Shown here: piece after piece, positions 1 to 64,000 of the stretch
Layout of the letters: each line of letters opens with the position of its first letter
How positions within the stretch are numbered: position 1 is the stretch's first letter
IMG/VR virus record: IMGVR_UViG_3300002835_000007
Coordinates: 1 to 64,000 of that record
Reading direction: 5' to 3' (one strand)
DNA: 64,000 nt
Made by a program: the position numbers and the translations under genes
Notes under the pieces: generated by a model
What the model saw: only the letters and a program-made list of their open reading frames with translations
Told to the model about the DNA's origin: nothing
Database searches by the model: none

Positions 1-282
1 GAAACTGGAAGAGAGGTAGTTTTCTACCCAGAAACTGGAAAAAAATATTACATTGAGTACATCGAACCAAGAAGTTGGAGAACATCTTGGGGTGACATCG
101 ACCCAGCATCAAAAACTGTTACTGGTAGCTATGGTGATAAGTACAGAGGTGCAGTAAAAGCGGAAGAGTCTGTAATAACAAAAGAAAATGGATTTGAAGA
201 AATTGTTGAAGGTGGGGGAAGTCCTTACCACACTATTAATCAAATGCATGATAAATGGAAAAAAGAAAATGGTTATGCTTAA
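1..282 (+). CDS. 5'-truncated phage hypothetical protein
   Basis: Open frame 1 from window start (ETGREVVFYPETGKKYYIEYIEPRSWRTSWGDIDP...) to TAA at 280-282. Confidence 0.7.
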   Translation, partial: ETGREVVFYPETGKKYYIEYIEPRSWRTSWGDIDPASKTVTGSYGDKYRGAVKAEESVITKENGFEEIVEGGGSPYHTINQMHDKWKKENGYA

Positions 283-556
283 TGAAACACAAGTAAAGAA
301 AGACTTATTCAAGTCTAAAGCAATGGCTGTATTCAGTCATTATATGGGTGGTAATTTATATTATCAAGTTGATTTAGCAGATGGTGTATATCAATTTCCT
401 ATTGCAACTATTGAATCAGCTAATGATGGACAATTAAATATTCAATTATCATCAGATTTGGGTACAACAACATTCCCAGCTGAAATAAGAGGTTCTGAAT
501 TAGCAAGATGGATAAGCAAAGCCATAAAGAATGAAACATTTATAAAGCTAGGGTAA
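275..556 (+). CDS. hypothetical protein
   Basis: ATG 275 overlaps upstream stop; in frame with track ORF 188..556. Confidence 0.65.
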   Translation: MLNETQVKKDLFKSKAMAVFSHYMGGNLYYQVDLADGVYQFPIATIESANDGQLNIQLSSDLGTTTFPAEIRGSELARWISKAIKNETFIKLG

Positions 557-568
557 AACCTAGCATAT

Positions 569-640
569 TGGACTGTAACTCAGAGGCAGAGTGCTGATTT
601 TACATGTCAGAAGTCGGGATTTCGAAATTCCCCAGTCCAA
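569..640 (+). tRNA. tRNA-Val(TAC)
   Basis: TGGACTG/CAGTCCA acceptor; CTGAT-TTTACAT-GTCAG anticodon arm; TTCGAAA T loop. Confidence 0.85.
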
Positions 641-654
641 CAAAAATTAAGAAC

Positions 655-834
655 ATGGAAAACTTAGGTCATTCAATATCAGACAATATTGAACATATGA
701 AAAACATACGTGAAGAAATAATTCAGAAATGGATTGATAGTGGGTTACTGGATAATCTAAATGTAACTGGAAAGAAAAACATAGCAGAACTATATGAGGG
801 TTGTGCAACAAGTATGATTAAAGATAAAAAATAG
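655..834 (+). CDS. small protein resembling the N-terminus of gp23-type major capsid proteins
   Basis: ATG 655 after tRNA; KWIDSGLLDNL...NIAELYE pattern recalled from large-phage MCP N-termini. Confidence 0.5.
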   Translation: MENLGHSISDNIEHMKNIREEIIQKWIDSGLLDNLNVTGKKNIAELYEGCATSMIKDKK

Positions 835-905
835 GGGTATAGCTCAGCGGTAGCAGCAATTGCCTTACATGCAATAGGTCGGGGGTTCGAATCCCTCTAC
901 CCCTA
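833..905 (+). tRNA. tRNA-Val(TAC)
   Basis: AGGGGTA/TACCCCT; ATTGC-CTTACAT-GCAAT; GGTTCGAATCC. Confidence 0.93.
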
Positions 906-1034
906 CAGCAGACACACATACCTCTCGAAGAAGTACAAATTGTGTTAATTAAGAATTGATTGACGAATGCATGAACTAGTCAATGATTAATTACGGTGAC
1001 GGGATAGACCACACGGTCAAATGTCTATCCAAAT

Positions 1035-1116
1035 GCCGAGGTGGTGGAATGGTAGACACGAGGGACTTAAAATCCCTTGCCCGTAGGGCGTGAGGGTTCG
1101 AGTCCCTCTCTCGGTA
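1035..1116 (+). tRNA. tRNA-Leu(TAA)
   Basis: GCCGAGG/TCTCGGT; AGGGA-CTTAAAA-TCCCT; long variable arm. Confidence 0.95.
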
Positions 1117-1124
1117 CAACATAT

Positions 1125-1207
1125 GCGGATATGGGGGAATGGTAGACCCGTTGGTCTTAGAAACCAATGCTGAAATATGCGTGTCAGTTCGAGTCTGACT
1201 ATCCGTA
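1125..1207 (+). tRNA. tRNA-Leu(TAG)
   Basis: GCGGATA/TATCCGT; TTGGT-CTTAGAA-ACCAA; long variable arm. Confidence 0.95.
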
Positions 1208-1246
1208 CAAAAAAGTTTTTTTAATAGTGTTACTATATTTATAAGT

Positions 1247-1750
1247 ATGAAAAAACGTATAAAACAATTATTAAGAGAAAATCTAGATAATATTAATGAA
1301 ATTGGTGATTTAAGTTATTATCCACCTTATATTAAAGAAGGAGGTTTTAATATAATAAAGTATGGTGATGATTATGAGATTTCATTTGATGAAGAATCTG
1401 GATATGACGTTAAAATAGATTTTATTGACTTAGTATCAAATAAAAAAACTTATGTTTTAGCGTTTTCTGTTGGTAATAATATGATTCAAAAATTTAAAAC
1501 AACACCTAAAGCGTATTTTAAAATTTTATCTACTGTTGGTGAAGCTTTATTACAATTTTTATCAGAATACGAACCTTTCTTAATTATCATTAATGGTCAA
1601 GATAAGGAAGGTTCAAAAGGTCAAAAAGATTTTATATATAAAAACATTGTAGAAAATAATAAATCTAGACTTAATGAAAAAGGTTACGCATTTGAGGTAG
1701 GGCCTACAAGTGTTAAAATATTTAAAGAAGAAAAAAACGATAATTTATAA
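1247..1750 (+). CDS. hypothetical protein with N-terminal IKQLLRE motif
   Basis: ORF track; preceded by ATATTTAT at 1235-1242. Confidence 0.75.
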   Translation: MKKRIKQLLRENLDNINEIGDLSYYPPYIKEGGFNIIKYGDDYEISFDEESGYDVKIDFIDLVSNKKTYVLAFSVGNNMIQKFKTTPKAYFKILSTVGEALLQFLSEYEPFLIIINGQDKEGSKGQKDFIYKNIVENNKSRLNEKGYAFEVGPTSVKIFKEEKNDNL

Positions 1751-1767
1751 AAAAAAAATAAAAAAAC

Positions 1768-1796
1768 TTGACAATTAAACGAACTTTTAGTATATT
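1768..1796 (+). promoter_or_regulatory. promoter upstream of leader peptide 1
   Basis: TTGACA-N17-TATATT. Confidence 0.7.
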
Positions 1797-1825
1797 AGTG
1801 TATATTTAATTAATAAAGATAAAAA

Positions 1826-1915
1826 ATGAGAACAATTAATAACATATTTGAGTTTGACTTCTTCGCAGCCGAGGCCGATTTTAGCCTAGGGAGGTCAACC
1901 TATGTATGTAGTTAA
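1826..1915 (+). CDS. attenuator leader peptide 1 (MRTINNIFEFDFFAAEADFSLGRSTYVCS)
   Basis: 29-codon ORF with A-rich start; 12 consecutive F/E/D/A codons; overlaps antiterminator strand AGGTCAACCT 1892-1901. Confidence 0.8.
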   Translation: MRTINNIFEFDFFAAEADFSLGRSTYVCS

Positions 1916-1939
1916 TTGTAAGTAACTATACTATATTTG

Positions 1940-1970
1940 AAAGGTTGACCTAAACAGTCAACCTTTTTTT
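1940..1970 (+). terminator. intrinsic terminator of attenuator 1
   Basis: AAAGGTTGAC-CTAAACA-GTCAACCTTT then T-run; 5' arm also perfectly complementary to 1892-1901. Confidence 0.85.
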
Positions 1971-2007
1971 GTTTATATAGGTTTGAAAAAAAAAAATATT
2001 ACAAAAA

Positions 2008-2128
2008 GTTTGGAAGTTTAAAAAATAGTTCATACATTTGTAAAACAAAATTAAAGAAAACGTTCTTTGAAAGATTAAAAAAAAAAATAAAAAACATTTG
2101 CAAATTAAAAATATTATTTATACATTTG
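2008..2128 (+). promoter_or_regulatory. tandem Bacteroidota-type promoters with boxA-like element
   Basis: TTTG...TACATTTG at 2033-2040 and 2121-2128; GTTCTTTGAAAG at 2062-2073. Confidence 0.7.
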
Positions 2129-2142
2129 TAATATCAAAATAA

Positions 2143-2215
2143 GGACAGATAGCTCAGTTGGTAGAGCATCGCACTGAAGATGCGAGTGTCGGGGGTTCGA
2201 TTCCCTCTCTGTCCA
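2143..2215 (+). tRNA. tRNA-Phe(GAA)
   Basis: GGACAGA/TCTGTCC; TCGCA-CTGAAGA-TGCGA. Confidence 0.96.
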
Positions 2216-2223
2216 CAAAACAA

Positions 2224-2297
2224 CGCCCGTTGGACAAGCGGTTTAAGTCGTCTCCCTTTCACGGAGAAGAGCATGGGTTCGAATCCCATACGGGTGA
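2224..2297 (+). tRNA. tRNA-Glu(TTC)
   Basis: CGCCCGT/ACGGGTG; TCTCC-CTTTCAC-GGAGA. Confidence 0.95.
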
Positions 2298-2346
2298 CCT
2301 TGACTTTTTTGTACCTTGTCGTATATTTATTGTAAAAGATAGATAT

Positions 2347-2988
2347 ATGGCAAGAGCAGAAAAGAAAATACATTACCTATATAAAACTACTTGTTTCATA
2401 ACTGGTAGATGGTATATAGGAATGCACAGCACACATAACTTAGAAGATGGTTATATGGGTAGTGGAAAACGATTAAGGTATTCTATACGTAAGTATGGAG
2501 TTGATAATCATAAAAAAGAGATTTTAGAGTTCTTTGAGAGTAGGGAATTATTAATTGAAGCTGAAATAAAAGCAATCACTGAAGATATGGTTACAGATAA
2601 AAACTGTATGAATCTTAAATTAGGTGGCCAAGGAGGTTTTATTAATGAAGAACATAAACAAAAATTCATAAATTCAGATGGACCTAAAAATTTTGCTAAA
2701 AGGTTGATTGAGGATGAAGAATTTAGATTAAAACATTTTGCGATTATATCTGAAAGGATGAAGAAAACACATGCAAATGGTAAAATTAAATATGATACAT
2801 TCAAAGGTAAACAACATTCAGATGAAACTAAACAAAAAATGAGTGAATCATCTAAAGGTAAAGGTATTGGTGAATCAAATAGTCAATACGGTACTTGTTG
2901 GATAACCAAAGAGAGTGTTAATAAAAAAATTAAAAAAGAAGACCTTGACACATACCTAATTGAAGGATGGGTTAAAGGTAGAAGATAA
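2347..2988 (+). CDS. GIY-YIG homing endonuclease (Seg-like) with NUMOD3 motif
   Basis: YLYKTT...WYIGMHST...YMGSG; FKGKQHSDETKQKMSES; true start ATG 2347. Confidence 0.9.
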   Translation: MARAEKKIHYLYKTTCFITGRWYIGMHSTHNLEDGYMGSGKRLRYSIRKYGVDNHKKEILEFFESRELLIEAEIKAITEDMVTDKNCMNLKLGGQGGFINEEHKQKFINSDGPKNFAKRLIEDEEFRLKHFAIISERMKKTHANGKIKYDTFKGKQHSDETKQKMSESSKGKGIGESNSQYGTCWITKESVNKKIKKEDLDTYLIEGWVKGRR

Positions 2989-3056
2989 ACGCTCGCACTG
3001 ATAGTTACGTATCGGTGGAGAGGATGAGTATGACAATCTGGAAAGACAGATATTAC

Positions 3057-3131
3057 GGTCTATTGGTCCAATGGCTAGGATACGGCACTGTCTATGCTGT
3101 GGTGAGAGTTCAATTCTCTCATAGACCGCCA
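3057..3131 (+). tRNA. tRNA-Asp(GTC)
   Basis: GGTCTAT/ATAGACC-G-CCA; CGGCA-CTGTCTA-TGCTG. Confidence 0.9.
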
Positions 3132-3216
3132 ATTGTAAATACCCAGTGGTTTGGTGGGTATGGATACTAAAAGCTATTAAGAGGTTCGAAACTTGAAAAT
3201 AGTTACCAAACCATAT

Positions 3217-3290
3217 GGGGCAGCATGTACCAAGGCTGGCGTTTCTCCCTTGCAAGGAGAGAGTGGAGAGTTCGATTCTCTTCTGCTCCA
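3217..3290 (+). tRNA. tRNA-Ala(TGC), atypical D arm
   Basis: GGGGCAG/CTGCTCC with G3:U70; TCTCC-CTTGCAA-GGAGA. Confidence 0.8.
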
Positions 3291-3291
3291 C

Positions 3292-3480
3292 ATGGAAAAA
3301 TTTAGTTTTGAGGAAGGTATAGATTATTACCTAGAAAAAGGGAAGATAGTTTATACTGAACGCTATCTAAAAAAAAGAGGGACTTGCTGCGGCTCTGGTT
3401 GCAGACATTGTGTTTTCGACCCACCTTATACGAAAGGTAACAAAGTTTTAAAAGAAAACACAAACAAAAATTTGGATTAA
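3292..3480 (+). CDS. DUF5522-like Cys-rich protein
   Basis: YLKKRGTCCGSGCRHC motif; ATG 3292. Confidence 0.8.
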   Translation: MEKFSFEEGIDYYLEKGKIVYTERYLKKRGTCCGSGCRHCVFDPPYTKGNKVLKENTNKNLD

Positions 3481-3744
3481 TCAATAATTTAATGTACATT
3501 TGTAATATGAAAAAAGAAACTAAAATAAAAGTGTTACAGTTAATCGCTAACTATATAGTTAGCATGTTAGAAAATTCACGTAGTGAAGGTATGTTCTATT
3601 ATTATTTTGAAATTGGTGCAATGGTTAATGCATATGCAATTGAATACCACGACATTTATTTAGATTAAAAAAAAAATTAAAAAACATTTGGATTATTAAA
3701 ATATTATCCATACATTTGTAGTATAAATTTAAAAAGTAAATAAA

Positions 3745-4071
3745 ATGAGTAAGTTTGTAAAAACGTTATCAGCATCTAACGCTGAAATCAAAGAAGCAAG
3801 AGCTAAGATGTTAGCTGACACTACTGTATTAGAAGTAGAATCTTTCGTTCAAGCATTGAAGAAAGAAAAATTAGAGTTGCAAAACAAGTTGGCTAACCTA
3901 ACTGACTTAGCACCAGACAACACGTATAGCTTACGTCCAGGTTCAAAAGATTTTGACGCTAAATTATGGGTACGTGAATTACATTCAACTAGAATGGAAA
4001 TCACTCTTAAAGAAATGGAGTTGGAAGAAGCTCAATCAATCTTCAACGAGTGGTTTGGTGAAGAAAAGTAA
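3745..4071 (+). CDS. coiled-coil hypothetical protein
   Basis: ORF track; promoter TACATTTG 3711-3718. Confidence 0.75.
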   Translation: MSKFVKTLSASNAEIKEARAKMLADTTVLEVESFVQALKKEKLELQNKLANLTDLAPDNTYSLRPGSKDFDAKLWVRELHSTRMEITLKEMELEEAQSIFNEWFGEEK

Positions 4072-4074
4072 TCA

Positions 4075-4710
4075 ATGTATTTTAAATTAGATAAATCTAA
4101 AAAAATGAAAAGAGTTTACATTGCAAAGTCCAATAAGGCGAACCCTAACTTAGTTTCAAGAGTTCGCCAAACTCTTTCCGTGTTTGATGTTCAAATCGTT
4201 GAGTTCACTGGTGGTACTTATTCACATGACTTATTATTATCGTGTGATGAGTTGTATGTCATCCCAGATTTAAGTGGTTCTTTTGATGATGATTATACTA
4301 ATATTTGGTCTGTGTCTATCGGTAAAGGTCTGTATGAACAGATACATGCGTTTCACAATAAAACATCAAATAATGATATTTTTATTGTGACCGATTTTGA
4401 TAACAATGTGGGTGTTGGTGGTTTTTATTATGAAGAAAATGATGATGATTTCTATTCAATTTATATAGAAAATGAAAATGACTATGTTGATTATGCGTAT
4501 CTAACAATTAATACAGAAAACGCAACAATAAATCCATGGGACTTATACCATTTTGTTTTAGAATCAAATGAACTTAAAGATGAATCATGGGTATCAAATG
4601 CATTGAATGAATCAATTGCTGAACATAAAACGTGGAAAGAAAAAGCAGCAAATAAAAAATTTTTATATATTGTTGCAAAAAAACTTGCAAAGTTAAAATA
4701 TAGTTTGTAA
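4075..4710 (+). CDS. hypothetical protein
   Basis: ORF track. Confidence 0.7.
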   Translation: MYFKLDKSKKMKRVYIAKSNKANPNLVSRVRQTLSVFDVQIVEFTGGTYSHDLLLSCDELYVIPDLSGSFDDDYTNIWSVSIGKGLYEQIHAFHNKTSNNDIFIVTDFDNNVGVGGFYYEENDDDFYSIYIENENDYVDYAYLTINTENATINPWDLYHFVLESNELKDESWVSNALNESIAEHKTWKEKAANKKFLYIVAKKLAKLKYSL

Positions 4711-4729
4711 ATTTGTAAAAAAAGTAAAT

Positions 4730-5695
4730 ATGAATAATGAAAGTAAAACAGTCGATATCGATATCGACAAACAAAAATTTGAAGAGTTAATTGATTTGTT
4801 AGATGCGTACACAACTATCGGGTCAAAAGTTGGTCGTGATGTAATTGACGGTCATGAGTGTGAAGTAAGGTTTGTTTTAGTAACCCCAGATTTAGCGGCT
4901 GAAATACTAGAAAATTACAATAGCGAAAATAGACCTTTTTCACAAAGTAATGTTGCTAAATTAGTTAAAGAAATTAATTCTGGTAATTGGTCATTCAATG
5001 GAGAACCAATATCTTTCAACAGTAAAGCTAATGTGTCAAATGGTCAACACAGATTACAAGCAATTGTTTTAACTGGTATTGCATTGAGATTTTTAGTTAC
5101 AACTGGTCTTGACCCTAAAAGTTTTGCTACTATGGATAACGGTAGAAAAAGAACTGGTTCTGATGTTTTAGCTATTGCTGGTGTTGGTAATTATACAACT
5201 GCTGCATCTGTTTGTAAATTTGTTTACTCTTTTAAAAACGGAAATTTTGGTTCTGTTTATAGAGCATCAGAAAGTAGAACTTTGACAAATACTCAAATTG
5301 AAAGTTACTACACAACATTAACAAATGTTGATGAGAGCATTAAATTTGGTGCTGCTATGTCGAAAAAAAGTAATGGGTTATTGAAAGCAACTATTTTAGG
5401 TGGGTTTCATTATTTGTTATCTGAGATTGATGAAGTTTTAGCTGATGAGTTTTTAACTAAACTATCAACTGGTATCGATTTAAAACAAGGTTCACCAATT
5501 ATTTCATTAAGAAATAGATTACTTAAATCTACAACTGATGATAATTACAGAATCACTAGTGAAACTTTAATGAAATTAATCGCATATAGTTGGGAGAAAT
5601 TCGTTAAAAACGAAACTGTTAAGAATCTTAAATTACCAGAAAACTATGAAATTAATCTTTATGGTTCATCAAACCAAAAAACATTAAATTTCTAA
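4730..5695 (+). CDS. ParB/Srx-like N-terminal domain protein
   Basis: VTPDLA..NRP..W.FNGEPI..NGQHRL. Confidence 0.7.
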   Translation: MNNESKTVDIDIDKQKFEELIDLLDAYTTIGSKVGRDVIDGHECEVRFVLVTPDLAAEILENYNSENRPFSQSNVAKLVKEINSGNWSFNGEPISFNSKANVSNGQHRLQAIVLTGIALRFLVTTGLDPKSFATMDNGRKRTGSDVLAIAGVGNYTTAASVCKFVYSFKNGNFGSVYRASESRTLTNTQIESYYTTLTNVDESIKFGAAMSKKSNGLLKATILGGFHYLLSEIDEVLADEFLTKLSTGIDLKQGSPIISLRNRLLKSTTDDNYRITSETLMKLIAYSWEKFVKNETVKNLKLPENYEINLYGSSNQKTLNF

Positions 5696-5731
5696 AAAAA
5701 CGTAACCGAAGATAGTTTTTCGGTTACACTT

Positions 5732-5805
5732 GGACCTCTAGCTCATTCGGTTAGAGCAACTGACTCATAATCAGTAGGTGCTTGGTTCGATTCCAAGGTG
5801 GTCCA
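5732..5805 (+). tRNA. tRNA-CAT, probably Ile2 (lysidine type)
   Basis: GGACC.../...GGTCC-A acceptor typical of Ile2; ACTGA-CTCATAA-TCAGT. Confidence 0.85.
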
Positions 5806-5932
5806 CATTTAGGTGATTCTCAGTAATGGAGATAGTAGAATCTTTAGAGTATTGAACATGAAAAGGCTGGCAAACCGTTAAATTATTTCTCAGTAGTGCC
5901 TCACATAACCACTATGATACTCACTAAATTAC

Positions 5933-6006
5933 GGTTCCGTAGCTCAGCTGGATAGAGCCACGCACTTCTAATGCGTAGGTCACACGTTCGAATCGTGTCG
6001 GAATCA
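5933..6006 (+). tRNA. tRNA-Arg(TCT)
   Basis: GGTTCCG/CGGAATC; ACGCA-CTTCTAA-TGCGT. Confidence 0.95.
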
Positions 6007-6012
6007 CAATAA

Positions 6013-6138
6013 TGGAAGGTAGCCCAATTGGTAGAGGCAGCGGAATGCAAAAAGATTAATCTGTTTTAAAGATTAAGTTCAGCAATTTAAACGCTATTTA
6101 GGAACCGAAAAGTGTTAGTTCGAATCTAACCCTTCCGA
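6013..6138 (+). ncRNA. tRNA body with ~50-nt CAGCAA module inserted in the anticodon arm
   Basis: TGGAAGG/CCTTCCG acceptor, D arm, GTTAG-TTCGAAT-CTAAC T arm; insert TTAATCT/AGATTAA hairpin + GTTCAGCAA. Confidence 0.75.
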
Positions 6139-6446
6139 CAAAAGAAGAGTGAGCAGCATTAGCCAAGTTGGAACGAGTACCAGCGTGAAGGTCAAAAATA
6201 CTCGGCTCATGACTTCTGAAAAAAAGTTTGAAAAAAACTTGCAAATGTAAAATAAAGTTAGTACATTTGTAGTATAGAAAAAGTTCTTTGAAAAGTATTA
6301 GAAATGAGGGTGTTACATTCTTAAATTTCTTTAAAAAAGTTACTAAAAAACTTGACATTTGCTTAAAAATGTCGTATATTAGTAACATAAAAATTGGATT
6401 AATTATCATAAAATAAAAAAGTAAAAAAAAAAAGAAAAAAAAGAGT

Positions 6447-7082
6447 ATGGCAACACCAAAAAGTACACCAGCAAGAAAAGCTTCTGCAAATACAGAAGTA
6501 GTTTTAGGACAAGCAGCAGCACAAATCGCTAAGGCTGTTAACGAATTAAAAGCAGCAACTGCAACAGTTTCTACTTTATCTGACCAGTCAGAGCAATTAA
6601 CTATGTTAGTAGCTAACAAAGAGGAGTCAATCGCTTCATTAGAAGTAGAGTACGCTGAGAAACGTAGACAATATGACGTTGAGTTAGAATTGTCTTTCAA
6701 AGCTAACCAAGAAAGAGTTGTAAATGAGTGGTTACGTTCAAACGGATACACATCTATTTCAACAGCTGACTTAACAACTTTACGTTCTGATTTAGAAACT
6801 TCTAGAACAAACACTGAAGCAACAGTTAAGAAAGAAGTAGCTACTGTAGCTGCAACTTTAAAATCTCAGTACGAGAATGAAATTAAATTAATTCACTCTG
6901 AGAACAAAGCTGTTGCTGCTGAAAACGCTGCAAAAATTGGTACGTTAGCAACACAAAACTCGTTCTTACAAGAACAAGTTACTAAGTTGTACGAACAATT
7001 AGATGCTGAGCGTTCTGCTGGTATCGAAAGAGCGAAAGCTGGGTCAGTAGGTTCAATTAACGTTGCACCAGCTGGTAAGTAA
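6447..7082 (+). CDS. coiled-coil hypothetical protein
   Basis: ORF track; Ala/Glu/Lys-rich heptads. Confidence 0.8.
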   Translation: MATPKSTPARKASANTEVVLGQAAAQIAKAVNELKAATATVSTLSDQSEQLTMLVANKEESIASLEVEYAEKRRQYDVELELSFKANQERVVNEWLRSNGYTSISTADLTTLRSDLETSRTNTEATVKKEVATVAATLKSQYENEIKLIHSENKAVAAENAAKIGTLATQNSFLQEQVTKLYEQLDAERSAGIERAKAGSVGSINVAPAGK

Positions 7083-7126
7083 TTAGCAATGATATTCTAC
7101 GTGGGGAACTGCGTAGAATGTTACAA

Positions 7127-7267
7127 GGGTAAAAAGATTATTTCAGCAACCAAAAATTCAAGCCTTGTTAATGCCGTGGTCGTGGGTTCGAATCCCACAC
7201 TGTCCATGATAATGGGCGGTTAGCTCAGCTGGTTAGAGCACGTATGAAAAAAAGTTAATCTTGTCCC
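7127..7267 (+). ncRNA. circularly permuted tRNA-like RNA (T arm-acceptor-D arm) closed by CAGCAA stem
   Basis: AAGATTA(7134)/TAATCTT(7256); T arm 7182-7198; ACTGTCC(7199)/GGGCGGT(7214); D arm GCTC/GAGC. Confidence 0.8.
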
Positions 7268-7296
7268 CCAAATTGGAGTCCTCTGCTCCTTAAACA

Positions 7297-7437
7297 GAGT
7301 AATTAAAAGATTGTTTCAGCAATTAAACTCAAAAATTGTATGGATAACAAGCGGTCTGGGTTCGAATCCCAGCATGTCCTAACAGAGGTGTGGGCGTGTG
7401 GTGTAATGGTAGCACAAAAAGAGCAATCTTGATACTC
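7297..7437 (+). ncRNA. second circularly permuted tRNA-like RNA closed by CAGCAA stem
   Basis: AAGATTG(7307)/CAATCTT(7424); T arm 7356-7372; CATGTCC(7373)/GGGCGTG(7392); D arm GTG-TAATGGTAG-CAC. Confidence 0.8.
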
Positions 7438-7441
7438 AAAT

Positions 7442-7519
7442 ATGGCGTTAGCTCAGCTGGTAGAGCACTGTTGGTTTTAACTGGCAGATGGGTCGTAGGT
7501 TTGAATCCTACACGCTGTA
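7442..7519 (+). pseudogene. aberrant tRNA (Lys-like loop, 7-bp anticodon stem)
   Basis: Normal D arm and GTAGG-TTTGAAT-CCTAC T arm; CTGTTGG-TTTTAA-CTGGCAG arm; weak acceptor. Confidence 0.6.
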
Positions 7520-7681
7520 CAATGTTTCTTTGTTTTATAAAACAAAGTGGTGGTAGTCTGGGGTGTTAAAACTCTCGGTCCCAAAAAAATAAGGTTGGTA
7601 ATTTACTGTAAAGCTATGGCTTCCTTCAAAAAAGTGGCACTATCGTTTGGTAGTGTCATTTTTTATTTGTACCTTTGTCAA

Positions 7682-8164
7682 ATGAAAACAAAAAGAATTA
7701 GTTTAAATTATCAATTAGGTATGATGGTAGGTGAATACATCGTAGCACTACATTTACCAACACTTAGCACAGATATGCTAAAATCTAGAACAATTATCCA
7801 AGTATCTGAAGAAGAAACTGCTGAATGGGAAACCTTAGAGAAAAAGGAAGAACCATATTGGTTTAACGACAAAAAAAGGGAAGAAGATGAAGAAGGTTAT
7901 TTGAAATCTTTTTATGATAATCGTAAATGGTATCATAAATTGGAAGAAAAATATCTACCAGAAACAATCAAAGTTCCAGTACCTAGAGTAGTACCAACCA
8001 ATATTAATAGATTTGCTGAAGGTATCAAAGATACTTTGTGGAATTGTGATATGTCACATTATAGAATTCAAGAAGGGTTTTTTGAGCAAACAGAAGACAT
8101 TGCATGGTGTTCTTATATTATTTTAACAAGACACATAGAAAAAATTCCAGAAAAGTTTGCATAA
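7682..8164 (+). CDS. hypothetical protein
   Basis: ATG 7682 after TACCTTTG promoter-like site. Confidence 0.7.
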   Translation: MKTKRISLNYQLGMMVGEYIVALHLPTLSTDMLKSRTIIQVSEEETAEWETLEKKEEPYWFNDKKREEDEEGYLKSFYDNRKWYHKLEEKYLPETIKVPVPRVVPTNINRFAEGIKDTLWNCDMSHYRIQEGFFEQTEDIAWCSYIILTRHIEKIPEKFA

Positions 8165-8210
8165 TTGAAATATTATGTATACATTTGTATCAACATTAAA
8201 AATTTAAGAA

Positions 8211-8930
8211 ATGGGATTAAGAGATTTATTCATTGTTAGTGATGAAAACGCTAACGAACAACCAAAACAAGTGGAAACCGTAAAACCAACTAATACGGCT
8301 GCGACTACAAAGTTTCCATCATCTACTCCTCAAGTAGAAGAAAGTGGAGGGTTATTTAGTGCGTTTGGTTTTGGTAAAACAGAAACACCAACAACTAATA
8401 TACCAACACAAGTGTCTAATGAGCATTTAGAGAAAGCATTTGATTTGTACCAAAATGGTTTTGATTCATTAAACCAACCTGGGTATGACTTCTATGAGTT
8501 TTATCAAGCAGTAATGCAAGCTGGACCAACAAATCCACAAATCTATGTTATGGCATTGACTATGGCTAGTGCTATGGACAAGTCTATATCGAAAGATAAG
8601 TTGGTGCAACAATCAGAGTTTTATATTGCTGAAATTAACAAAGTTTACCAAGAATATAACTCAAAAGGTTTATCTAAGAAACAAGACTTAACAACTCAAA
8701 AACAAAATGAGAATGAATCTCTTGTAGGTGAATTATCTTTGTTAAGACAACAACTAGAAGCAATCCAAACTCAGATTGCTGACAGAGAAAACAAATTATC
8801 AGTTATCGATGTGAAGTATGCACCGATGATGAGTGAAGTAGATAGCAAATTGTCAGCAAATGACATGGCTAAAAACAAAATCGTTCAATCTATTGAACAA
8901 GTTAAAAATGGAATTATTAACAATTTATAA
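8211..8930 (+). CDS. coiled-coil protein, first gene of ABC/OmpA operon
   Basis: ORF track; LNQPGYDFYEF motif; C-terminal coiled coil. Confidence 0.75.
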   Translation: MGLRDLFIVSDENANEQPKQVETVKPTNTAATTKFPSSTPQVEESGGLFSAFGFGKTETPTTNIPTQVSNEHLEKAFDLYQNGFDSLNQPGYDFYEFYQAVMQAGPTNPQIYVMALTMASAMDKSISKDKLVQQSEFYIAEINKVYQEYNSKGLSKKQDLTTQKQNENESLVGELSLLRQQLEAIQTQIADRENKLSVIDVKYAPMMSEVDSKLSANDMAKNKIVQSIEQVKNGIINNL

Positions 8931-8941
8931 AAAGTAGAAAA

Positions 8942-10069
8942 ATGCAAACTAAAACTGAAACAGCAACATCATTTAAAGCGAATTTATCTGAGTTGCCAAT
9001 TTTAAAACACTTTGACCAAAACGAAATCTCTGCAAAGGTAGACAGTTTCCGTAAAGGTGAAAAAGGAATGTTCTGGTTCTTTAAATTAGCAGCACTTATT
9101 GGTGTGGGTTATTTAACATGGACTTATGTATTACCACCAGTTTTCCAAGCAATTGGACAATTCTTAGCTGTAGCAGCAACTGGTGTTTTGATTATAGCTG
9201 GAGTTATTATGGCACCAGTGATTGTGAAAGGGATTCGTTTATTTACACGTTCTTTACACAAAGCACTTATCAAATATGACCCATTTGCTCAGTTGGAAAT
9301 CGAAAGACAAAAAATGCTTGAAAATCAACGTACTTTCAGAACAGCTAAAGGTAACATCGCTTCATTAAAAACTGAGATGGAAGTAGAAGCTGATAAATCT
9401 GAGAAAGAAGCTGAATCTGGTCAAACACGTATCATCTCTTTACAAGGTAAAGCTGAAAAGATTAAGCATGAAATGGATGCTATGGTTCAAAAGATGGGTA
9501 TTGATGCTAAATCAGAAGATGATTATGTAAACAGAGCATCTGAATTACAAAAGATTTTGGCTGAAGCACAACGTGTAGCTAACAAATTAAACCAATCTAA
9601 AGACTTTGTTCAAAAGTATGGTTCACGTGCCGCTATCATGAAGAAAATGGGTCAAAAACTTACAATGGTTGAAACCGTTATGGATATTAAAATTCAAGAC
9701 TTTGATGCAACTATAGATATGTTGAAGAAAGACTATGAGTTCGGTCAAAAATCTAATGCTGCGACTAGTGCTGCTAAATCAGCAATGGGTTTCACAAAAG
9801 GATGGGAATTCGACTATGCATTGGATGTTGTAACATCAACTATTGCTAATGATATCGCAATTACTGCTGGTAACTTGAGAGATATCGAAACACTTACAAG
9901 TAACTACTCATTAGATTCTGATGAATTGTATGCAAACTTGAATGCTGTGGCTGATAAAATCAAAGTTGGTCAAGATATCATACCACAAGCAAAACAATAT
10001 TCAAACCCAGAATATACTCTTTCTCAATCAGATAAAGTTAAATCTGGAGGATTTGGAGAATTATTTTAA
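8942..10069 (+). CDS. membrane-anchored long coiled-coil protein (PspA-like architecture)
   Basis: Two N-terminal hydrophobic helices then ~250 aa coiled coil. Confidence 0.65.
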   Translation: MQTKTETATSFKANLSELPILKHFDQNEISAKVDSFRKGEKGMFWFFKLAALIGVGYLTWTYVLPPVFQAIGQFLAVAATGVLIIAGVIMAPVIVKGIRLFTRSLHKALIKYDPFAQLEIERQKMLENQRTFRTAKGNIASLKTEMEVEADKSEKEAESGQTRIISLQGKAEKIKHEMDAMVQKMGIDAKSEDDYVNRASELQKILAEAQRVANKLNQSKDFVQKYGSRAAIMKKMGQKLTMVETVMDIKIQDFDATIDMLKKDYEFGQKSNAATSAAKSAMGFTKGWEFDYALDVVTSTIANDIAITAGNLRDIETLTSNYSLDSDELYANLNAVADKIKVGQDIIPQAKQYSNPEYTLSQSDKVKSGGFGELF

Positions 10070-10283
10070 AAAAAGTTGCAAAATGTTTGGAGAATTAAAA
10101 TATTCTCCATACATTTGTAATATCAAATTAAATGTTTAACTAAAAAAAAAAGAAAATGTCAAAAACATCGAATCACGTAAAAATCTCTTGTTTGTTAGAG
10201 TGGATTAAATCTATTAAAAAATACAGATTTTAATCTTAGAAACAAAAATAAATTATTAAAGTAAAAAACGAAAAAAGAAAAAA

Positions 10284-12122
10284 ATGGAAAATGTTAATGG
10301 AGTACAAGGTGGTTTAGCGGCAAAATGGAATCGTTTGACCAAATTAAGTAAAATGTTAATTATGGGTGTTGGTTTAGCAATTGTTTTAGCAGTTGTGTAT
10401 ATGGCCGCACCAGGTTTAAGAGTTGCAGTGTCAAAAGAAATGAAAGCGTTAGCAATCAATTCTGACGATTTAAACAACGTAACTAAAGGTGCTGAATTAC
10501 CTTTACCATCTACGGAAGTGTCTAGTAACTTTGACGAAAGTAAGTTGATTAGAATAGCTGAGTACGCATGGAATGGTAACTCTGGTATGATTGTAGCAAA
10601 TGGTGGACCAAGAACAACTGAAGGGTCTCTTATGGAGGCTGCTGATGTAAACTTGGAAATCGTGCGACAAGATATGGTTGGTGGTTTACGTGATATGCAA
10701 ATAAAATTTGTTGATGAATTTAGCAAAGGTGTTGCTTATCCAAAATCACAAAAGTCAGCGTTTGCTGTATCTATCATGGGTGATGGTGTGCCTTTTTACA
10801 TTACAACTACTCAAAAAGCGTTAGATGAGAAGTTTGGTAAAGGTAAATATCACGTAGTTAATATCGGTGCAATCGGTTTATCATATGGGGAGGACAAATT
10901 AATTGGTCCAAAAGTATGGCAAGATAACCCACAAACACTTAGAGGTGCGGTTGTATCATCAGTAATCGGTGATGGTGACTGGGTAGTAGCTGTAAACTAT
11001 GCATCTGCGAATGGTATTCCAGTTAATCCAGACCCAACAACTTTTGATGCTAATGCATTGAACTTTGTACCGTCACAAGATGATGACTTTATCAACTCTG
11101 TAAAAGAATTGATTAAATCACAAAACACTGGATTTACTGTACCTTTGAAAGAAGTTAAAGATGGTAAATTGACTGGTAAGACAATCAACCATAAAATTGA
11201 TGGTGCAACAACATGGACTCCAGGTGATAAAATGGCTTTTGATGCGTTGACTGGGTTTACTGATGTTGTTACAACAAAAGATTTCGTTAACCAAATGGCT
11301 ACATCAATTATCGTAGTGAAAGAATGGGCGATACAACATGAAAAAGAAGTAACGAATATTTTGAAACAAACATATACTGCTTGTAACCAAATTAAACAAT
11401 ACGATAGATGGGCCCGTAAGGCTGCTGAATGTGTTGCAAAAACATACAACTTTGAAACTGCTGATTATTGGTACAAAATGTTCAAAGGACAAAAAGGTAC
11501 TAAAGGTGGTTTAGATTACAATATTGGTGGTACACGTGTATTTAACTATGCTGATGCTATGCAATACTACGGAATCACGGATGGTAATAACAGATATAAA
11601 GCGGTTTACAATCAAGTATCTATGTACTTAACTGACTTGAACCCATGTGGTTTCAACGAAACATGTAAAGATGGTGTTGTGCAATACGAAGATGCTGTTA
11701 ACTTATACTTCTTGAAATCTATTAGTGATGTTGATGCTGGAACTACTCAAAAGTTCAACTATGTTGAGAATAAAACTAAAGTGATGGCAGATGGACAATG
11801 GAACATTAGCTTTGCTACTGCAAGTACAACTATCCAAGGTTCTGAGAAAACGTTAGAGACTATCTACAACTTGTTAATTCAAGCTGAACAAACTAAATTG
11901 AAAGTGATTGGTCATACAGATAATGTTGGTAATCCACAATCTAATATGGTATTGTCTAGAGGTCGTGCTAACTCAGTTGTTGATTATTTGGTTAATCGTG
12001 GGATTCCTAAAGCACGTATTCAATTTGTGGATGGTTTAGGTGATACTAATCCAGTAGCTACAAATGCAACTGCGGCTGGTAAATCGAAAAACAGACGTGT
12101 AGAGATTACATTGTTACAATAA
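10284..12122 (+). CDS. ABC substrate-binding-like protein fused to OmpA C-terminal peptidoglycan-binding domain
   Basis: N-terminal TM; C-terminal GHTDNVG..N..LS..RA..V..YL...NRRVEI. Confidence 0.85.
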   Translation: MENVNGVQGGLAAKWNRLTKLSKMLIMGVGLAIVLAVVYMAAPGLRVAVSKEMKALAINSDDLNNVTKGAELPLPSTEVSSNFDESKLIRIAEYAWNGNSGMIVANGGPRTTEGSLMEAADVNLEIVRQDMVGGLRDMQIKFVDEFSKGVAYPKSQKSAFAVSIMGDGVPFYITTTQKALDEKFGKGKYHVVNIGAIGLSYGEDKLIGPKVWQDNPQTLRGAVVSSVIGDGDWVVAVNYASANGIPVNPDPTTFDANALNFVPSQDDDFINSVKELIKSQNTGFTVPLKEVKDGKLTGKTINHKIDGATTWTPGDKMAFDALTGFTDVVTTKDFVNQMATSIIVVKEWAIQHEKEVTNILKQTYTACNQIKQYDRWARKAAECVAKTYNFETADYWYKMFKGQKGTKGGLDYNIGGTRVFNYADAMQYYGITDGNNRYKAVYNQVSMYLTDLNPCGFNETCKDGVVQYEDAVNLYFLKSISDVDAGTTQKFNYVENKTKVMADGQWNISFATASTTIQGSEKTLETIYNLLIQAEQTKLKVIGHTDNVGNPQSNMVLSRGRANSVVDYLVNRGIPKARIQFVDGLGDTNPVATNATAAGKSKNRRVEITLLQ

Positions 12123-12139
12123 ACTAACATTATTTAATT

Positions 12140-12170
12140 AAAGTCCCTAACTTTGTTAGGGATTTTTTTT
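12140..12170 (+). terminator. intrinsic terminator
   Basis: AAAGTCCCTAAC-TTT-GTTAGGGATTTTTTTT. Confidence 0.75.
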
Positions 12171-12190
12171 GAACTTTAAAAAATAAAAAT

Positions 12191-12961
12191 ATGAAAAATT
12201 TAATTAAACCATTTCAAGAACTTAAAAGTACGTCAAGAGGTACAATCATGTTAGGTTGGTTAGTAGCTATACTTACATTTTGGACCTTGAATATGTTTGG
12301 AACATCACATATGTTTCCAACACCAACACAAGTTATCCATGGATTTGGTGACTTATGGGCTGAAGGATTAGTTGTTCACATAGTTAGTTCAATTGCGTTA
12401 TGTGCACATGCTGTATTCTTATCAGTGATTATATCATTGGTTATCGCATATTCAACAGCAATTCCAATTATGAAGCCAGTAGGTACATTTATATCTAAAT
12501 TAAGATATCTTCCATTGACTGGTATTGCTTTTTATTTAGCTATCATTATTAACGATGCTAGAAGTCTTCAAGTATGGGTGCTTGTAGTGTTCATGACAAC
12601 GTTTCTAACGACTTCTCTTATTCAAATGATACAAGATATCCCCAAAGAAGAATTGGACCACGCAAAAACGCTAGGATGCAATCGTTGGGAGATTTTATGG
12701 GAAGTAGTTATCAAAGGTAGATTAGATTACGTGTTAGAGTTGGTAAGACAAAACTTAGCAATTGTATGGATGATGCTTGTAACGGTTGAGTCTATATTAG
12801 CAGCAGCTGGTGGTATGGGATTCTTAATCAAAAATAGTGACAAGTTAGGTGACAATGGTAGAGTAATTGCATTACAAATTATAATTGTAGTTGTAGGGTT
12901 ATCATTGGACTTTATCATCACTAAATTACGTAAATTAATATTCAGATATTCAAATTATTAA
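12191..12961 (+). CDS. ABC transporter permease (TauC/SsuC-like)
   Basis: FPTP..V; EAA-loop-like DHAKTLGCNRW; WMMLVTVE...GMGFLI. Confidence 0.88.
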   Translation: MKNLIKPFQELKSTSRGTIMLGWLVAILTFWTLNMFGTSHMFPTPTQVIHGFGDLWAEGLVVHIVSSIALCAHAVFLSVIISLVIAYSTAIPIMKPVGTFISKLRYLPLTGIAFYLAIIINDARSLQVWVLVVFMTTFLTTSLIQMIQDIPKEELDHAKTLGCNRWEILWEVVIKGRLDYVLELVRQNLAIVWMMLVTVESILAAAGGMGFLIKNSDKLGDNGRVIALQIIIVVVGLSLDFIITKLRKLIFRYSNY

Positions 12962-12964
12962 GAC

Positions 12965-13786
12965 ATGAGTTATAGAGAATTAGATACAATATTATACGTT
13001 GATAAGATTAGCGTTGGGTATGAAGGAAAAACAATTCTTAAAGATATTTCAATCATTGAGAAAAATATAGTAAGAGATGGTCACGATTCCACTGGACAAA
13101 CAATTGCGGTGTTAGGTCGTTCTGGTAGAGGTAAATCTACATTGTTCAAAGCGTTGACTGGATTGGTTAAACCAATGTCTGGCCAGATTTTGATAAGTGA
13201 TATGGCTACAGAAGTTGCAGATGATGCAAAAATATTGGCTGAAGGTGATGTAGGGTTTGTTGACCAAAAATACACTTTGTTCAGACATAAAACAGTATAT
13301 CAGATTTGTCAATATGCATTAAGAAAAAGTAAAACGACAAAACAAGAGAAAGATAAGTTGATTACTGAGTTTTTAACTGAATGGGGTTTATTAGAACACA
13401 AAGATAAATACTCATGTGAGTTATCTGGTGGTCAAAGACAAAGAACTGCAATCATTGAGCAAATGTTATCATCTAAACATTTTATGATTTTGGATGAACC
13501 ATTCTCTGGATTGGACGTTGGAAACATTGAGAAAGTTAAAACATCTTTCCAAAAGATTTTGGATGCTGACGAATATAACACAATCATATTTTCAACACAC
13601 GATATCAGATTGGCTGCTGAATTGGCTGATAGTATTTATATTATTGGTAACCCAGAGGGTACAACTGAATATTCAACAGTCTTAAAACACTATGATTTAA
13701 AGAAAATGGGATTAGCTTGGACACCATATGGTGAGGGTCATAGAAAAGTGGTTGCTGACATAAAAGAAATATTATTAAAATCGTAA
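12965..13786 (+). CDS. ABC transporter ATPase (TauB/SsuB-like)
   Basis: GRSGRGKST, LSGGQRQR, ILDEPFSGLD, STHD. Confidence 0.93.
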   Translation: MSYRELDTILYVDKISVGYEGKTILKDISIIEKNIVRDGHDSTGQTIAVLGRSGRGKSTLFKALTGLVKPMSGQILISDMATEVADDAKILAEGDVGFVDQKYTLFRHKTVYQICQYALRKSKTTKQEKDKLITEFLTEWGLLEHKDKYSCELSGGQRQRTAIIEQMLSSKHFMILDEPFSGLDVGNIEKVKTSFQKILDADEYNTIIFSTHDIRLAAELADSIYIIGNPEGTTEYSTVLKHYDLKKMGLAWTPYGEGHRKVVADIKEILLKS

Positions 13787-14023
13787 CAATGATAAATTTT
13801 TTTGGTAAATTAGGTCTAATTGCACATGGTCAATTAAGATTGTTTAAAAATCTCTTCTATGAGATACAGTTGTTTGGTCGTATTAGAGATTTTAAAGATG
13901 GTATTACATTCTTTGAGTTTAAATGTAATTTAGACAGATATAAGAGTGAACATTCACCATCTTTTCAATTAGAATTAACAATATTAAACTTATATAATCA
14001 TATATGGGTTTATCAAAACAATT

Positions 14024-14350
14024 TTGAAGATGATAATAGTAAGTGATAGGTTTTTAAGGTTCTTGACATTCTTTTTAGGTGGTGGTCAATTACCAGCAGC
14101 TATGGCGTTCTACCCTTTTGTTATATTGAATAGCAAAGTGGTAGCAACGCCAGAGTTGATAAACCATGAAAGGATTCACCTAAGACAACAAATCGAAATG
14201 TTAATTATACCATTCTATATTTGGTATCTTATTGAGTATTATAGAAAGGGGTATTATAATGTTTCTTTTGAAAAAGAAGCGTATGCTAACGATAAAAACT
14301 TTAATTATCTTAAAAAAAGACGTATATTTAGTTTTATTAGATATTTATAA
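14024..14350 (+). CDS. HExxH-motif hypothetical protein
   Basis: LINHERIHLRQQ...FEKEAY. Confidence 0.7.
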   Translation: MKMIIVSDRFLRFLTFFLGGGQLPAAMAFYPFVILNSKVVATPELINHERIHLRQQIEMLIIPFYIWYLIEYYRKGYYNVSFEKEAYANDKNFNYLKKRRIFSFIRYL

Positions 14351-14468
14351 TAAAGACTTTGTTCATAAGAACAACTTTTAAGCAGAGTTAAGGTTGTTGT
14401 TTTTAATTAAAAAAAAATGGATAGTGAATGTAACAGTAAGCAGAAAAGTTGTGGGGACAGTTTGCCTC

Positions 14469-15272
14469 ATGATAGCGACTTTTCTGAACCCTTTAGGGTT
14501 CGACATACTGGTTTTCAAACTGATGCAGTTAACCAACGATTATTGGAATACAATGTACATTCTATATGGATTGGCATTTGTGTTCTTATTGCTGTCGCAC
14601 TTATTTTTTAGATTAAAAAAAAGAGTTTTAGGAAACTTATTTGTAACAATAGCATTATTTGTTAATCCATTGGGTTATGATGTTGTTGTTTACTGTATTA
14701 CGTTATTAACAAAAAATTATTGGATGACTATGGCGATTATGTATGCGTTAGCATTTGTTTTTTTTGGATTTTTTATGTACCTTTACAAAATGAATCCAAT
14801 CAAACTCATTAAAGACAAGATTATTGGGTTACATGAAAAATTTTTAAAAAAAAAAGTAAAAATGAAAACATTTGATGAACTATTTGACGAATTCTTTAAT
14901 AAAAAGAATTCTGAAGAACCAAAAAAGAAATCTAAACCTTCAAGAGAAGAATTTAGTGACGGATTATCTAAATTAATAAACATTTTATCTAGTGCTAAGC
15001 AAATAGATGATGAAGATGAAAAATTTAAAATAGACAATGAATATGGTGAACCATCTAGAGTTGAGTATTTCAATGAGGATGAATTGTATTTTAAAAAAAC
15101 AATATGGGAAGTTGAAGATGGTGAAATTGTTAAATTAGAAGTGTCAGATGCACCATTTGATGAAGACGAACACAAATCTTTAGAAGAATTATTAGAAGAA
15201 GCTATTGCTGCTGAAGAGTACGAAAAAGCTGCTGAAATAAGAGATGAATTAAATAAAATTAAAAATAATTAA
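14469..15272 (+). CDS. duplicated membrane domain in frame with a UVR-domain protein (possibly two genes; second ATG 14862)
   Basis: Two NPLG(F/Y)D...YW..M..Y.LAFVF repeats; C-terminal LEEAIAAEEYEKAAEIRDEL. Confidence 0.65.
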   Translation: MIATFLNPLGFDILVFKLMQLTNDYWNTMYILYGLAFVFLLLSHLFFRLKKRVLGNLFVTIALFVNPLGYDVVVYCITLLTKNYWMTMAIMYALAFVFFGFFMYLYKMNPIKLIKDKIIGLHEKFLKKKVKMKTFDELFDEFFNKKNSEEPKKKSKPSREEFSDGLSKLINILSSAKQIDDEDEKFKIDNEYGEPSRVEYFNEDELYFKKTIWEVEDGEIVKLEVSDAPFDEDEHKSLEELLEEAIAAEEYEKAAEIRDELNKIKNN

Positions 15273-15291
15273 AAAAAAAATTACAAAAAAC

Positions 15292-15322
15292 TTGACAAAT
15301 GTAAAAAAAGTTCGTACATTTG
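15292..15322 (+). promoter_or_regulatory. promoter upstream of leader peptide 2
   Basis: TTGACA-N17-TACATTTG. Confidence 0.75.
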
Positions 15323-15378
15323 TAGTATAATTTTGAATTTTAAAAAAAAACGATATATTTAATTAATACAAAAGCGAA

Positions 15379-15474
15379 ATGAAAACAACAGTTACTACAT
15401 ATCAACCGAAACAAACGCAAGGCGGAAAGCCTAGTGTATCGGGTATGTTATATCTGTTGAGTAACGAAGAATAA
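15379..15474 (+). CDS. attenuator leader peptide 2 (MKTTVTTYQPKQTQGGKPSVSGMLYLLSNEE)
   Basis: 31-codon ORF; K/T/Y/Q/P/G block; overlaps antiterminator strand ATCGGGT 15438-15444. Confidence 0.8.
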   Translation: MKTTVTTYQPKQTQGGKPSVSGMLYLLSNEE

Positions 15475-15498
15475 AGATTCTAAATTACAAGATATTCC

Positions 15499-15531
15499 AA
15501 ACCCGATTTCAGAAATGACATCGGGTTTTTT
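15499..15531 (+). terminator. intrinsic terminator of attenuator 2
   Basis: AAACCCGAT-T-TCA-GAAA-TGA-C-ATCGGGTTT then T-run. Confidence 0.85.
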
Positions 15532-15627
15532 GTTTTAGGTACCTATGCCTCTTAAAAAATAGGAACGTTATTTGACATGTTGGTTTATTTTGGGTTGTAC
15601 ATATACAATAGTAGGAATGTAAATTAT

Positions 15628-15701
15628 CGAGTAGTATAGGAGTGGTTTATCTAGCGGCATTTGGAATGCCGAGCACGTTGGTTCGAATCCAACCTATTCG
15701 A
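15628..15701 (+). tRNA. tRNA-Pro(TGG)
   Basis: CGAGTAG/CTATTCG; CGGCA-TTTGGAA-TGCCG. Confidence 0.92.
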
Positions 15702-15751
15702 CCCTAATGGTTTCCCATAAGCCATTAAAAAAACAAGTTATGGGAAGTTAT

Positions 15752-15825
15752 TTTCCGATAGACAAACTGGCAAAGTCACTCGCCTTTGAAGTGAGAATTT
15801 GGGGGTTCGAAGCCCTCTCGGAAAT
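15752..15825 (+). tRNA. tRNA-Gln(TTG)
   Basis: TTTCCGA/TCGGAAA; CTCGC-CTTTGAA-GTGAG. Confidence 0.9.
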
Positions 15826-15883
15826 CAAAAAAAATAAAAAAACTTGCATATGTTAAAAATAGTTCATACATTTGTAAAAGAAA

Positions 15884-15957
15884 AATAAAAGATAGCTTCA
15901 GCAATTTCACAACTATCAAACTTTTAATTTGAATCAGAAAATGCTATCTTGATTTAT
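15884..15957 (+). ncRNA. CAGCAA-stem RNA displaying a lone Lys(UUU) anticodon hairpin
   Basis: AAGATAGC(15889)/GCTATCTT(15943), TTCAGCAA, TCAAA-CTTTTAA-TTTGA 15916-15932; own promoter TACATTTG 15867. Confidence 0.7.
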
Positions 15958-16043
15958 TGGAGGGTGGCCGAGTGGTTAAAGGCGGCAGACTGTAAATCTG
16001 TTCTCGTAAGGGTACGGGGGTTCGAATCCCTCCCCTCCAACCA
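15958..16043 (+). tRNA. tRNA-Tyr(GTA)
   Basis: GCAGA-CTGTAAA-TCTGT; long variable arm; ACCA end. Confidence 0.96.
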
Positions 16044-16051
16044 AAAATTAT

Positions 16052-16124
16052 GCCTTTGTAGCACAGCTGGTAGTGCACTTCACTTGTAATGAAGGGGTCG
16101 TAGGTTCGAATCCTATCAAAGGCT
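16052..16124 (+). tRNA. tRNA-Thr(TGT)
   Basis: GCCTTTG/CAAAGGC; CTTCA-CTTGTAA-TGAAG. Confidence 0.96.
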
Positions 16125-16216
16125 CACGTGTTAACTAGGGTCGAGCCACATTTTGCCTCGGTTAACAATAGAAGAAAGAACCTAGAGGTGGCCGTGACTG
16201 TCTTTCTTCGAAATTT

Positions 16217-16289
16217 GCAGATATCGTATAATGGTTTATTATATTAGCCTTCCAAGCCTAGGATTTCAGTTCGATTCTGAATATCTGCT
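16217..16289 (+). tRNA. tRNA-Gly(TCC), imperfect anticodon stem
   Basis: GCAGATA/TATCTGC-T; loop CTTCCAA. Confidence 0.8.
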
Positions 16290-16348
16290 CAAAAAGAGGA
16301 ATAACAAGTGTGGATGCCTCAAGGTACAGCTGACCTACCACACTCTAT

Positions 16349-16420
16349 GCGAGAGTAGCTCAGTGGTAGAGCATCTGGTTACCAACCAGAGGGTCGTGGG
16401 TTCGAATCCCATCTCTCGCT
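16349..16420 (+). tRNA. tRNA-Gly(ACC)
   Basis: GCGAGAG/CTCTCGC-T Gly-type body; TCTGG-TTACCAA-CCAGA. Confidence 0.9.
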
Positions 16421-16428
16421 CAAAATAT

Positions 16429-16555
16429 GGGGGTGTTGAAATGTTAGATAAATCACATTCTGCCTTTTAGATTAAAGAATGTTTGCAGCAAAATCAAAAT
16501 TATTCACGCAAACTGTAAATTTGATAAAACGTTGGTGCAATTCCAGCCGCCCCCA
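16429..16555 (+). ncRNA. tRNA-like ends enclosing CAGCAA module and Tyr(GUA) anticodon hairpin
   Basis: GGGGGTG/CGCCCCC-A; ACATTCT/AGAATGT + TTGCAGCAA; CAAA-CTGTAAA-TTTG; GTTGG-TGCAATT-CCAGC. Confidence 0.7.
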
Positions 16556-16678
16556 CTAAAATAAAATTATAAAAAACTTAAAAAATAAAAACTATGAAAA
16601 ATTCTATCAACATTAAGCGAAAGATAAAACGATAAGGCACTCGGCCAAGCTGGTTACGAGTGTCAATGGAAAAAACAC

Positions 16679-16752
16679 GCCTTCGTAGCTCAGCTGGATA
16701 GAGCACTCCACTTTTAATGGAGGGGTCATGGGTTCGAGTCCCATCGGGGGTA
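16679..16752 (+). tRNA. tRNA-Lys(TTT)
   Basis: CTCCA-CTTTTAA-TGGAG; full cloverleaf. Confidence 0.94.
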
Positions 16753-16757
16753 CATAT

Positions 16758-16830
16758 GTACTCGTAGCTTAGTTGGTAGAGCACTCCGCTTTTAACGGAG
16801 GGGTCAAGAGTTCGAATCTCTTCGGGTACA
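16758..16830 (+). tRNA. tRNA-Lys(TTT)
   Basis: GTACTCG/CGGGTAC; CTCCG-CTTTTAA-CGGAG. Confidence 0.94.
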
Positions 16831-16861
16831 CAACTATTAATAAACCAACATGTAACGTATT

Positions 16862-17230
16862 ATGAAACCAGAACAATATAATAAATTGACTGAACTTATT
16901 GGCAAAGATAAAGCTGATGAAGTAAGAGAAAATCTAATCAAGCATAAAGAGGAAAAGAAAGTTCAGAAACAAAAAGATGCTGCTGAATTAGAAGAAATGG
17001 TTGATAGGATGATACCAAAAACAGATTTAAAAGGTGGTGTTTATTACAATGGTCATAGATGGAGAGGAAAACATGTTGCCATGTGGGATGCTGAAAAGGA
17101 AACGTTTTTAACTATCAACTATACTATGGGTAATTTCTTCTTAGAAGAATTGCAGCATTACGAAGATGTTGCTGAAACAAGAATAGATGGTTTCATACCG
17201 TTTATTGAGATAGAAAAGTTTACTTTATAA
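16862..17230 (+). CDS. hypothetical protein
   Basis: ORF track. Confidence 0.7.
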   Translation: MKPEQYNKLTELIGKDKADEVRENLIKHKEEKKVQKQKDAAELEEMVDRMIPKTDLKGGVYYNGHRWRGKHVAMWDAEKETFLTINYTMGNFFLEELQHYEDVAETRIDGFIPFIEIEKFTL

Positions 17231-17263
17231 TGTTTTTTGATATTTATAACTAAAATAGATATC

Positions 17264-18271
17264 ATGATTAAAAAACTATTAAGAGAAGGTATAATAAAAA
17301 CAAATTTAACTGAAGACTCAATTAAATTATTTGAAACAGTTAAAGATTATTATGATTTTTCTGGTGACTTACAAGAAAATATTGACGCATTAAATGAATT
17401 GACAGTTTATTTAAAAGAAGAAGAGGATTTTGACCCATATGGTCATGGAGATAAACCATCAGAACCAACGACAGATGAAAATGTGTGTTTATTAAAGTTT
17501 TCAAAATCTAACACAAAATTAGACTGGCCTTCATTATCATTACCAGCTGGTTTTACATGTCCAGCAGCAACAGCGTGTAAAAATTTTCCAGCTAAAATGG
17601 GTAAAAGATTTTCAGATGGTTCAGCTGTTAAAAAAGCTAGTGAAAAAACTAAATTTCAATGTTATGCTGCTAGAGAACAAGGTCAATATCCTTCATTAAA
17701 TAAAAATGTTTTTAGTAACTTAAATTTATTGAAGGATGCTAATAAAACTGGTGGTGTTGATGGCATGGCTAACTTAATAATTGAATCATTAGAAAATGCT
17801 AATTTTACTTCTAAAATTTTTAGAATTCATGAAGGTGGTGATTTCTTTTCTAATTCTTATTTCCAAGCTTGGATTAAAGTTTGTCAAAAATTTCCAGAAA
17901 TAACATTTTATACACATACAACATCATTAACTTTTTGGATTAATAATAAATCATCTGTACCTAACAATATGAATTTAATTGCTTCTATGGATGAAGAAAA
18001 TTATAACACAATTGTAGATAATGGGTTAAGATATTCTAAAGTTGTGTTTAGTGAAGAAGAAGCAATTAATGAAAGATTACCTATTGATTATGATGATTCA
18101 TTAGCTTGTTGTACTAACAAAAATTTTGCATTATTATTACATGGACAACAACCAGCTGGTTCAGAAGCGTCAAAAGCAGTTTCAAAAACTAAAAAACAAG
18201 GTATTCCAGATAAATTAAAAGGTTTACATAAAGCAAACAAATCAAAAAGAAAAGAATTAATGAGAAAATAA
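17264..18271 (+). CDS. GP88-like (radical-SAM-related) phage protein
   Basis: SLPAGFTCP...C...CYA...RIHEGGDFFS; N-terminal IKKLLRE. Confidence 0.7.
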   Translation: MIKKLLREGIIKTNLTEDSIKLFETVKDYYDFSGDLQENIDALNELTVYLKEEEDFDPYGHGDKPSEPTTDENVCLLKFSKSNTKLDWPSLSLPAGFTCPAATACKNFPAKMGKRFSDGSAVKKASEKTKFQCYAAREQGQYPSLNKNVFSNLNLLKDANKTGGVDGMANLIIESLENANFTSKIFRIHEGGDFFSNSYFQAWIKVCQKFPEITFYTHTTSLTFWINNKSSVPNNMNLIASMDEENYNTIVDNGLRYSKVVFSEEEAINERLPIDYDDSLACCTNKNFALLLHGQQPAGSEASKAVSKTKKQGIPDKLKGLHKANKSKRKELMRK

Positions 18272-18297
18272 AAAAAGGAGCTATTAGCTCCTTTTTT
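18271..18297. terminator. bidirectional intrinsic terminator
   Basis: AAAAAAGGAGCTA-T-TAGCTCCTTTTTT between convergent genes. Confidence 0.85.
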
Positions 18298-18301
18298 GTT
18301 T

Positions 18302-18442
18302 TTAACCTTGTCCTACGCTTTTCTTTTTATAGTTTTTAGCGTTTTTAGATACTGAAGTTTTACATTTAGAATGAACTCCTGGTCTTTTCTTTTTACCTTT
18401 ACTAATTTTAGTAGAAGATACTGTTTTAACTGCTTTTGCCAT
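18302..18442 (-). CDS. 46-aa basic protein (MAKAVKTVSS...KNYKKKSVGQG)
   Basis: Minus-strand ORF with TATTTATA upstream, ending at bidirectional terminator. Confidence 0.7.
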   Translation of the reverse strand: MAKAVKTVSSTKISKGKKKRPGVHSKCKTSVSKNAKNYKKKSVGQG

Positions 18443-18781
18443 AATATTAAGTTTTACATATATAAATACTTGATAAACCCATTTTTTATTTGTATATTTA
18501 GTAAAAAATTATTATGAAGAATCTTATTACTATTGACGTAGACACAGAAAGAGAGCAACCAATACTGATTGGTAAAGGTGCTGAAATTCCATCACCAACA
18601 AATAAAGATGAAGCACGTGAAATGATTGTAAATGACATAAAATGTGTTTGTGAAACATTATGCATTTTAATTGACGTTGCTGACCAAAATAAATACGCAT
18701 TAAAAAGCGAATTGATTACTGAATCAATCAAGCAATTAACAAAAATGCTTTAATATAACATTTAAAATAAAATAATATGAA

Positions 18782-19291
18782 ATGATTGAAATTGATATTA
18801 CTGACGACCAAAAACAAAGAGCAAAAGAATTATATGAGTTTAATGTTTTGAAAGGGTCAGTGACTGAAGGCAAAGGCAACGAAGTTGGTGCATTAGGTGA
18901 AGTGATTGTTTGGGACCAATTTAAAAAGATAACAAAATATGTTGGTTCATATGATTATGATATGATAATCAGAGGTAAAAAAGTCGATGTTAAAACAAAA
19001 TTACAAAACTTTGAACCAAAACCATATCACAGAGCTAACATATTCGCTTACAACATAAGACAGAAATGTGATTACTATTGTTTTGTTGCTATTTTATCTG
19101 ATTTATCAAAAGGTTGGATTATTGGGTGGAAAGAAAAAGATAAATTTTTCGAAGAAGCGATATTTAAGAAAAAAGGGGAAGTGGATAACGTTGGAACAAA
19201 CGAAGGTTGGGTTTTCAAAGGTGACTGCTACTGTTTAAATAATGACCAATTAGATAATAAGGTGAAAGAAAGGTCAACTAGTATTAATTAA
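18782..19291 (+). CDS. PD-(D/E)XK nuclease-like protein
   Basis: GALGE...YDMIIRGKKVDVKTK. Confidence 0.6.
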   Translation: MIEIDITDDQKQRAKELYEFNVLKGSVTEGKGNEVGALGEVIVWDQFKKITKYVGSYDYDMIIRGKKVDVKTKLQNFEPKPYHRANIFAYNIRQKCDYYCFVAILSDLSKGWIIGWKEKDKFFEEAIFKKKGEVDNVGTNEGWVFKGDCYCLNNDQLDNKVKERSTSIN

Positions 19292-19317
19292 TTAATTAAT
19301 TCGTGAAACAAGAAAAT

Positions 19318-19785
19318 ATGGAATTAGTAACAACCTATTTATGCAAGACCAGTGATGTCGGTGTACATTCAAATGTATTCGGTGGTAGGTTAATATCAAT
19401 TATTGATGAAAGCAGTGCAGCGTATGTAGCACAAATATGTGATACCCCAAGAGTTGTAACAGTTAAAATTGATGACTTGATATTTGATAAACCAGTAAAG
19501 GTAAATAACATAATTAAATTATATGCAAAAGTTTTGAATTTTGGAAAAACTTCTATAACTTTGTATGTAGAATTAAGAAAACATGATGTTTATACTGGCG
19601 ACCAAGAAATCGCAATAAAAACAAACATAAAGTTTGTTAGGATTAATGATGAAGGTAAACCAATTCCAATAACTGAAGAAGTTAAAAAAAGGTATTACGA
19701 AAGAATTGAGAAATATGGTAAAGGACTTTTAAGCACTGAGGAAAAAGAAATTGCTATAAAAAATGAAACCAAAAATCTCAATTAG
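19318..19785 (+). CDS. acyl-CoA thioesterase (HotDog, YciA-like)
   Basis: NVFGGRLISIIDE; FDKPVKV; GKTSI; FVRINDEGKP. Confidence 0.88.
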   Translation: MELVTTYLCKTSDVGVHSNVFGGRLISIIDESSAAYVAQICDTPRVVTVKIDDLIFDKPVKVNNIIKLYAKVLNFGKTSITLYVELRKHDVYTGDQEIAIKTNIKFVRINDEGKPIPITEEVKKRYYERIEKYGKGLLSTEEKEIAIKNETKNLN

Positions 19786-20056
19786 CTTTGGTGAACCAGT
19801 TGCTTTATGTAATCGTTGTGATGCTGTTATGTGTTATGTTCACTGTAAATTCGAAAAATGTAAAGTTCTTGAAGTAAGAACAAATAATGGTGTTCCTTAT
19901 ATTAACACACCAATAGGTGACGAAGCACCATTATATTGTTTAAATTGTGAATTATTAACTAATTTAAAATTAAATTAATATGAATTATAACGAAAATAAC
20001 ATTAAGTTCCTAGCTGAATACATATTCAGTTATGTGATTAGATACCCAAATTAAGA

Positions 20057-20305
20057 ATGGATTTTTATATGGAAATTTTGGCATATTTTGCCTCAGTAAT
20101 AGTATTAATATCTTTTATTGTTAAAGACATAGTATTGTTAAGATTATTGAATGTGATAGGTTGCATTTTATTTATAACGTATTCACATTATCACGGCAGA
20201 TACCCATTGGTTTTTTTAAACTTTATGGTTATCATAGTTAATTTAGTTTATATTTACAAACCAATAGTTTCATTATGGAAGGGACGTTTAAAAAAGAGAT
20301 ATTAG
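20057..20305 (+). CDS. small inner-membrane protein (YgjV-like)
   Basis: LISF...LRLLNVIGCILFITY...N. Confidence 0.65.
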   Translation: MDFYMEILAYFASVIVLISFIVKDIVLLRLLNVIGCILFITYSHYHGRYPLVFLNFMVIIVNLVYIYKPIVSLWKGRLKKRY

Positions 20306-20462
20306 GTAACGAATTGTACCTATTTAACGCAAAAGGTGAATTAATCTTTAAGCGTTGGTTGAATCAAGGTTATTCAAAAGTTTTTACACCATTTGCTTAT
20401 GGTAAGAATGATACGTATGTATCAATTACAGAACAAGATGGTAAAATAATACGCAAAGAGAA

Positions 20463-20969
20463 ATGATTAGTATTATAGTTGCTGCGTCTACCAATATGGT
20501 TATTGGTAAAGATAATCAATTGCCATGGCATATCCCAGACGATTTAAAGAACTTTAAATCACTTACTGATGGAAAGCGTGTCTACATGGGTAGAAAGTGT
20601 TGGGAATCGCTTCCAGAGAAGTTTAGACCTCTACCTAATAGAGATAATATTATTATTACCAGAGATACCACATACAAAGCAGAAGGTGCCACAGTATTGA
20701 ATGATATCGACCTTATCAAAAGAGGTTATGAATTATCATCAATTAATTTTGGTCTTACAGAACATTTTGTTATTGGTGGTGCAGAAATATATAAAGAATT
20801 ATTTCCAATCGCTCAAAAATTATATCTTACAGAAGTGTTGGCTGAAGTTGAAGGTGACACTTACCTACAAGGTTTTAACCCAGATGAATGGGTGTTGATA
20901 GATGAAAGTGCCATTTATGAAGAAAATGGTTTTAAATATCGTTTCAAATATTTTCAAAGAAAACAATAA
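20463..20969 (+). CDS. folA: dihydrofolate reductase
   Basis: VIGKDNQLPWHIPDDLKNFK, MGRKCWES, RPLPNR, IGGAEIY, GDT. Confidence 0.96.
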   Translation: MISIIVAASTNMVIGKDNQLPWHIPDDLKNFKSLTDGKRVYMGRKCWESLPEKFRPLPNRDNIIITRDTTYKAEGATVLNDIDLIKRGYELSSINFGLTEHFVIGGAEIYKELFPIAQKLYLTEVLAEVEGDTYLQGFNPDEWVLIDESAIYEENGFKYRFKYFQRKQ

Positions 20970-21344
20970 AAAAAATTTGTTTAATCAGTTTTTTGTTTGT
21001 ACATTTGTCCTATAATTAAATTATGGCACAAGAACGTAAAAAAGCTGAACCAAAACCTATTGTTAAACTTGAACCTAAGAAAAGGGTTCAAACTGCTGTT
21101 GAGGAAAAACCTAAAAAAGAGGTTAAAGTTGAACCAATAGTTGAACCAATAGTTGAAGAACAAGCTGAGGCTAAAGTTAAACGAAGTGAAAACAAATATG
21201 TTAGACTATCGTTAGAGGCTAAGGCTGATGAAAAACTTCCTTTTTTAGAAAAGGTAAAAAGTGGTGAGTTAAAATATGCGTTCTATGCTATAGATGGTGA
21301 TAAGGGTTATCACTATTATTTAGTAACTAAAAAACAAAAATAAA

Positions 21345-21740
21345 ATGAGTTTAAAAGAAAGAATCAACACAGATTTCATGGCAGCTTTTAAAGCTAAAGA
21401 AATGGAAAAGAAAAACTTTTTAGGTGTTGTAAAGGGTGAAATACAAAATGAATCTGGTCGCTCTGGTAAAGACGATGATGAAACAGTTATGGGTATTTTA
21501 AAGAAAATTGAAAAGTCTTTGAAACAAACCAATACTGCTGAATCATTAGCAGAGTTAGAATACATCAAACCATACTTACCAAAGTTAATGGATGAAATTA
21601 GTATTCGTTCAATCATCAGAACATTTAAAAAAGATGGTATTGATGATGTTGGTAAAATGATGGGTGCGTTCAATAAAGTGTATAAAGGTCAAGCAGATAA
21701 TGCAGTAGTATCTAAAATAGTTAAAGAAGTGTTAGCATGA
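21345..21740 (+). CDS. GatB/YqeY domain protein
   Basis: MSLKERINTDFMAAFKAKE...E...YLPK...GKMMG. Confidence 0.85.
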   Translation: MSLKERINTDFMAAFKAKEMEKKNFLGVVKGEIQNESGRSGKDDDETVMGILKKIEKSLKQTNTAESLAELEYIKPYLPKLMDEISIRSIIRTFKKDGIDDVGKMMGAFNKVYKGQADNAVVSKIVKEVLA

Positions 21741-22114
21741 TTTGGTATATTTTATTTATATTAGTAGTACATTGGTTTGCGGATTTTATTTTACAGACCC
21801 ATCACATGAGCACTAGAAAAAGTAGCAGTAACTACTATCTTACATTACACGTATCTGTATATACATTTGCAACAATTGTTTTATGGGCTTTTGTTTTTCC
21901 TTTTACATCTATTCATGTTACTAGTTTAGGTATTTGGACATCATTTACTTCGATATTTGCTAGTCATTGGGTTACAGATTATTTTACGAGTAGATTAACT
22001 AGTAAATTATACAAAGAAGAAAAGTATCATAACTTTTTTGTTGTGATTGGATTAGACCAAGTGCTGCATTACACACAATTATTATTAACATTTAATTATT
22101 TATTACAATTATGA
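21737..22114 (+). CDS. DUF3307-like membrane protein
   Basis: HWFADFILQ...H...SHWVTDY...GLDQVLH. Confidence 0.8.
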   Translation: MIWYILFILVVHWFADFILQTHHMSTRKSSSNYYLTLHVSVYTFATIVLWAFVFPFTSIHVTSLGIWTSFTSIFASHWVTDYFTSRLTSKLYKEEKYHNFFVVIGLDQVLHYTQLLLTFNYLLQL

Positions 22115-22707
22115 AATTAAAATTAGACCATCAACGTATTTGGTTTGCATCAGATTATCATTTTTGCCACGCAAATGTGATTAAATACGATGGAAGACCA
22201 TATAAAAATGTTGATGAGATGCATGAAGCTTTGATTGAAAACTGGAATCATTACATTGCAGAAGACGATGTGGTGTTTTATTTGGGTGATTTATCTTTTG
22301 ATAAGAATGGTAAACAAACACAAGAGTTAGTTAACCAATTAAAAGGTAAAATTCATTACATATTGGGTAACCATGACAAAGAAAAAGACATTAGAAAACT
22401 AAATCGTTTTGAAACTGTTAGTGATTATATCAATTTATCGGTAATGGATGAAGATAACCCTAGAAAATGGCAAGAGATTATGATGATGCACTACCCAATA
22501 CTATCTTGGGATAAGGCACACCATGGTGCTTGGCACTTACATGGTCATTGTCATGGGTCATTGATGAAAGATTCCAACTATGATTGGTATTATAATAAAA
22601 AAGTAATGGATGTGGGTTGCTGCATGACAGATTATCACCCACTACATTATACCGATGTGAAACAAATCATGTCACAGAAAGAAGTAGAAAAAGTAGGACA
22701 CCACTAA
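22111..22707 (+). CDS. calcineurin-like metallophosphoesterase
   Basis: SDYHFCH, LGD, GNHD, HYP, HGHCH. Confidence 0.9.
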   Translation: MKLKLDHQRIWFASDYHFCHANVIKYDGRPYKNVDEMHEALIENWNHYIAEDDVVFYLGDLSFDKNGKQTQELVNQLKGKIHYILGNHDKEKDIRKLNRFETVSDYINLSVMDEDNPRKWQEIMMMHYPILSWDKAHHGAWHLHGHCHGSLMKDSNYDWYYNKKVMDVGCCMTDYHPLHYTDVKQIMSQKEVEKVGHH

Positions 22708-22719
22708 AATTAAATTAAA

Positions 22720-24048
22720 ATGGGAAGTAAAAAGAAAGTTAAAGAGGTTGAAATTTCATTAGATGAAATTATAAAAATGACGAAAAGACGTAATCCATTA
22801 TTGGGGGAAATTGATATTAATTTACCACCTCGTGGGTTTAATATTTCTGATTTAGAATCTGATGATGATGAAGATGATGACGATGATGATAACACGTACA
22901 CTAGTCTTTCATTAGAAAGTACATTTGTTGAAATGGCGTTGATAAATAGTTATCTATATGATTGTTTTAAACGAAAACAAAAAGATGTTACAGTTACATC
23001 ATATGGTTCAACAGATTCTTTAGGTAGACTATATTTGAATGGAAGTTTTGATAATACTGCTTCTTTTTGGTATGAATGTAATATGCCAGATAATGATAAT
23101 AAATTCTTTTTTCAAACAAAAAGTTTTGTTGATAATAGAAATGAAGTACAAGTGCAGCTTCACATTACAATTCAAAATGGAGTGTCAAACGACAAGTTAC
23201 ATGAAATCATTGAGAAAATTAAACATCTTTCGTTTAATAACTCAGAATACAAAGGTAAATGTATCAAAGTTAAGTTAAGAGATGGTAGATTTAAAGGTAT
23301 TGAAATAATTGATATCGAAGAGTCATCAAATGAATTAATTTTGAATGATATTCAAATGAAATTTATTGAACATTTTATCTCACGTGTAAAGAGAGGTGGG
23401 AACGCTAGATACTTGTTAAATGGAGAACCAGGAACGGGTAAGACAGAATCTATACGTGAAATAGCTAGAAAATTGATACCTAATGTAACATTTGTTATTC
23501 CAGAATTTCTTTCAACAAATGATTTGACCATGATTATGGAAGGTTGTGAAATTTTTGATAACGCTGTAATCATTATGGATGACATCGATTTATTCTTAGG
23601 TTCACGTGATAATGGAAGTTACACATCATTGTTAGGCCAATTCTTATCATTCTTTGATGGTGTTAAGAAACGTAAAATTAGTTTATTAGCATCAACAAAT
23701 GACAAAGGGTTGGTTGATAAAGCTGCCGAAAGACCAGGTCGTTTTAACTTTACATTAGATTATAGTTTCTTAGATGAAGACCAAATAATTAAAGTTTGTA
23801 ACATTCATTTACCAGAACAATGGAGAGTTAAAGAAGTGTATGATGCACTTACTGAGAATATAAATGGTAAAAAACCAAACATCACTGGTGCATTTATTGC
23901 TAACTTATCTGATAATATTAAAGAAATGTCTGAAGATGATGAAAAATGGTCATTATCCGATACTGTTTCGTTAATCAAAGAATCTTATAAAGGATTCTAC
24001 TCAAGCCAAGTTGAGAAAGAAAAATCAACCATGGGGTTTATTAGATAA
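22720..24048 (+). CDS. AAA+ ATPase
   Basis: GEPGTGKT, IIMDDID, STN, RPGRF. Confidence 0.9.
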   Translation: MGSKKKVKEVEISLDEIIKMTKRRNPLLGEIDINLPPRGFNISDLESDDDEDDDDDDNTYTSLSLESTFVEMALINSYLYDCFKRKQKDVTVTSYGSTDSLGRLYLNGSFDNTASFWYECNMPDNDNKFFFQTKSFVDNRNEVQVQLHITIQNGVSNDKLHEIIEKIKHLSFNNSEYKGKCIKVKLRDGRFKGIEIIDIEESSNELILNDIQMKFIEHFISRVKRGGNARYLLNGEPGTGKTESIREIARKLIPNVTFVIPEFLSTNDLTMIMEGCEIFDNAVIIMDDIDLFLGSRDNGSYTSLLGQFLSFFDGVKKRKISLLASTNDKGLVDKAAERPGRFNFTLDYSFLDEDQIIKVCNIHLPEQWRVKEVYDALTENINGKKPNITGAFIANLSDNIKEMSEDDEKWSLSDTVSLIKESYKGFYSSQVEKEKSTMGFIR

Positions 24049-24113
24049 AAAAGAATCCGAATAAGTTGCTTATTCGGATTTTCTTTTGTACATTTGTATT
24101 ATAAAATTAAAAT

Positions 24114-25103
24114 ATGGAAGCAAAATCAAATATTAACCCATCCGATTATGAAATCGGTGTAGTGGTTGCTAGATTCCAAGTGCATAAATTGCATGAAGGA
24201 CAAAGAAATTTACTTAACATGGTTTATAAAAACCACAAGAAAGTAATTATATTTTTAGGTGTTTCAGTAATATCTGGAACTAAGAATAATCCATTAGACT
24301 TTGCATCACGCAAAGCAATGATACAAGAAGCTTATCCTAAAGCAGTTGTATTACCACTTAAAGACAATCGCTCAGATGCTAAATGGTCACAAGTGCTTGA
24401 TGCTGAAATCAAAACACCTTATGGTGATTTATCAGCGGTATTGTATGGTAGTCGTGACTCTTTTATTCCTTATTATAGTGGTAAAAATCCAGTAATTGAA
24501 TACACAACAGATGTATTTTATTCTGGTACTGAAGTGCGTAAAGAAGTGTCAAGAGAAATATTGGCATCAGAAGACTTTAGAGCTGGTGTAATCCACGCAA
24601 CTTATGCTGCTAGACCAGTAACATATCCAACAGTAGATATCACCGTATACAACGACAAAGGACAAATCCTTATGGCTAAAAAACCAAACGAAGAGTTTTA
24701 TCGTTTTATTGGTGGGTTTGTTGATAGAACTGATGAGTCTTGGGAACAAGCAGCTAAACGTGAGTTTAAAGAAGAAACTGGTGGAAACGCTGAAATTGAC
24801 GATATTAGATATGTTTGTAGTGCTGCTATAAATGATTGGCGTTATGGTAAAACAGAGTCTGGTATTATGACAACACTTTTCATTGGTAAGTTCTTATGGG
24901 GACGTATTGAACCATCTGATGATATTGCATCATTGCATTGGATAAACCCATCTGACGTTTATAGTAGTGAAATCATGCCAGAACACCAAGAGTTATTTGA
25001 ATCTTTGACACGTTTTTTACATAGAACTGAATTAATCAGTAAAAACACTGGTGAAGGTAAAATAAAAGAAGCAAAAGCTAAATACGGAGAAAGTATCGCA
25101 TGA
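24114..25103 (+). CDS. nadM: bifunctional NMN adenylyltransferase / Nudix ADP-ribose pyrophosphatase
   Basis: ARFQVHKLHEGQ, NPLDF..R, SGTEVR; Nudix box GGFVD...AAKREFKEETG. Confidence 0.92.
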   Translation: MEAKSNINPSDYEIGVVVARFQVHKLHEGQRNLLNMVYKNHKKVIIFLGVSVISGTKNNPLDFASRKAMIQEAYPKAVVLPLKDNRSDAKWSQVLDAEIKTPYGDLSAVLYGSRDSFIPYYSGKNPVIEYTTDVFYSGTEVRKEVSREILASEDFRAGVIHATYAARPVTYPTVDITVYNDKGQILMAKKPNEEFYRFIGGFVDRTDESWEQAAKREFKEETGGNAEIDDIRYVCSAAINDWRYGKTESGIMTTLFIGKFLWGRIEPSDDIASLHWINPSDVYSSEIMPEHQELFESLTRFLHRTELISKNTGEGKIKEAKAKYGESIA

Positions 25104-25438
25104 AATTAGCAGTAATTGGTAGCAGAGGTTTTAATGACTATGAGTTGGTTAAAGAAACTTTAAAACATCATACAATAACATTATTGGTTAGTGGTGGTGC
25201 GAAAGGTGCTGATTCATTGGGTGAAAGATATGCAAATGAAAATAACATTCAAACACTTATCTTTAAACCAGATTGGAAGAAACATGGACCAGCAGCTGGT
25301 CCACTTAGAAATACCGATATTGTTAACAATGCCGATACTATCATAGCATTTTGGGATGGTGAAAGTAAAGGAACCAAAGATAGTATCACAAAAGCTGAAA
25401 AATTAGGAAAAAATATAATAATAATAAATACAAAATAG
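25100..25438 (+). CDS. SLOG-family protein (DUF2493/YspA-like)
   Basis: IGSRGF, VSGGAKGAD, AGPLRN, AFWDGESKGT. Confidence 0.88.
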   Translation: MKLAVIGSRGFNDYELVKETLKHHTITLLVSGGAKGADSLGERYANENNIQTLIFKPDWKKHGPAAGPLRNTDIVNNADTIIAFWDGESKGTKDSITKAEKLGKNIIIINTK

Positions 25439-25439
25439 T

Positions 25440-27059
25440 ATGCAATCAGAAACTAGAAGATTAAAAAGAAGTTTAGCACTTAAAGAAGTGATTAAAACTA
25501 GATTGGCAGAAGCAATTAAAAACAAAGATTGGTCTTCAATCGAAACATTAGAAGGTCTTATCACAAAAGTATTGGATAAACCTAACAACCTTGTACTTAT
25601 GGGTGATGCGTATAAATACTCACACCATAAATTCTATGAGGATAACACAACAACAGTTTATTCATACATGGAGTCACGTGGTGGTCGTTTCCAAGAAACT
25701 GTATGGTATGGTCTTGAAATGTTCATTAAAGAATATTTAGAAGGTGTTGCAATCACACAAGAAGAATTAGATGAAGCATATGAGTACTTAGGTACTAAAC
25801 ATGGTGTATTTGGTCGTGATGATGTGTTTGATAAATCTAAATTCCAATACATTATAGATGTTCATGGTGGTAAACTACCAGTACGTATTAAAGCAGTACA
25901 AGAAGGTACAGTTGTAGGTGTTAAAAACGTTCTTATGACTATTGAGAACACTGACCCTAATTGTTATTGGTTAACTAACTTTTTAGAAACAATCATGATG
26001 CAATTATGGTATCCAATTACGGTTGCAACATTGTCACGTGAAGTTAAGAAAATTGTTATCGAATACTACCAAAAAACATCTGCGTTACCACAACACATTA
26101 TGGATACAGTTATTGAGTTCGTATTAAACGATTTCGGTTTTAGAGGTGTATCATCAGTACAATCAGCTGGTTACGGTGGTTCAGCACACTTAATTAATTT
26201 TATGGGTTCTGACACAACAGTTGCATCAAAACGTATCTGTGAATACTATAATACTGACACAATATTTGGTTTATCAGTTCCAGCAACTGAACACTCTATC
26301 ATGACAATGAAAGGTGAAGAAGGTGAAGTTGAAATGATGAGAAGAACACTTGAGAAATACCCTACTGGAATTGTAGCGTGTGTATCTGACTCTTACCACA
26401 TCTTACGTGCATGTTCTGAGAAATGGGGAACTGAGTTACGTGATTTGATTTTATCAAGACCATCAGAACCTGGAAATCAACTGGTTATTCGTCCAGATAG
26501 TGGTCACGTTGTCAACACATTAAAAGAAGTGTTTGCTATATTGTTTGATAAATTTGGTTACACTGTGAATGATAAAGGGTTCAAATTGTTACCACCACAA
26601 GTTCGTGTAATTCAAGGTGATGGTGTAAACATCAATTCAATTCGTGAGATTTACGAAGAATTATACAGATTAGGTATTTCTGCTGAGAACATCGTGTTTG
26701 GTATGGGTGGTAAATTGTTACAAGCTGATATTAATAGAGATACACAAAACTTTGCAACTAAAGCATGTTTCGCTGTCGTAAATGGTGAACAACGTGATTT
26801 GGTTAAATCACCAACAGAAGTTGATGAAAATGGTGAATTAAAACCATCATTCAAGAAATCTAAACAAGGTCGTTTGAAGTTGGTTAAACACTATACAAAT
26901 GGTCAATACTACACTGTAACATCATTGGAAGATGGATATGAATCTGCACATGATGAATTGAGAACTATTTTTGAAGATGGTAAACTATTGGTTGAAACGA
27001 AGTTTGAAGATATTCGTAGTAGAGCTAAAATTTTTAAATTAAACGTAGAATTAGTATAA
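25440..27059 (+). CDS. nadV: nicotinamide phosphoribosyltransferase
   Basis: DAYKYSH, DFGFRG, SVPATEHS, VSDSY, IRPDSG, IQGDG, FGMGG. Confidence 0.95.
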   Translation: MQSETRRLKRSLALKEVIKTRLAEAIKNKDWSSIETLEGLITKVLDKPNNLVLMGDAYKYSHHKFYEDNTTTVYSYMESRGGRFQETVWYGLEMFIKEYLEGVAITQEELDEAYEYLGTKHGVFGRDDVFDKSKFQYIIDVHGGKLPVRIKAVQEGTVVGVKNVLMTIENTDPNCYWLTNFLETIMMQLWYPITVATLSREVKKIVIEYYQKTSALPQHIMDTVIEFVLNDFGFRGVSSVQSAGYGGSAHLINFMGSDTTVASKRICEYYNTDTIFGLSVPATEHSIMTMKGEEGEVEMMRRTLEKYPTGIVACVSDSYHILRACSEKWGTELRDLILSRPSEPGNQLVIRPDSGHVVNTLKEVFAILFDKFGYTVNDKGFKLLPPQVRVIQGDGVNINSIREIYEELYRLGISAENIVFGMGGKLLQADINRDTQNFATKACFAVVNGEQRDLVKSPTEVDENGELKPSFKKSKQGRLKLVKHYTNGQYYTVTSLEDGYESAHDELRTIFEDGKLLVETKFEDIRSRAKIFKLNVELV

Positions 27060-27547
27060 TGACAACAGATAAATTTATATTCTTTTGGGGAGGGACATAC
27101 AGTCAATGGTGTCCTTCCACATTTGAAATCGGAGGTGTAAAATATAATTGCTGCGAGCAATATATGATGGCACAAAAAGCATTATTATTCAATGACATAG
27201 AAAGTCACAAGATGATTATGTATGCTACTAGTCCACGTGACCAAAAAGCATTTGGACGTAGAGTAAAAGGGTTTGACAAAGACAAATGGGAAGCTGTTTG
27301 TAGAGAAATCGTTTACGATGCAAACTATGCCAAGTTTACTCAAAACCCATCTATGATGGCTGAGTTACTGGCAACTGGTGATAGAGAAATTGTAGAAGCT
27401 AGTCCAGAGGATAAAATCTGGGGAATTGGATTGCATGAAAACGATGCTAGAGTTCACGACAAGTCAAAATGGCAAGGAACCAATTGGTTAGGTGAAGCTA
27501 TCATGCAAGTAAGAGAAAAATTAAGAACTATTAAAATAGAAATGTAA
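27059..27547 (+). CDS. NADAR (YbiA-like) protein
   Basis: SQW, EQYMMAQKA, KFTQN, EASPEDKIWGIG, GTNWLG. Confidence 0.93.
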   Translation: MTTDKFIFFWGGTYSQWCPSTFEIGGVKYNCCEQYMMAQKALLFNDIESHKMIMYATSPRDQKAFGRRVKGFDKDKWEAVCREIVYDANYAKFTQNPSMMAELLATGDREIVEASPEDKIWGIGLHENDARVHDKSKWQGTNWLGEAIMQVREKLRTIKIEM

Positions 27548-28005
27548 TGATTAGATACGTAGAAGGCGATTTAGTGAAAATGGCCAAAGAAGGAGAATTC
27601 GATGTAATAGCACACGGTTGTAACTGTTTCTGTGCTATGGGTGCTGGTATTGCACCACAAATTAAAAATGCTTTTCCAGAAGCATATGAGGCTGATTGTG
27701 CAACAGTGGCTGGTGATGAATCAAAAATGGGTACTATTACTCATACGGTTAATTCTACACCGATAGTTGTAAACATTTATTCTCAATATGACACCAAAGG
27801 TAGACGTAGTGGTAACATGGATTTAGACTATGATGCTTTACGTTCTGGTTTAAAAGAGATGAAAGCTAAATTTTCTGGTAAAACAATTGGGTTACCGATG
27901 ATTGGTGCTGGATTGGCTGGTGGTGATTGGGATATCATTGAGAAAATAATTGAAGAAGAAATGATTGGTGAGTATGTAACAATCGTTCAATACGTTCCAT
28001 GGTAA
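27547..28005 (+). CDS. Macro domain protein
   Basis: GDL, HGCNCFCAMGAGIA, PMIGAGLAGGDW. Confidence 0.93.
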   Translation: MIRYVEGDLVKMAKEGEFDVIAHGCNCFCAMGAGIAPQIKNAFPEAYEADCATVAGDESKMGTITHTVNSTPIVVNIYSQYDTKGRRSGNMDLDYDALRSGLKEMKAKFSGKTIGLPMIGAGLAGGDWDIIEKIIEEEMIGEYVTIVQYVPW

Positions 28006-28586
28006 TAATCTTTGTTAATAATCCAATGCAAGATGCAAACACTCTTGAACCGCAATTAATTGATGGTAGAGTAGTTTATTGGACTGTGGTTAGTGAGTGT
28101 ATGAAATCAAATGAAACATTCAAAGAATGGTTGGTTAGAAAGGAAGAAAGAATCAATACACATCCTAATTATAGTTCCATTGAAGGTCTTTTAATCTATG
28201 ACATGCAACCAATTGTGTCTACCCCTTACGAAGGGGTGACACATGGTGGTATGATTATTAGGTATGCTTTTTTAAAGAAAAAAGAAGAAAACATTTGATT
28301 TTTAATTTATTTTTAGTACATTTGTAACATGAAAATAGTTTTTGAAAATTTAGAAGAAGCGTTAAAAATACCATCTTCAGCATACACAATTAGAACTGAA
28401 ACTCTTAAAGTTGAAGAGACTTTATTAGAGTGGATGAATAGAAAGAATGAAATGTTATTAAATGACCCTAGATACGCTAACGTTGAAGGTGTTATTTTAT
28501 ATGACGTTGAGTCGTATTTTGATTCACCATACAAAGATAAGGTACATAGTGGGTTAATCCTAAAATATAAGTATTTAAGAAAATGA
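27999..28586 (+). CDS. two tandem paralogous hypothetical proteins (27999-28298, 28329-28586)
   Basis: Shared ET..EW..RK......P.Y..(I/V)EG...YD......PY....H.G pattern. Confidence 0.7.
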
Positions 28587-29056
28587 AAGTAATATTTTTA
28601 GATATTGATGGAGTATTAGCAACAACATCTTGTTATGGTAAAGGAAAAAACAACAAGTGGGGTGCTTATATGTTTGACCAAAAAGCTGTTGTTTATCTCA
28701 ATTTTATACTTAGTGAGACTGGTGCTGAAATCATTTTATCATCTGATTGGCGAAATCAATATACTTTGCATGAAATGCGTGAAATTTTTTGTCATAACGG
28801 AGTGTTGAAAGGTCCGATAGGGTTTACACCATCGTTAAAAACATATAAGGGTGATAATCTTGAAGGTGGTCGTGCTGATGAAATAAATGCATGGTTAGAA
28901 ATTAACGCATGGAAGAATGATATCAAATGGGTTGCCATTGATGATTTGAATATGGATGAATGGTTGTACCCTAACTTTGTTCATTGTCCTAATGAACATG
29001 AAGGAATCAAAAAACAAAACATAAAAGATAAAATAATACAAATATTAAATGGATAA
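28583..29056 (+). CDS. HAD-family protein (Swiss-Army-Knife RNA repair-like)
   Basis: FLDIDGVL, LSSDWR, R..EI..WL, AIDD. Confidence 0.85.
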   Translation: MKVIFLDIDGVLATTSCYGKGKNNKWGAYMFDQKAVVYLNFILSETGAEIILSSDWRNQYTLHEMREIFCHNGVLKGPIGFTPSLKTYKGDNLEGGRADEINAWLEINAWKNDIKWVAIDDLNMDEWLYPNFVHCPNEHEGIKKQNIKDKIIQILNG

Positions 29057-29483
29057 TTGGGATAAGAAGTTCATCAAGTTGTGTCAACACATTGCTGAAT
29101 GGAGCAAGGATAAAAATAAAAAAGTTGGTGCTGTAATAGTTGATAATGACAATGTAGTTATATCAATGGGTTATAATGGAATACCAAGAGGTTGTGATGA
29201 TACTGAAGAGTGTCGTTATGAAAGACCAACAAAATATTTGTTCACAGAGCATGCTGAACGAAATGCAATATACCATGCAGCAAGACATGGTGTATCATTG
29301 AAAGATTGTAAAATGTATGTAACTTTGTTCCCATGTGCTGATTGTGCAAGAGCAATGATTCAATCTGGAATAACAAAAATAATAGCACCAGAACCAAATT
29401 TAGACCACGAAGTATGGGGTGTACACTTCAAGGCTGCGATTCAAATGATGGAGGAAGCTAATATCGAAATAATTTTAATTTAA
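29049..29483 (+). CDS. dCMP deaminase
   Basis: GYNG, HAERNAI, PCADC. Confidence 0.93.
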   Translation: MDNWDKKFIKLCQHIAEWSKDKNKKVGAVIVDNDNVVISMGYNGIPRGCDDTEECRYERPTKYLFTEHAERNAIYHAARHGVSLKDCKMYVTLFPCADCARAMIQSGITKIIAPEPNLDHEVWGVHFKAAIQMMEEANIEIILI

Positions 29484-29662
29484 TGGAAACAGTTAAAGTA
29501 GGCTTGGCCAATGTTGGTGAAAAATTAATGCCAGTTGATATTGTCATCAAATGGATGCCAACTGATATTGTATATGCTGGTGATACAGTGTTTTTTAAAA
29601 ATGAAAAGTCCTATTATTCAATGAATTATATGGACTTTATGAGAATATTTAATTTATAAAAT

Positions 29663-30106
29663 ATGAGTATAGTAAGGTCAATAAAAATTAATCATTATGA
29701 ACACATGGTTAATAGAAATTGGGATAAAACATATTGGGCGTTTGACATCCATGGTACAATCCTAAAACCAAATTACGAGTATGGAAACATACCTAAAGAG
29801 TTTTACCCATTTGCTAAAGAAACACTTCAGTTTATTAGCAAGATGGAAGATGTTGTAATGATTCTTTACACATGTTCACATCCACATGAGATTGAACAAT
29901 ATATTGAGTATTTCAAAGAGAATGATATTCATTTTGATTACATAAATGAAAACCCAGAGATAGCTACAAACCTAGAAGGTTATGGTAACTACGATAAAAA
30001 ACCTTACATGAATGTATTATTTGAAGACAAAGCTGGATTCGATGGTGACAGTGATTGGGATAGTGTTTTATGGTTATTAACTAGTAAAAATGGCGAGAAT
30101 ATCTGA
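29663..30106 (+). CDS. HAD-like hydrolase
   Basis: AFDIHGTI, LYTCS, INENPE, FEDKAG. Confidence 0.75.
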   Translation: MSIVRSIKINHYEHMVNRNWDKTYWAFDIHGTILKPNYEYGNIPKEFYPFAKETLQFISKMEDVVMILYTCSHPHEIEQYIEYFKENDIHFDYINENPEIATNLEGYGNYDKKPYMNVLFEDKAGFDGDSDWDSVLWLLTSKNGENI

Positions 30107-30448
30107 CATACAAAGATACAATAAAGGTAGAAAAGATTTAACTAGGGATAATGCCGATTTTGAAACATTAAGGTTTAAAAATGAAAATGGTGATGTTATG
30201 GTTATTAAACCACAAGAGGTTAGAGAAGTTTTACATGATTTTATTGATAGTGAGATAGGTTTTTTGGGTGATGCAATGAAAACTCAAATAAAAGAAAGAT
30301 TAGAGTTCAAAATTAAACAAGTTGAAAGAACTTTAATTGAACATTTAGATGATAAAATAAATAAAATTGCAGAATCAATATTAGAAAAAACTATTGATAG
30401 AATAGCAGAAGAAGAAATAAATAGAAGGGTTTTAGAAAAAATTAAAAA

Positions 30449-30766
30449 ATGTTTATGAAAAGAAGAAGAAGAATTGGTTTAATTATTTTTGCAATTGTAA
30501 TTGCAATATTTTTGTTAAGTAGTTGTGCCGACACATCACATGTTAAACAATGTTTACCACCAACAGAACACACTTATGGTTTCTGGGGTGGTACATGGCA
30601 TGGTATGATAACAGTTCCATCATTTATTGGTAGTCTTATTTGGGACGATGTTGCTGTATACGCAGTAAATAATAATGGTGGATGGTATGATTTTGGATTT
30701 GTAGGTGGATTATTTTTCATGCTAAAATTAGTTGGGATTGGTAATAAAAAAGTTAAAGAAAAATGA
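30449..30766 (+). CDS. putative lipoprotein/membrane protein
   Basis: LLSSC lipobox; GFWGGTWHG...NNGGWYDFGF. Confidence 0.7.
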   Translation: MFMKRRRRIGLIIFAIVIAIFLLSSCADTSHVKQCLPPTEHTYGFWGGTWHGMITVPSFIGSLIWDDVAVYAVNNNGGWYDFGFVGGLFFMLKLVGIGNKKVKEK

Positions 30767-31527
30767 AAAAGAAAGTAGTAGTATTTAGTGGTGCTGGATT
30801 AGATAGAGAATCTGGTATCTTAACGTTTCGTGACTCTAAAGATGGGTTATGGAACAATTATAAAGTTGATGAAGTTGCGACAAAAGAAGGATGGTCTAAA
30901 AACCGTGAAAAAGTTTTGGCGTTTTACAACGAAAGACGTAGAGAATTACCTAGTGTTGAACCAAACGATGCTCACAGAGCATTGGTGCGTTTAGAAGAAG
31001 GATATAGTGTATTAAACGTGACGCAAAACGTAACTGATTTGTTAGAACGTGCTGGTGCAAGTGATATTATTCATTTACATGGTGAGTTAACCAAAGCAAG
31101 AGGTTGCTTCCATAAATCAGAAGGTTTTGACACTAATTACATTGTTAAAGAAATTGGTTATAACGACATTAACATCGGTGATAAATGTGAACATACTGAT
31201 TCACAATTAAGACCACATGTTTGTTGGTTTGGTGAATGGCCTTATGACACAGATAGAGCTTATGATGAAGTTCCATTTGCAGACATTCTTATCATTGTTG
31301 GTACAAGTTTAGAGATAACTTATACGTTATCAATGTTAGGTCAATTAAGACATAAAGTTTTAAGTGGTGAATGTGAAGTTTATTATGTTGACCCAAATCC
31401 ATCAACTCACATGGAAGCTTATGGGATTAAACCTAATTACATTAGAAAAGTTGCTAGTGAAGGGTTAAATGAATTAGTTGACGAATTATTAAAAAGAGAA
31501 GAAAATCAAAAAAATATTGCTAATTAA
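30763..31527 (+). CDS. Sir2/CobB NAD-dependent deacylase
   Basis: SGAGL..ESG..TFR, TQNV.DL.ERAG, HLHG, LRPHV.WFGE, GTSL. Confidence 0.93.
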   Translation: MKKKVVVFSGAGLDRESGILTFRDSKDGLWNNYKVDEVATKEGWSKNREKVLAFYNERRRELPSVEPNDAHRALVRLEEGYSVLNVTQNVTDLLERAGASDIIHLHGELTKARGCFHKSEGFDTNYIVKEIGYNDINIGDKCEHTDSQLRPHVCWFGEWPYDTDRAYDEVPFADILIIVGTSLEITYTLSMLGQLRHKVLSGECEVYYVDPNPSTHMEAYGIKPNYIRKVASEGLNELVDELLKREENQKNIAN

Positions 31528-31569
31528 TAATTTATTTAGTATATTTGAATTAATAAAATAAAAATAGAT

Positions 31570-31941
31570 ATGGAATATTACACGTTTGAAGGAGTTATCA
31601 AAGAGATTTTTGATACTCAAGAATTTAAAAACAATTTCAAGAAAAGAGAAGTTGTATTAGAAACAGAAGAGGATTATCCTCAATTAATAAAATTTGAGTT
31701 TACCGATGAAAATGGTATTAACAAATTAGATGACCATGCTGCTGGTGAAAAAGTTAAGATTGCTTTCTTACTAAAAGGTAGTGAATGGCAAGGTAAATAT
31801 TTTACTAATTTAAGAGGTGTTGCAATTGCTTCATCAGAAGAACCAACTTCTACTGATAAACCTAAAAAAGACACTAAGAAAGATGTTTTGTCTTCAATGA
31901 CAAAAGTTAACAATAACGAAGAAGATGAATTACCATTCTAA
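31570..31941 (+). CDS. DUF3127 OB-fold protein (SSB-like)
   Basis: FKKREVVL..YPQ..FEF...G.EW.GKYF; acidic EDELPF tail. Confidence 0.85.
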   Translation: MEYYTFEGVIKEIFDTQEFKNNFKKREVVLETEEDYPQLIKFEFTDENGINKLDDHAAGEKVKIAFLLKGSEWQGKYFTNLRGVAIASSEEPTSTDKPKKDTKKDVLSSMTKVNNNEEDELPF

Positions 31942-32557
31942 TCATGAGTGTAGTTAAATTTGAATTGAAAGAAGAACACGTAAAGTTGTTAAAATATTTA
32001 CGTTGGAGTAAATCAAAAGAACTTATTGTTAATATTTCTGATGATGAAGATTCTGTTCCATTTGGTTTTGATACTATCTATGAAGCAATAGATACAATAT
32101 TAAACGGTAAACCAGAAGGGTTTGACCCATTTGAAGCAGATGATGTTATTGAATATAGTGATGAACAAAAAGCTGAATGGGATAAATTATATGATGAGTT
32201 GCCAACAGCATTAGATGTCATATTACATAATCAATCATTTGATTTGGGGCGTTATAAGACCAAGTATCATGACAGAAACTGGAAAAAGATGAATTAATTT
32301 TCATCTTTTTTTGTTTATATGAAATATTATTCATACATTTGTAGAAACTAAAAAATAAATAAATATGAAAAATGTAAAAAGTTACTGTATCATAAAGAAA
32401 GTGGTACAATCAAATGGGAAAACATTAAACGTGCTAATGTTAGATATTAACACTGAAGTATTGGAATTCGATAATTTACAAGATGCTGAAAAATTTGCTG
32501 CATTGATGACACAAAACTCTGACTCTGGTTGGGAATACATCGTAAAAGAAATATAAT

Positions 32558-33604
32558 ATGAATCAATCGTTATTATTTACCTTAGATGGTAAAACAGAAT
32601 TGGCTGAAGCCATTATTGACTCTGCTAATTTATTTAGCACGGAACATGAAATTAGTTTAGGTTATTTAAACAAACAAAAATTCTCCGATGGTGAGTTATG
32701 TGTTGATTTCACTGACTCAGTTAGAGGTAAATCAGTGTTTTTGTTATCTAGTCCAAACACATCAGATGCAATCATCAACTTAGCATTGGCTATTGATGCT
32801 GCAAAACGTGGTGGTGCTAAAGAGATTATACCTATCTTACCATATTTCCCATATGCTAGACAAGATAAGAAAGACCAAAGCAGAGGACCAATTGGTGCTA
32901 AGGTTATGGCTGAAATTATTGAACAACGTGGTGCAACATCAGTAATCACTTTTGATTTACACGCTGACCAGATACAAGGGTTCTTTAATATACCAGTTAC
33001 ACACATTGAAGGTAAGCATGTTTTCGACAGTTACATCAACGATACTATCAAAAACTTTACTGGTGGTGAAGTTGTATTGTGTGGACCAGATGCTGGTTCT
33101 GGTAAACGTGTTAAACGTATGCGTGACCAAATCAATAAAAGATATGGTGTTAACCTAAACATTGTCATGATTGACAAAACTAGGAAAAAAGCCAACGTGA
33201 TTGATGAAATGATTATTATTGGTGATGTTAAAGGTAAACATGTTATCATATTGGATGATATGGTTGATACTGCTGGTACGTTATGTAAAGCTGCTGAAGT
33301 ATTGAAAGATGCTGGTGCGTTGACTGTAAGGGCGATAATTGCACATGGTGTGTTATCTGGGCCAGCAGTTGAACGAATTGGTGAAAGTAAATTAGCTGAA
33401 TTAGTAATAAGTGATTCATTACCAATGAAAGATGCTAAAGAATTATGTCATAAAGAATTTAATGAAACAAAATGTCATCATATTATAAAAGGGTGCGAGA
33501 AAACAACTGTTATTAGTGTAGCACAACAAATTGGGATGGGAGTTTCTGCATCAATCAATAAACTAAGCTACGAAGCATTAAAATCAATTAAAGCAGTATA
33601 TTAA
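32558..33604 (+). CDS. prs: ribose-phosphate pyrophosphokinase
   Basis: FSDGE, PYFPYARQDK, DLHADQIQGFF, PDAG, DDMVDTAGT, HGVLSG. Confidence 0.93.
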   Translation: MNQSLLFTLDGKTELAEAIIDSANLFSTEHEISLGYLNKQKFSDGELCVDFTDSVRGKSVFLLSSPNTSDAIINLALAIDAAKRGGAKEIIPILPYFPYARQDKKDQSRGPIGAKVMAEIIEQRGATSVITFDLHADQIQGFFNIPVTHIEGKHVFDSYINDTIKNFTGGEVVLCGPDAGSGKRVKRMRDQINKRYGVNLNIVMIDKTRKKANVIDEMIIIGDVKGKHVIILDDMVDTAGTLCKAAEVLKDAGALTVRAIIAHGVLSGPAVERIGESKLAELVISDSLPMKDAKELCHKEFNETKCHHIIKGCEKTTVISVAQQIGMGVSASINKLSYEALKSIKAVY

Positions 33605-33743
33605 TGAGTAAAAATAATTTTGACAACACAACGCTATTACAAATAGCATTGGTTGGTGGTATTGTAACCCTAGCAGCATTGGGTGTGAATGGTTGGGGTT
33701 GGTTAGTTTTCGCACTAGTATTAACATTATAAAAAATAAAAAT

Positions 33744-34631
33744 ATGTCACATTTCGCAGTATTAGTTATCGGTGATAACGTTGAAGAACAATTGGCTAAA
33801 TACGATGAAAGCATTGAAATGCCAAGGTATGTTAAACATACAAAAGAAGAATTGATTGTTGAAGAAAAACAATCAATTGAAGAGTATAAGAATGGTACTT
33901 ATGCTCAATATTTAGCAGACCCAGTTAAGTATGCTGAGAATGTTAATAATGAAAATCATTTGAAGTATGTATCAGAAGAGTTTCCTAAGAAATTGGAAAT
34001 GAATGATGAGGAAATTTACCAACAAGCTATCAAATACTATGAAGAAGAATATTTAGGTCCAGATGGTGAAGTATATTCAACATATAACCCAGATTCTAAA
34101 TGGGATTGGTATGAAGTAGGTGGTCGTTATGCTGGTCGTATTGCAGTGAAAGATGGTGTTGAAATTGATGAACCTAATTTCTCATGGGGTTGGCAAGAAG
34201 AAGATAAAGAAAAAGTAATTGCTGAAGGTTATAAAACTGATTCAGCATACGTTGGAGATATTGATTTCTCTAAAATGCACAGAACTGAAGAAGATTACAA
34301 TGAAGCTTTGCGTTATTGGGAACTAATTGTTGAAGGTGCTAAACCTAAAAACGAAGATGAAACAAACCAAGTTAAATGGAATTGGTATAAACCAGAGTAT
34401 TACACTGAAAGATACAAAGATAAAGAAACGTATGCTAAATGTAATTCTTCATTCTCTATGTGGGCTGTTGTGAAAGATGGTGTGTGGTATGAGAAAGGTC
34501 AAATGGGTTGGTGGGCTATGTCCAATGAAACGCATGATGAAGCTTTGGATTGGGAAATGAATTTCTATGATAGATTCATCAAAGATTTACCAGAAGATAC
34601 ATTAATCACAGTTGTTGATTGTCACATTTAA
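33744..34631 (+). CDS. conserved phage hypothetical protein
   Basis: MSHFAVLV...NPDSKWDWYEVGGR...VVDCHI. Confidence 0.75.
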   Translation: MSHFAVLVIGDNVEEQLAKYDESIEMPRYVKHTKEELIVEEKQSIEEYKNGTYAQYLADPVKYAENVNNENHLKYVSEEFPKKLEMNDEEIYQQAIKYYEEEYLGPDGEVYSTYNPDSKWDWYEVGGRYAGRIAVKDGVEIDEPNFSWGWQEEDKEKVIAEGYKTDSAYVGDIDFSKMHRTEEDYNEALRYWELIVEGAKPKNEDETNQVKWNWYKPEYYTERYKDKETYAKCNSSFSMWAVVKDGVWYEKGQMGWWAMSNETHDEALDWEMNFYDRFIKDLPEDTLITVVDCHI

Positions 34632-34876
34632 AAAAAAAACATTATGAGTGAAGAAAAAGAATATAAAGACGAAACATTCGTTTTGAGTGCTGCACAACAC
34701 AAAAAGTACGATGAATGGAGGAAAGAAAAGAATGAAAAGGATGGGGAAGTATATGTAGGTGCCATTGGTGGTGCCTACTCCTTTTGTTTCACACCAACTG
34801 GATTGGGTGATATGGTAGTTGTTAAGTGTGCTGATGGTACACAATTAGATTTAACAGAATACGAATATTGGTGATT

Positions 34877-35419
34877 ATGAATGATAATGAATTATTTTGT
34901 GCTTGTGTAAAAGGTAATACACAAGCACAAGGTTTATTATATGAAAAATATAATAAACATCTATTTAACATTTGTTTAAGATACCTAGGTAATGAATATG
35001 ACGCTGATGATTGTCTTCAAGATGGGTTTTTACATATTTTAAACAAGTTAACTAAAATGGATGCCACAACTAATATTAAATTAAATGGTTGGTTAAGTGT
35101 GGTAATGAAAAACTATACATTAGATGTGTTAAGAAAGAAAAAGAATGAAATGTCATTTGAATCAGTTGAATATTTTACAACTGAAGTAGTTGATGAAGAG
35201 GAGTTTATGGTTTCTATTTCGCAAAATACATTATTAGAATTAATAAATAATTTATCACCACAATTTAAGAAAGTGTTTGAAATGTATGCTATTGATGAAT
35301 TACCACATAAAGATATTGCAAAAGAATTAGGTATTAGTGAGAGTACATCTAAGACTAATTACCATAGAGCAAGAAAAAAATTAAAAAAAGCTTTATTTCA
35401 TTTGGATATTATAAATTAA
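34877..35419 (+). CDS. ECF RNA polymerase sigma factor
   Basis: LYEKY...DADDCLQDGF...GWL..N...D; region 4 HKDIAKELGISESTSK..YHRAR. Confidence 0.9.
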   Translation: MNDNELFCACVKGNTQAQGLLYEKYNKHLFNICLRYLGNEYDADDCLQDGFLHILNKLTKMDATTNIKLNGWLSVVMKNYTLDVLRKKKNEMSFESVEYFTTEVVDEEEFMVSISQNTLLELINNLSPQFKKVFEMYAIDELPHKDIAKELGISESTSKTNYHRARKKLKKALFHLDIIN

Positions 35420-35448
35420 ATTAGTATTTTAGGGTAAAATATTTAATT

Positions 35449-37029
35449 ATGAAATTTAAAGAATTAACGGATGAAGTAATCGAAAAAGCAAGACAAATCT
35501 ACACTGATAAAAGTATCAGTTGGGACAATAGAATGTCACTGTTAACAAATTTACTTGGTCGTTCAGAAAGAACTGTTCGCAAATGGTGTTCAGAGAAACT
35601 AGGGTTTAAAGAAAAAGCTGAAGTAGAACCAGAACAATACACCCAAGCAAAAAGCAAAGTGTTTGATAAAGAAAAGAAAAGATTTATCATTACATGGGCC
35701 CAAAACAACACTCCAATACATGCTAAATTTCTTAAAAACATTGAGAAATATGCTGAATTTATTGAAGCTGACATTCATGTTATTGCTGGACGATATAAAA
35801 ACCCTACTAGTGTATGGTCTGCTGAACAAGAAAATGAAGAGTTTTGGGATGAAAGAGTTGTAAAATACTTAGATGCTAACAGACATGATATACACAAATA
35901 TTTGTCTATATTATCTGATATTAAAATACCACCTACAGCGGTTAACCCTATGACTGGTATGCAAGCATTAAGTGGTGTCAATTCATGTGTTTTTGGTAGC
36001 CCTAAAGTGCAAATGGAGATGATTCCAGTGTTAGATGGTAACGCACCTAAAATGATGTTAACAACTGGTGCTGTAACGATGCAAAACTATACTGATTCAA
36101 AATCTGGTAAAGTTGGTGAGTTCCACCATACATTTGGGTTTGTTGTTGTTGAAATCAAAGATAATGAAATTTTCTTTGTTAGACAAGTAACTGCTGATGA
36201 TAAGAATGGTAACTTTTCAGACCTATATTATAGAGTTGAAAATGGGTTAATCAAACCTATTAAAACAATGGAAGCCATCATATTAGGTGATTTACATTGT
36301 GGTCATCATGACATAGATGTGTTGAACACAACAATTAATATGATGTATAAAATATTACCTAAACACGTAATATTACATGACGTATTTGATGGAGATTCTA
36401 TTAGTCATCACCAAATGAAAGACCCATTTGTTCAATATGGTAAAGAAGTGCAAGGTACTAATGATTTAGGTAAGGAAATCGATGATATGATGGTTATATT
36501 AGATAACTTTAAAGAGTTTGAAAATGTAGTTATTGTTCGTTCAAACCATGATGACTTTGTTGACCGATGGTTAAAGAATGAAGATTGGAAAAAACAACCT
36601 ACATTTAAAAACGCACCATTGTATATGGACTTGAGTGCTAGACTTTTAAGACAATATGCAACTGGTGATGAAGTGATTGGTGTTATTCCAGAATTAATCA
36701 AAGAAAGATTCCCTAAGTTTAAAACATTGGGTAGAAGTGCTTCTTATAGAGTTAAAGATTGGGAGTTGGGACAGCATGGTGATATTGGTTCTAACGGAAG
36801 TAGAGGTTCTTTGTTACAGTTTAGAAAATTGAACACAAAGATTGTAGTTGGACATTACCATTCTCCAGGTCGTAAAGATGGTGCATTAGCAGTAGGAACT
36901 ACGACAAGACTTAGAGTTGGGTACAATAATGGACCTAGTACATGGTTACAAAGTCACGTTATTATACACAATGATGGTAGAGCACAACATATTAATTTTA
37001 TTAATGGTGAATTTACAACATTTGGGTAA
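35449..37029 (+). CDS. N-terminal HTH + calcineurin-like phosphoesterase
   Basis: GRSERTVRKW; GDLHCG, HDVFDG, SNHD, QHGD, GHYHS. Confidence 0.8.
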   Translation: MKFKELTDEVIEKARQIYTDKSISWDNRMSLLTNLLGRSERTVRKWCSEKLGFKEKAEVEPEQYTQAKSKVFDKEKKRFIITWAQNNTPIHAKFLKNIEKYAEFIEADIHVIAGRYKNPTSVWSAEQENEEFWDERVVKYLDANRHDIHKYLSILSDIKIPPTAVNPMTGMQALSGVNSCVFGSPKVQMEMIPVLDGNAPKMMLTTGAVTMQNYTDSKSGKVGEFHHTFGFVVVEIKDNEIFFVRQVTADDKNGNFSDLYYRVENGLIKPIKTMEAIILGDLHCGHHDIDVLNTTINMMYKILPKHVILHDVFDGDSISHHQMKDPFVQYGKEVQGTNDLGKEIDDMMVILDNFKEFENVVIVRSNHDDFVDRWLKNEDWKKQPTFKNAPLYMDLSARLLRQYATGDEVIGVIPELIKERFPKFKTLGRSASYRVKDWELGQHGDIGSNGSRGSLLQFRKLNTKIVVGHYHSPGRKDGALAVGTTTRLRVGYNNGPSTWLQSHVIIHNDGRAQHINFINGEFTTFG

Positions 37030-37434
37030 TGAAAAAGAAATTTAAGAAGTATACAGAACTTACTAACATTAGAAAAAAAGAGTTAAATAAGTTGTTTAAA
37101 TCTAAAATTGAATTATATGAATGGCAGCATCCAATTAGATGGTGCCATAAGTATAGTGTTTCAAAAGAAGAGTGTAAGTTATGGTTGGCAGAATTAATTG
37201 CCAACCATGCTAAAACTCCAAAGAACACATTAGATTACGTACAATACTGTTTAGGTGCTTGGGGTAAACATTTTGAAATGACTACTCAACAATTCGATGT
37301 GATTAAAGAATGTATTGATACTGGTGATGACGCTAAACAAATAGCTTTCAATGTCTTAAACACCGTTAAGTTTGACCAAATAGAATTAATTAGTACTGAT
37401 GAACATTATTTTTTAGCTAAAGAATTAAAATAAT

Positions 37435-37887
37435 ATGATTAAAACAATAGCAGCTGGTGTATTTATTATTAATAAAAATAATAAAGTATTGATTTGTCAC
37501 CCAACAAATCATAAACCAAATACATGGAGCATACCAAAAGGTAAGATTGAAGCATTAGAAACTTTTGCTGAAGCTTGTATAAGAGAAACTTTTGAAGAAA
37601 CAAACATAGATTTATCAGATTATAAAGATAAATTGATTATGTTGGATAGTGTGAACTATTCACATAAAAAGAAAATGTTAATTCCTTTTGTTTTATTTGA
37701 GAATGATTGTGAGTTATTAGATTTAACTATGGTAACTTTACAATGTAACTCAAATGTTCCAGAAGATAGAGGTGGATTTCCAGAAATGGATGGTTATGAT
37801 TGGGTTACAATTGATGAAGCAAGAAAACTATTACATCCAACACAAGTTGCATGTTTAGATAAGGTTAAACAATTATTTTCAAGATGA
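37435..37887 (+). CDS. Nudix hydrolase
   Basis: WSIPKG...ACIRETFEETN; FPEMD. Confidence 0.9.
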   Translation: MIKTIAAGVFIINKNNKVLICHPTNHKPNTWSIPKGKIEALETFAEACIRETFEETNIDLSDYKDKLIMLDSVNYSHKKKMLIPFVLFENDCELLDLTMVTLQCNSNVPEDRGGFPEMDGYDWVTIDEARKLLHPTQVACLDKVKQLFSR

Positions 37888-38102
37888 TGAGATTAGATTT
37901 ACATGGGGTTAAACACCACGAAGTTTCCAGAAAAGTAGATGAATTTATCTGGGAAACTATTCAGAAGAAGAAGACACAAGCTGTTATTATAACTGGCAAG
38001 TCTACACCAATGAAACAATTAGTTAAAGATTGTTTAAAAGATTATGACGCTAAATGTTTTGATTTGTTTGATGGTGGAAGTTTAGTTGTAGATTTATTTT
38101 AA
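37884..38102 (+). CDS. stand-alone Smr domain protein
   Basis: LDLHGV...IITGKS. Confidence 0.8.
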   Translation: MMRLDLHGVKHHEVSRKVDEFIWETIQKKKTQAVIITGKSTPMKQLVKDCLKDYDAKCFDLFDGGSLVVDLF

Positions 38103-38164
38103 AATAAATTTGCAAAATAGAAAAAAAGTTAGTACATTTGAGTATATAATTAAAAAGTAAATAA

Positions 38165-39406
38165 ATGAGTGATGTAAAAAAAGTATGGAATGAAGATGAT
38201 AGTAGATTATATCTTTCTTTTCCATCAAAAGAATTTGACCTATTAGATAATGGTGCTGTTTACAGTATTGGTATTGATGAAATGGGCCGTTTCTTCTTAA
38301 CGAAGAAAAGTGATGGTTATAAGTTTGATTACAAACTTTATGGTTTGGAAACAGATTTTGTTAACCGAGTTATTAAAACATACGGTAAAACACAAGGAAA
38401 CTTGGGTATTTTATTGAATGGTATCAAAGGTACTGGTAAAACAGTTAGTTCTAAATTGATTGCAACAAAAATCAATTTGCCAATTATCGTAGTTGATAGA
38501 AAAATAGATGGTGTTCATACTTTCTTAAACACTATCACACAAGACATCACAGTTTTTATTGATGAGTATGAAAAGATTTATGGTGAATCTTCTCAAATGT
38601 TAACCATTATGGATGGTGCGTTAAACTCAACATACAGACGTTTGTTTTTGTTAACTACCAACGAGTTATATGTTGATAGAAACATCATTGAACGTCCAAG
38701 TCGTGTACGTTATTTGAAAGTGTTTGGTAATCTTAAACCAGATGTAGTTGAAGAAATTGTTGATGATATTTTAGAATACACACAATTCAAAAAAGAATGC
38801 ATTTCATTTATTTCTAGTCTTGAAACAATTACAATTGATATTGTAAAAGCAGTATTGAATGAAGTAAACATCCATGAAGAAGCTCCGTCTGCATTTGAAA
38901 ACGTGTTCAACGTTAAGAAAATCAAAGGTAACTACAATGTTAACCTTGTTGAAGATGGAAGTTTAAGCAAATTGGCTAAAAACGTTAGAGTTTATCCAAA
39001 ACCAACTTATGCTGATAATTCAATCGGTTACCACTTTGAAATTGATGGTCAATCAATCGGTATGATTACTAGAATCATTAACTGGACAACTATCGAGGTG
39101 TCACCATACACTGATAGAAAAGGTAAACTAGTAGGTTTTGATGAACCAATTATCTTAAAAATTGAAGATGCTGATACTGTTAACTACGCATACAGCTATG
39201 GTTCATTTGATGAGTTTGGTATTCCAACAAATGCAGCAGCAGTATCTACAACAAAAGAAGTTTCACCAATTGCTAATAGAATTTTAAAAGCAATTGAAAA
39301 ATCTGATGAAGAAGAAGATGAATCAGACAATGATGTTGTTGAAATGAAAGTATCATCTATACCATTAGTTGATGATAGTTTTGAATCTAAAACAATATGT
39401 GAATAA
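38165..39406 (+). CDS. AAA+ ATPase
   Basis: GIKGTGKT, FIDEYEK, TTN, RPSR. Confidence 0.9.
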   Translation: MSDVKKVWNEDDSRLYLSFPSKEFDLLDNGAVYSIGIDEMGRFFLTKKSDGYKFDYKLYGLETDFVNRVIKTYGKTQGNLGILLNGIKGTGKTVSSKLIATKINLPIIVVDRKIDGVHTFLNTITQDITVFIDEYEKIYGESSQMLTIMDGALNSTYRRLFLLTTNELYVDRNIIERPSRVRYLKVFGNLKPDVVEEIVDDILEYTQFKKECISFISSLETITIDIVKAVLNEVNIHEEAPSAFENVFNVKKIKGNYNVNLVEDGSLSKLAKNVRVYPKPTYADNSIGYHFEIDGQSIGMITRIINWTTIEVSPYTDRKGKLVGFDEPIILKIEDADTVNYAYSYGSFDEFGIPTNAAAVSTTKEVSPIANRILKAIEKSDEEEDESDNDVVEMKVSSIPLVDDSFESKTICE

Positions 39407-39451
39407 AAAATAAATAAGGGGACAATTGTCCCCTTATAAATTTAAAATTAA

Positions 39452-39832
39452 ATGACTAATAAAGTTAAAATAAAATTAAAAGACATAGTTCAATCTAAAA
39501 AACAGATTCATTGGTCCAAAAAACAATTAAATATGATTGATGGGATTTCTGATAATTATGATGAGGATATAAGTTTAATATGGGTCACAAAATTTAACGA
39601 AATTATTGATGGACATCATAGATATGAAATATTGATTAATAAATTTGGTGGTGAACATGAGATAACGGTAAGACAATTTAATGTGTCAAAAAAAATATTT
39701 AAAACAATAGTTTATATTTTTTTACCATTATCTTTAATTATTTTATTACCTTTGTATTTAATTATTGAACGTTTTAAATTTAAAAAATGGCAAAGAAAAA
39801 AAGAGAACATAGAATTAATGATGAAATCATAG
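39452..39832 (+). CDS. ParB/Srx-like domain with C-terminal TM helix
   Basis: IIDGHHRY. Confidence 0.55.
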   Translation: MTNKVKIKLKDIVQSKKQIHWSKKQLNMIDGISDNYDEDISLIWVTKFNEIIDGHHRYEILINKFGGEHEITVRQFNVSKKIFKTIVYIFLPLSLIILLPLYLIIERFKFKKWQRKKENIELMMKS

Positions 39833-40284
39833 CAAGAACTGTAAGAGTTGATGGTGTTATTATGTCTATTCAAGAAGCATTACATAAAGCTGAACAATCT
39901 GAAATGGATTTGGTTTTAATTAATGATAATGCTGAACCTAAAATATGTCGCATATTAAACTATCAAAAGTTTTTATACGAACAAAAAAGAAAAGACAAAG
40001 AAAAGAGTAAATCACTTGAACTTAAAGAAATAAAGTTAGGACCAAACACATCTGAAAATGATTTATCTTATCGTTCTAAACACATTATTGAGTTTTTGGA
40101 TAAAGGACATAAAGTAAAACTTACTATGCAGTTCAGAGGTCGTGAAATGGCCTTTGTTTCCAAAGGTGAGTTGATTATGTTAAAATTGATTGATTCGATT
40201 TCAGAACATGGGTTGCCAGAAAGTATGCCAAAGATGGAGGGTAAAAGAATGCAATGTCTTCTAAAACCAAAAGTTAAGAAATAA
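39787..40284 (+). CDS. infC: translation initiation factor IF-3
   Basis: INDEI, DLVLI..A.P.ICRI.NY.KF.YE, KEIKL, GHKVK..FRGRE. Confidence 0.93.
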   Translation: MAKKKREHRINDEIIARTVRVDGVIMSIQEALHKAEQSEMDLVLINDNAEPKICRILNYQKFLYEQKRKDKEKSKSLELKEIKLGPNTSENDLSYRSKHIIEFLDKGHKVKLTMQFRGREMAFVSKGELIMLKLIDSISEHGLPESMPKMEGKRMQCLLKPKVKK

Positions 40285-40320
40285 CCTTGACACTTTAAGA
40301 AAAAATACTTATTGTTGTGT

Positions 40321-40959
40321 ATGATTTTATTTATACAACAATATTTGTCGGAATACTACTATATTAAAACCAGTGAAGTTGGTAATGATGGAATTTATTC
40401 CATTATTGATGAAAGACGTATTCCGATACCATTCAATGGTGGCAAACTCATAAAAGAGATTGTTACCATTTTTGGTTTAGAAGAAGATGTTTTAAAATCA
40501 TATATAGAAAGTTGGGCTGTTTCAATAAAACCAGATGTAGATTTGGAATTTTATTGGAAAACAACAGAAGACTTATTTGGTTTTCCAATTGCACACCAAA
40601 TAGCAGCAACCACTATTGCTATGGATTTGGTTGCAGTACAACCGATGGACGGACCAAGAGGTGAGTTATTATATATGGATTTCCAATATGGTGTTGACAC
40701 AGCAACTGGTGATTCACAAACAGTTACAGCAACAACTAGAAATGGTCGTGTTTATAATGAAGAAATATATAGACAGAGTTGGGGTGATATGGTAGCACAA
40801 TTATCTGAAAACCAACAAAATCATATATTTGGAGAATTAGACCACCCAACACCAGCTATAAACATAACTGTAAATGATAGAGATGATTCGATAGTGTATA
40901 GTGCATTAAATAAATGGAAAGATATTATTGGGATATCTAGTAGAAAATTTGGAGAATAG
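40321..40959 (+). CDS. chimeric protein: paralog N-domain + Gol-like capsid segment + prohead-protease-like segment
   Basis: IAMDLVAVQPMDGPRG; RNGRVY...GELDHP. Confidence 0.7.
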   Translation: MILFIQQYLSEYYYIKTSEVGNDGIYSIIDERRIPIPFNGGKLIKEIVTIFGLEEDVLKSYIESWAVSIKPDVDLEFYWKTTEDLFGFPIAHQIAATTIAMDLVAVQPMDGPRGELLYMDFQYGVDTATGDSQTVTATTRNGRVYNEEIYRQSWGDMVAQLSENQQNHIFGELDHPTPAINITVNDRDDSIVYSALNKWKDIIGISSRKFGE

Positions 40960-41323
40960 AAAAGTTTTGTGTACATTTGTAGATATTTACTAATATGAAC
41001 GTTATGAATATGTTTAAAAGTAGGAAAGGTAAGATAAAAAGTGTTTTAGAATATAAACTTGGTAATAAGTTAGATGATAATGATATCAATGACATATTAG
41101 AAGTTTTTGATGTGTATCAAAAAGATAATTTAGATAGCATTGATAAATTAAAGCGAGATAAAGTTTACGAAACAAAAAGAATTAGTGGTGCATTGAAACA
41201 AACAATCAATGCTCATGGACCAATTACTAAACAATTCATTGGTTCAGCAACCAAAAGGGTTTATGGGTCATTGTTAAACAACGAAAAGAAAGAAAGTTTT
41301 ATAATAAGATTATGGAAAAAGAT

Positions 41324-41842
41324 ATGGAAAAAACAAAAATAGCAATATTTGATTTTGATGGGACATTGGTTAACACACCGATGCCAGATGAAGGTAAAGA
41401 TTTATACAAAGAAAAGACTGGCAAAGAATGGCCGCATAAAGGTTGGTGGTCTAAACCAGAATCATTAGACTTAGATGTTTTTGAAATGCCTACAGTTGAT
41501 GATGTAATTGTTGATTACGTATTAGAAGCAGCAACAAAAGATACAATCATTGTTATGTTGACTGGTCGTATGCAAAACTTATCAGATAGTGTTAAAAAAA
41601 TATTAGATGCACATGGTCTTATGTTTCACGAATACCATTTCAACAGAGGTGGCAGCACTGAATATGCTAAAATGAATACTATGGATGATTTACTTAATAA
41701 ATACCCATCAGTTAGAGAAATAAAAATGTGGGATGATAGAGATGAACACATTCCAATCTTCAAAGAATGGGGAGATAAAAAAGTATCATCTGGTAGATTA
41801 GACAAGTTTAAAATTAAACATGTTATTCAAAATAGACATTGA
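41324..41842 (+). CDS. HAD-family protein (RNA repair-like)
   Basis: FDFDGTLVNTP, GWWS, LTGR, WDDR. Confidence 0.8.
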   Translation: MEKTKIAIFDFDGTLVNTPMPDEGKDLYKEKTGKEWPHKGWWSKPESLDLDVFEMPTVDDVIVDYVLEAATKDTIIVMLTGRMQNLSDSVKKILDAHGLMFHEYHFNRGGSTEYAKMNTMDDLLNKYPSVREIKMWDDRDEHIPIFKEWGDKKVSSGRLDKFKIKHVIQNRH

Positions 41843-41929
41843 AAATGAACCCACTAAGAAATTAGTGGGTTTTTTATTTGTAATTTAAGAATATTATACA
41901 TACATTTGTAATAATTAATAATAAGAGTT

Positions 41930-42487
41930 ATGTTAAAAGAAAATTTTAAAAATAAGTTAATAGAAAGTTTCAATGATAATCAACATGATAATTTAAACGT
42001 TGGTGGGTTAATTTCATTTATGGAAAATTCAGATGTTAATTATTATATGGCTGATTTGAATGGCCCTATGGGTATGGCAACTATTAATGGTGTTTATATA
42101 GATATTAACAATATATTATCTAAATTTGGGTTCCCAATTGGAACAAACACTATGCTGCTTTATTTTATCATACTACACGAGACAGCTCATATGAAAAGAA
42201 TAATTAAATTAGGTAAGGATAAAGTGTTAGAGAAATTATCATTAACAGACTTTAATGATTTTTTTGAACATATTATTAATGAAGAATTAATTGCTGATAA
42301 TTATGGTTGTTTAATTTATTATCTTTTAAACAAAAAGAAATATCCTTCTTATTACACACAGAATTTAGGTGACGCAAAAAATAAAGAAAGATACAAACAA
42401 ACTGCCAGAGGTTTTTACGGGCAAATACAAAATGATGAGACAAAATATAACAAACTTGTCAATAGATTTATAAAAAAAATATATTAA
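41930..42487 (+). CDS. HExxH metallopeptidase-like protein
   Basis: ILHETAH...EELIAD. Confidence 0.6.
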   Translation: MLKENFKNKLIESFNDNQHDNLNVGGLISFMENSDVNYYMADLNGPMGMATINGVYIDINNILSKFGFPIGTNTMLLYFIILHETAHMKRIIKLGKDKVLEKLSLTDFNDFFEHIINEELIADNYGCLIYYLLNKKKYPSYYTQNLGDAKNKERYKQTARGFYGQIQNDETKYNKLVNRFIKKIY

Positions 42488-44473
42488 ATGATTAAAATAA
42501 ATGATATAATAGAAGGGAAGTTAAGTATGAACGCAAGTGGTTCTGCTTATTTGGTGAGTGAGAATATACCAAAAGATATTTACATACACAAATCTAAAAC
42601 AAACAAAGCGTTACATTTAGATAAAGTTAAAATAGAGGTAATCCATGGACAAGGACGTTCTATAGAAGGTAAAGTAATTGAAATTGTAGAACGATTTAGA
42701 ACAGAATTTGTAGGTACAATACAAATAAGTGAGAAGTTCGCTTTCTTTGTACCAGATTCAAATAAAATAATAATTGATTTCTTTATACCTTTGAATAAAT
42801 TAAATGGTGCTATACATGGTCAAAAGGTTGTTGCAGCATTGACTGAATGGAAAGAAGACGCTAAGAACCCTAATGGTAAAATAGTTAGAGTTATTGGTAA
42901 TTCTGGTGAACACGAAACGGAAATACATTCAATCTTAGAAGAATACGGATTACCTTATGATTTCCCAGATGATGTAATAGCAGAGTCTGAAGCAATATCA
43001 GAAGAAATACTACAATCTGAAATAGAGAAACGTATAGATATGCGTGATGTGTTGACATTTACCATTGACCCACATGATGCAAAAGATTTTGATGATGCGT
43101 TGAGTGTTAGATGGGTTGATGGAGTATTGGAAGTTGGTGTTCATATCGCTGATGTGGCACACTACATGCGACCAGAAACTGAATTGGATAGAGAAGCGTT
43201 TGCTAGAGGAACTAGTGTTTACCTAGTGGATAGATGCGTGCCAATGATACCAGAGAAGCTTTCTAACGGACTTTGTTCACTAAGACCACACGAAGATAAG
43301 CTTTGCTTTTCAGTGGTGTTTAAAATCGACCAAAATGGACGTGTGATGGATGAGTGGTTTGGTAGAACAGTAATACATTCTGACCATAGATTTACATATG
43401 AAGAAGCACAATCGATAATTGAGGTAGGTAAACTACCTAAAGATGCTATCGCTGAAGGTGAAACCTTAATATTTGAAAAATCTGGGTTAGGTTCTGTTGT
43501 TGGATGGGATAAAGCAACCAATTTAGGTAATGCTATATTGGTGTTGGATAAATACGCTAAGAAAATGCGTAAGGTAAGATTTAGCAAAGGTTCTATTTCA
43601 TTTGACAAACATGAAGTTAGGTTCAAGTTAGATGAAAACAACAAACCAATTGATATTATATTCAAGATTGGTAAGGATTCCAACAAATTGATTGAAGAAT
43701 ACATGTTATTGGCTAACAGACATGTTGCTCAGTTTATTAATCAAAAAGGTTTACCAATGGTTAACAGAGCTCATGATAAGCCAGATGAAGCTAAATTAGA
43801 AAGTCTTAAAGATTTCATTCATCAATTTGGTTATGAGATTAAAGTTGACACACCAGAAGAAACAACTAAATCTTTGAATAAGTTGCTGCGTGATGTAAGA
43901 GGTACTAGTGAAGAAGAAATGATTACTAATCTTGTAGTTAGAACAATGCAGAAAGCTGATTATAGAACAAAGAATATTGGTCACTATGGTTTAGGTTTCA
44001 AACATTATGCTCACTTTACAAGTCCAATCAGACGTTATCCAGATGTTATTGTACATAGATTGTTAGCGTTGTATTTAGATGATACTAGAAAGACTAACCC
44101 TAACATTGCTAAATTAGATGGTAAGTGTACACATTTATCTGAAAGAGAGAAGAAAGCACAAAAAGCTGAACGTGATAGCATTAAGTTCATGCAATGTGTT
44201 TATATGTCAGATAAGGTAGGTAAAGTTTACAAAGGTATGGTAACTAGTGTTGCTGAATTTGGGTTGTTTATTACTATCGAAGAGAATGGTTGTGATGGGT
44301 TAGTTAAATTATCTGACATAATGGGTGACACATTTGTTGCGGATACTGAAAATTACCGAGTTAAAGGTACTAAAACTGGTGCTTATTTACGTTTGGGGGA
44401 TGAAGTTCATGTAGTCGTAACGTCTGTTGATATTGAAAAAAAGAACATTAATTTATCATTAATTAACCTATAG
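42488..44473 (+). CDS. rnr: ribonuclease R
   Basis: TIDPHDAKDFDDA, RGTSVYL, IEEYMLLAN, HFTSPIRRYPD, C-terminal S1. Confidence 0.95.
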   Translation: MIKINDIIEGKLSMNASGSAYLVSENIPKDIYIHKSKTNKALHLDKVKIEVIHGQGRSIEGKVIEIVERFRTEFVGTIQISEKFAFFVPDSNKIIIDFFIPLNKLNGAIHGQKVVAALTEWKEDAKNPNGKIVRVIGNSGEHETEIHSILEEYGLPYDFPDDVIAESEAISEEILQSEIEKRIDMRDVLTFTIDPHDAKDFDDALSVRWVDGVLEVGVHIADVAHYMRPETELDREAFARGTSVYLVDRCVPMIPEKLSNGLCSLRPHEDKLCFSVVFKIDQNGRVMDEWFGRTVIHSDHRFTYEEAQSIIEVGKLPKDAIAEGETLIFEKSGLGSVVGWDKATNLGNAILVLDKYAKKMRKVRFSKGSISFDKHEVRFKLDENNKPIDIIFKIGKDSNKLIEEYMLLANRHVAQFINQKGLPMVNRAHDKPDEAKLESLKDFIHQFGYEIKVDTPEETTKSLNKLLRDVRGTSEEEMITNLVVRTMQKADYRTKNIGHYGLGFKHYAHFTSPIRRYPDVIVHRLLALYLDDTRKTNPNIAKLDGKCTHLSEREKKAQKAERDSIKFMQCVYMSDKVGKVYKGMVTSVAEFGLFITIEENGCDGLVKLSDIMGDTFVADTENYRVKGTKTGAYLRLGDEVHVVVTSVDIEKKNINLSLINL

Positions 44474-44511
44474 ACTTTATTTTTTAAGTTTTATTTAGTA
44501 TATTAGGGATT

Positions 44512-45315
44512 ATGAATGATGTTATATTTATTAATCAATATTTAGATAAAAACTATACTGTTATTACTGGCAACCTTGATTATTTAATCAAGGATACTAT
44601 AGATGATAAATCTATGGGGTTTTTAGATTTTAAAAAAGTTTTTATAAAAATATTTGGTGATTTTAAGTCAAGTGAAGAATCATCAACATCTATTATCATT
44701 TTAAATTCATGGTTTAATAATAAAAAAAGAATTTTAAATAAAAAACTATTTGATTTATTTGATGAAGTTGATGATGGTAGTCTGAAAAGTCTTTTCCTAT
44801 TAAATAAAATAAAAACTGTTTGTGATTCAGATTATAAATATGAATTTCACCATGATTTTATCACAAATGTGTTTATTGAATATTATAAAGATAAATACAT
44901 GTTGCATAAATTAGAGAATTATGTTAAGACATTCAATACTGATTTTGGAAGTGTTAAAATGATGAACGATTTTCAAGATGATTTTATTTTAGAACATGAA
45001 AAAATAATATCATTCGCAAAAGAATATCTAAATAATTGGTATAGTGAAACTGTTATTGGTAGTAAAGTTAAAGATTTACTATCACAATTAGTATTGACAC
45101 TAGGTTCTAGAAACTGGGTAGTGACTTGGATTGGTCATGGACCATTCAGCAAAAAAAGATTATTAGAAAAATTCATAAACGAAAGTACATATCATCATGA
45201 TTACATATTAAATATGTATGACAAATGGTATGGAGATGCAGTTATTGACGCATCTGAAAGAGTCATGGGAAGAAATCTAGGTATCTTTTCAAGTGGCAGA
45301 ATAACATTACAATAA
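44512..45315 (+). CDS. hypothetical protein (paralog family with 40321 and 53718)
   Basis: FINQYLDKNY...KIFG. Confidence 0.65.
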   Translation: MNDVIFINQYLDKNYTVITGNLDYLIKDTIDDKSMGFLDFKKVFIKIFGDFKSSEESSTSIIILNSWFNNKKRILNKKLFDLFDEVDDGSLKSLFLLNKIKTVCDSDYKYEFHHDFITNVFIEYYKDKYMLHKLENYVKTFNTDFGSVKMMNDFQDDFILEHEKIISFAKEYLNNWYSETVIGSKVKDLLSQLVLTLGSRNWVVTWIGHGPFSKKRLLEKFINESTYHHDYILNMYDKWYGDAVIDASERVMGRNLGIFSSGRITLQ

Positions 45316-45324
45316 AACTAAAAT

Positions 45325-45657
45325 ATGAAAACTATTATTAAAAAATTATTAATTATAACCTTATCAATAGCATTACTATCATTTGATAATAAATCTGAAC
45401 ATCATTGCAAAGCAACGTGGTATGACACAGCACCACATCCAAGAGTACATAGAAGCTATTCAACAGCAGCATTTAACATTTATCCAAGAGGAACATATTT
45501 ATCAGTAACCAATAAAACCAATGGTAAAGTTGATACTGTTATGATAACTGATATTCATGGTAAAGGTATTAACCACATTGATTTAAGTTTGAATTCATTT
45601 AAAAAGATTGCAAACCCAAAGGTTGGTGTAATAAACGTTGTAGTTAAAAAGTTATAA
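45325..45657 (+). CDS. RlpA-like DPBB protein
   Basis: ATWY, TAA...P.GT...VTN..NGK...ITD, IDLS..SF..IA. Confidence 0.8.
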   Translation: MKTIIKKLLIITLSIALLSFDNKSEHHCKATWYDTAPHPRVHRSYSTAAFNIYPRGTYLSVTNKTNGKVDTVMITDIHGKGINHIDLSLNSFKKIANPKVGVINVVVKKL

Positions 45658-45658
45658 A

Positions 45659-46024
45659 ATGAAACATTTTCTAATCGATATCGATGGAACTATATGTGAT
45701 GATATAAAGAATGAAGATTCACATTTATACATAATAGCAAAGCCGATAGAAGGTTCTATTGAACAAATAAATAAATGGTATGATGAAGGTCATACCATTA
45801 CTTTTTTCACTGCACGTGAAGAAAAAGATAGAGGTCTGACAACATTTTGGTTAGATAAATATAAAATTAAATACCATGGTCTTATAATGGACAAACCTAG
45901 ATGCGTCAACGATGATGATGAATACGTTTGGATTGACAACAGACCAGTTAGAGGTATTACCTATAAAGGTATCTGGGGTAATCTTAAAGAAGTTGTAAAA
46001 AAGATTTTAACTTTTGGTGATTAA
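45659..46024 (+). CDS. HAD phosphatase
   Basis: DIDGTIC, FFTAR, T..WL, KP, WIDN. Confidence 0.8.
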   Translation: MKHFLIDIDGTICDDIKNEDSHLYIIAKPIEGSIEQINKWYDEGHTITFFTAREEKDRGLTTFWLDKYKIKYHGLIMDKPRCVNDDDEYVWIDNRPVRGITYKGIWGNLKEVVKKILTFGD

Positions 46025-46628
46025 AAATTGTTTTATTAAAAATTTATTCATACATTTGTAGAAACTAAATTATATTATATGAAGTATTCAATTAGAATTA
46101 GCGGATATGGTTCTGAGATAACCATAGGTGCCGTTTCAGAAGAAGAAAAAGCAATCCTTTCAAATACAGAAAAGGACTTACAAGAACTTGTATTTGAAGA
46201 CCTAGAAGAAGTTTGTGGTTGGAGTGAGATTGATGACCAATTCCATTGCTTTGGTGCAACAACACCTTTTACAATTACAATTGAAGATGAAGAAGGTAAA
46301 GAGTTATATAAAATAGATGAAGAAAATATCTATGAATATGACACAGAAGAATTCTCATTGGTTGAGAATGAGTATCCAGAAATCGATGCAACACAAGACT
46401 TATTGATTTGTTACAGTGGTGAGAAAGGTTCTTTCTTCCTAGGGTATGTTGAATTAGAAGGTGAGTTTGACATAACAAAATTAAAAATAGTTTTCTCCGA
46501 TGTTGAAGTTGGTGATTTTTTCTATTTTGGCGATATCATTTCCAACGTTCTTTACGATGGTGAGGAATTAGATAACTGGGGTGGTGATACTAGTGGTAAA
46601 TCATTTGACGTTCTTAAAAATTTTTAAC

Positions 46629-47888
46629 ATGAGTTTATTAGATAGTTTTAAAAATACTTTTTTGTATTGTGATAAATACAAAACACATTCAGAAGCAGTA
46701 ATTATTGCTTGTTATTTTAACCCACAAGGTAATCCTTATAGGAAAATAGCGTTCAATAAGTTTTATGAATCAATTAAACATTTGAACCATAGAATAATTG
46801 AGTGCGTGATTGGTGATGCTGAAGCAGAATTACCAGAGAACAAATACATAAGTAGAGTTCATACATCTAATTTACTTTGGCATAAAGAATCTTTATTGAA
46901 TAAAATCATATCTGAATTACCTAAGAAGTTTAAATACGTATTTTGGTTAGACACTGATGTATTGTTCACAAACAAAAAATGGTTAGTTGAAAGTGTTGAA
47001 TCATTAAAAACTAACAAAATATTACAACCATTTGAATATTGTGTTCATTTAGAAAAAGATTTGTATCAACCATTGTTTGATGTGGAAAAAGAAAAGAAAT
47101 TTGTGGGTAATCCTACAACTAGACATCCAAAGATGTGGAGAAGTTTCTGTGCAAACCACAATACATCAAAATATATTTCATGTGACACAAACTATGACAA
47201 ACATGGTCATGTTGGTTTTGCGTGGGGTGCTAGACGTGAAGTGTTAGATGAAATGCCATTATACGATAAAGCACTTATAGGTGGTGCTGACCATATTATG
47301 GCACATGCTGCCGCTGGACAAATTGGTCACTCATGTATTACAAAAGCATTTACTGATGACATTAAAGCAATTAATGATTGGTCTGTGTTGTTTTATAATG
47401 TAATCAATGGTGAGATTGGTTATGTTAAAGGTGAGTTGTACCATATTTGGCACGGTGATTTGGGTAAAAGACAATATTTAAAACGTATTCAAGACTTTAC
47501 ATCAAAAGCTAAAACTATTACTGAACGTGATGAAAATGGTTTGTTTATCACAAAGAATGGTGATGATGAATATGTAAAACAATATTTTAATCATCGTGAA
47601 GATACAACTGAAGAAACATTAGTTGATGACGAAAGTAAGAATAAAATAAGAGAAGAAGTACGCAAAAAACAAGCTCGTAATGTTCTTAGACAACAATACC
47701 CAGATGCTGATAATTCATTTATCGAATCTATGATTGTTGGTTATTTGAGTGATTCAACAATGTTGGGTACAGCAATAGGTGGTGATTTAACTGGTGCTAT
47801 TATAGGAGACATGTTAAATTCCAATGATGATACTGATAAGTACAGCGGTGGTGATTTAAGTGAACATAACGAAGAAAACTTTTCATAA
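46629..47888 (+). CDS. glycosyltransferase-like protein
   Basis: WHKESLLN, WLDTD (DxD), GFAWG, GGAD, HIWHG. Confidence 0.6.
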   Translation: MSLLDSFKNTFLYCDKYKTHSEAVIIACYFNPQGNPYRKIAFNKFYESIKHLNHRIIECVIGDAEAELPENKYISRVHTSNLLWHKESLLNKIISELPKKFKYVFWLDTDVLFTNKKWLVESVESLKTNKILQPFEYCVHLEKDLYQPLFDVEKEKKFVGNPTTRHPKMWRSFCANHNTSKYISCDTNYDKHGHVGFAWGARREVLDEMPLYDKALIGGADHIMAHAAAGQIGHSCITKAFTDDIKAINDWSVLFYNVINGEIGYVKGELYHIWHGDLGKRQYLKRIQDFTSKAKTITERDENGLFITKNGDDEYVKQYFNHREDTTEETLVDDESKNKIREEVRKKQARNVLRQQYPDADNSFIESMIVGYLSDSTMLGTAIGGDLTGAIIGDMLNSNDDTDKYSGGDLSEHNEENFS

Positions 47889-47891
47889 TAA

Positions 47892-48578
47892 ATGAATATA
47901 ACATTCATAAGCGATACGCACAATCAACATAATCTTATCCCCAAAGACTATTTGTCTGGTGGGGATATGATTATTCATGCTGGTGACATGACATCAAGAG
48001 GTGGTGAACATGAAATCGTAGCATTTTTAAATTGGTATAACGAATTACCATATACATATAAAATACTGATAGCTGGTAATCATGATTTCTTTTTTGAAAG
48101 ACCAGATAAAAAGATGATAACAAAACTATTATCCAAATACCCAAACATTACTTATCTAAATGATAGTGGTGTTGAGATTGAAGGTATAAAGATTTGGGGT
48201 AGTCCAGTGCAACCTTATTTTGGTGGTTGGGCTTTTAATAGAGTTGGTGAAGAGATAAAGAAACATTGGGATTTGATTCCAAAAGACACAAACATCATTG
48301 TAACACATGGACCAATCTTTGGTTATTTGGATATGACGTTGGAAGGTGTTAGGACTGGTTGCGAGTATCTAAGAGAAATGTTACCAACGTTCACTGATTT
48401 AAAAATACATGTGTGTGGTCACATACATGAGCATTATGGTAGACATGAGTTTGCTGATGGTCAGTTGTTTCTTAACGCTAGTGTATTAAACAGACGTTAT
48501 GAGATGCAGAATAGACCAATATTTTTAGAATATGGAAATAATTCTTCGTTAGAACTTGGTTATATTAAAAAAAATTAA
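47892..48578 (+). CDS. metallophosphoesterase
   Basis: SDTH, HAGD, AGNHD, THGP, GHIHE. Confidence 0.9.
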   Translation: MNITFISDTHNQHNLIPKDYLSGGDMIIHAGDMTSRGGEHEIVAFLNWYNELPYTYKILIAGNHDFFFERPDKKMITKLLSKYPNITYLNDSGVEIEGIKIWGSPVQPYFGGWAFNRVGEEIKKHWDLIPKDTNIIVTHGPIFGYLDMTLEGVRTGCEYLREMLPTFTDLKIHVCGHIHEHYGRHEFADGQLFLNASVLNRRYEMQNRPIFLEYGNNSSLELGYIKKN

Positions 48579-50247
48579 TACATTTGTAAAAATAAATTAT
48601 TATGATGAATAACAAATACAAAGGGTTGCCTAGTGTTGTTCTATTGAACTCTGAAGGTGACATACTAAAAGCATTTAAAACCGAACAAGGGTTTATGATT
48701 ATGGACGAATATAAAGAAATCATTGCAACATTGAATCAAGATGAGTTGTTTGATTTTACACGTGGTAAATTAACACTTACAAACTCTAAGGATGAGTTCT
48801 TTGACTATACAACATTTTCTGGTGACATGAAACCAAATTTAAAGATGTTAGACGAGTTCATAGGAATAGATACTAATGGTTTAACTTATTAAAAATAGAA
48901 TAATGAAACAAAGAAGAAAAGCAATTGAAGGAAAATTGATAGGTGAGAGCAAGACCTCGCCTGGTTATTTTAAATACCAATTCACTATCTTAGAGTTAGA
49001 TGGTACTACACATGAAATACCAGCATATGGTAAAGATATGGAAGATGCATTAGAACGTCTTGTATGGGTAGAAAGAACTGAAAAGAAACCATTCAACATT
49101 ATGGTTATCACAGCATTGCTAACTATTATAGTCGTACCATCAATCATTGCAGCGTTGACAAGTAATCCAGTTTGGGTATTGGGTGCATTAGGGTTGGCAA
49201 TACTTTATGGTATTGTTATGGTAAGAGTTGATAAATACTTTAATAAGAAATAATATGTTTGACGGGTTAGCTACTTTACTTTTCGTAGGATTGGTATCCT
49301 TTGGTTTGTTGCTTATGGTAGGAGGGTATTTTTTGATTAATTATTTTTTTATAGAAGACACATATGAAGTATCAACACCCATAAAACCACAAATAAAATT
49401 GGTAACAGACGGAAAGACCGTTGACACCGTTTACGTATATAAATTTAATTAAGATGAAATTAAGTAATAAAGTTTCGATTTGGGTATATTTCCTTGCTAT
49501 GATTGCTGGTGTTTTTAATGCGTACCTATCTTATAAAGAAGGCAACGGTGATGCTGCATTCGCATGGATGGTATCAGCTGGTTTAGCTGGTGGTGCACTG
49601 GGTGCACATTTAGAAATTAAAGAAAATAAAGAAAACTATGACAAGTAGAGATTTTGCATTCTGGTTGCAAGGCTTCTTTGAAGTTGCAAACCCAAGTACT
49701 ATCGGCTCAAAAGAAACTGAATCGATTAAGAATCATTTAGCGTTAGTATTTAAACATGAAATAGACCCAAGCATGGGTGATGAAAAACATCAGCAAATAT
49801 TGAATGAAATTCATACTCCTAATAAATTTGATGGTTATTTAAGACCACCTAATGAAGATGGTGTAATGCGTTGCTAATATGGATAAGGTTGAAGTTATTG
49901 GATGTGAGGGTAAGATTTTTACACCTCACATCTTTTTAGATAGATTGGATACTAACATTACTAAAGGTGATTGGGTTGTATATTACGATGTTTTATATAA
50001 GTTTGATGATTCTTTCTTTTTGAGTAGACCAATAGTTGATTATAAACAATTAATTAAAGTTAAATATGAGTGAATTTCAAGTACACAATACTGCCGAATG
50101 TTCCGATGGACCAAAGTCTGGTGGTATAGTTTTAAAAGAATTTATCATACGTTGGGATTACAACGGTGATGGAAAGATATTAGTTACATTGAATAATGAA
50201 AATGATAAACTAATACAAAGTATTGAACATGTAAAATCAAAAGCATA

Positions 50248-51294
50248 ATGGGAATCTGGGGTTTAATTGGAATGATAAGCGGTGCATTGGTATCAATATG
50301 GGCTGCATTTAAATTTATTATTGGTCAAAGTTTTAGATTAGATGATAATCTTAGTAAGAATGTGCTGCCAATAGTACAAGGGTTAAAGTATAAGTTTGAG
50401 TTGAATAATGAAATTTCAATCAACAAAAGATACCCTAGCACATATAGTGCTTTTGCTTTCTTGGGTGGTATACCAATATACTTTACTAGAACTGAAAGGT
50501 TGTTAACTGCTGGTTGGCAATCAAAAGAATTAATTTCTGAAGTATATTATTTCAGATGGCATCGTAAAAAGATTGAGAAAGTAATCAAAGATATTGCTGT
50601 TAATAAGAAACACACAAACGTTATGGCACTTATGCCATGGGGTTCTGACAAGTTAGGTCAGATGACTAGGGAAAGTAACCCTAAAGTTTATATAGATGAT
50701 AAACAATACAAGGATATTGAAAAGGATATTGAAGGTATCTTGGAAAGAAAGTCTGGTAAAACAAGTGCTTTATTACACGGAAAACCTGGTACTGGTAAGA
50801 CAAGACTAATAAAATATCTGTCTTTGAAGTATGATTTACCTATATATTCAATATTTTTGAATCCAGAGTACAATAACTTTGATATTTTAAGTATGTTTGC
50901 TGATGTACCAGAGAGATGTATTGTATTATTTGAAGATTTTGATAACTATTTTAACAAAAGAGAATGCATAATGAAACATAATGAAGTTAAATTTACGTTC
51001 GATGTGTTACTTTCTGTGTTGGATGGCGTTTATAATGAATACAACCAAGTGTTTTTCGCTATGACATGCAACGATATTGAAAAAATAGATGATTCTTTGA
51101 AAGATAGACCATCAAGATTCAAGTTTGTAAGAGAAATTACTGGCCCATCATACGCAAAACGATTAGAAATATTAGATGGGGATATAGAATTAGCCGAATT
51201 AACTGAAGGTTTAACTACTGATAAGGTATTCTTCGCTAAATCAATGTCTGGTTTATATAAAAATACTGAAATATTAGATAAAATAAAGGTATGA
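50248..51294 (+). CDS. membrane-anchored AAA+ ATPase (BCS1-like)
   Basis: N-terminal TM; GKPGTGKT, FEDFD, LDG, RPSRF. Confidence 0.85.
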   Translation: MGIWGLIGMISGALVSIWAAFKFIIGQSFRLDDNLSKNVLPIVQGLKYKFELNNEISINKRYPSTYSAFAFLGGIPIYFTRTERLLTAGWQSKELISEVYYFRWHRKKIEKVIKDIAVNKKHTNVMALMPWGSDKLGQMTRESNPKVYIDDKQYKDIEKDIEGILERKSGKTSALLHGKPGTGKTRLIKYLSLKYDLPIYSIFLNPEYNNFDILSMFADVPERCIVLFEDFDNYFNKRECIMKHNEVKFTFDVLLSVLDGVYNEYNQVFFAMTCNDIEKIDDSLKDRPSRFKFVREITGPSYAKRLEILDGDIELAELTEGLTTDKVFFAKSMSGLYKNTEILDKIKV

Positions 51295-51465
51295 AGATAT
51301 TGAAAATAGAAGACCACAACTATAAAATCATCTATATAAACAATAATGAAGTTTATAATGTGTATAGAAGATTAAGCAGCACTGGATGGGAAAAGTTTTC
51401 AGTTAATAGAAACAAATGGTACGCTGTTGAAGATAAAACAGATGTACAAGAATTAGAAAAAGCAT

Positions 51466-52170
51466 ATGAAAATAGTAGCATTGGGTGATACCCACGGAAG
51501 AGATAAATGGAAAGATATTGTAGCGAAAGAACTAGAATCTAGTGATAGGATAGTTTTTATTGGTGATTACTTTGATACACATGATGACGTTACACCAGAA
51601 CAACAATTATCTAACTTCAATGAGATAATTGAATTCAAGAAAGCAAACATAGATAAGGTTATCCTTTTAATAGGTAACCATGACTTCCATTATTTAAGTG
51701 GCATTAACGAAAGTTATTCTGGTTTTCAGTATGGTTGGTCTAAACAATTTAATGAAGTTTTAGAGTCTGCATTAGCTGACGGGTTGATGCAGATGTGTTA
51801 TGTATATGATAAGTATGTATTCACGCATGCTGGTGTTACCAACACATGGTGTGTAACTTATAGTGTAAACAGATTACCTAACAAGATAGAAGATTCCATC
51901 AACAATTTGTTTAAAACTAATAAGTATGCGTTTTATTTCCAAATGGGTGAGAACTATAGTCAAAGTGGTAATGATGTAACGCAGTCACCTATATGGGTAA
52001 GAATTCCATCATTGTTCAGAGATGGAGTGGATGACTTTACGTTTGTAGTTGGTCATAGCACACTTAAAGAGCTGACTATCACTGATAGATTAATTGGTAT
52101 TGACACATTGGGTGTGACTGGAGAATACTTAGTTATTAACAACGAAAAAATTACGGCAGAAATGCCGTAA
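51466..52170 (+). CDS. metallophosphoesterase
   Basis: GDTHG, GDYFD, GNHD, THAG, VGHS. Confidence 0.9.
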   Translation: MKIVALGDTHGRDKWKDIVAKELESSDRIVFIGDYFDTHDDVTPEQQLSNFNEIIEFKKANIDKVILLIGNHDFHYLSGINESYSGFQYGWSKQFNEVLESALADGLMQMCYVYDKYVFTHAGVTNTWCVTYSVNRLPNKIEDSINNLFKTNKYAFYFQMGENYSQSGNDVTQSPIWVRIPSLFRDGVDDFTFVVGHSTLKELTITDRLIGIDTLGVTGEYLVINNEKITAEMP

Positions 52171-52394
52171 AAAATTTGTTTTAATCATTTTAATCTATTA
52201 CATTTGCACTATGGAAGAAAAAGATGAGATAGAATTATTACTAAAAACACAATCGTTAGATATTGAAACCTTACGTAGGTTAAAATGTAGGTGTTTAAGT
52301 TTACGTGAATATGAATTAGCAGCAAAAATAATATTTGAGGAACGAAGGCTAAATGTTAGTAGATTAGAGAAGTTAGGACTAAATATAAAATCAA

Positions 52395-52835
52395 ATGAAA
52401 ACGATAGTAAAAAATAAGCGTGGGTACTATGAGTACACCATATTGGAGAAGTATGTTGCTGGAATCAAATTACAAGGTTCAGAAGTTAAATCTATTCGTT
52501 CTGGAAAGGTATCGATAGTTGAAGCATATTGTTTTATTGCCAACGATGAAATCTTTATCAAAGGTATGCACATCGCAGAACACAAAGAGGGTGGTAAACA
52601 TAACAACCACATACCAATTAGGGATAGAAAACTCCTTATGAATAAGAAAGAAATTGTTAAATTAAAACAACAAATTTCACAAAAAGGCTTGACTATTGTA
52701 CCGTTAGAGGTTATATTAACTAATATTGGATTCATAAAGTTAGAGTTAGGTTTAGCCAAAGGTAAAAACTTACATGACAAAAGGGAGACAATAAAAGAAA
52801 AGGATTTAAAAAGAGAATTAGAACGTAATTTATAA
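52395..52835 (+). CDS. smpB: SsrA-binding protein
   Basis: AGIKLQGSEVKSIR, RKLLMNKKEI, GLTIVPL, AKGK..HDKR..IK. Confidence 0.95.
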   Translation: MKTIVKNKRGYYEYTILEKYVAGIKLQGSEVKSIRSGKVSIVEAYCFIANDEIFIKGMHIAEHKEGGKHNNHIPIRDRKLLMNKKEIVKLKQQISQKGLTIVPLEVILTNIGFIKLELGLAKGKNLHDKRETIKEKDLKRELERNL

Positions 52836-52857
52836 AAGTAAACTAAAAATAGAGAGT

Positions 52858-53718
52858 ATGAAACAAATTAAAATCGTAACAACAATTGCTAACATTGATG
52901 AAAATTCACTTAAATTTTATTTAAGAGATATCTATCAAGCAAAACCATTCACAGTTGAAGAAGAATATGAATGTGCGTTAAGAGCACATAATGGTGATGA
53001 AAACGCTAGAGCTGAATTAATTTACCGAAACCTAAGATTTGTTGTTACAGTTGCTAAACAATATTTAACTACAAATTTACATCTTGCTGATTTAATAAAT
53101 GAGGGTAACATTGGATTGATATTGGCTGCCGATAGATTCCAACCAGAAAGAAATCTAAAGTTTATCTCTTATGCTGTTTGGTGGGTTAGAAAACTTATCG
53201 TTGAGTATATTGGTAAGAACGGTAAAATGATTAGATTACCATTCAACAAAGTTCAATCAATGATTAAACTTAATAAAGTTTTATCTGAATTAGAACAAAA
53301 GAATGGTTACCATGTTAACGAATATGAAGCAGCAATCGAAACTAATGATGAATCATTTAAATTGTTAGGTGAAATCAATTCAGTTAGAATGTTATCAATG
53401 GATAATCCATTGAGTGATGATGGTGATGGTTTAACGTTACATGAACTAATTAATGACCCAACAGCACAAACAACAGATTATTTAACAGTTAACTCTGATT
53501 TTAAAAGAGAAGTTAGAGAAAGTTTAAATATACTTAAACCTAATGAGAAAATAATAATTGAAGCTTTATTTGGTTTAGATGGTGGTGAACCTAAAACCTT
53601 AAAAGAGGTTAGTGAAATTGTTTTATTAACAAGAGAAAGAGTTAGACAAATCAAAGAGAAATGTTTAATAAAACTCAGAGATAACAAAAAAATAATGGCA
53701 GCATATACTGATATTTAA
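52858..53718 (+). CDS. RpoD/SigA-family sigma factor (Bacteroidota-like)
   Basis: NLRFVVTVAKQY, DLINEGNIGL, KFISYAVWW, TRERVRQIKEK. Confidence 0.93.
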   Translation: MKQIKIVTTIANIDENSLKFYLRDIYQAKPFTVEEEYECALRAHNGDENARAELIYRNLRFVVTVAKQYLTTNLHLADLINEGNIGLILAADRFQPERNLKFISYAVWWVRKLIVEYIGKNGKMIRLPFNKVQSMIKLNKVLSELEQKNGYHVNEYEAAIETNDESFKLLGEINSVRMLSMDNPLSDDGDGLTLHELINDPTAQTTDYLTVNSDFKREVRESLNILKPNEKIIIEALFGLDGGEPKTLKEVSEIVLLTRERVRQIKEKCLIKLRDNKKIMAAYTDI

Positions 53719-54094
53719 TGAAACAAATTGTTTTAAAATACTTAAATGAAAATTATCTTATGACCCTTTCAACTTATGTTTCTTATAAGTTGAAGGACAA
53801 ACATAAGAACGAAGATGTTTCATTAAAAGAGGTTTTAATTCAAATAGAAACCATTTTCGCATTAAATGAAGAAGAGCAGCGAATAATATTTGATGAATGG
53901 GCTGATTCAAAATCAGTTGAGTTAAATAACATCATTGTTGAAATTCAAGAAAAAATATACAGATTAACTGGTAAAGAAATATCTATTAACCCATCAGAAA
54001 TGAATGGGTTAATAGATACACCAGATAATTTGGATAATTTCATTAGAAATTATATAGTTTTATAGTTTTTGTAATATTTATAATAAAAAGAACT

Positions 54095-54478
54095 ATGAAC
54101 AAGGAAGATATAAAAAAAATACTTAGAGAATCTATTTTTAGTTTAGGTGAAGCTGAAGAGCAATCACAAGGTGGTGATGATAAAGAAGTAGGACCTAAGA
54201 AAAAGAAAAAATTGGATGCTCAAGCTGTTGAGATTAAAAACAATGTCGGTCCAGGCAAGCCACTAAAATACACTCAAGTGTTAAGAGCTGCAAAGATTAT
54301 AAAACCTGGTGATAGTGAAACTGATGTTGATACAAAGGTTAGTTTATACAGAAAAAAAATATTAAATAAGAGTGAAAAAATTGAAGGTAGTAAAGTAACT
54401 AGAAGTTTAAATCCTAAAGAAGCTGATAGTATTTACAAGGTAATTAAAAACCCAACTGCATTTAAAACTGCTGGTTAA
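54095..54478 (+). CDS. hypothetical protein with IKKILRE motif
   Basis: ATATTTAT at 54074; terminator AAAACTGCTGGTTAA/TTAACCAGCAGTTTT. Confidence 0.7.
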   Translation: MNKEDIKKILRESIFSLGEAEEQSQGGDDKEVGPKKKKKLDAQAVEIKNNVGPGKPLKYTQVLRAAKIIKPGDSETDVDTKVSLYRKKILNKSEKIEGSKVTRSLNPKEADSIYKVIKNPTAFKTAG

Positions 54479-54577
54479 TTATTAACCAGCAGTTTTTTTG
54501 TAAAAAAAATTAAAAAATATTTGTTTTATTCTAGGTTTATCCATACATTTGTCATATAAATATTAAAACTAAAAGAT

Positions 54578-55231
54578 ATGGCAACTGAAATCAAGAAAAT
54601 AGCAGAATTAGATTTTTCATCAACAATAACATTAGGTGTTATTGATAGAGATGAAGTCCTAAAAGAAATCTTTACAGATGAAATCAAATTACCTTTCTCA
54701 GTTTTATATAAACTATCAGAAGAAGGTCAGTTAAATGAACGCACACTTGAATTACTAACTGAAATCTTTGAAGGGTTAATCCTAACCAAAAAAGATTTGA
54801 TTGACAAATACCTTAGAATCGCTAAAGCCAGCGACATAAATATTAGTTACCATAGAGAAGTCGAAATAGAGGTCGAAGAACCTAATTTAGAGGAAGAGGA
54901 AGAAGATAAAGTGGTTGTACCAACCATTGAGTCGCCAAAGCCAAAAAAGTCCGTTAAAAAGGAGAAAACTGGTAAAGAATTACCAAAGTGGTATGGTAAA
55001 GACAAAATCAACAAAGACATAGAAAGACAAGGTGGTAAACCAACCTCAGTGCAACGTGCAATGCTTAAATTAAACGATTTAAAGAACCTTTATTTTAATT
55101 TGAATACAAGGGGTATCAAAGATATGTTAGCTGATTCTAATACGTTATCTGATGAAGATTGTCGTAAGATTGCTGCTGCTGTCACTACATTTGAAAGACA
55201 AATGGAAGATATTTTAAAAAATAAAAAATAA
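54578..55231 (+). CDS. hypothetical protein
   Basis: ORF track; TACATTTG promoter 54544. Confidence 0.75.
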   Translation: MATEIKKIAELDFSSTITLGVIDRDEVLKEIFTDEIKLPFSVLYKLSEEGQLNERTLELLTEIFEGLILTKKDLIDKYLRIAKASDINISYHREVEIEVEEPNLEEEEEDKVVVPTIESPKPKKSVKKEKTGKELPKWYGKDKINKDIERQGGKPTSVQRAMLKLNDLKNLYFNLNTRGIKDMLADSNTLSDEDCRKIAAAVTTFERQMEDILKNKK

Positions 55232-56377
55232 TTTCATTGAAAGTTTGTATAATTAAAATATTATTTATACATTTGTAATATAAATTTAAAAACCAGGAAT
55301 TATGTCAAATTCATTAAAAACACCAAAAGAGATGACGAGTGATATTTTATCATCGTTAAGAGACGAAAACAACCCATTAGCTATATTGATTGAGAGCTAT
55401 TTGGAGAAATGCATCAAAGACCACGTTAGAGCTGCTAAAAACGAGTTAAAAGTTGGTATTTTACCTTTAATTGAAAACGAAAATGGTGAGTCTGTTATTT
55501 ACGATGTTAAAACATTAAGTGAATTACTTGATTAAAAAATTTGTTTTTGTCAAAAAAAATCCGTACCTTTATTAAAAATTAATTATAATGGATAAAATAA
55601 ATAAAAAATTATTTGATTTAAATCAAGTTTATATGAAATTTTCACATGGTGAAATTTGGAATAACTTAATCAAATTAAGAAACACTAGATTAGCATTTAA
55701 TGAAATAATTAATGAAACTAATGATATTTTAGAGAAAAAAATATTAAAAGAACAATTAATTTATGTTATTAAAAACATAAGAACATTTGAAGATGCATTA
55801 CTTTGTCATGAAACAAAGTTTACTGAAAAAAGAACATCGTTAGGTGAATTAGGAATATTCATATTAAATTAAATCAATCATGAAAGGAATAAATTTTGTG
55901 CTACTTAATATATTAGCATTTACTGGTGGAATTATTGTTTCATCTATTTTAATAACTAAATCAAATAGTTGGGTGTATACATCACCTATATTTTTAACAG
56001 CGTTAATTATTTTAATTATTAATTTAATTAAAACCAAACGTAGTGTTGCTAAAATAAACAACATAGAAAAAGTGAGAATTGAATATAATCAAAATGATGG
56101 TAATTTTCATTTCAATGATATAACTAATATTAAATTAGGTGTTGGTTATAAATTAGTATGTCCAAATGTTAACTTAGATAAAGCAATTGAGTTTACTCAT
56201 CATTTATCAAATAAGTTTGACGCATTCAACAGTGGTAATAAGCCTTACCCAACATATTCAACAGTTTTAAAAGAATTTAATGATTTTGTTAGAAAATAAT
56301 AGTTTATTAAAATTATCATTTAGTTAATTATTAACTTAAAAACAAAAATAATTTAATATTTATATATAAAAGAAACT

Positions 56378-56878
56378 ATGAGCGAAGATATAAGAAAAAT
56401 GATTGATAAAGTTAAGAACTTTAAACAATTTGTAAATGAAAATTTAGAATTAACAAAATTCATAAATCTAAGTGAAAATGACATTGAAACCATGATTGAT
56501 AAACATACAGAATTAGATGAATATCAATTTGATAATTCTAAAAATGCATTATTAAATTTACAAAAAGTTTTAAAAACAAATACTAATCTTAAATTATATA
56601 GAGTTTTATCTGTAGCAAATATAGATGATATTAATACTAATGAACTTGGTAATCACTACACATTATCGTTGGATAATTTAGATGATGTCACTTTATTTGA
56701 TATAGGTATTAATAAAGATGATAAATTATATTCTGTAGAAATAACTTCACCAATTAATAATATTGATGTTGAAGAAACTATAGATGCTAATATAAATTAT
56801 CCTTTTGAACAAGAAATTTTTTTAAAAAGTTATGATAATATTAAAATAATAACTGTATCACCATTTAAAAATGTTTAA
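56378..56878 (+). CDS. possible ADP-ribosyltransferase-fold protein
   Basis: LYRV...LGNHYT...EQEI; N-terminal FKQFVNE. Confidence 0.4.
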   Translation: MSEDIRKMIDKVKNFKQFVNENLELTKFINLSENDIETMIDKHTELDEYQFDNSKNALLNLQKVLKTNTNLKLYRVLSVANIDDINTNELGNHYTLSLDNLDDVTLFDIGINKDDKLYSVEITSPINNIDVEETIDANINYPFEQEIFLKSYDNIKIITVSPFKNV

Positions 56879-57365
56879 AAGTTAATGAATAATTTATTTT
56901 AGATAAAATTGAAATTTGTCCATTTTAAATTAGGAATATCTAAATAAGATTCTTACATTTGTCAAATCTAATTAAAACTTTATATCATGTCAAGAAAGAA
57001 AAAAACATTTGATGTATTAGCATTTAAAGAATACGTCAACATTCAACTAGCAAGAACTGATGAACATGCAACAGAAGACTTTAAATGTGGTTTGTCTGTC
57101 GCTTTGGGAGAAGTGTTGCATCGTACTGGTAACTATAATGGGTTTACCCATTTGTATTGGAACGAAATTGGTTGGCAAGAGTGGAGAACTATTGGTAAAG
57201 AAACCGAAGTTTGGGAAGAAAAGAAATTGTTTATCTACGGAACACCAGACAGCAAATATAAAGGAAGTAGATACGCTTTAAGATATTATTAATGATAATA
57301 GGGGACGCTGAAAACCTAGACAGAGTAGGCAAATAATAAAAGTTAAATAAAAAAAAAAGAAAAAA

Positions 57366-58148
57366 ATGAGAAAAGTTTTAGGATTAGTAATGTTAGTAGT
57401 TGTATTAGCATCATGTTCAAGAGTGGAACCAAATTATGAAGGTATCCTTATGGAAAATTATGGTAGAAATGGAAAGTCTGATTTCCATATTGTTACTGGT
57501 AAACAATGGACAATGGCTCCAGGTACGCAATTGTATCAAGTGCCTATGTTTGAGGCAAGTGGTGATGCAGAAGCTGTTAATATTAGTGCTTTGGATGCTG
57601 GTCAGTTCTCTGTAGACCCAGTTTATCAATACCAACCATTACGAGGAAAAGGTATTGACATCGTGTTCAACTATAAACACTTGGGTGTTGATGAACCAGA
57701 AGTTATGTTGAATAATGTTGAAGCAAGTATTTTAAATCGATTAGTAGTTAATGCATATAGAGAAGAAGCACGTAATTATACTACTGATAGTCTTATGACA
57801 AACTTGAATAAATTTGAAGCTCAAGTACAAGCAAGACTTAAACGTGAGTTTGCTGAGAAATATTTTGATTTGAATGAAGTTACATCTGGGTTAACACCTC
57901 CAGAGTCTATGAGAAAAGCTATCGAAACTCGTAACAACGCAATTCAAGAAGCTAACACAGTTCAGAATGAGTTAAGAGTATCTAAGATGAAGTTAGAGAA
58001 AGCAAAGATTGACGCTGAAGCAAACAAAATACGTTCAGTTGGTTTGACTAAGGAAGTGTTAACTAAACAATGGATTGAAGCAGTTCGTTATTCTAAGAAC
58101 AAAGTTATTATCACTGATGGTAAAACACCAATGATTTATAATAACTAA
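57366..58148 (+). CDS. SPFH/band 7 lipoprotein
   Basis: LASC lipobox; PPES..KAI; C-terminal coiled coil AEAN. Confidence 0.85.
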   Translation: MRKVLGLVMLVVVLASCSRVEPNYEGILMENYGRNGKSDFHIVTGKQWTMAPGTQLYQVPMFEASGDAEAVNISALDAGQFSVDPVYQYQPLRGKGIDIVFNYKHLGVDEPEVMLNNVEASILNRLVVNAYREEARNYTTDSLMTNLNKFEAQVQARLKREFAEKYFDLNEVTSGLTPPESMRKAIETRNNAIQEANTVQNELRVSKMKLEKAKIDAEANKIRSVGLTKEVLTKQWIEAVRYSKNKVIITDGKTPMIYNN

Positions 58149-58653
58149 TGAGAAATACCATAACAAAAATGCTAGGATTTATACTTATGAACCTAGCATT
58201 TGTTTGGATTCATAGAGTATGTTTCCAATTCGAACCAATCATGGCTTTAATAAGTGTATTAATACACATATTAATATTAATTTATTTCCCTTACAAAGGA
58301 TTAAAACCAAAAGAGGATTAATTTCCTCTTTTTTTTTTTACAAAAAGTTTGCATAATTAAAAAACATTAACTACATTTGTATTATAAATAAAAATAATAG
58401 TTATGGAAACAACATTTAACAACAGAGTATTGAATAATGACATTAGAGAACTTATGTCTAATTTAGAGAATTTTGAATTCTCAGTAGGTAAAGTTAGCGG
58501 CAACTCAATTGAAGTATACGATAAAAGTAATCAATCACAAGGTAGTTATGTTTATAATAAAAACATTAAACACAGAGATGAAGATTATAATACTTTATTA
58601 GAAGTTATCGAAAATAATTTGGTTAATTAAAAAATTTTACATACATTTGTACT

Positions 58654-59124
58654 ATGAATATATTTGTTTTAGATACCGACCCAAGAACATGTGCTGTTTA
58701 TCACAATGACAAGCACGTTGTTAAAATGATACTTGAGACAGCACAGTTATTATGTGGTGTACATCATGCGACTGATAGTCAATATGACATACCATACAAG
58801 TTATCACATAAAAATCATCCATGTGCTATTTGGGCTCGTGAGTGTTATGAGAATTACATTTGGTTATGTGATTTAGGTTTAGAATTGTGTGCTGAATACA
58901 CATATCGTTATGGTAAACGTCACAAATCAGAAGACATCATTGAATGGTGCTTGCTGCATAAACCAAACATACCAGAGAAAGGTGATATTACACCATTTGC
59001 ATTGGCAATGCCAGACGAATGCAAGGTAGGTGATGCAGTTGCATCATACAGAGCATACTATATGGTAGAGAAACGTGGGTTTGCTGTATGGAAGAATAGA
59101 GAAGTACCACAATGGTTTAATTAA
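58654..59124 (+). CDS. pyrimidine-dimer glycosylase-like protein (DenV-related)
   Basis: MNIFVLD...HVVKMILETAQLL...HKNHPC..W...EYTYRYGKRH. Confidence 0.8.
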   Translation: MNIFVLDTDPRTCAVYHNDKHVVKMILETAQLLCGVHHATDSQYDIPYKLSHKNHPCAIWARECYENYIWLCDLGLELCAEYTYRYGKRHKSEDIIEWCLLHKPNIPEKGDITPFALAMPDECKVGDAVASYRAYYMVEKRGFAVWKNREVPQWFN

Positions 59125-59368
59125 AAATAGAATAATGAATGATATATTTTACGTTATTTTTATTGCATTGTTCACATTATTGGGTGCTTGGTATGCACCT
59201 AAAATGACATTGGCAATGTATTTGTTTGGTATTGGTTTAACTCCAATAGCTATTGTTGTTATGATTATGAGTCTTATGACTGAAATAACAATAAAATTTG
59301 ATAAAAAAGATTTGGATAATCTAAATTAATTTTATACCTTTGTATTATAAATTTTAAAACTAAAAAAA

Positions 59369-59689
59369 ATGGAAGCGAAAATTTTTAAATTCGAAAAAGA
59401 AAAGAATAATAAATGGTACATTGTGTTACCAGAATGGCAAGGCGACAAAGAAGAACTAGAAATGGTTGCTGGTGCTGACAAATTGTTAGATATCTTATCT
59501 AACAAAACAAACGAAGTTGATGTTAAGTTTGGTGCAGAACCATTTGATGGTTGCAACACATTAACGCATGATAGCAACGGTAACTATTTGAACGATGCTG
59601 AACATGGACCTAACAAGGTTTGGTTATGCCACGTTACTAAGTTCGTTTTTGGTGATTACCCAGATAACATTTATTACTCTAAAAACTAA
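59369..59689 (+). CDS. conserved hypothetical protein
   Basis: WYIVLPEW..L.MVAGAD.LLD...WLC.VT.FVFG.YP. Confidence 0.7.
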   Translation: MEAKIFKFEKEKNNKWYIVLPEWQGDKEELEMVAGADKLLDILSNKTNEVDVKFGAEPFDGCNTLTHDSNGNYLNDAEHGPNKVWLCHVTKFVFGDYPDNIYYSKN

Positions 59690-59693
59690 AATT

Positions 59694-62600
59694 ATGAAAA
59701 AATATCTAATTAGTTCGTTTGTTTGGTACCTTATTTTATCTTTTGGTATGTTTGTAATCTGGTTGTTAACTGGTATAACTGGTCTTATTTTAATCAGAGT
59801 TATTGTGTCATTGATACTAGGTTATTTTAAACCAATACAAAATTTAAATTTACCTTTTAAATAAAATGGAAAAATATAGAATTATATCAGAGAATCCTAG
59901 TGATGTAACAAAAACTGAATGGTTCATTCAACGCAAAAAGTTTTGGGGTTGGAGAACTATTGAAGTAAATGAAAACAATAGGTCAACAGAATTATCTTTT
60001 GGTTCATTGGGTGAAGCTGAATTCTATATGTATAAAAATTATTTCAGAGATGGGTGGGTTTATCAACCAACACCTAACGAATATCGGTATGAACGTAACA
60101 CTTATTATGGTTATTAATTATGAAGACATTAAACGTAAACGGTAGAGAATTTCAATATGAAGTTGAAACTTATATGGGGGAGTTTGGTACTTTCGAAGAA
60201 ACTGTATTTTATGAGGGTTTTAAAACTTATAGTAGAAAGAGATATTTTTTATTTGGTGATATGATAACCATATCAAAACCAATATGGGTTTTTACTATCC
60301 ATTGTAATATTGAAAGTGAAGGATATACTAAATCTGAAATCAAAGAAAAAATAGATAGACAGATACAATTGTTGGAACGTAAAAAACAAATAGAAAATGG
60401 AGAAATCATTTAACTTTGAAACACTGGAAGAACGTTATTTAAAACAAATGGCTAACTCCATTACAGTTTCAGTGGAAGACTTAACAGACAACGAAAGAAC
60501 TCTTATAAGAGAATCTTTTGATTTGTTTGAAGCAAAATTGGAAGAGATTAAAACGCTGCAAGATGATGTTAAACGTTTGTCAATTGATTTAGCTAACATC
60601 AAAGTGATGCATGAGGATGCTTATAAACCTAGACATAAAGATGATTATGATGATAGTACATTTGATTCACACGACTTAGATTATAAATAATATGGAAAAT
60701 TTTAAAGAAGAAAATTTTTTTGAAAGAATATCTAATTCATTTAAAAAGAAATTAGTATTAAAAATAGGTCAATTAGGTGTTTATCACGATAAGTTAGCGT
60801 TTTACACTGAGAACGATGGGTCTGATGTCATTAAGCATAATATTTATGTAAAGATAAAGATTGTGGAGGTATACGACCAACTGGTTGAAATTGAAGTATT
60901 GGATTTTACTATATCAGATTCAGCTAGTCAAGACATAATAAACTTAGTTAAAAACAACATGCCTAAATATGTTAATCCAAGAATAGTTAGGTGGCAAAAA
61001 TTAGATTAATATGGTAGCAATTGGCATTATAACATTGATTGGTTTCTCATTGGTAGCATGGTGGATTATTGATGGTGAACGTAAACTTAGAAAAAATGAT
61101 TAACTGGGAACATTATGAATTCAATGATGAACAAGAAGTTCAGATTATTGATGGAGATAAAACTTTTACATTGAAAGTTAAACTAATCGAATATGAATGG
61201 TCGCTGCACAGAGAACCTTATCTTGCAGACTTAAAGGTTATTGATACTACCAATGAAGAAGAATATCCATTAGAAAGCATAATGCGTTTGCCAATAGAAA
61301 CAAAAGATTATGTTAATTTCTTATTGTTTGCACCAACTGATAAAGCACCTGGACGTGAGTTAAAAAGAAAAGGTAACATTACATTGTTAAACTTATGATT
61401 AAACAAGAAGCAACTTACTATGATAACTATAACATTAAAACATCTTCAGAATATAATGAAGGTGTTTTAGTTGCTTATGCAAAATACAACGAGAAAGGTA
61501 ATGTAATCTTAAATAATGTTATTGATGAATACGAAGAAAGATTTGAGTATGATAAGAAAAATAGATTGGTAAGATGGTCTTGTATTTATTCTACAAAAGA
61601 AAATTCATGGAAAACATTTTCTTATTCAAAAGATAAAATGACAATTCTACATAGAAGGATAGGAAACCCACCAGTTATACATAAAATGGTATTTGGACCA
61701 GAAGAAAACGGTATGCGAGATATGATTTCTGAAAAATTTCTATAATTTTATTTGGTGGATTAAAAAAGAATTTGTACATTTGTTAAAAATAAAACAATAT
61801 GAAAAAGGTTTCAATTAAAACTGGTATGTTAGCCACAGATTTAGGTTATCGTGACTCTAATGATATGTGGTTGTTTAAAACAGAAAAGGGTAGTTTGTAT
61901 GGTACTAACACTAGAGGTGGTATCAGTGGCAAAGAAAAGACATTCAAACAACCTACTCAAACTGAATTACAATCATGGTTAAGAAAGAAAGGTATCGATG
62001 TATATGCTATCCCAACAACTTATGAAGGTGATAAGACATATGCAGCAGTGTTGCATACTGGAGATAAAATGGAGTATGTTAAGACTGGTGTTAAATCATA
62101 TGAAAAAGCAATTGAGTTAGGTTTGAAGGACGCATTACTAATCTTAAAACAAAAGAAAAATGGATAATAGTAGAAGAATAGTATTTGTTGTGATTTTTAT
62201 AGTGGCAGTACTCACGTTACTTGGTATTGTTAGTAAATCACATAGACAGAATAATATTGTAATCAGAACAGCAACACAAGAATTTATTGTTAATGATTAT
62301 TATCAAGATGAAAATTGTATTGAGTTTAATTATGATGGTGAATTGAGAACCATTTGTGGTGACTACGAAATAATAGAATGAGTAGGTGTGATGAATGGAA
62401 TGGGACATATGGTCACATTGCTAATTACCTTATAGACAAAAAAGGTATGCCAGATAGAAAAGCATTTGCTGCCGCTAAAACATTGGTGTATAAATACACT
62501 GATTCAGTTAAGTTCAAAGGTTCTTTCAGCGACAGAGTTATGTATGTCAGAAAGAATTATAGTAGTTTTATGAATTATTTAAATAATAATTTGGTTGTTT

Positions 62601-64000
62601 AAATTATTATTAGTACATTTGTTTTATGAAAAGATTTATAATTTTATTGTTTTTAATTTCAACGAATTTTTCTTTTACTCAAGTATCAAAAGGAAAAATA
62701 ATTGACAGCGTATATTCTTATGTTAAAATAACAAAGATTGATGAAGGTAAGTATACTAAAATCGAAGGTATAGGAAAATACAAAGACAAAGATATCACAG
62801 TTTACAATAATTGGTATGAACCACTTTGGCCAATATACAGTTTAAGTGTAGGAATATATATTTATCGTAAGATTTATATTGTAAAAGAAACAAAAAATGG
62901 TAAAACGATAAAATTTGGAAGAACTAATTATATTGATTTTATAGTTCCAGCAGAATAATTAAAAATAAATTTTATGAAGTTAACATTATTAATGATATTA
63001 CTATCATTCACATTATTTGGTCAAGATTCTATTGAAGTTGTAGAAAGAACTTATTTAGATAAAAACACATTAACTTTTAGTGATTTTAAAGGTTGTGACT
63101 CTAATCAAACAATTAGAGTTGTTTATGATTATGATATATCAACTGCTGTTTCTTCTATTTTATCTGAAAGATATAAAAAATTTGAAGTCTTTCATGAAGA
63201 TATCGTTGAAGGTAACTATTATTTTATTAAACGAGCAGCAATTGATTCTAATAAAAATGTTTTAGCTATAAACATATTCTCAAATGGTCTTGAAGATTTT
63301 ATTCAATACGTTATATGTAATGTTGAAAGCGATAATGAAATCATGACTGATTTGCTAAGACGCAGAACAAAAAAGATTTATGTTAATTACTTTCAAGTGA
63401 TATCGAAAAACAATGAGCAAAGTGAGTTTGTTGCTGTTACTATTGAAAGAAGAATGTCAATAGAAAAGTATTTACTGTTTAATAAAAAAGAATGAATATG
63501 ATATTAGTTTGGACACTTAGAATTATAACTTTTATATTAGGTATAGTACCTCTTATATTAGCAATACCAGCTGGATTGTTATATGTAATCTCAGAAGGTT
63601 TAGAGGATTATCTTTACTTTAAGGAGATTAAAGATAAAGATAGATTTCAAAAAGAAATGTTAGATAACATAAAAGAAAAATCAAAAAACCTATGAAGTGG
63701 TTAATTGTGTTTTTATTATTGGTTAGTTTTAAAAGTGTTGGTCAGACTTATAATTTGAGCAACACTTTAGGTTTTAACTATACCGATAATCAAGTTAAAG
63801 CTTATTCTGGTTCTTTCATTTCATCTAATGGTTATGAAAAAAAATGGTTTTCTATTAATAATTCATTGAATGAAAACATTACATACGTAGGTAAAATAAC
63901 ACAACATGAATTCGCTAATAAACTAACGTTGGCTTTATCACAAGGAAAACATAGTGCGTTCATTAACTATCAGACAAACTATTCGTTGACCAGAAATTTA
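59694..64000 (+). other. run of small plus-strand hypothetical genes
   Basis: Tightly packed ORFs of 60-175 aa with no recognisable motifs; several TACATTTG promoters. Confidence 0.6.

What the first reader, a model, noticed from the sequence alone, without database searches (positions are those of the whole stretch)
1768..3290. Leader-peptide attenuator whose sensing codons spell the downstream tRNA array (Phe/Glu/Asp/Ala)
Seen in sequence: a promoter (TTGACA-N17-TATATT) precedes an unannotated ORF, MRTINNIFEFDFFAAEADFSLGRSTYVCS (1826-1915). Codons 8-19 encode only F, E, D and A, and the next four tRNAs are Phe(GAA), Glu(TTC), Asp(GTC) and Ala(TGC). The ORF end contains AGGTCAACCT (1892-1901), a perfect complement of the 5' arm (1942-1951) of the terminator at 1940-1970, so terminator and antiterminator exclude each other. 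Established knowledge: this is the layout of trp/his/phe ribosome-stalling attenuators. Inference: when these charged tRNAs run low (starvation or host anticodon nucleases), stalling permits read-through and the phage resupplies those tRNAs. The early codons AGA and ATA also match tRNA-Arg(TCT) and Ile2 further downstream. Caveat: two more promoter-like sites (2033, 2121) lie between the terminator and the tRNAs.
Basis: partly seen in the sequence, partly recalled or inferred. Interest (0 to 1): 0.95.

Follow-up and report, generated by a model that had tools for sequence, protein, structure and literature searches.

The report
Leader-peptide attenuators gating phage tRNA clusters
In front of each group of its tRNA genes, this large bacteriophage carries a tiny gene whose codons call for exactly those tRNAs, followed by a stop/go RNA switch, so it probably makes more of a tRNA group only when ribosomes run short of it; I found no earlier report of this classic bacterial control logic applied to tRNA genes.

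Summary
Window 1768-1974 has the full anatomy of a trp-type attenuator: a promoter, a 29-codon ORF, three mutually exclusive helices (1:2, 2:3, 3:4) and a T-run. Codons 8-19 use only F, E, D and A, and the next tRNAs are Phe, Glu, Asp and Ala.

The decisive evidence is that this cassette is not unique. A second one lies at 15292-15534; its leader uses K, T, Y, Q, P and G ahead of tRNAs Pro, Gln, Tyr, Thr, Gly, Gly, Lys, Lys. Related phage contigs carry two more families (L/C/V before Cys-Val-Leu; H/W/S/N/I/M/R before His-Trp-Ser-Asn-Ile/Met-Arg). A fifth family occurs in another phage group.

- **Set match:** no random partition of the amino acids reached the observed match (0 of 200,000).
- **Covariation:** terminator stems differ completely between cassettes, and the ORF segment that pairs with each stem changes with it.
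- **Leader variation:** it is mostly synonymous or stays inside the cluster's amino-acid set.

No experiment exists. In this window two further promoters sit between the terminator and tRNA-Phe. I found no precedent. I rate it a new variant of a known mechanism, of high interest.

The parts
1768..1796 (+). P1, the promoter of the leader transcript (TTGACA-N17-TATATT; the -7 box reads TATATTAG).
   Evidence: 11 of 12 matches. The homologous site in relatives is a perfect Bacteroidota-type TTG-N20-TATATTTG (L004) or TACATTTG (L005).
1801..1810 (+). TATATTTAAT box in the 5' UTR, shared by all leader families; its function is unknown.
   Evidence: it occurs only twice in the window, both times in leader 5' UTRs; it was used to retrieve the other cassettes.
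1826..1915 (+). Leader ORF of 29 codons plus TAA (family B).
   Evidence: ORF length, start and stop are kept in relatives, and third codon positions vary most.
1847..1882 (+). Sensing run, codons 8-19, encoding F, E, D and A only.
   Evidence: It is the only 12-of-12 FEDA run in six frames of the window. Ten of the 12 codons are decodable by the four downstream tRNAs under strict wobble.
1832..1861 (+). Region 1, the 5' strand of helix 1:2 (anti-antiterminator); it overlaps the first sensing codons.
   Evidence: MFE structures.
1869..1890 (+). Small internal hairpin enclosed by helix 1:2; possibly an RNA polymerase pause hairpin (inference).
   Evidence: An equivalent hairpin is predicted in most cassettes of all five families (14 of the 15 folds).
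1891..1919 (+). Region 2. It is the 3' strand of helix 1:2, and 1892-1914 is the 5' strand of the antiterminator. It contains the stop codon.
1923..1951 (+). Region 3, the 3' strand of the antiterminator; 1939-1949 is also the 5' arm of the terminator.
   Evidence: the antiterminator is the MFE structure when the 3' arm is absent or the 5' end is removed.
1939..1974 (+). Intrinsic terminator: 11-bp stem, 7-nt loop and a T-run.
2010..2040 (+). P2, a Bacteroidota-type promoter (TTG-N-TACATTTG) downstream of the terminator.
   Evidence: It is conserved in L002 and L004 and absent in L010.
2098..2128 (+). P3, a second such promoter, 15 nt upstream of tRNA-Phe.
2143..2299 (+). tRNA-Phe(gaa) 2143-2216 and tRNA-Glu(ttc) 2224-2299.
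2347..2988 (+). GIY-YIG/NUMOD3 homing-endonuclease-like ORF inserted in the cluster. It is not part of the switch.
   Evidence: NUMOD3. It is absent at this place in L004 and L002.
3057..3291 (+). tRNA-Asp(gtc) 3057-3131 and an atypical tRNA-Ala(tgc) 3220-3291.
   Evidence: Asp is also found by Rfam; Ala is not.
15292..15322 (+). Promoter of the second cassette (family C): TTGACA...TACATTTG.
15379..15474 (+). Leader ORF C (31 codons). Sixteen of codons 2-18 are K, T, Y, Q, P or G. Region 2 lies at 15434-15445.
   Evidence: It is the only window of 17 codons with at least 16 from PQYTGK in the 64-kb window.
15499..15534 (+). Terminator of cassette C (AAACCCGAT...ATCGGGTTT plus a T-run).
   Evidence: The simple scanner misses it because the loop is 12 nt.
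15627..16831 (+). tRNA cluster Pro, Gln, Tyr, Thr, Gly, Gly, Lys, Lys, controlled by cassette C.
569..1208 (+). tRNAs Val, Val, Leu, Leu: the distal part of a family-A cluster. Its leader and tRNA-Cys lie beyond the window and contig start.
   Evidence: Synteny with L002, where leader A at 4431-4505 precedes Cys, Val, Val, Leu, Leu.

Best explanation
The element is a ribosome-mediated (leader-peptide) transcription attenuator that gates read-through from promoter P1 into the tRNA-Phe/Glu/Asp/Ala cluster. It is one of a family of paralogous cassettes in a group of large, probably Bacteroidota-infecting, phages.

**Mechanism**
- RNA polymerase starts at P1, and a ribosome translates the 29-codon leader.
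- When cognate aminoacyl-tRNAs are plentiful, the ribosome runs through region 2 to the stop codon. The terminator's 5' arm stays free, hairpin 1939-1967 forms and transcription ends.
- When any of tRNA-Phe, Glu, Asp or Ala is scarce, the ribosome stalls on codons 8-19 and occupies region 1. Region 2 then pairs with region 3, which blocks the terminator, and polymerase continues into the tRNA genes.
- Without translation, helix 1:2 and the terminator form.

**Net effect**
The result is negative feedback: each tRNA cluster is transcribed more when its own tRNAs limit translation.

**Shown versus inferred**
- Shown: the anatomy, its conservation and covariation, and the codon-to-cluster correspondence.
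- Inferred: translation of the leader, stalling, read-through, and the physiological trigger.
For: **1. Anatomy in the window**
- Promoter, ORF and terminator are present.
- The full-length MFE structure is helix 1:2 plus terminator, z=-5.4.
- The antiterminator 1892-1914 / 1923-1951 is the MFE structure once region 1 or the 3' arm is absent.

**2. Replication across cassettes**
- An unbiased screen (short ORF, then terminator, then a same-strand tRNA) over the 53 sequences held at the time returned essentially only such cassettes; the one other ORF it listed (L005) has no T-run after its hairpin and its nearest tRNA 848 nt away.
- Five leader families precede clusters they spell.
- In-set codons number 50 of 73 for the true leader-cluster pairing. 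The next best of 24 pairings gives 33, and 0 of 200,000 random partitions reach 50.
- Per-leader binomial p-values run from 2e-3 down to 5e-11, with E at 0.027. Every amino acid of each cluster's set appears in its leader.

**3. Match at codon level**
- Leader A uses TTA and CTN, matching Leu taa and tag.
- Leader D uses AGA and CGC, matching Arg tct and acg.
- Leader D also uses TCG and AGT, matching Ser tga and gct.

**4. Covariation**
- Terminator stems are unrelated between cassettes.
- ORF codons ~19-26 (29-35 in the longer family-E leader) pair with the cognate 5' arm in 14 of 15 nascent-transcript folds.
- The cognate pairing beats codon shuffles at p<=0.056 in 11 of 15.

**5. Helix 1:2** is predicted in 15 of 15 cassettes.

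**6. Placement of the sensing run**
It ends at or within a few codons after the last codon where a stalled ribosome would still leave region 2 free, exactly so in families B and E.

**7. Signs of translation**
- Third codon positions vary most.
- Core codons change only synonymously, including box switches TTA<->CTT and AGT<->TCG.
- Replacements stay inside the set, for example TTT->GAA.
- ORF length and the stop codon are conserved.

**8. Direct contact with the target**
- In family A the terminator ends 8-11 nt before tRNA-Cys (10-13 nt by the coordinates, 61 nt by ARAGORN in L010; the sequences).
- In B of L010 it ends about 13 nt before tRNA-Asp, with no internal promoter.
Against: - No transcript, ribosome or reporter data exist.
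- In this window two good promoters (2010-2040 and 2098-2128) lie between the terminator and tRNA-Phe. The attenuator can therefore only add to a basal level here.
- With the complete terminator present, equilibrium folding keeps the terminator favoured in most cassettes whatever the ribosome position. The switch would have to be kinetic, as it is in trp.
- Without a ribosome, the nascent-transcript MFE structure already shows 2:3 rather than 1:2 in 14 of 15 cassettes.
- Antiterminators of B in L007 and L019 are weak (p=0.17 and 0.61).
- Two of the three Ala codons are GCC, which tRNA-Ala(UGC) does not read under strict wobble. That tRNA also looks degenerate.
- The extra tRNA with anticodon gtga in L002 is not mirrored in its leader.
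- Family E matches its cluster only weakly.
- Transcription-translation coupling in the unknown host is assumed, not shown.
Confidence: 0.8

Rival explanations
1. Coincidence: the hairpin is just the terminator of the upstream gene (1247-1750), the short ORF is spurious, and the F/E/D/A match to the next tRNAs is a post-hoc pattern in AT-rich DNA.
For: Sigma-70-like hits in 1-8000 are no more frequent than in shuffles (28 versus 33.5). 108 twelve-codon stretches in the window use four or fewer amino acids.
Against: The hairpin has its own promoter and lies about 190 nt after the upstream stop codon. Four more leader families each match their own cluster. ORF length and frame are conserved across diverged relatives. 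The antiterminator covaries with the terminator.
Confidence: 0.02
2. A real leader-peptide attenuator, but one that reports amino-acid starvation, or times the infection programme, for protein-coding genes embedded in or beyond the clusters. The tRNA genes would be bystanders.
For: Protein ORFs sit inside or after the clusters (2347-2988 and 3295-5695). Classic attenuators sense amino-acid supply. Making more tRNA does not relieve starvation.
Against: In family A and in B of L010 the terminator abuts the first tRNA. The embedded ORFs vary between relatives, while the tRNA sets and leader sets stay matched. Codon choice follows the isoacceptors present.
Confidence: 0.07
3. An untranslated RNA switch: tRNAs or a small RNA bind the 'codons' directly, in the manner of a T-box, or the transcript is a stable small RNA of the tRNA region.
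For: The region is strongly structured (z=-5.4). No Shine-Dalgarno sequence precedes the ATG.
Against: Rfam gives no T-box or other family hit at E<=1. Start, stop, frame and ORF length are conserved. Third-position variation is in excess, and there are synonymous codon-box switches and in-set replacements that change all three bases. Twelve to twenty different specifier triplets in a row have no precedent. Absence of a Shine-Dalgarno sequence is normal for Bacteroidota (established knowledge).
Confidence: 0.04
4. The leader is translated, but the output is not intrinsic termination. Leader translation might instead control precursor processing or stability, or Rho access, or the peptide itself might be the product.
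For: Equilibrium models do not show a clean switch in most cassettes. The C-terminal tails of the peptides differ in length.
Against: Every cassette has a canonical hairpin plus T-run. Every cassette also has an ORF segment complementary to that hairpin's 5' arm at a fixed position. Peptide sequence outside the set rule is poorly conserved.
Confidence: 0.05

Closest known systems
Leader-peptide transcription attenuators of amino-acid operons (trpL, hisL, pheL/pheM, leuL, thrL, ilvL/ivbL)
   Same: A promoter; a short ORF with a run of regulatory codons; overlapping helices 1:2, 2:3 and 3:4; an intrinsic terminator; and multi-amino-acid sensing as in the thr and ilv leaders.
   Different: - The regulated genes are tRNA genes, not enzymes or synthetases.
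- The regulatory codons cover 3 to about 10 different amino acids, which equal the tRNA set downstream.
- The cassettes are phage-encoded and occur as several paralogous copies that together partition all 20 amino acids.
- No Rfam leader family matches.
T-box riboswitches
   Same: They sense the state of a specific tRNA and choose between terminator and antiterminator.
   Different: - A T-box binds uncharged tRNA directly, has no ORF, and carries a conserved Stem I and T-box sequence.
- T-boxes regulate synthetase and amino-acid genes, mostly in Firmicutes.
- No T-box match was found here, and an ORF under coding-type constraint is present.
Phage tRNA arrays (T4, T5 and huge phages), seen as codon compensation or as counter-defence to tRNA-cleaving immunity (PMC10264068, PMC11464382)
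   Same: Clustered phage tRNA genes interspersed with homing endonucleases, whose proposed role is to keep translation going when host tRNAs are unsuitable or destroyed.
   Different: In six full-text searches I found no report of feedback control of such arrays. Here each array has a sensor for its own tRNAs.
Stalling leader peptides of inducible resistance and catabolic genes (ermC, cat, tnaC)
   Same: A ribosome stalled on a short upstream ORF remodels downstream RNA.
   Different: Those stall through nascent-peptide and ligand effects and mostly control translation or Rho. Here the predicted cue is codon-specific tRNA supply, and the output is intrinsic termination.

Membership tests
Leader-peptide (ribosome-mediated) transcription attenuator | A promoter followed by a short ORF whose start and stop are kept in relatives. 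| tested here: met
   Eight family-A DNA versions all have 24 codons and five family-B versions all have 29 codons; stop codons interchange between TAA and TAG.
Leader-peptide (ribosome-mediated) transcription attenuator | A run of regulatory codons tied to what the downstream genes supply. | tested here: met
   Twelve of 12 FEDA codons precede Phe, Glu, Asp and Ala. Across four families 50 of 73 codons are in set, and 0 of 200,000 random partitions match that.
Leader-peptide (ribosome-mediated) transcription attenuator | An intrinsic terminator between the leader and the regulated genes. | tested here: met
   Hairpin 1939-1967 plus T-run. The same is seen in every cassette.
Leader-peptide (ribosome-mediated) transcription attenuator | An antiterminator that shares nucleotides with the terminator. 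| tested here: met
   1892-1914 pairs with 1923-1951. The cognate arm covaries with the terminator in 14 of 15 cassettes.
Leader-peptide (ribosome-mediated) transcription attenuator | An anti-antiterminator (1:2) overlapping the regulatory codons, so that a stalled ribosome frees region 2. | tested here: met
   Predicted in 15 of 15 cassettes. The positional logic is supported. This rests on prediction only.
Leader-peptide (ribosome-mediated) transcription attenuator | Regulated genes encode biosynthetic enzymes or the synthetase for the sensed amino acid. This is typical of all described members. | tested here: not met
   The downstream genes are tRNAs. This is the point of novelty.
Leader-peptide (ribosome-mediated) transcription attenuator | The leader is translated, and read-through rises when cognate charged tRNA is limiting. 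| not testable with these tools
   This needs Ribo-seq, Term-seq or reporters. Only indirect coding-type variation is available.
Curated Rfam leader families (Trp, His, Leu, Thr, Phe leaders) | A covariance-model match. | tested here: not met
   cmscan of 1-8000 at E<=1 lists no leader family.
T-box riboswitch | Stem I with specifier loop and a conserved T-box/antiterminator sequence, detectable with the Rfam model. | tested here: not met
   No T-box hit at E<=1.
Bacteroidota sigma-A type promoter (-33 TTTG / -7 TAnnTTTG; consensus from my own knowledge of Bacteroides and Flavobacterium work) | TTG, then 18-21 nt, then TAnnTTTG upstream of genes, with strand bias. | tested here: met
   34 sites on the coding strand versus 5 on the other strand and about 5 expected by chance. 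P1 itself is one base off (TATATTAG) in the window and perfect in L004, L005, L010 and L019.

The most novel reading that the evidence does not exclude
The phage runs a four-channel tRNA-supply homeostat. All 20 amino acids' tRNAs are split into four regulons (C/V/L; F/E/D/A; P/Q/Y/T/G/K; H/W/S/N/I/M/R). Each regulon sits behind a bespoke multi-codon leader, so ribosome stalling on any one codon class switches on just that group. In this reading the system senses tRNA abundance rather than amino-acid supply. It would then be an inducible countermeasure to host tRNA decay, or to tRNA-cleaving or tRNA-depleting antiphage defences. That would make it the first direct translational feedback on tRNA gene transcription.
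Probability: 0.35. Interest if true: 0.95.

Novelty: new variant of a known kind. Interest (0 to 1): 0.9.

Why it matters
**For bacterial gene regulation.** tRNA genes are textbook examples of promoter-level, growth-rate and stringent control. A codon-by-codon feedback from the ribosome to tRNA gene transcription would be a new regulatory principle for the translation apparatus.

**For phage biology.** It would show that phage tRNA arrays are regulated on demand rather than simply expressed. That bears on the open question of why phages carry tRNAs: codon compensation, replacement of degraded host tRNAs, or escape from tRNA-targeting immunity (PMC10264068, PMC11464382).

**For testing the question.** The leaders are readable predictions of which tRNAs the phage treats as one unit. 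They therefore give a direct experimental handle.

**As a tool.** The cassettes are compact (about 200 nt), modular, codon-programmable sensors of tRNA availability. They could serve as reporters in Bacteroidota.

Tried and rejected
- **Public phage genomes.** megablast and blastn of the region found only tRNA-level or chance matches. tblastn of the upstream protein found nothing.
- **Nearest deposited relative.** LR756500.1 is a 462-kb uncultured phage with a 69% identical OmpA-like protein. I fetched 41.7 kb around that gene, but it holds no tRNAs or cassettes.
- **Bacterial genomes.** Scanning 185,579 species representatives with the promoter/UTR pattern gave 93 chance hits, none followed by tRNAs. 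I found no host version and no host identification.
- **Equilibrium masking with the full terminator.** It gave a clean switch only for the window's cassette and for family A in L010. I therefore turned to nascent-transcript models.
- **MAFFT alignment of family B.** It puts unrelated terminators out of register. I did not use the count of structure pairs or RNAalifold, and measured covariation per cassette against codon shuffles instead.
- **Arm-only duplex matrix.** The cognate pair was not always the best, because the G-rich arm of family A is promiscuous. Including the first loop bases fixed the register.
- **L010 odd tRNAs.** I tested whether the Ser-rich tail of its A leader tracks an extra tRNA-Ser. 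The 88-nt tRNA there looks Leu-like, so there is no support.
- **Literature.** Seven of the nine searches looked for a precedent or for leader-peptide attenuators in Bacteroidetes, and none found one.
Full report
**1. Where the window comes from**

The window is the first 64 kb of IMG/VR contig UViG_3300002835_000007, which is 205,931 bp long. GC content is 31%, and 19 tRNA genes all lie on the + strand. No cultured phage is close. The best deposited relative is an unannotated 462-kb uncultured phage.

The motif TTG-N18-21-TAnnTTTG occurs 34 times on the coding strand. It occurs 5 times on the other strand, and about 5 are expected by chance. From my own knowledge this is the Bacteroidota housekeeping-promoter consensus, so a Bacteroidota host is likely but unproven.

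**2. The observation**

- promoter 1768-1796;
- ORF 1826-1915;
- codons 8-19 made only of F, E, D and A;
- AGGTCAACCT at 1892-1901, complementary to 1942-1951;
- hairpin 1939-1967 followed by a T-run;
- tRNAs Phe, Glu, Asp and Ala next on the same strand.

Three qualifications apply. A homing-endonuclease-like ORF separates Glu from Asp. The tRNA-Ala is atypical.

**3. Anatomy**

The full element folds far better than shuffles (z=-5.4). The structure is a long helix between 1832-1861 (region 1, which covers the first sensing codons) and 1891-1919 (region 2). That helix encloses a small hairpin and is followed by the terminator.

When region 1 or the terminator's 3' arm is removed, the minimum-energy structure changes. 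It becomes a 23-bp interrupted helix between 1892-1914 and 1923-1951, which consumes the terminator's 5' arm and has the stop codon near its tip. This is the 1:2 / 2:3 / 3:4 layout of trp-type attenuators.

**4. It is not unique**

Reading upstream of the other tRNA clusters showed the same cassette again.
- **Window 15292-15534.** A promoter, the same TATATTTAAT box in the 5' UTR and a 31-codon ORF. Codons 2-18 read K-T-T-V-T-T-Y-Q-P-K-Q-T-Q-G-G-K-P. The ORF contains a copy of the terminator's 3' arm. A terminator follows, then tRNAs Pro, Gln, Tyr, Thr, Gly, Gly, Lys, Lys.
- **L002, a close relative.** A 24-codon ORF with the core L-L-L-C-L-L-V-V precedes Cys, Val, Val, Leu, Leu. The window's first four tRNAs are the tail of that cluster.

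A pattern built from the shared promoter and UTR retrieved more cassettes from viral and metagenome contigs. This added two families:
- **Family D:** I-H-M-I-S-I-S-N-W-R-R-N-S-H-H before His, Trp, Ser, Asn, Ile or Met(cat), Arg, Arg, Ser.
- **Family E:** from a different phage group, a 37-codon leader before a ten-tRNA array.

A diverged lineage (L010, L267) has families A, B and C with different promoters and terminators but the same amino-acid sets. In L267 all 20 of 20 sensing codons are in set.

An unbiased screen for 'short ORF, then terminator, then same-strand tRNA' over the 53 sequences held at that point returned essentially only these cassettes. Its one other listing, an 18-codon ORF in L005, has no T-run after its hairpin and its nearest tRNA 848 nt away.

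Sets A, B, C and D together cover all 20 amino acids without overlap.

**5. Statistics**

| Test | Result |
|---|---|
| In-set sensing codons, true leader-cluster pairing | 50 of 73 |
| Best of the 23 wrong pairings | 33 |
| Random partitions of the amino acids reaching 50 | 0 of 200,000 |
| 12-of-12 FEDA runs in the window's six frames | 1 (the B leader) |
| Runs with at least 16 of 17 PQYTGK | 1 (the C leader) |
| Binomial p per leader, against the window's own proteome | 2e-3 to 5e-11; E 0.027 |

Every amino acid of every cluster's set appears in its leader. Codon choice follows the isoacceptors present: both Leu boxes in A, and both Arg and both Ser boxes in D.

**6. Evidence for the RNA switch across cassettes**

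- Terminator stems are unrelated in sequence between cassettes. In 14 of 15 nascent-transcript folds the 5' arm is nevertheless paired to ORF codons ~19-26 (29-35 in the longer family-E leader). Energies beat codon-shuffled ORFs at p<=0.056 in 11 of 15.
- Region 2 pairs back onto the sensing codons in 15 of 15 cassettes before region 3 exists.
- With a 30-nt footprint stepped along the ORF, the antiterminator survives a stall at any codon up to about the end of the sensing run. It collapses at the last sensing codons or just after them, exactly at the run's end in families B and E. In the window the probability is 0.73 up to D18, 0.60 at F19 and 0.11 at S20.
- Equilibrium folding with the complete terminator favours termination in most cassettes whatever the ribosome position. 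The choice must therefore be kinetic, as is accepted for trp (established knowledge).

**7. Evidence for translation**

- Third codon positions vary most: 11/9/15 variable sites in A, 6/6/13 in B and 5/3/9 in E (codon positions 1/2/3).
- Core codons change only synonymously. This includes multi-base box switches (TTA<->CTT, AGT<->TCG).
- Replacements stay in set, for example F19 to E by TTT->GAA.
- ORF length and the stop codon are conserved.
- The missing Shine-Dalgarno sequence is normal for Bacteroidota (own knowledge).

**8. Mechanism and caveats**

The best reading is negative feedback. Scarcity of any tRNA of a cluster stalls the leader ribosome, the antiterminator forms, and polymerase reads into that cluster.

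In family A, and in B of L010, the terminator touches the first tRNA, so the tRNAs are the direct target. In this window P2 and P3 give the cluster an independent supply, so the attenuator would add an inducible component.

More tRNA does not cure amino-acid starvation. Sensing of tRNA abundance therefore makes more sense: host tRNA decay, codon mismatch, or tRNA-targeting defences (context in PMC10264068 and PMC11464382). This last step is inference.

**9. Novelty**

- Rfam holds no matching leader or T-box family.
- Six full-text searches found no report of leader-peptide attenuators in front of tRNA genes or in phage tRNA arrays; a seventh found nothing on such attenuators in Bacteroidetes.
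- The same cassette pattern was not found upstream of tRNAs in bacterial species representatives.

The mechanism class is classical. The target, the multi-amino-acid 'spelling' of a tRNA set, and the genome-wide partition into regulons are new. My verdict: a new variant of a known kind, with high interest, pending experiment.

Noticed in passing
window 6013-6138 and 7204-7380: tRNA-like genes interrupted by inserts of about 50-110 nt. Both inserts carry TTCAGCAATT(T)AAAC. Rfam calls 6013-6138 a tRNA at 34 bits. These may be intron-containing or insertion-bearing tRNAs.
   Followed up: no
window 7104-7265 and 7442-7520: Weak sub-threshold YrlA-like (39 bits, gathering score 69) and tmRNA-like hits, and an ARAGORN tRNA with a four-base anticodon 'ttta'. 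L002 has a similar odd tRNA with anticodon 'gtga'.
   Followed up: no
window 3220-3291: tRNA-Ala(tgc) has G3:U70, a good anticodon arm and a good T arm, but a degenerate D arm. ARAGORN calls it and Rfam does not at E<=1. L002 has both a normal and an odd Ala copy; the window keeps only the odd one.
   Followed up: partly
window 1247-1750; L002 3853-4341: The genes just upstream of the family-B and family-A cassettes are paralogs (42% identity, E=1e-29), with a faint DUF6934 match. The whole module of gene, leader and tRNA cluster may have been duplicated. The protein's function is unknown.
   Followed up: partly
window 2990-3056 and 3132-3219; L019 1455-1520 and 1775-1860: Spacers between tRNAs are conserved between diverged relatives. 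This suggests processed small RNAs or processing signals.
   Followed up: no
L004 205-237 versus window 1939-1967: The terminator loop in L004 is the reverse complement of the window's (TGTTTAG versus CTAAACA) with identical stems. The hairpin appears to have been inverted.
   Followed up: no
window 1801-1810 and 15354-15363: The TATATTTAAT box lies between promoter and start codon in all leader families. It occurs nowhere else in the window. Its role is unknown.
   Followed up: partly
window 5696-5731: The Met(cat)/Arg(tct) cluster has no leader ORF. A 9-bp hairpin (GTAACCGAA...TTCGGTTAC) without a T-run sits directly before tRNA-Met.
   Followed up: no
window 25440-27059 and 42488-44473: The phage encodes a NAMPT-type nicotinamide phosphoribosyltransferase and an RNase II/R-family (RNB) exoribonuclease with S1 and cold-shock domains. 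The RNase could bear on host RNA or tRNA turnover.
   Followed up: no

What the first reader, a model, noticed from the sequence alone, without database searches (positions are those of the whole stretch)
1801..15474. The two attenuators share a common blueprint (a tRNA-demand-sensing cassette family)
Seen in sequence: both leaders are preceded by the identical 15-mer TATATTTAATTAATA (1801-1815; 15354-15368). Both have an AGGC...GCCTAG hairpin at the end of the sensing codons (about 1872-1889; 15420-15434), then the antiterminator strand followed by ATGT, a stop codon inside a long imperfect hairpin, and the terminator. Both are followed by a boxA-like site. The stem sequences differ but the pairings are kept. 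Inference: a duplicated regulatory cassette re-tuned for each tRNA array. I do not know of leader-peptide attenuation being described for phage tRNA arrays.
Basis: partly seen in the sequence, partly recalled or inferred. Interest (0 to 1): 0.85.

Follow-up and report, generated by a model that had tools for sequence, protein, structure and literature searches.

The report
Leader-peptide attenuators controlling phage tRNA arrays
In front of each block of tRNA genes this large phage has a tiny gene whose codons call for just the amino acids that the block's tRNAs carry, followed by a terminator/antiterminator switch; this probably lets the phage make those tRNAs only when they run short, a form of tRNA gene control I found described nowhere.

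Summary
The window has two cassettes, at 1768-1970 and 15292-15531. Each has a Bacteroidota-type promoter, a shared AU-rich box, a 29-31-codon ORF and a trp-type set of alternative hairpins ending in an intrinsic terminator. Leader 1 has 12 consecutive codons using only Phe, Glu, Asp and Ala, and the tRNAs downstream are Phe, Glu, Asp, Ala. Leader 2 has 15 of 16 codons for Thr, Tyr, Gln, Pro, Lys and Gly, and the tRNAs downstream are Pro, Gln, Tyr, Thr, Gly, Gly, Lys, Lys.

It is rich in Leu, Cys and Val and is followed by Cys, Val, Val, Leu, Leu. A fourth class (Ile, His, Met, Ser, Asn, Trp, Arg) completes a partition of all 20 amino acids.

I found 47 distinct cassettes in uncultivated phage contigs. 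A 635-kb megaphage has six more, with a different partition that again mirrors each array. Antiterminator and terminator covary. None was found in bacterial genomes, in Rfam or in the literature searched.

Best reading: ribosome-mediated attenuation that couples tRNA-array transcription to the supply of the cognate charged tRNAs. No expression data exist. The boxA-like sites are not above chance.

The parts
1768..1798 (+). Promoter of cassette 1: TTGACA at 1768-1773, then 17 nt, then TATATTAG at 1791-1798 (Bacteroidota TAnnTTTG-like -7 box with one mismatch)
   Evidence: -7 consensus from PMC9723704 and PMC7366714
1801..1815 (+). AU-rich box TATATTTAATTAATA, identical to 15354-15368. The core TATATTTAAT is conserved across the family. 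Role unknown; it may be the transcription start region or a translation enhancer in the 5' UTR
1826..1915 (+). Leader ORF 1: 29 codons plus stop
1847..1882 (+). Sensing run of leader 1, codons 8-19 (FEFDFFAAEADF). It uses only Phe, Glu, Asp and Ala codons, the four specificities of the tRNAs downstream
   Evidence: 12 of 12; next-best of 506 short ORFs scores 9
1832..1919 (+). Long imperfect 1:2 hairpin (anti-antiterminator, possibly a pause hairpin). It includes the small AGGC/GCCT hairpin at 1872-1887 and holds the stop codon at 1913-1915
   Evidence: minimum-energy fold, z = -5.0
1892..1901 (+). Antiterminator strand (segment 2), AGGTCAACCT, codons 23-26, followed by ATGTATGT
   Evidence: duplex with 1942-1951: -17.6 kcal/mol against -8.4 for foreign terminator arms
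1939..1970 (+). Intrinsic terminator (segments 3:4). Arms at 1940-1949 and 1957-1966, T-run at 1964-1970. The 5' arm (1942-1951) is the partner of the antiterminator
2010..2128 (+). Two further promoter-like sites (2010-2040 and 2098-2128) and a boxA-like CGTTCTTTGAAA (2061-2072) between the terminator and tRNA-Phe. Not part of the core cassette. If active, they give transcription that bypasses the attenuator
   Evidence: absent in relatives where the tRNA follows the terminator directly
2143..3291 (+). Regulated array 1: tRNA-Phe(GAA) 2143-2216, Glu(UUC) 2224-2299, Asp(GUC) 3057-3131, Ala(UGC) 3220-3291. A GIY-YIG/NUMOD3 homing-endonuclease-like ORF at 2347-2988 splits the array
15292..15322 (+). 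Promoter of cassette 2: TTGACA at 15292-15297 and TACATTTG at 15315-15322. The extended form CTTGACAAAT-N13-GTACATTTGTA is almost confined to these cassettes in IMG/VR
15354..15368 (+). AU-rich box TATATTTAATTAATA, second copy
15379..15474 (+). Leader ORF 2: 31 codons plus stop
15382..15432 (+). Sensing run of leader 2, codons 2-18 (KTTVTTYQPKQTQGGKP). All but one codon are Thr, Tyr, Gln, Pro, Lys or Gly, the six specificities downstream. Gly is given as both GGC and GGA, matching tRNA-Gly(ACC) and tRNA-Gly(UCC)
15397..15449 (+). Conserved 1:2 helix: ACATATC at 15397-15403 pairs with GGTATGTT at 15442-15449. It encloses the AGGC/GCCT hairpin at 15420-15432 and explains the conserved ATGT after the antiterminator
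15438..15444 (+). Antiterminator strand (segment 2), ATCGGGT, codons 20-22
   Evidence: 85.7% of cells paired, 4 of 7 pairs with compensatory change in 12 relatives
15499..15531 (+). Intrinsic terminator (segments 3:4). Arms at 15499-15511 and 15516-15528, T-run at 15526-15531
15560..15590 (+). Block conserved among relatives; it contains the weak boxA-like CGTTATTTGACA at 15566-15577. Function unknown
15627..16831 (+). Regulated array 2: tRNA-Pro, Gln, Tyr, Thr, Gly(UCC), Gly(ACC), Lys, Lys. There is an internal promoter-like site at 15844-15874
569..1208 (+). tRNA-Val, Val, Leu(UAA), Leu(UAG): the distal part of a third array. Its leader (Leu/Cys/Val-rich) and tRNA-Cys lie just upstream of window position 1 in relatives L010/L026

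Best explanation
Each cassette is a ribosome-mediated (leader-peptide) transcription attenuator of the trp/his/ilv type, placed in front of a phage tRNA array.

Proposed sequence of events. Transcription starts at a strong Bacteroidota-type promoter and a ribosome translates the short leader ORF. The ORF's central run consists of the codons read by the tRNAs encoded downstream. If the aminoacyl-tRNAs for those codons are plentiful, the ribosome runs on into segment 2 and covers it; segments 3 and 4 then form the terminator and the transcript ends before the array. If any of those tRNAs is scarce, the ribosome stalls inside the run. Segment 1 is then covered and segment 2 is free, so 2:3 (the antiterminator) forms and RNA polymerase reads through into the tRNA genes. 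As the phage tRNAs accumulate, the leader is translated quickly again and termination resumes. That is a negative feedback loop holding each group of phage tRNAs at the level translation demands. With no ribosome at all, 1:2 and 3:4 form and transcription terminates.

Shown here: the anatomy, the codon/tRNA correspondence, the covariation of the helices, and the family-wide conservation.

Inferred: that the ORF is translated, that stalling controls read-through, and that the physiological signal is tRNA shortage. Possible causes of such a shortage are host tRNA loss or cleavage during infection, or a codon-usage mismatch.
For: Anatomy in the window:
- Both cassettes have a promoter, a short ORF, 1:2, 2:3 and 3:4 segments, and a T-run.
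- Fold z-scores are -5.0 and -5.6.

Codon match:
- Leader 1 has 12 of 12 consecutive codons in {F,E,D,A} (P about 4e-8). Leader 2 has 15 of 16 in {P,Q,Y,T,G,K} (P about 2e-7).
- They are the two top-scoring of 506 short ORFs in the window.
- The match reaches codon level. Both codon boxes of Leu, Arg, Ser and Gly appear where both isoacceptor tRNAs are encoded.

Ribosome-mask folding:
- On nascent RNA, the antiterminator can still form with the A site at nearly every codon up to 19-20 in leader 1 and up to codon 17 in leader 2.
- Beyond that, to the stop codon in leader 1 and to codon 27 in leader 2, segment 2 is covered.
- The sensing runs end at about that boundary.

Family:
- 47 distinct cassettes fall into four classes whose sensing sets partition all 20 amino acids. 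Each class sits in front of the matching array.
- The leader-by-array matrix has a diagonal of 0.62-0.81 and off-diagonal values of at most 0.19. The observed own-array fraction is 0.76; the maximum of 10,000 permutations was 0.47.
- The promoter-only search did not use peptide content. It returned 23 stretches, giving 20 distinct sites. Eighteen of these are cassettes, one (L232) is not, and two had too little sequence to tell; only one cassette lacked enough downstream sequence to show its array.

Natural swap experiment:
- Megaphage LR745206.1 has six cassettes with a different partition: H/K/F/W; S/R; Y/E; I/G/A; N/L/M/T/V/I/R; P/Q/D.
- Each mirrors its own array. They were found by a scan that ignored peptide content.

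Covariation:
- A cassette's own antiterminator/terminator duplex averages -13.5 kcal/mol, against -8.8 for foreign arms (Wilcoxon p = 2.6e-9; 42 distinct pairs).
- In class 2, 4 of 7 antiterminator pairs and 5 of 13 terminator pairs show compensatory changes. Slid controls reach at most 55-60% paired, against 82-86% observed.

Selection on the amino acid:
- Ser codons switch between TCG and AGT among class-4 relatives. There are synonymous changes in Glu, Thr and Pro codons.

Plausibility in the host phylum:
- Leader-peptide attenuation is reported for amino-acid biosynthesis operons in Flavobacterium (PMC9723704).
Against: There are no transcript, ribosome or tRNA data: the phages are uncultivated and the host is only inferred from the promoter type.

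In the window, promoter-like sites lie between terminator and tRNAs (2010-2040, 2098-2128) and inside array 2 (15844-15874). The attenuator may therefore only modulate expression here.

Thermodynamic folding of the nascent RNA without a ribosome also prefers 2:3. Termination in the untranslated state therefore relies on kinetic formation of 1:2.

In leader 2 the stop codon lies 26 nt past segment 2, so a ribosome at the stop no longer covers it.

The 1:2 helix is conserved but shows no compensatory changes.

A few cassettes have weak predicted antiterminators, for example L027 and L278.

Some arrays hold tRNAs or ORFs that are not reflected in the leader.
Confidence: 0.85

Rival explanations
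1. Same attenuator hardware, different signal. The cassettes report general translation or amino-acid status, that is starvation of the infected cell, rather than tRNA abundance. They would serve as a timing or economy device, for example switching tRNA synthesis with the state of the host, and not as feedback on the phage tRNAs themselves.
For: Classical attenuators respond to charged-tRNA levels, which fall on amino-acid starvation. Nothing in the sequence separates low charging from low tRNA. The mixed codon runs sample many amino acids.
Against: Making more tRNA does not relieve amino-acid starvation. A general sensor would not need each leader to list exactly its own array's specificities and isoacceptor codon boxes. 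It would also not need to be re-partitioned when arrays are re-partitioned, as in the megaphage.
Confidence: 0.08
2. An RNA-only or factor-dependent switch. The short ORFs are not translated, and the alternative hairpins are set by a protein or by direct tRNA binding, as in T-box leaders.
For: Terminator/antiterminator pairs are common to riboswitches, T-boxes and protein-dependent attenuators. The conserved AU-rich box and the conserved small GC hairpin could be binding sites.
Against: No Rfam family, T-box included, matches the leaders even at E-value up to 1. The ORFs are conserved as reading frames, with synonymous changes and box-switching Ser codons. Only translation explains why runs of 12-17 codons list the array's amino acids in 50+ cassettes.
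Confidence: 0.03
3. Coincidence or hitch-hiking. The ORFs are functional micropeptides or spurious, the hairpins are ordinary terminators of upstream units, and the composition match comes from common descent of leader and array.
For: The class-3 peptide looks like a hydrophobic signal or lipobox peptide when viewed alone. Most cassettes within a class are related by descent, so they are not independent observations.
Against: Each leader has its own promoter upstream, and the terminator lies between leader and tRNAs. Four classes here and six differently partitioned classes in a distant megaphage all show the match. Antiterminator complementarity is kept through sequence turnover. In the window the two leaders are extreme outliers among 506 short ORFs.
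Confidence: 0.02

Closest known systems
Leader-peptide attenuators of amino-acid biosynthetic operons (trpL, hisL, leuL, pheL; multivalent thrL and ilvL) in Proteobacteria, with predicted counterparts in Bacteroidota
   Same: A promoter-proximal short ORF with a run of regulatory codons. Overlapping 1:2, 2:3 and 3:4 hairpins ending in an intrinsic terminator. The position of the stalled ribosome chooses between antiterminator and terminator. Mixed-codon (multivalent) leaders, as in ilv and thr.
   Different: The regulated genes are tRNAs, not enzymes. The codon run lists up to seven amino acids and both isoacceptor codon boxes. The cassettes are phage-encoded and occur as a set that together covers all 20 amino acids. 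The loop closes on tRNA supply rather than on amino-acid synthesis. No Rfam leader family matches.
pheM-pheST attenuator of E. coli (leader peptide controlling phenylalanyl-tRNA synthetase)
   Same: Leader-peptide attenuation applied to a component of the translation apparatus, sensing the cognate charged tRNA. This comparison rests on my own knowledge, not on a test here.
   Different: It controls a synthetase gene, senses a single amino acid, and is cellular.
T-box riboswitches
   Same: They sense tRNA status and act through terminator/antiterminator alternatives upstream of translation-related genes.
   Different: A T-box binds uncharged tRNA directly through a specifier codon and a conserved T-box sequence, with no translation. 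No such elements or Rfam hits occur here, and T-boxes do not control tRNA genes.
Known control of bacterial tRNA and rRNA operons (promoter-level growth-rate and stringent control; boxA/Nus antitermination)
   Same: The target genes are stable-RNA operons. A boxA-like sequence is present at 2061-2072.
   Different: Those systems act at initiation or as processive antitermination and do not read codons. The boxA-like sites here are not above chance and are not conserved in the family.
Phage tRNA arrays (T4, T5, jumbo phages and megaphages)
   Same: Clustered tRNA genes in large phages, thought to compensate for codon usage or for host tRNA loss or cleavage. This comparison rests on my own knowledge.
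   Different: I found no description of any sensing element in front of such arrays.

Membership tests
Ribosome-mediated (leader-peptide) transcription attenuator | A short ORF with a start codon and a usable initiation context in the 5' leader, conserved as a reading frame | tested here: met
   ORFs at 1826-1915 and 15379-15474 with A-rich upstream sequence. The frame is kept in 47 relatives, with synonymous and Ser box-switching changes.
Ribosome-mediated (leader-peptide) transcription attenuator | A run of regulatory codons cognate to what the operon supplies | tested here: met
   12 of 12 and 15 of 16 codons in the window. Matrix diagonal 0.62-0.81 against at most 0.19 off-diagonal. The megaphage's different partition also matches its arrays.
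Ribosome-mediated (leader-peptide) transcription attenuator | An intrinsic terminator between the leader ORF and the structural genes | tested here: met
   1939-1970 and 15499-15531. In class 2, 5 of 13 terminator pairs show compensatory change.
Ribosome-mediated (leader-peptide) transcription attenuator | An antiterminator that shares a strand with the terminator and is mutually exclusive with it | tested here: met
   1892-1901 pairs with 1942-1951, and 15438-15444 with 15501-15507. Own versus foreign duplex is -13.5 against -8.8 kcal/mol, p = 2.6e-9. 4 of 7 pairs are compensatory and slid controls are low.
Ribosome-mediated (leader-peptide) transcription attenuator | An upstream 1:2 (anti-antiterminator or pause) hairpin that overlaps the regulatory codons | tested here: inconclusive
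   It is present in the minimum-energy folds and conserved in class 2 (ACAUAUC pairing with GGUAUGUU). The pairs are almost invariant, so there is no covariation support. For nascent RNA the thermodynamic fold prefers 2:3.
Ribosome-mediated (leader-peptide) transcription attenuator | Geometry: a ribosome stalled in the run leaves segment 2 free, and a ribosome past the run covers it | tested here: met
   Footprint-masked folding. On nascent RNA, 2:3 forms for A-site codons up to 19-20 in leader 1 (except codon 18) and up to 17 in leader 2. It does not form beyond that, up to the stop codon in leader 1 and up to codon 27 in leader 2.
Ribosome-mediated (leader-peptide) transcription attenuator | Read-through rises when the cognate charged tRNA is limiting (functional proof) | not testable with these tools
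   The phages are uncultivated and no transcript or ribosome data are available here.
T-box riboswitch | Specifier loop, conserved T-box sequence and antiterminator bulge, recognisable by the Rfam T-box model | tested here: not met
   The Rfam scan of 1-18000 at E-value up to 1 gives no T-box hit or any other cis-regulatory hit on the leaders.
boxA/Nus processive antitermination site (as part of the shared blueprint) | A conserved boxA sequence downstream of each attenuator, more frequent than chance | tested here: not met
   The match is exact at 2061 but has 2 mismatches at 15566. There are 14 sites against 11.2 expected at up to 2 mismatches. It is absent where the tRNA follows the terminator directly.

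The most novel reading that the evidence does not exclude
Large Bacteroidota phages, including 635-kb megaphages, run their tRNA genes under closed-loop control. Every array carries a 'table-of-contents' leader peptide listing the codons its tRNAs read. The set of leaders in one genome samples all 20 amino acids. The phage thereby measures, codon group by codon group, whether the infected cell's decoding capacity is sufficient, and tops up only the missing tRNAs. This would be the first leader-peptide attenuation of tRNA genes, and the first cis-acting sensor described for viral tRNA expression.
Probability: 0.75. Interest if true: 0.92.

Novelty: new variant of a known kind. Interest (0 to 1): 0.9.

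Why it matters
Why phages carry tRNA arrays, and how they use them, is an open question. The usual proposals are codon-usage compensation and escape from host tRNA cleavage or degradation.

A sensor that reads the very codons served by the downstream tRNAs makes the question testable. It implies that shortage of particular charged tRNAs is a condition these phages regularly meet and respond to.

It also extends a textbook mechanism, attenuation, to a new class of target: stable RNA genes. In bacteria these genes are known to be controlled at the promoter, not by codon reading.

The cassettes are compact (about 200 nt), modular and naturally 'programmable' by codon content. They could therefore serve as reporters of the availability of chosen tRNAs in Bacteroidota.

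The leader peptide also gives a simple annotation rule for finding and delimiting tRNA operons in huge phage genomes.

Tried and rejected
- **Close relatives in INPHARED.** Megablast of window 1-8000 gave only tRNA-sized hits. Blastn of both window leaders and tblastn of two leader peptides gave nothing.
- **Bacteroides phage DAC19.** It shares a tRNA-Leu fragment but has three tRNAs and no cassette.
- **Rfam at a permissive threshold.** No leader, T-box or riboswitch hit.
- **Metagenome scan with the promoter+box pattern.** Most hits of that loose pattern in both collections were chance matches with no ORF or tRNA.
- **Genome-contig scan with the class-4 17-mer.** All 22 hits were chance matches inside unrelated genes, and none was a leader.
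- **A class-4 leader in the window.** None found. The window's own contig gave no class-3 or class-4 hit. The flanks of the relative's class-4 locus do not match the window.
- **MAFFT alignment of class 1.** It put the terminator stems out of register, so I did not count pairs on it. I used the own-versus-foreign duplex test instead.
- **boxA as a shared element.** Rejected as not above chance.
I did not build one. Exact-pattern scans plus a composition-blind terminator/ORF/tRNA scan already recovered more than 50 cassettes.
- **Literature.** Seven full-text searches found nothing on leader-peptide control of tRNA genes. Subscription-only papers are not covered.

Full report
**What the window is**

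The 64-kb window is AT-rich (about 31% G+C). Nearly all ORFs are on the + strand. It is the first 64 kb of IMG/VR contig 3300002835_000007, which is 205,931 bp long.

It has no close relative among 50,697 deposited phage genomes. It encodes 19 tRNAs within the first 17 kb, an RNase II/R homologue, a NAMPT homologue and other large-phage genes.

Promoter-like sites of the form TTG-N(17-23)-TAnnTTTG precede many genes (27 on the + strand). TAnnTTTG is the sigma-A -7 box of Bacteroidota (PMC9723704, PMC7366714), so the host is probably a member of that phylum. This is an inference.

**Checking the observation**

The 15-mer occurs exactly twice, at the stated coordinates. The two leader ORFs are 1826-1915 and 15379-15474.

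Each cassette has the following parts:
- a promoter (1768-1798; 15292-15322);
- the AU-rich box;
- the ORF;
- a small AGGC/GCCT hairpin at the end of the codon run (1872-1887; 15420-15432);
- an antiterminator strand inside the ORF (1892-1901; 15438-15444), followed by (T)ATGT;
- an intrinsic terminator (1939-1970; 15499-15531).

The antiterminator strand is complementary to the 5' arm of the terminator. In cassette 1 this is a perfect 10 bp, in cassette 2 it is 7 bp. Both leaders fold much better than dinucleotide shuffles (z = -5.0 and -5.6).

The window has 13 terminator-like sites on the + strand. Only these two combine a codon-matched short ORF with downstream tRNA genes.

The boxA-like element is the one weak point. 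It is exact at 2061-2072 but has two mismatches at 15566-15577. At that stringency such sites are no more frequent than in shuffled sequence (14 against 11.2).

**The key fact: the leaders list the downstream tRNAs**

Leader 1, codons 8-19, reads FEFDFFAAEADF. The next tRNA genes are Phe, Glu, Asp, Ala.

Leader 2, codons 2-18, reads KTTVTTYQPKQTQGGKP. The next tRNA genes are Pro, Gln, Tyr, Thr, Gly, Gly, Lys, Lys.

With the window's own amino-acid frequencies, the chance of 12 of 12 and of at least 15 of 16 is about 4e-8 and 2e-7. Among all 506 short ATG ORFs on both strands, the two leaders score 12 and 15. The next best score 9 and 11.

The one odd codon in leader 2 (Val, codon 5) is the variable position among relatives, which have Val, Phe, Tyr or Gly there.

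Relatives L010/L026 are 91-93% identical to the window over its first 2.2 kb. About 450 nt upstream of the point where the window begins, they carry a third cassette with the same promoter, box, terminator and antiterminator. Its run reads ALLLCLLVVNVV. It is followed by tRNA-Cys and then Val, Val, Leu, Leu. The window's contig simply starts after it.

**A family**

I ran pattern scans of IMG/VR with the promoter, and with short conserved cores of each class. They recovered 47 distinct cassettes: 11 of class 1, 12 of class 2, 5 of class 3 and 19 of class 4. They come from contigs of up to 362 kb.

Class 4 is absent from the window. Its run reads INIHMISISNWRRNSH, and it precedes arrays of His, Trp, Ser, Ile, Met, Asn, Arg and Ser tRNAs.

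The four sensing sets are {F,E,D,A}, {T,Y,Q,P,K,G}, {C,L,V} and {I,H,M,S,N,W,R}. Together they partition all 20 amino acids.

The promoter-only search did not use peptide content. It returned 23 stretches, giving 20 distinct sites. Eighteen of these are cassettes, one (L232) is not, and two had too little sequence to tell. Only one cassette lacked enough downstream sequence to show its array.

I computed the fraction of leader codons 5-20 that are served by an array:
- a cassette's own class: 0.62-0.81;
- other classes: at most 0.19;
- observed mean: 0.76, against a maximum of 0.47 in 10,000 random re-pairings.

The match holds at codon level:
- Leu appears as UUA and CUN where tRNA-Leu(UAA) and (UAG) are encoded.
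- Arg appears as AGA and CGC with tRNA-Arg(UCU) and (ACG).
- Ser appears as UCG and AGU with tRNA-Ser(UGA) and (GCU).
- Gly appears as GGC and GGA with two tRNA-Gly species.

**An independent natural experiment**

A weak blastn hit led to LR745206.1, a 634,780-bp uncultured megaphage. I scanned it piece by piece with a procedure that ignores peptide content. The procedure looks for a terminator within 1.5 kb upstream of a tRNA, preceded by a short ORF. Seven units met these criteria. One of them, at 522535, shows no such run and is probably spurious; the other six are cassettes. Their arrays are composed differently, and each leader follows its own array:

| Leader run | tRNAs downstream |
|---|---|
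| THKNFSKSHKWF | His, Phe, His, Phe, Trp, Lys x4 |
| TSKSSSRSSS | Arg, Ser |
| SYESYYEE | Glu x4, Tyr x2 |
| ISIAVIGNGAGAI | Ile, Gly, Met(cat), Gly, Gly, Ala |
| NLNMTMNLTLNVVNITL.NIR | Asn, Arg, Leu, Val, Ile, Thr, Met |
| APVNPQPQDQDP | Pro, Asp x4, Pro, Gln x3 |

The diagonal mean is 0.61 and the off-diagonal mean is 0.11. When arrays are re-partitioned, the leaders are re-partitioned with them. This argues for function rather than mere co-inheritance.

**Structure and covariation**

Every cassette has an antiterminator strand at about codons 20-25. Across the family there are 42 distinct antiterminator/terminator-arm combinations.

A cassette's upstream region pairs with its own terminator arm at -13.5 kcal/mol on average. 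With unrelated arms the value is -8.8 (Wilcoxon p = 2.6e-9). The cassettes are phylogenetically related, so this p-value is indicative only.

On a 12-sequence class-2 alignment:
- The antiterminator helix is 85.7% paired, with compensatory changes in 4 of 7 pairs. Slid controls are at most 55% paired.
- The terminator helix is 81.6% paired, with 5 of 13 pairs compensatory.
- RNAalifold adds a conserved 1:2 helix, ACAUAUC pairing with GGUAUGUU. It overlaps the 3' end of the antiterminator strand and explains the conserved ATGT. Its pairs hardly vary, so it gains no support from covariation.

**How it most likely works**

I folded the RNA with a ribosome footprint masked at each codon. On nascent RNA, 2:3 can form with the A site at nearly every codon up to 19-20 of leader 1 and up to codon 17 of leader 2. 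It cannot form once the ribosome has moved past that point, up to the stop codon in leader 1 and up to codon 27 in leader 2. The sensing runs end at about that boundary.

This is the trp/his logic. A stall in the run gives the antiterminator and read-through into the tRNAs. Smooth translation gives the terminator.

The codons are those read by the regulated tRNAs, so the loop is self-limiting. The multivalent design, as in ilv and thr, means that shortage of any one tRNA of the group opens the whole array.

The small GC hairpin after the run may be the pause signal that synchronises polymerase and ribosome. This is an inference.

What depletes the tRNAs is unknown. Candidates are host tRNA cleavage or turnover during infection and codon-usage mismatch. 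The phage encodes an RNase II/R homologue.

**Caveats**

- There are no expression data, and all members are uncultivated.
- In the window, extra promoter-like sites sit between terminator 1 and tRNA-Phe and inside array 2. Control here may be partial. In many relatives the first tRNA starts about 10 nt after the T-run.
- Without a ribosome, thermodynamics alone favours 2:3 on nascent RNA, so 1:2 must act kinetically. In leader 2 the stop codon lies well past segment 2.
- A few members have weak predicted antiterminators.

**Comparison with what is known, and novelty**

The hardware meets the defining features of leader-peptide attenuators, except that functional proof is lacking and the 1:2 helix is inconclusive. 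It is not a T-box and matches no Rfam family.

The class-4 core is absent from representative genomes of 185,579 bacterial and archaeal species: all 22 matches were chance matches.

Seven full-text searches of about 8.4 million papers and preprints found no description of leader-peptide attenuation of tRNA genes, in phages or in cells. Subscription-only literature is not covered.

I therefore rate it a new variant of a known kind. The mechanism is familiar. The target (tRNA arrays), the owner (phages) and the design (composite 'table-of-contents' leaders that jointly cover the genetic code) are new.

**Verdict**

My confidence in the attenuator mechanism is 0.85, and my interest score is 0.9.

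Noticed in passing
window 6013-6138, 7104-7209, 7213-7380, 15880-15957, 16424-16560: tRNA-like pieces (T-arm and acceptor-like ends) carry 50-80-nt inserts with a shared motif, AAAGAT-N3-4-TT(C/G)CAGCAA. The motif gives 6 hits at up to 2 mismatches against 1.8 expected. ARAGORN calls one of them an intron-bearing tRNA, and Rfam gives only weak tRNA, YrlA or permuted-tmRNA hits. They could be intron-bearing or split/permuted tRNA genes, or another structured RNA. They lie where the window's missing His/Trp/Ser/Asn/Ile tRNAs might be expected.
   Followed up: partly
window 7442-7520 (also L010 5307-5378): tRNA genes with an 8-nt anticodon loop (four-base anticodons 'ttta' and 'gtga' by ARAGORN). 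They may be frameshift-suppressor-like or degenerate tRNAs.
   Followed up: no
window 2347-2988: A GIY-YIG/NUMOD3 homing-endonuclease-like ORF with its own promoter-like site (2300-2327) splits the Phe-Glu | Asp-Ala array. Relatives L010/L026 have extra tRNAs there instead. A related copy sits in the relatives' class-2 array.
   Followed up: partly
window 1801-1815 and 15354-15368; all family members: The AU-rich box TATATTTAAT(TAATA) is conserved in the 5' UTR of nearly all cassettes, at a variable distance from the -7 box. Its role is unknown. It could be the transcription start region, an S1-type translation enhancer in a phylum that lacks Shine-Dalgarno sequences, or a factor site.
   Followed up: partly
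leaders of classes 1 and 4 and of megaphage LR745206.1: A shared N-terminus, M-(K/R/N)-T-I-(N/T)-N-I, occurs in leaders with otherwise unrelated sensing runs. This suggests common descent, or a requirement for A-rich early codons for initiation.
   Followed up: no
window 42488-44473 and 25440-27059: The phage encodes an RNase II/R homologue (RNB, CSD2 and S1 domains; E = 6e-108) and a NAMPT homologue. The RNase could bear on host RNA turnover, and hence on why tRNA supply needs sensing.
   Followed up: no
L039, L043, L066 (class-4 cassettes): In several class-4 members a small protein gene (starting MEE(E)LVR...) lies between the attenuator terminator and the first tRNA. The attenuator there also controls a protein of unknown function.
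   Followed up: no

What the first reader, a model, noticed from the sequence alone, without database searches (positions are those of the whole stretch)
6013..6138. Same CAGCAA module inserted into the anticodon arm of a normally ordered tRNA
Seen in sequence: intact acceptor, D and T arms, but about 50 extra nt in the anticodon arm. They contain TTAATCT-G...AGATTAA-GTTCAGCAA, the stem of the 7127/7297 elements with its strands in the opposite order. This RNA is therefore a circular permutation of those elements, opened at the acceptor end rather than at the module stem. Inference: the module plus tRNA elbow is the selected 3D unit. The insert is too short for a group I intron but could be a protein-recruiting or excisable element.
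Basis: partly seen in the sequence, partly recalled or inferred. Interest (0 to 1): 0.8.

Follow-up and report, generated by a model that had tools for sequence, protein, structure and literature searches.

The report
tRNA mimic carrying Ro-protein docking hairpin
A phage gene that looks like a tRNA with about 50 extra bases is most likely not an intron-bearing tRNA: it is probably a tRNA-shaped small RNA whose extra hairpin docks a phage Ro60-like RNA-binding protein, one member of a large family of such RNAs that I could not find described.

Summary
Window 6013-6138 is a tRNA cloverleaf (Rfam tRNA, 34 bits) with a 61-nt insert between the anticodon-stem strands. The insert holds an A-rich run, a 7-bp hairpin (UUAAUCU/AGAUUAA) and CAGCAA.

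The same module, with its strands in the opposite order, closes two permuted tRNA bodies (7134-7263, 7307-7431) and an anticodon-arm-only RNA (15889-15951).

The module is a widespread phage RNA motif, AGAnnnn-N(1-3)-CAGCAA...nnnnUCU-G. It is strongly enriched beside genes for a DUF2828+vWA protein (PHROG 850): 90 sense-strand copies in 80 loci, against 0.4 in shuffles. It often abuts that gene's ribosome-binding site.

A confident model of the protein matches Ro60/TROVE structures. Jumbo phages closely related to the window's phage encode it, and tRNAs carrying the same hairpin lie beside it in unrelated phages.

Best reading (0.6): an unspliced, Y-RNA-like tRNA mimic whose hairpin docks the Ro60-like protein. 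The splicing reading (0.15) is not excluded.

Limits:
- No Ro-like gene lies in the 64-kb window.
- No RNA reads cover 6013-6138.
- Binding is inferred, not shown.

Novelty: new variant of a known kind.

The parts
6013..6138 (+). tRNA-shaped RNA with the module inserted in its anticodon arm (the finding)
   Evidence: Rfam tRNA 34 bits with a 61-nt insert. Conserved in L003, L005 and L266. RNAs with the same layout lie beside Ro-like genes in other phages.
6013..6019 (+). acceptor stem, 5' strand (pairs with 6131-6137; discriminator A at 6138; no encoded CCA)
   Evidence: Read from sequence. The 1-72 pair covaries: U.G in the window, C-G in L005, U-A in L266. Acceptor pairs are 100% canonical across 17 related RNAs.
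6022..6038 (+). D arm with G18 G19
   Evidence: cmscan alignment.
6040..6043 (+). anticodon-stem 5' strand GCGG (pairs with CCG at 6105-6107)
   Evidence: L003 has 4 pairs; L005 and L266 have 5.
6044..6054 (+). 5' part of the interrupted loop (AAUGCA, which resembles U33-GCA-A37) followed by the A-rich run AAAAAG
   Evidence: Read from sequence. An A-rich run precedes the UCU-side strand in all module copies.
6056..6076 (+). module hairpin: UUAAUCU (6056-6062), loop GUUUUAA, AGAUUAA (6070-6076)
   Evidence: RNAfold predicts it in all four homologues. The module stem is 98.3% canonical, with double-sided changes at 7 of 7 pairs across 17 RNAs.
6080..6085 (+). CAGCAA, the invariant single-stranded signature of the module
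   Evidence: Invariant in alignments A2 and A3 and in more than 100 module copies.
6114..6130 (+). T arm (GUUAG UUCGAAU CUAAC)
7134..7263 (+). permuted tRNA body closed by the module: module strand + CAGCAA, anticodon arm (GUU at 7167-7169), T arm 7182-7198, acceptor hairpin 7199-7220, D arm 7223-7239, positions 26-28, A-rich run, module strand 7256-7262, then G
   Evidence: Acceptor stems covary between phages. Weak YrlA match of 39 bits, below the gathering score of 69.
7307..7431 (+). second permuted tRNA body closed by the module (AAGAUUG/CAAUCUU)
   Evidence: Metatranscriptome contigs with 0 mismatches span 7281-7433 and 7284-7420 uncut and unspliced.
15889..15951 (+). module enclosing only an anticodon-like hairpin (UCAAA-CUUUUAA-UUUGA), directly after a TTG...TAnnTTTG promoter and before tRNA-Tyr
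   Evidence: The same hairpin occurs in L100.
16429..16555 (+). tRNA-like RNA with acceptor and T arm, a closed module variant (ACAUUCU/AGAAUGU + GCAGCAA) and the anticodon-like loop CUGUAAA
   Evidence: A homologue lies in L100.
6142..6219 (+). possible further module RNA (AGAAG.GUGAG-CAGCAU ... CUCAU..CUUCU-G), a weaker variant
   Evidence: Read from sequence only. Not tested further.

Best explanation
Window 6013-6138 most likely encodes a stable, unspliced small RNA of the Y-RNA kind. It is an L-shaped tRNA body (acceptor, D and T arms intact) whose anticodon arm has been turned into a docking site. That site, 'the module', is a 7-10 bp helix with conserved AGA/UCU-G at its outer end, the single-stranded motif CAGCAA on one side of its inner end, and an A-rich strand on the other. 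I infer that the module is bound by a phage Ro60-like protein (Pfam DUF2828 + DUF7788/vWA; PHROG 850). The same protein would bind the module in its own 5' UTR, next to the ribosome-binding site, to limit its own synthesis. The tRNA-shaped part would be handled like a tRNA at its ends (RNase P, 3' trimming, CCA addition). It would act as adaptor or bait, linking the Ro-like ring to tRNA-recognising factors. Those could be tRNA repair or quality-control enzymes, or host anticodon nucleases; which of these applies is speculation. Shown here by computation: the fold, the module, its conservation and covariation, its linkage to the gene, and the Ro60-like fold of the protein. Inferred: binding, lack of splicing, and the biological role.
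For: (1) Fold and insert. (2) The module recurs in the window in both strand orders. It also recurs in dozens of phage contigs with compensatory stem changes: UUA/UAA, UUG/CAA, UAG/CUA, UGA/UCA, UCG/CGA, CAC/GUG and others. (3) Linkage to the protein gene. Contigs found by an RNA pattern alone carry a DUF2828+DUF7788 gene directly beside the RNA: L137, L138, L148, L150, L156, L164, L169, and L133 at 1.4 kb. Conversely, loci found through the protein carry 90 sense-strand modules in 80 loci, against 2 antisense and 0.4 in shuffles; a second set gives 34 against 0.15. (4) Minimal modules sit 1-30 nt before the Shine-Dalgarno sequence and start codon of the gene in many lineages, which looks like an operator (L150, L156, L169, L138, L133, L300, L301, L302, L311, L329 and more). 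(5) The protein is Ro60-like. The AlphaFold model has pLDDT 91.4. Its top 12 PDB matches are all Ro60/TROVE structures, at E 1.5e-8 to 1e-5 and TM 0.34-0.59 (all but the Deinococcus Rsr, 2nvo, at 0.46 or above). The vWA MIDAS residues DxSxS are invariant. Mycobacteriophage members are annotated 'Ro-like RNA binding protein'. (6) The four large contigs that carry the same permuted tRNA elements as the window encode the protein, followed by a 110-200 nt module RNA. (7) The 6013 layout recurs beside the gene in unrelated phages: L422:3352-3472, L325:417-541, L361:948-1064, L345, L348, L366 and L320. All helices covary. (8) The unspliced 7307-7431 element is present in two metatranscriptomes. (9) Precedent: YrlA Y RNAs are tRNA mimics encoded next to Ro60, and M. 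smegmatis YrlA is cut by RNase P and receives CCA (PMC4201824).
Against: No Ro-like gene lies in the 64-kb window, and the window's own 206-kb contig did not appear among relatives of the protein. The contig may be incomplete, since related genomes are 233-362 kb, but this is unproven. No binding experiment exists, so the protein link is guilt by association. No RNA contig covers 6010-6449 in four metatranscriptomes, so accumulation of this RNA is not shown. In the window, L003 and L005 the 5' part of the interrupted loop looks like a real anticodon loop (U33, GCA or UGC, A37). The window's ordinary tRNA set lacks Cys and Asn, exactly what 6013 (GCA) and 7134 (GUU) would supply if they were matured. 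The motif (CAGCAA) differs from every experimentally defined Ro60 site (GGUCCGA, GNCGAAN0-1G, CGAA).
Confidence: 0.6

Rival explanations
1. It is a true tRNA-Cys(GCA) gene interrupted by a short intron. The module is the handle of a protein-dependent splicing or repair route, for example an endonuclease plus an RtcB-type ligase, possibly chaperoned by the Ro-like protein. That route would excise the intron here and join the two ends of the permuted genes at 7134 and 7307 to give tRNA-Asn and another tRNA.
For: The 5' exon would end with a canonical A32-U33-GCA-A37. The ARAGORN set in the window lacks Cys, Asn, His, Ile, Ser and Trp. The 7134 family carries well-formed anticodon arms (GUU, UUU, CUU, CCU) with U33 and A37 in most copies. 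Ro60 systems are linked to RNA ligases, and Listeria phage AG20 has a 'tRNA splicing ligase' 1.3 kb from its Ro-like gene (PMC7824862).
Against: At 61 nt the insert has no group I core, and no Rfam intron or ribozyme family matches it. I found no bulge-helix-bulge at the borders by inspection. Homologous RNAs lack U33 in the interrupted loop: L266 has AAUGCAA, L422 AAGAAAC, L325 CAAUAAU and L361 CCAAAAAAU. The window copy has a degraded anticodon stem. Module RNAs exist with no acceptor or no tRNA part at all, so they cannot be spliced into tRNAs. Felix O1-like phages with a full ordinary tRNA set still carry them. RNA contigs show the unspliced 7307 element and no joints.
Confidence: 0.15
2. 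The module is a processing or stability signal for tRNA-cluster transcripts, such as a nuclease site or an end-clamping helix. In this reading it is unrelated to the Ro-like protein, and its closeness to that gene only reflects both sitting in tRNA clusters.
For: Modules lie in tRNA clusters, often 5-15 nt from the next tRNA. In the window's clade most copies are about 35 kb from the protein gene.
Against: In many lineages the module sits in the 5' UTR of the protein gene, directly at the ribosome-binding site, with no tRNA nearby. In mycobacteriophage Lewan three modules fill the gap after the gene in a region without annotated tRNAs. The strict sense-strand bias and the adjacency in distant phage groups are hard to explain otherwise.
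Confidence: 0.1
3. It is a decaying tRNA pseudogene disrupted by a small inverted-repeat mobile element that acts at the DNA level.
For: The window copy has two mismatches in its anticodon stem. The module enters tRNA bodies at several different positions.
Against: The acceptor, D, T and module helices are all kept by compensatory changes across distant phages. The asymmetric CAGCAA always lies on the transcribed strand. The element is conserved between phages that differ by more than 10% in a neighbouring protein.
Confidence: 0.05

Closest known systems
YrlA-type bacterial and phage Y RNAs bound by Ro60/Rsr (Rfam RF02553; Chen et al. 2014, PMC4201824)
   Same: A small RNA encoded next to, and on the same strand as, a ring-shaped TROVE+vWA protein. 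A helix carries a short conserved single-stranded motif on its 5' strand as the presumed protein site. A tRNA-like domain has T arm, D arm and a 7-bp acceptor-like stem. There are several such RNAs per genome. The permuted copies at 7134 and 7307 have the YrlA order (T arm, closed acceptor, D arm).
   Different: The protein belongs to DUF2828/PHROG 850 and is recognisable as Ro60-like only by structure, not to Pfam TROVE. The motif is CAGCAA, not GNCGAAN0-1G or CGAA. Rfam YrlA scores stay far below threshold (39 and 19 bits against 69). Many copies carry a complete anticodon-like arm. In the 6013 type the topology is inverted: the tRNA acceptor is open and the protein site is an internal hairpin in the anticodon arm.
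[quoted passage not shown]
   Same: The end state is a tRNA-like body with free acceptor ends, held on a Ro60-binding helix. This is the shape that 6013-6138 encodes directly.
   Different: There it arises by processing a closed acceptor and leaves two RNA pieces. Here it is one chain by gene design.
Thermus phage phiLo Ro60 with Yrl1/Yrl2 (PMC12135203; PDB 9KOP, 9L5Y)
   Same: A phage-encoded Ro60 homologue with phage-encoded partner RNAs next to the gene. It is the best structural match to the protein modelled here.
   Different: Those RNAs are stem-bulge-stem Y RNAs with a CGAA motif and no tRNA body.
Circularly permuted tRNA genes (Cyanidioschyzon merolae and other algae; Thermofilum pendens).
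   Same: The 3' half lies upstream of the 5' half, a short linker joins the acceptor ends, and the break lies in the anticodon arm (this applies to 7134 and 7307).
   Different: Those genes use a bulge-helix-bulge motif, the splicing endonuclease and a circular intermediate. None of these is evident here, and they are not known in bacteria or phages (one search found no report).
Intron-containing tRNAs (bacterial group I introns; archaeal and eukaryal bulge-helix-bulge introns)
   Same: An insert in the anticodon loop near position 37/38.
   Different: The size and motifs fit neither class. There is no evidence of removal.

Membership tests
Y RNA / YrlA (Ro60-associated tRNA-mimicking ncRNA) | Encoded within about 4 kb of a Ro60 orthologue, on the same strand | tested here: inconclusive
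   Not met in the window: no such gene lies in the 64 kb. Met for RNAs with the same layout in L422, L325, L361, L345, L348, L366 and L320, and for module RNAs in general. Close relatives of the window's phage encode the gene about 35 kb away.
Y RNA / YrlA | Helix with the conserved GNCGAAN0-1G (CGAA) motif as the Ro60 site | tested here: not met
   The conserved motif is CAGCAA next to an AGA/UCU-G helix. In 6013 the helix is an internal hairpin rather than the paired RNA ends.
Y RNA / YrlA | tRNA-like domain (T arm, D arm, acceptor-like stem, tertiary-pair nucleotides) | tested here: met
   cmscan tRNA alignment with G18 G19 and UUCGAAU. Helices covary.
Y RNA / YrlA | Reaches the Rfam RF02553 gathering score (69 bits) | tested here: not met
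   39.3 bits at 7153-7265 and 19.2 bits at 5952-6072.
Y RNA / YrlA | Physically bound by the Ro60 protein | not testable with these tools
   Needs RIP, CLIP or gel-shift experiments.
Ro60/TROVE protein family (for the inferred partner protein) | HEAT-repeat ring plus a vWA domain with a MIDAS site | tested here: met
   AlphaFold model pLDDT 91.4. The top 12 Foldseek PDB hits are Ro60/TROVE. DxSxS is invariant. There is no Pfam TROVE hit; only DUF2828 + DUF7788 match.
tRNA (RF00005), functional decoder | Cloverleaf reaching the gathering score | tested here: met
   34 bits against 29.
tRNA (RF00005), functional decoder | Seven-nucleotide anticodon loop on a 5-bp stem, directly or after splicing | tested here: not met
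   61 nt lie between the stem strands, and only 3 pairs remain in the window copy. U33 is not conserved among homologous RNAs. Splicing was not observed.
Group I intron in tRNA | Catalytic core P3-P9, usually more than 200 nt | tested here: not met
   The insert is 61 nt. No Rfam intron family matches, even at E<=10.
Bulge-helix-bulge tRNA intron / permuted tRNA gene | Two 3-nt bulges separated by a 4-bp helix at the exon borders | tested here: not met
   Inspection of 6013, 7134 and homologues found no conserved 4-bp helix flanked by bulges at the borders.
Bulge-helix-bulge tRNA intron / permuted tRNA gene | Spliced or circular junction in RNA | tested here: inconclusive
   No joints appear in four metatranscriptomes, but only assembled contigs were available and 6013-6138 had no coverage.

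The most novel reading that the evidence does not exclude
The module-bearing genes are real decoding tRNAs (Cys, Asn, Lys, Tyr and others). Their maturation would depend on the Ro60-like ribonucleoprotein together with an RNA ligase: removal of the module from 6013-type genes, and end-joining of the permuted 7134-type genes. That would be a protein-guided tRNA splicing and permutation pathway in phages of bacteria. It might be used to keep phage tRNAs hidden from, or repairable after, host anticodon nucleases.
Probability: 0.1. Interest if true: 0.95.

Novelty: new variant of a known kind. Interest (0 to 1): 0.72.

Why it matters
Ro60-Y RNA particles are conserved from bacteria to humans, yet what the tRNA-like part of bacterial Y RNAs is for remains open.

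This finding points to a second, much larger and apparently undescribed branch of that system. A Ro60-like protein family (DUF2828/PHROG 850) is present in at least 711 sequenced phages, including Felix O1-like coliphages, Listeria P100/A511-like phages, Staphylococcus and Campylobacter phages and mycobacteriophages. It is paired with small RNAs that share one simple docking module.

These RNAs range from bare hairpins to complete tRNA bodies with anticodon arms, in both circular permutations. Because the module also sits on the protein's own ribosome-binding site, binding and autoregulation are directly testable in E. coli, Salmonella and M. smegmatis phages.

The finding also matters for annotation:
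- tRNA finders miss or mis-call these genes.
- 'tRNA with intron' or 'permuted tRNA' calls in phage genomes may often be Y-like RNAs.

Tried and rejected
- **Known RNA families.** cmscan at gathering and at E<=10 thresholds over the region, and over six other loci, found only tRNA and weak sub-threshold YrlA/tmRNA hits. No intron or ribozyme family matched.
- **Bulge-helix-bulge at the insert borders.** None is conserved.
- **A pairing partner for CAGCAA.** I considered the D loop GCUG, the UGC before the A-run, and a downstream CUGA. Each exists in some copies only, so none is conserved.
- **The module as a degenerate acceptor stem plus D region of a nested tRNA.** The 7-bp stem, UU and discriminator-like G suggested this. 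It does not fit the A-rich spacer or the bare 5' UTR hairpins.
- **RNA-processing genes next to the element.** Pfam on 10 neighbouring window ORFs gave OmpA, ABC transporter, UvrC-motif and GP88 domains, nothing RNA-related.
- **Close relatives among sequenced phages by DNA.** Only generic tRNA matches were found.
- **RNA evidence.** Four metatranscriptomes were laid on 5900-7540. They gave no coverage of 6013-6138 and no splice or back-splice joints. The 'joints' listed are other organisms' tRNA T-arm fragments.
- **The Ro-like gene in the window's own genome.** Neither tblastn and tblastx on the window nor two protein-seeded scans of viral contigs returned the window's contig. A metagenome scan gave contig names I could not map to the source sample.
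- **Literature.** I found no paper on permuted or intron-bearing tRNAs in phages, nor on DUF2828/PF11443 RNA partners.

Full report
**Context**

The window is the first 64 kb of a 205.9-kb IMG/VR contig from a freshwater jumbo phage. All ORFs run on the + strand. By eye, the promoters are of the Bacteroidetes TTG...TAnnTTTG type. ARAGORN finds 19 tRNA genes in two clusters but no Cys, Asn, His, Ile, Ser or Trp.

**Checking the observation**

Rfam's tRNA model matches 6013-6138 end to end at 34 bits, above its gathering score of 29. There are 61 nt where the anticodon loop should be; ARAGORN misses it.

Read directly from the sequence, the RNA has:
- a 7-bp acceptor stem (6013-6019/6131-6137);
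- a D arm with GG;
- a T arm with GUUCGAAUC;
- anticodon-stem strands GCGG and CCG.

Between those strands lie AAUGCA, AAAAAG, the hairpin UUAAUCU-GUUUUAA-AGAUUAA, GUU, CAGCAA and an 18-19-nt linker.

The elements at 7134-7263 and 7307-7431 carry AAGAUUA-UU-UCAGCAA ... UAAUCUU-G and AAGAUUG-UU-UCAGCAA ... CAAUCUU-G. This is the same stem with the strands in the other order, and with an A-U to G-C compensatory change between the two copies.

It is also more than chance. TTCAGCAA occurs 14 times against 3.1 expected. The full module almost never arises in shuffled phage DNA: 0.4 per 347 kb.

**What the neighbouring elements are**

Comparison with 13 related loci, fetched through the protein gene at 6447-7082, gives the following.
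- The 7134 element is a complete tRNA body in permuted order: anticodon arm from position 29, variable loop, T arm, acceptor 3' strand, a 5-8-nt loop, acceptor 5' strand, D arm, and positions 26-28. The module stem joins the two ends.
- Its acceptor stems differ completely between phages but stay paired.
- Its anticodon loop reads CUGUUAA (GUU) in most relatives, and UUU, CUU or CCU in others.
- The 7307 element is similar, with the break near 26/27.
- 15889-15951 is the module around nothing but an anticodon-like hairpin (CUUUUAA loop).
- 16429-16555 is a tRNA-like RNA with a closed module variant.

The three RNAs share a topology but are not permutations of one molecule.

**The module is a widespread motif**

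Pattern scans of IMG/VR, followed by scripted filtering, gave about 40 further distinct elements in other phage contigs. They fall into several layouts:
- permuted full tRNA bodies;
- bodies without an acceptor hairpin;
- RNAs of about 90 nt with only an anticodon-like arm and a T arm;
- closed 6013-type copies (L266).

The constant part is AGA(U/C)nnn, 1-3 nt, CAGCAA (rarely CUGCAA), a variable interior, an A-rich run, then nnn(A/G)UCU(U/A)G. The inner 2-4 stem pairs covary freely.

**The lead that explains it**

I clustered the ORFs around the elements and ran Pfam on the recurrent ones. A 480-530-aa protein with DUF2828 and DUF7788 domains turned up. It is encoded immediately next to the RNA in L137, L138, L148, L150, L156, L164 and L169, and 1.4 kb away in L133.

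In L150, L156, L169 and L138, two module RNAs precede the gene. A third, minimal module (AAGAAUU-UGA-ACAGCAA ... AAUUCU-G) ends one nucleotide before the Shine-Dalgarno sequence.

Going the other way, I fetched 80 phage loci through the protein alone. Modules were on the gene's strand 90 times in 46 loci, against 2 antisense and 0.4 in dinucleotide shuffles. A second protein-seeded set gave 34 against 0.15. Many copies are 33-60-nt hairpins abutting the ribosome-binding site. That placement is classic for an RNA-binding protein that represses its own translation.

**The protein is Ro60-like**

The family is large: at least 1,695 proteins. It has no PDB or NCBIfam sequence match.

An AlphaFold2 model built from 31 sequences is confident (pLDDT 91.4, pTM 0.90). 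Its 12 best Foldseek matches in the PDB are all Ro60/TROVE structures: Thermus phage phiLo Ro60, Xenopus and human Ro60, and Deinococcus Rsr (E 1.5e-8 to 1e-5, over about 520-570 aligned columns). Only vWA domains follow them. The MIDAS DxSxS residues are invariant.

The family is PHROG 850, 'RNA-binding protein'. It occurs in 711 sequenced phages, and mycobacteriophage members are annotated 'Ro-like RNA binding protein'.

Module RNAs flank the gene in three cultured phages that I inspected:
- three copies after the gene in mycobacteriophage Lewan, one of them a permuted tRNA body;
- four copies in the tRNA cluster after the gene in a Felix O1-like Salmonella phage, plus a CUGCAA variant in its 5' UTR;
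- three copies before the gene in Listeria phage AG20, where an RtcB-type 'tRNA splicing ligase' lies 1.3 kb away.

**Link back to the window**

The window itself has no such gene, and its contig did not come up in two protein-seeded scans.

However, the four large contigs that carry the same permuted tRNA elements do encode the protein. These are the contigs of L012, L010 and L008, and contig 3300028676_000003. The protein gene there is followed about 60 nt later by a 110-200-nt RNA closed by the module.

In the closest relative the gene lies about 35 kb from the tRNA cluster, on the side that in the window would fall beyond the start of the contig. The contig is 206 kb, against 233-362 kb for its relatives. 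The gene may therefore simply be missing from the assembly. I could not settle this.

**The 6013 layout is recurrent**

A covariance model built from the four close homologues was searched over loci around Ro-like genes. It recovered tRNAs carrying a module hairpin in their anticodon arm in several unrelated phages, often two to four in tandem directly beside the gene. The loci are L422, L366, L325, L361, L345, L348, L320 and L338.
- L422:3352-3472 has the same order of parts as 6013, down to the GGAA before the 3' strand of the anticodon stem.
- L320 encodes a 3' CCA.

Over 17 such RNAs, every helix is maintained by compensatory change:
- acceptor: 100% canonical, 7 of 7 pairs with double-sided change;
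- module stem: 98.3% canonical, 7 of 7 pairs;
- anticodon stem: 90% canonical, 5 of 5 pairs;
- T stem: 100% canonical.

One caveat applies: the alignment was fitted to the model's structure, which favours it.

**Splicing or not**

Several points argue against excision.
- The insert has no group I core, and no Rfam intron or ribozyme family matches it.
- I found no conserved bulge-helix-bulge motif.
- The nucleotide at position 33 of the interrupted loop is U in the window, L003, L005 and L320. It is A or C in L266, L422, L325 and L361. That is not expected for a 5' exon that must form an anticodon loop.
- Many module RNAs could never become tRNAs.
- Metatranscriptome contigs from two river samples cover the 7307 element uncut and unspliced with zero mismatches. 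A 1-kb contig from a relative runs through both permuted elements.

Other points keep the splicing reading alive.
- The loop in the window's clade does look like U33-GCA-A37 (UGC in L005).
- The window lacks ordinary Cys and Asn tRNAs.
- No reads at all covered 6013-6138.
- Only assembled contigs were available, so rare spliced forms would be invisible.

I give splicing 0.15.

**Mechanism proposed**

Shown by computation:
- an L-shaped tRNA body with an inserted helix-plus-CAGCAA module;
- conservation and covariation of the module;
- its genomic coupling to a Ro60-like gene, including operator-like copies;
- the Ro60-like fold of the protein.

Inferred:
- the protein binds the module;
- the RNA is stable and is trimmed like a tRNA, as M. 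smegmatis YrlA is cut by RNase P and given CCA (PMC4201824);
- the tRNA-shaped part acts as an adaptor or bait for tRNA-recognising factors.

The frequent Asn, Lys, Tyr and Arg-type anticodon loops are those typically hit by anticodon nucleases. That statement rests on my own background knowledge. A role in tRNA surveillance, repair or counter-defence is therefore attractive but untested.

**Comparison with what is known**

The system works like Ro60-Y RNA, and specifically like YrlA. It fails YrlA's defining sequence motif and the Rfam threshold, and its protein lies outside Pfam TROVE.

Chen et al. searched only genomes annotated with a TROVE protein. I found no paper on RNA partners of DUF2828/PF11443, and Rfam 15 has no matching family.

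I therefore rate it a new variant of a known kind. The 6013 architecture, with an open tRNA and the docking hairpin inside the anticodon arm, is an arrangement not described for Y RNAs.

Noticed in passing
window 7280-7299 and 7383-7388 (also L004, L005, L008, L028): A small hairpin before the 7307 element has the loop sequence CCUCUG. That loop is complementary both to CAGAG just after it and to CAGAGG in the loop that closes the acceptor stem of the 7307 element. All three covary between phages (CCUCUA/UAGAGG in L008, CCUCUU/AAGAGG in L028). This suggests a loop-loop contact or a switch.
   Followed up: partly
window 6142-6219: Directly after the 6013 RNA lies another stem (AGAAG.GUGAG / CUCAU..CUUCU-G) followed by CAGCAU. 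It encloses a D-arm-like hairpin and may be a sixth, degenerate module RNA.
   Followed up: no
window 7442-7520; L003 4180-4258 and 4601-4672; L005 6991-7063: A tRNA with an 8-nt anticodon loop (ARAGORN anticodon 'ttta'). Its homologues read 'ttat' or AUA in relatives. L003 also has a tRNA with anticodon UUA, called 'Stop' by ARAGORN, which hints at unusual decoding in this phage group.
   Followed up: no
L350-L356, L359, L364, L365, L369, L373 (5' UTRs of DUF2828-family genes): One subgroup of the Ro-like genes has no CAGCAA module upstream. It has a different conserved hairpin (CCUCUUGUCCAAGAGG) about 20 nt before the ribosome-binding site, possibly an alternative operator.
   Followed up: no
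L598 (Listeria phage AG20, NC_020871.1) 2164-2427 and 5255-6506: Three module RNAs precede the Ro-like gene. A gene annotated 'tRNA splicing ligase' (RtcB type) lies 1.3 kb downstream, echoing the bacterial rsr-yrlA-rtcB arrangement.
   Followed up: partly
L148 1932-2219 and 3297-4550: The Ro-like gene appears split into two tblastn pieces about 1.1 kb apart. This could be an intron, an intein or a homing-endonuclease insertion.
   Followed up: no
window 2341-2988: An ORF with an N-terminal sequence of the GIY-YIG homing-endonuclease type sits inside the tRNA cluster. Homologues recur in related loci (L011, L151).
   Followed up: partly
window 57298-57331: A DUF805b RNA motif (RF02914) just reaches its Rfam gathering score (35.8 bits against 35.6).
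   Followed up: no
window 10284-13786: The phage encodes an OmpA-domain protein, an ABC-transporter permease-like protein and an ABC ATPase in a row. This is unusual cargo for a phage.
   Followed up: no
L100 (reverse strand) about 1130-1230 and 1376-1500; L124 2376-2480: Relatives carry other tRNA genes with 25-50-nt inserts in the anticodon region that lack the CAGCAA module. One has a stem followed by GUUCAAAUGC. These may be a second kind of insert.
   Followed up: no
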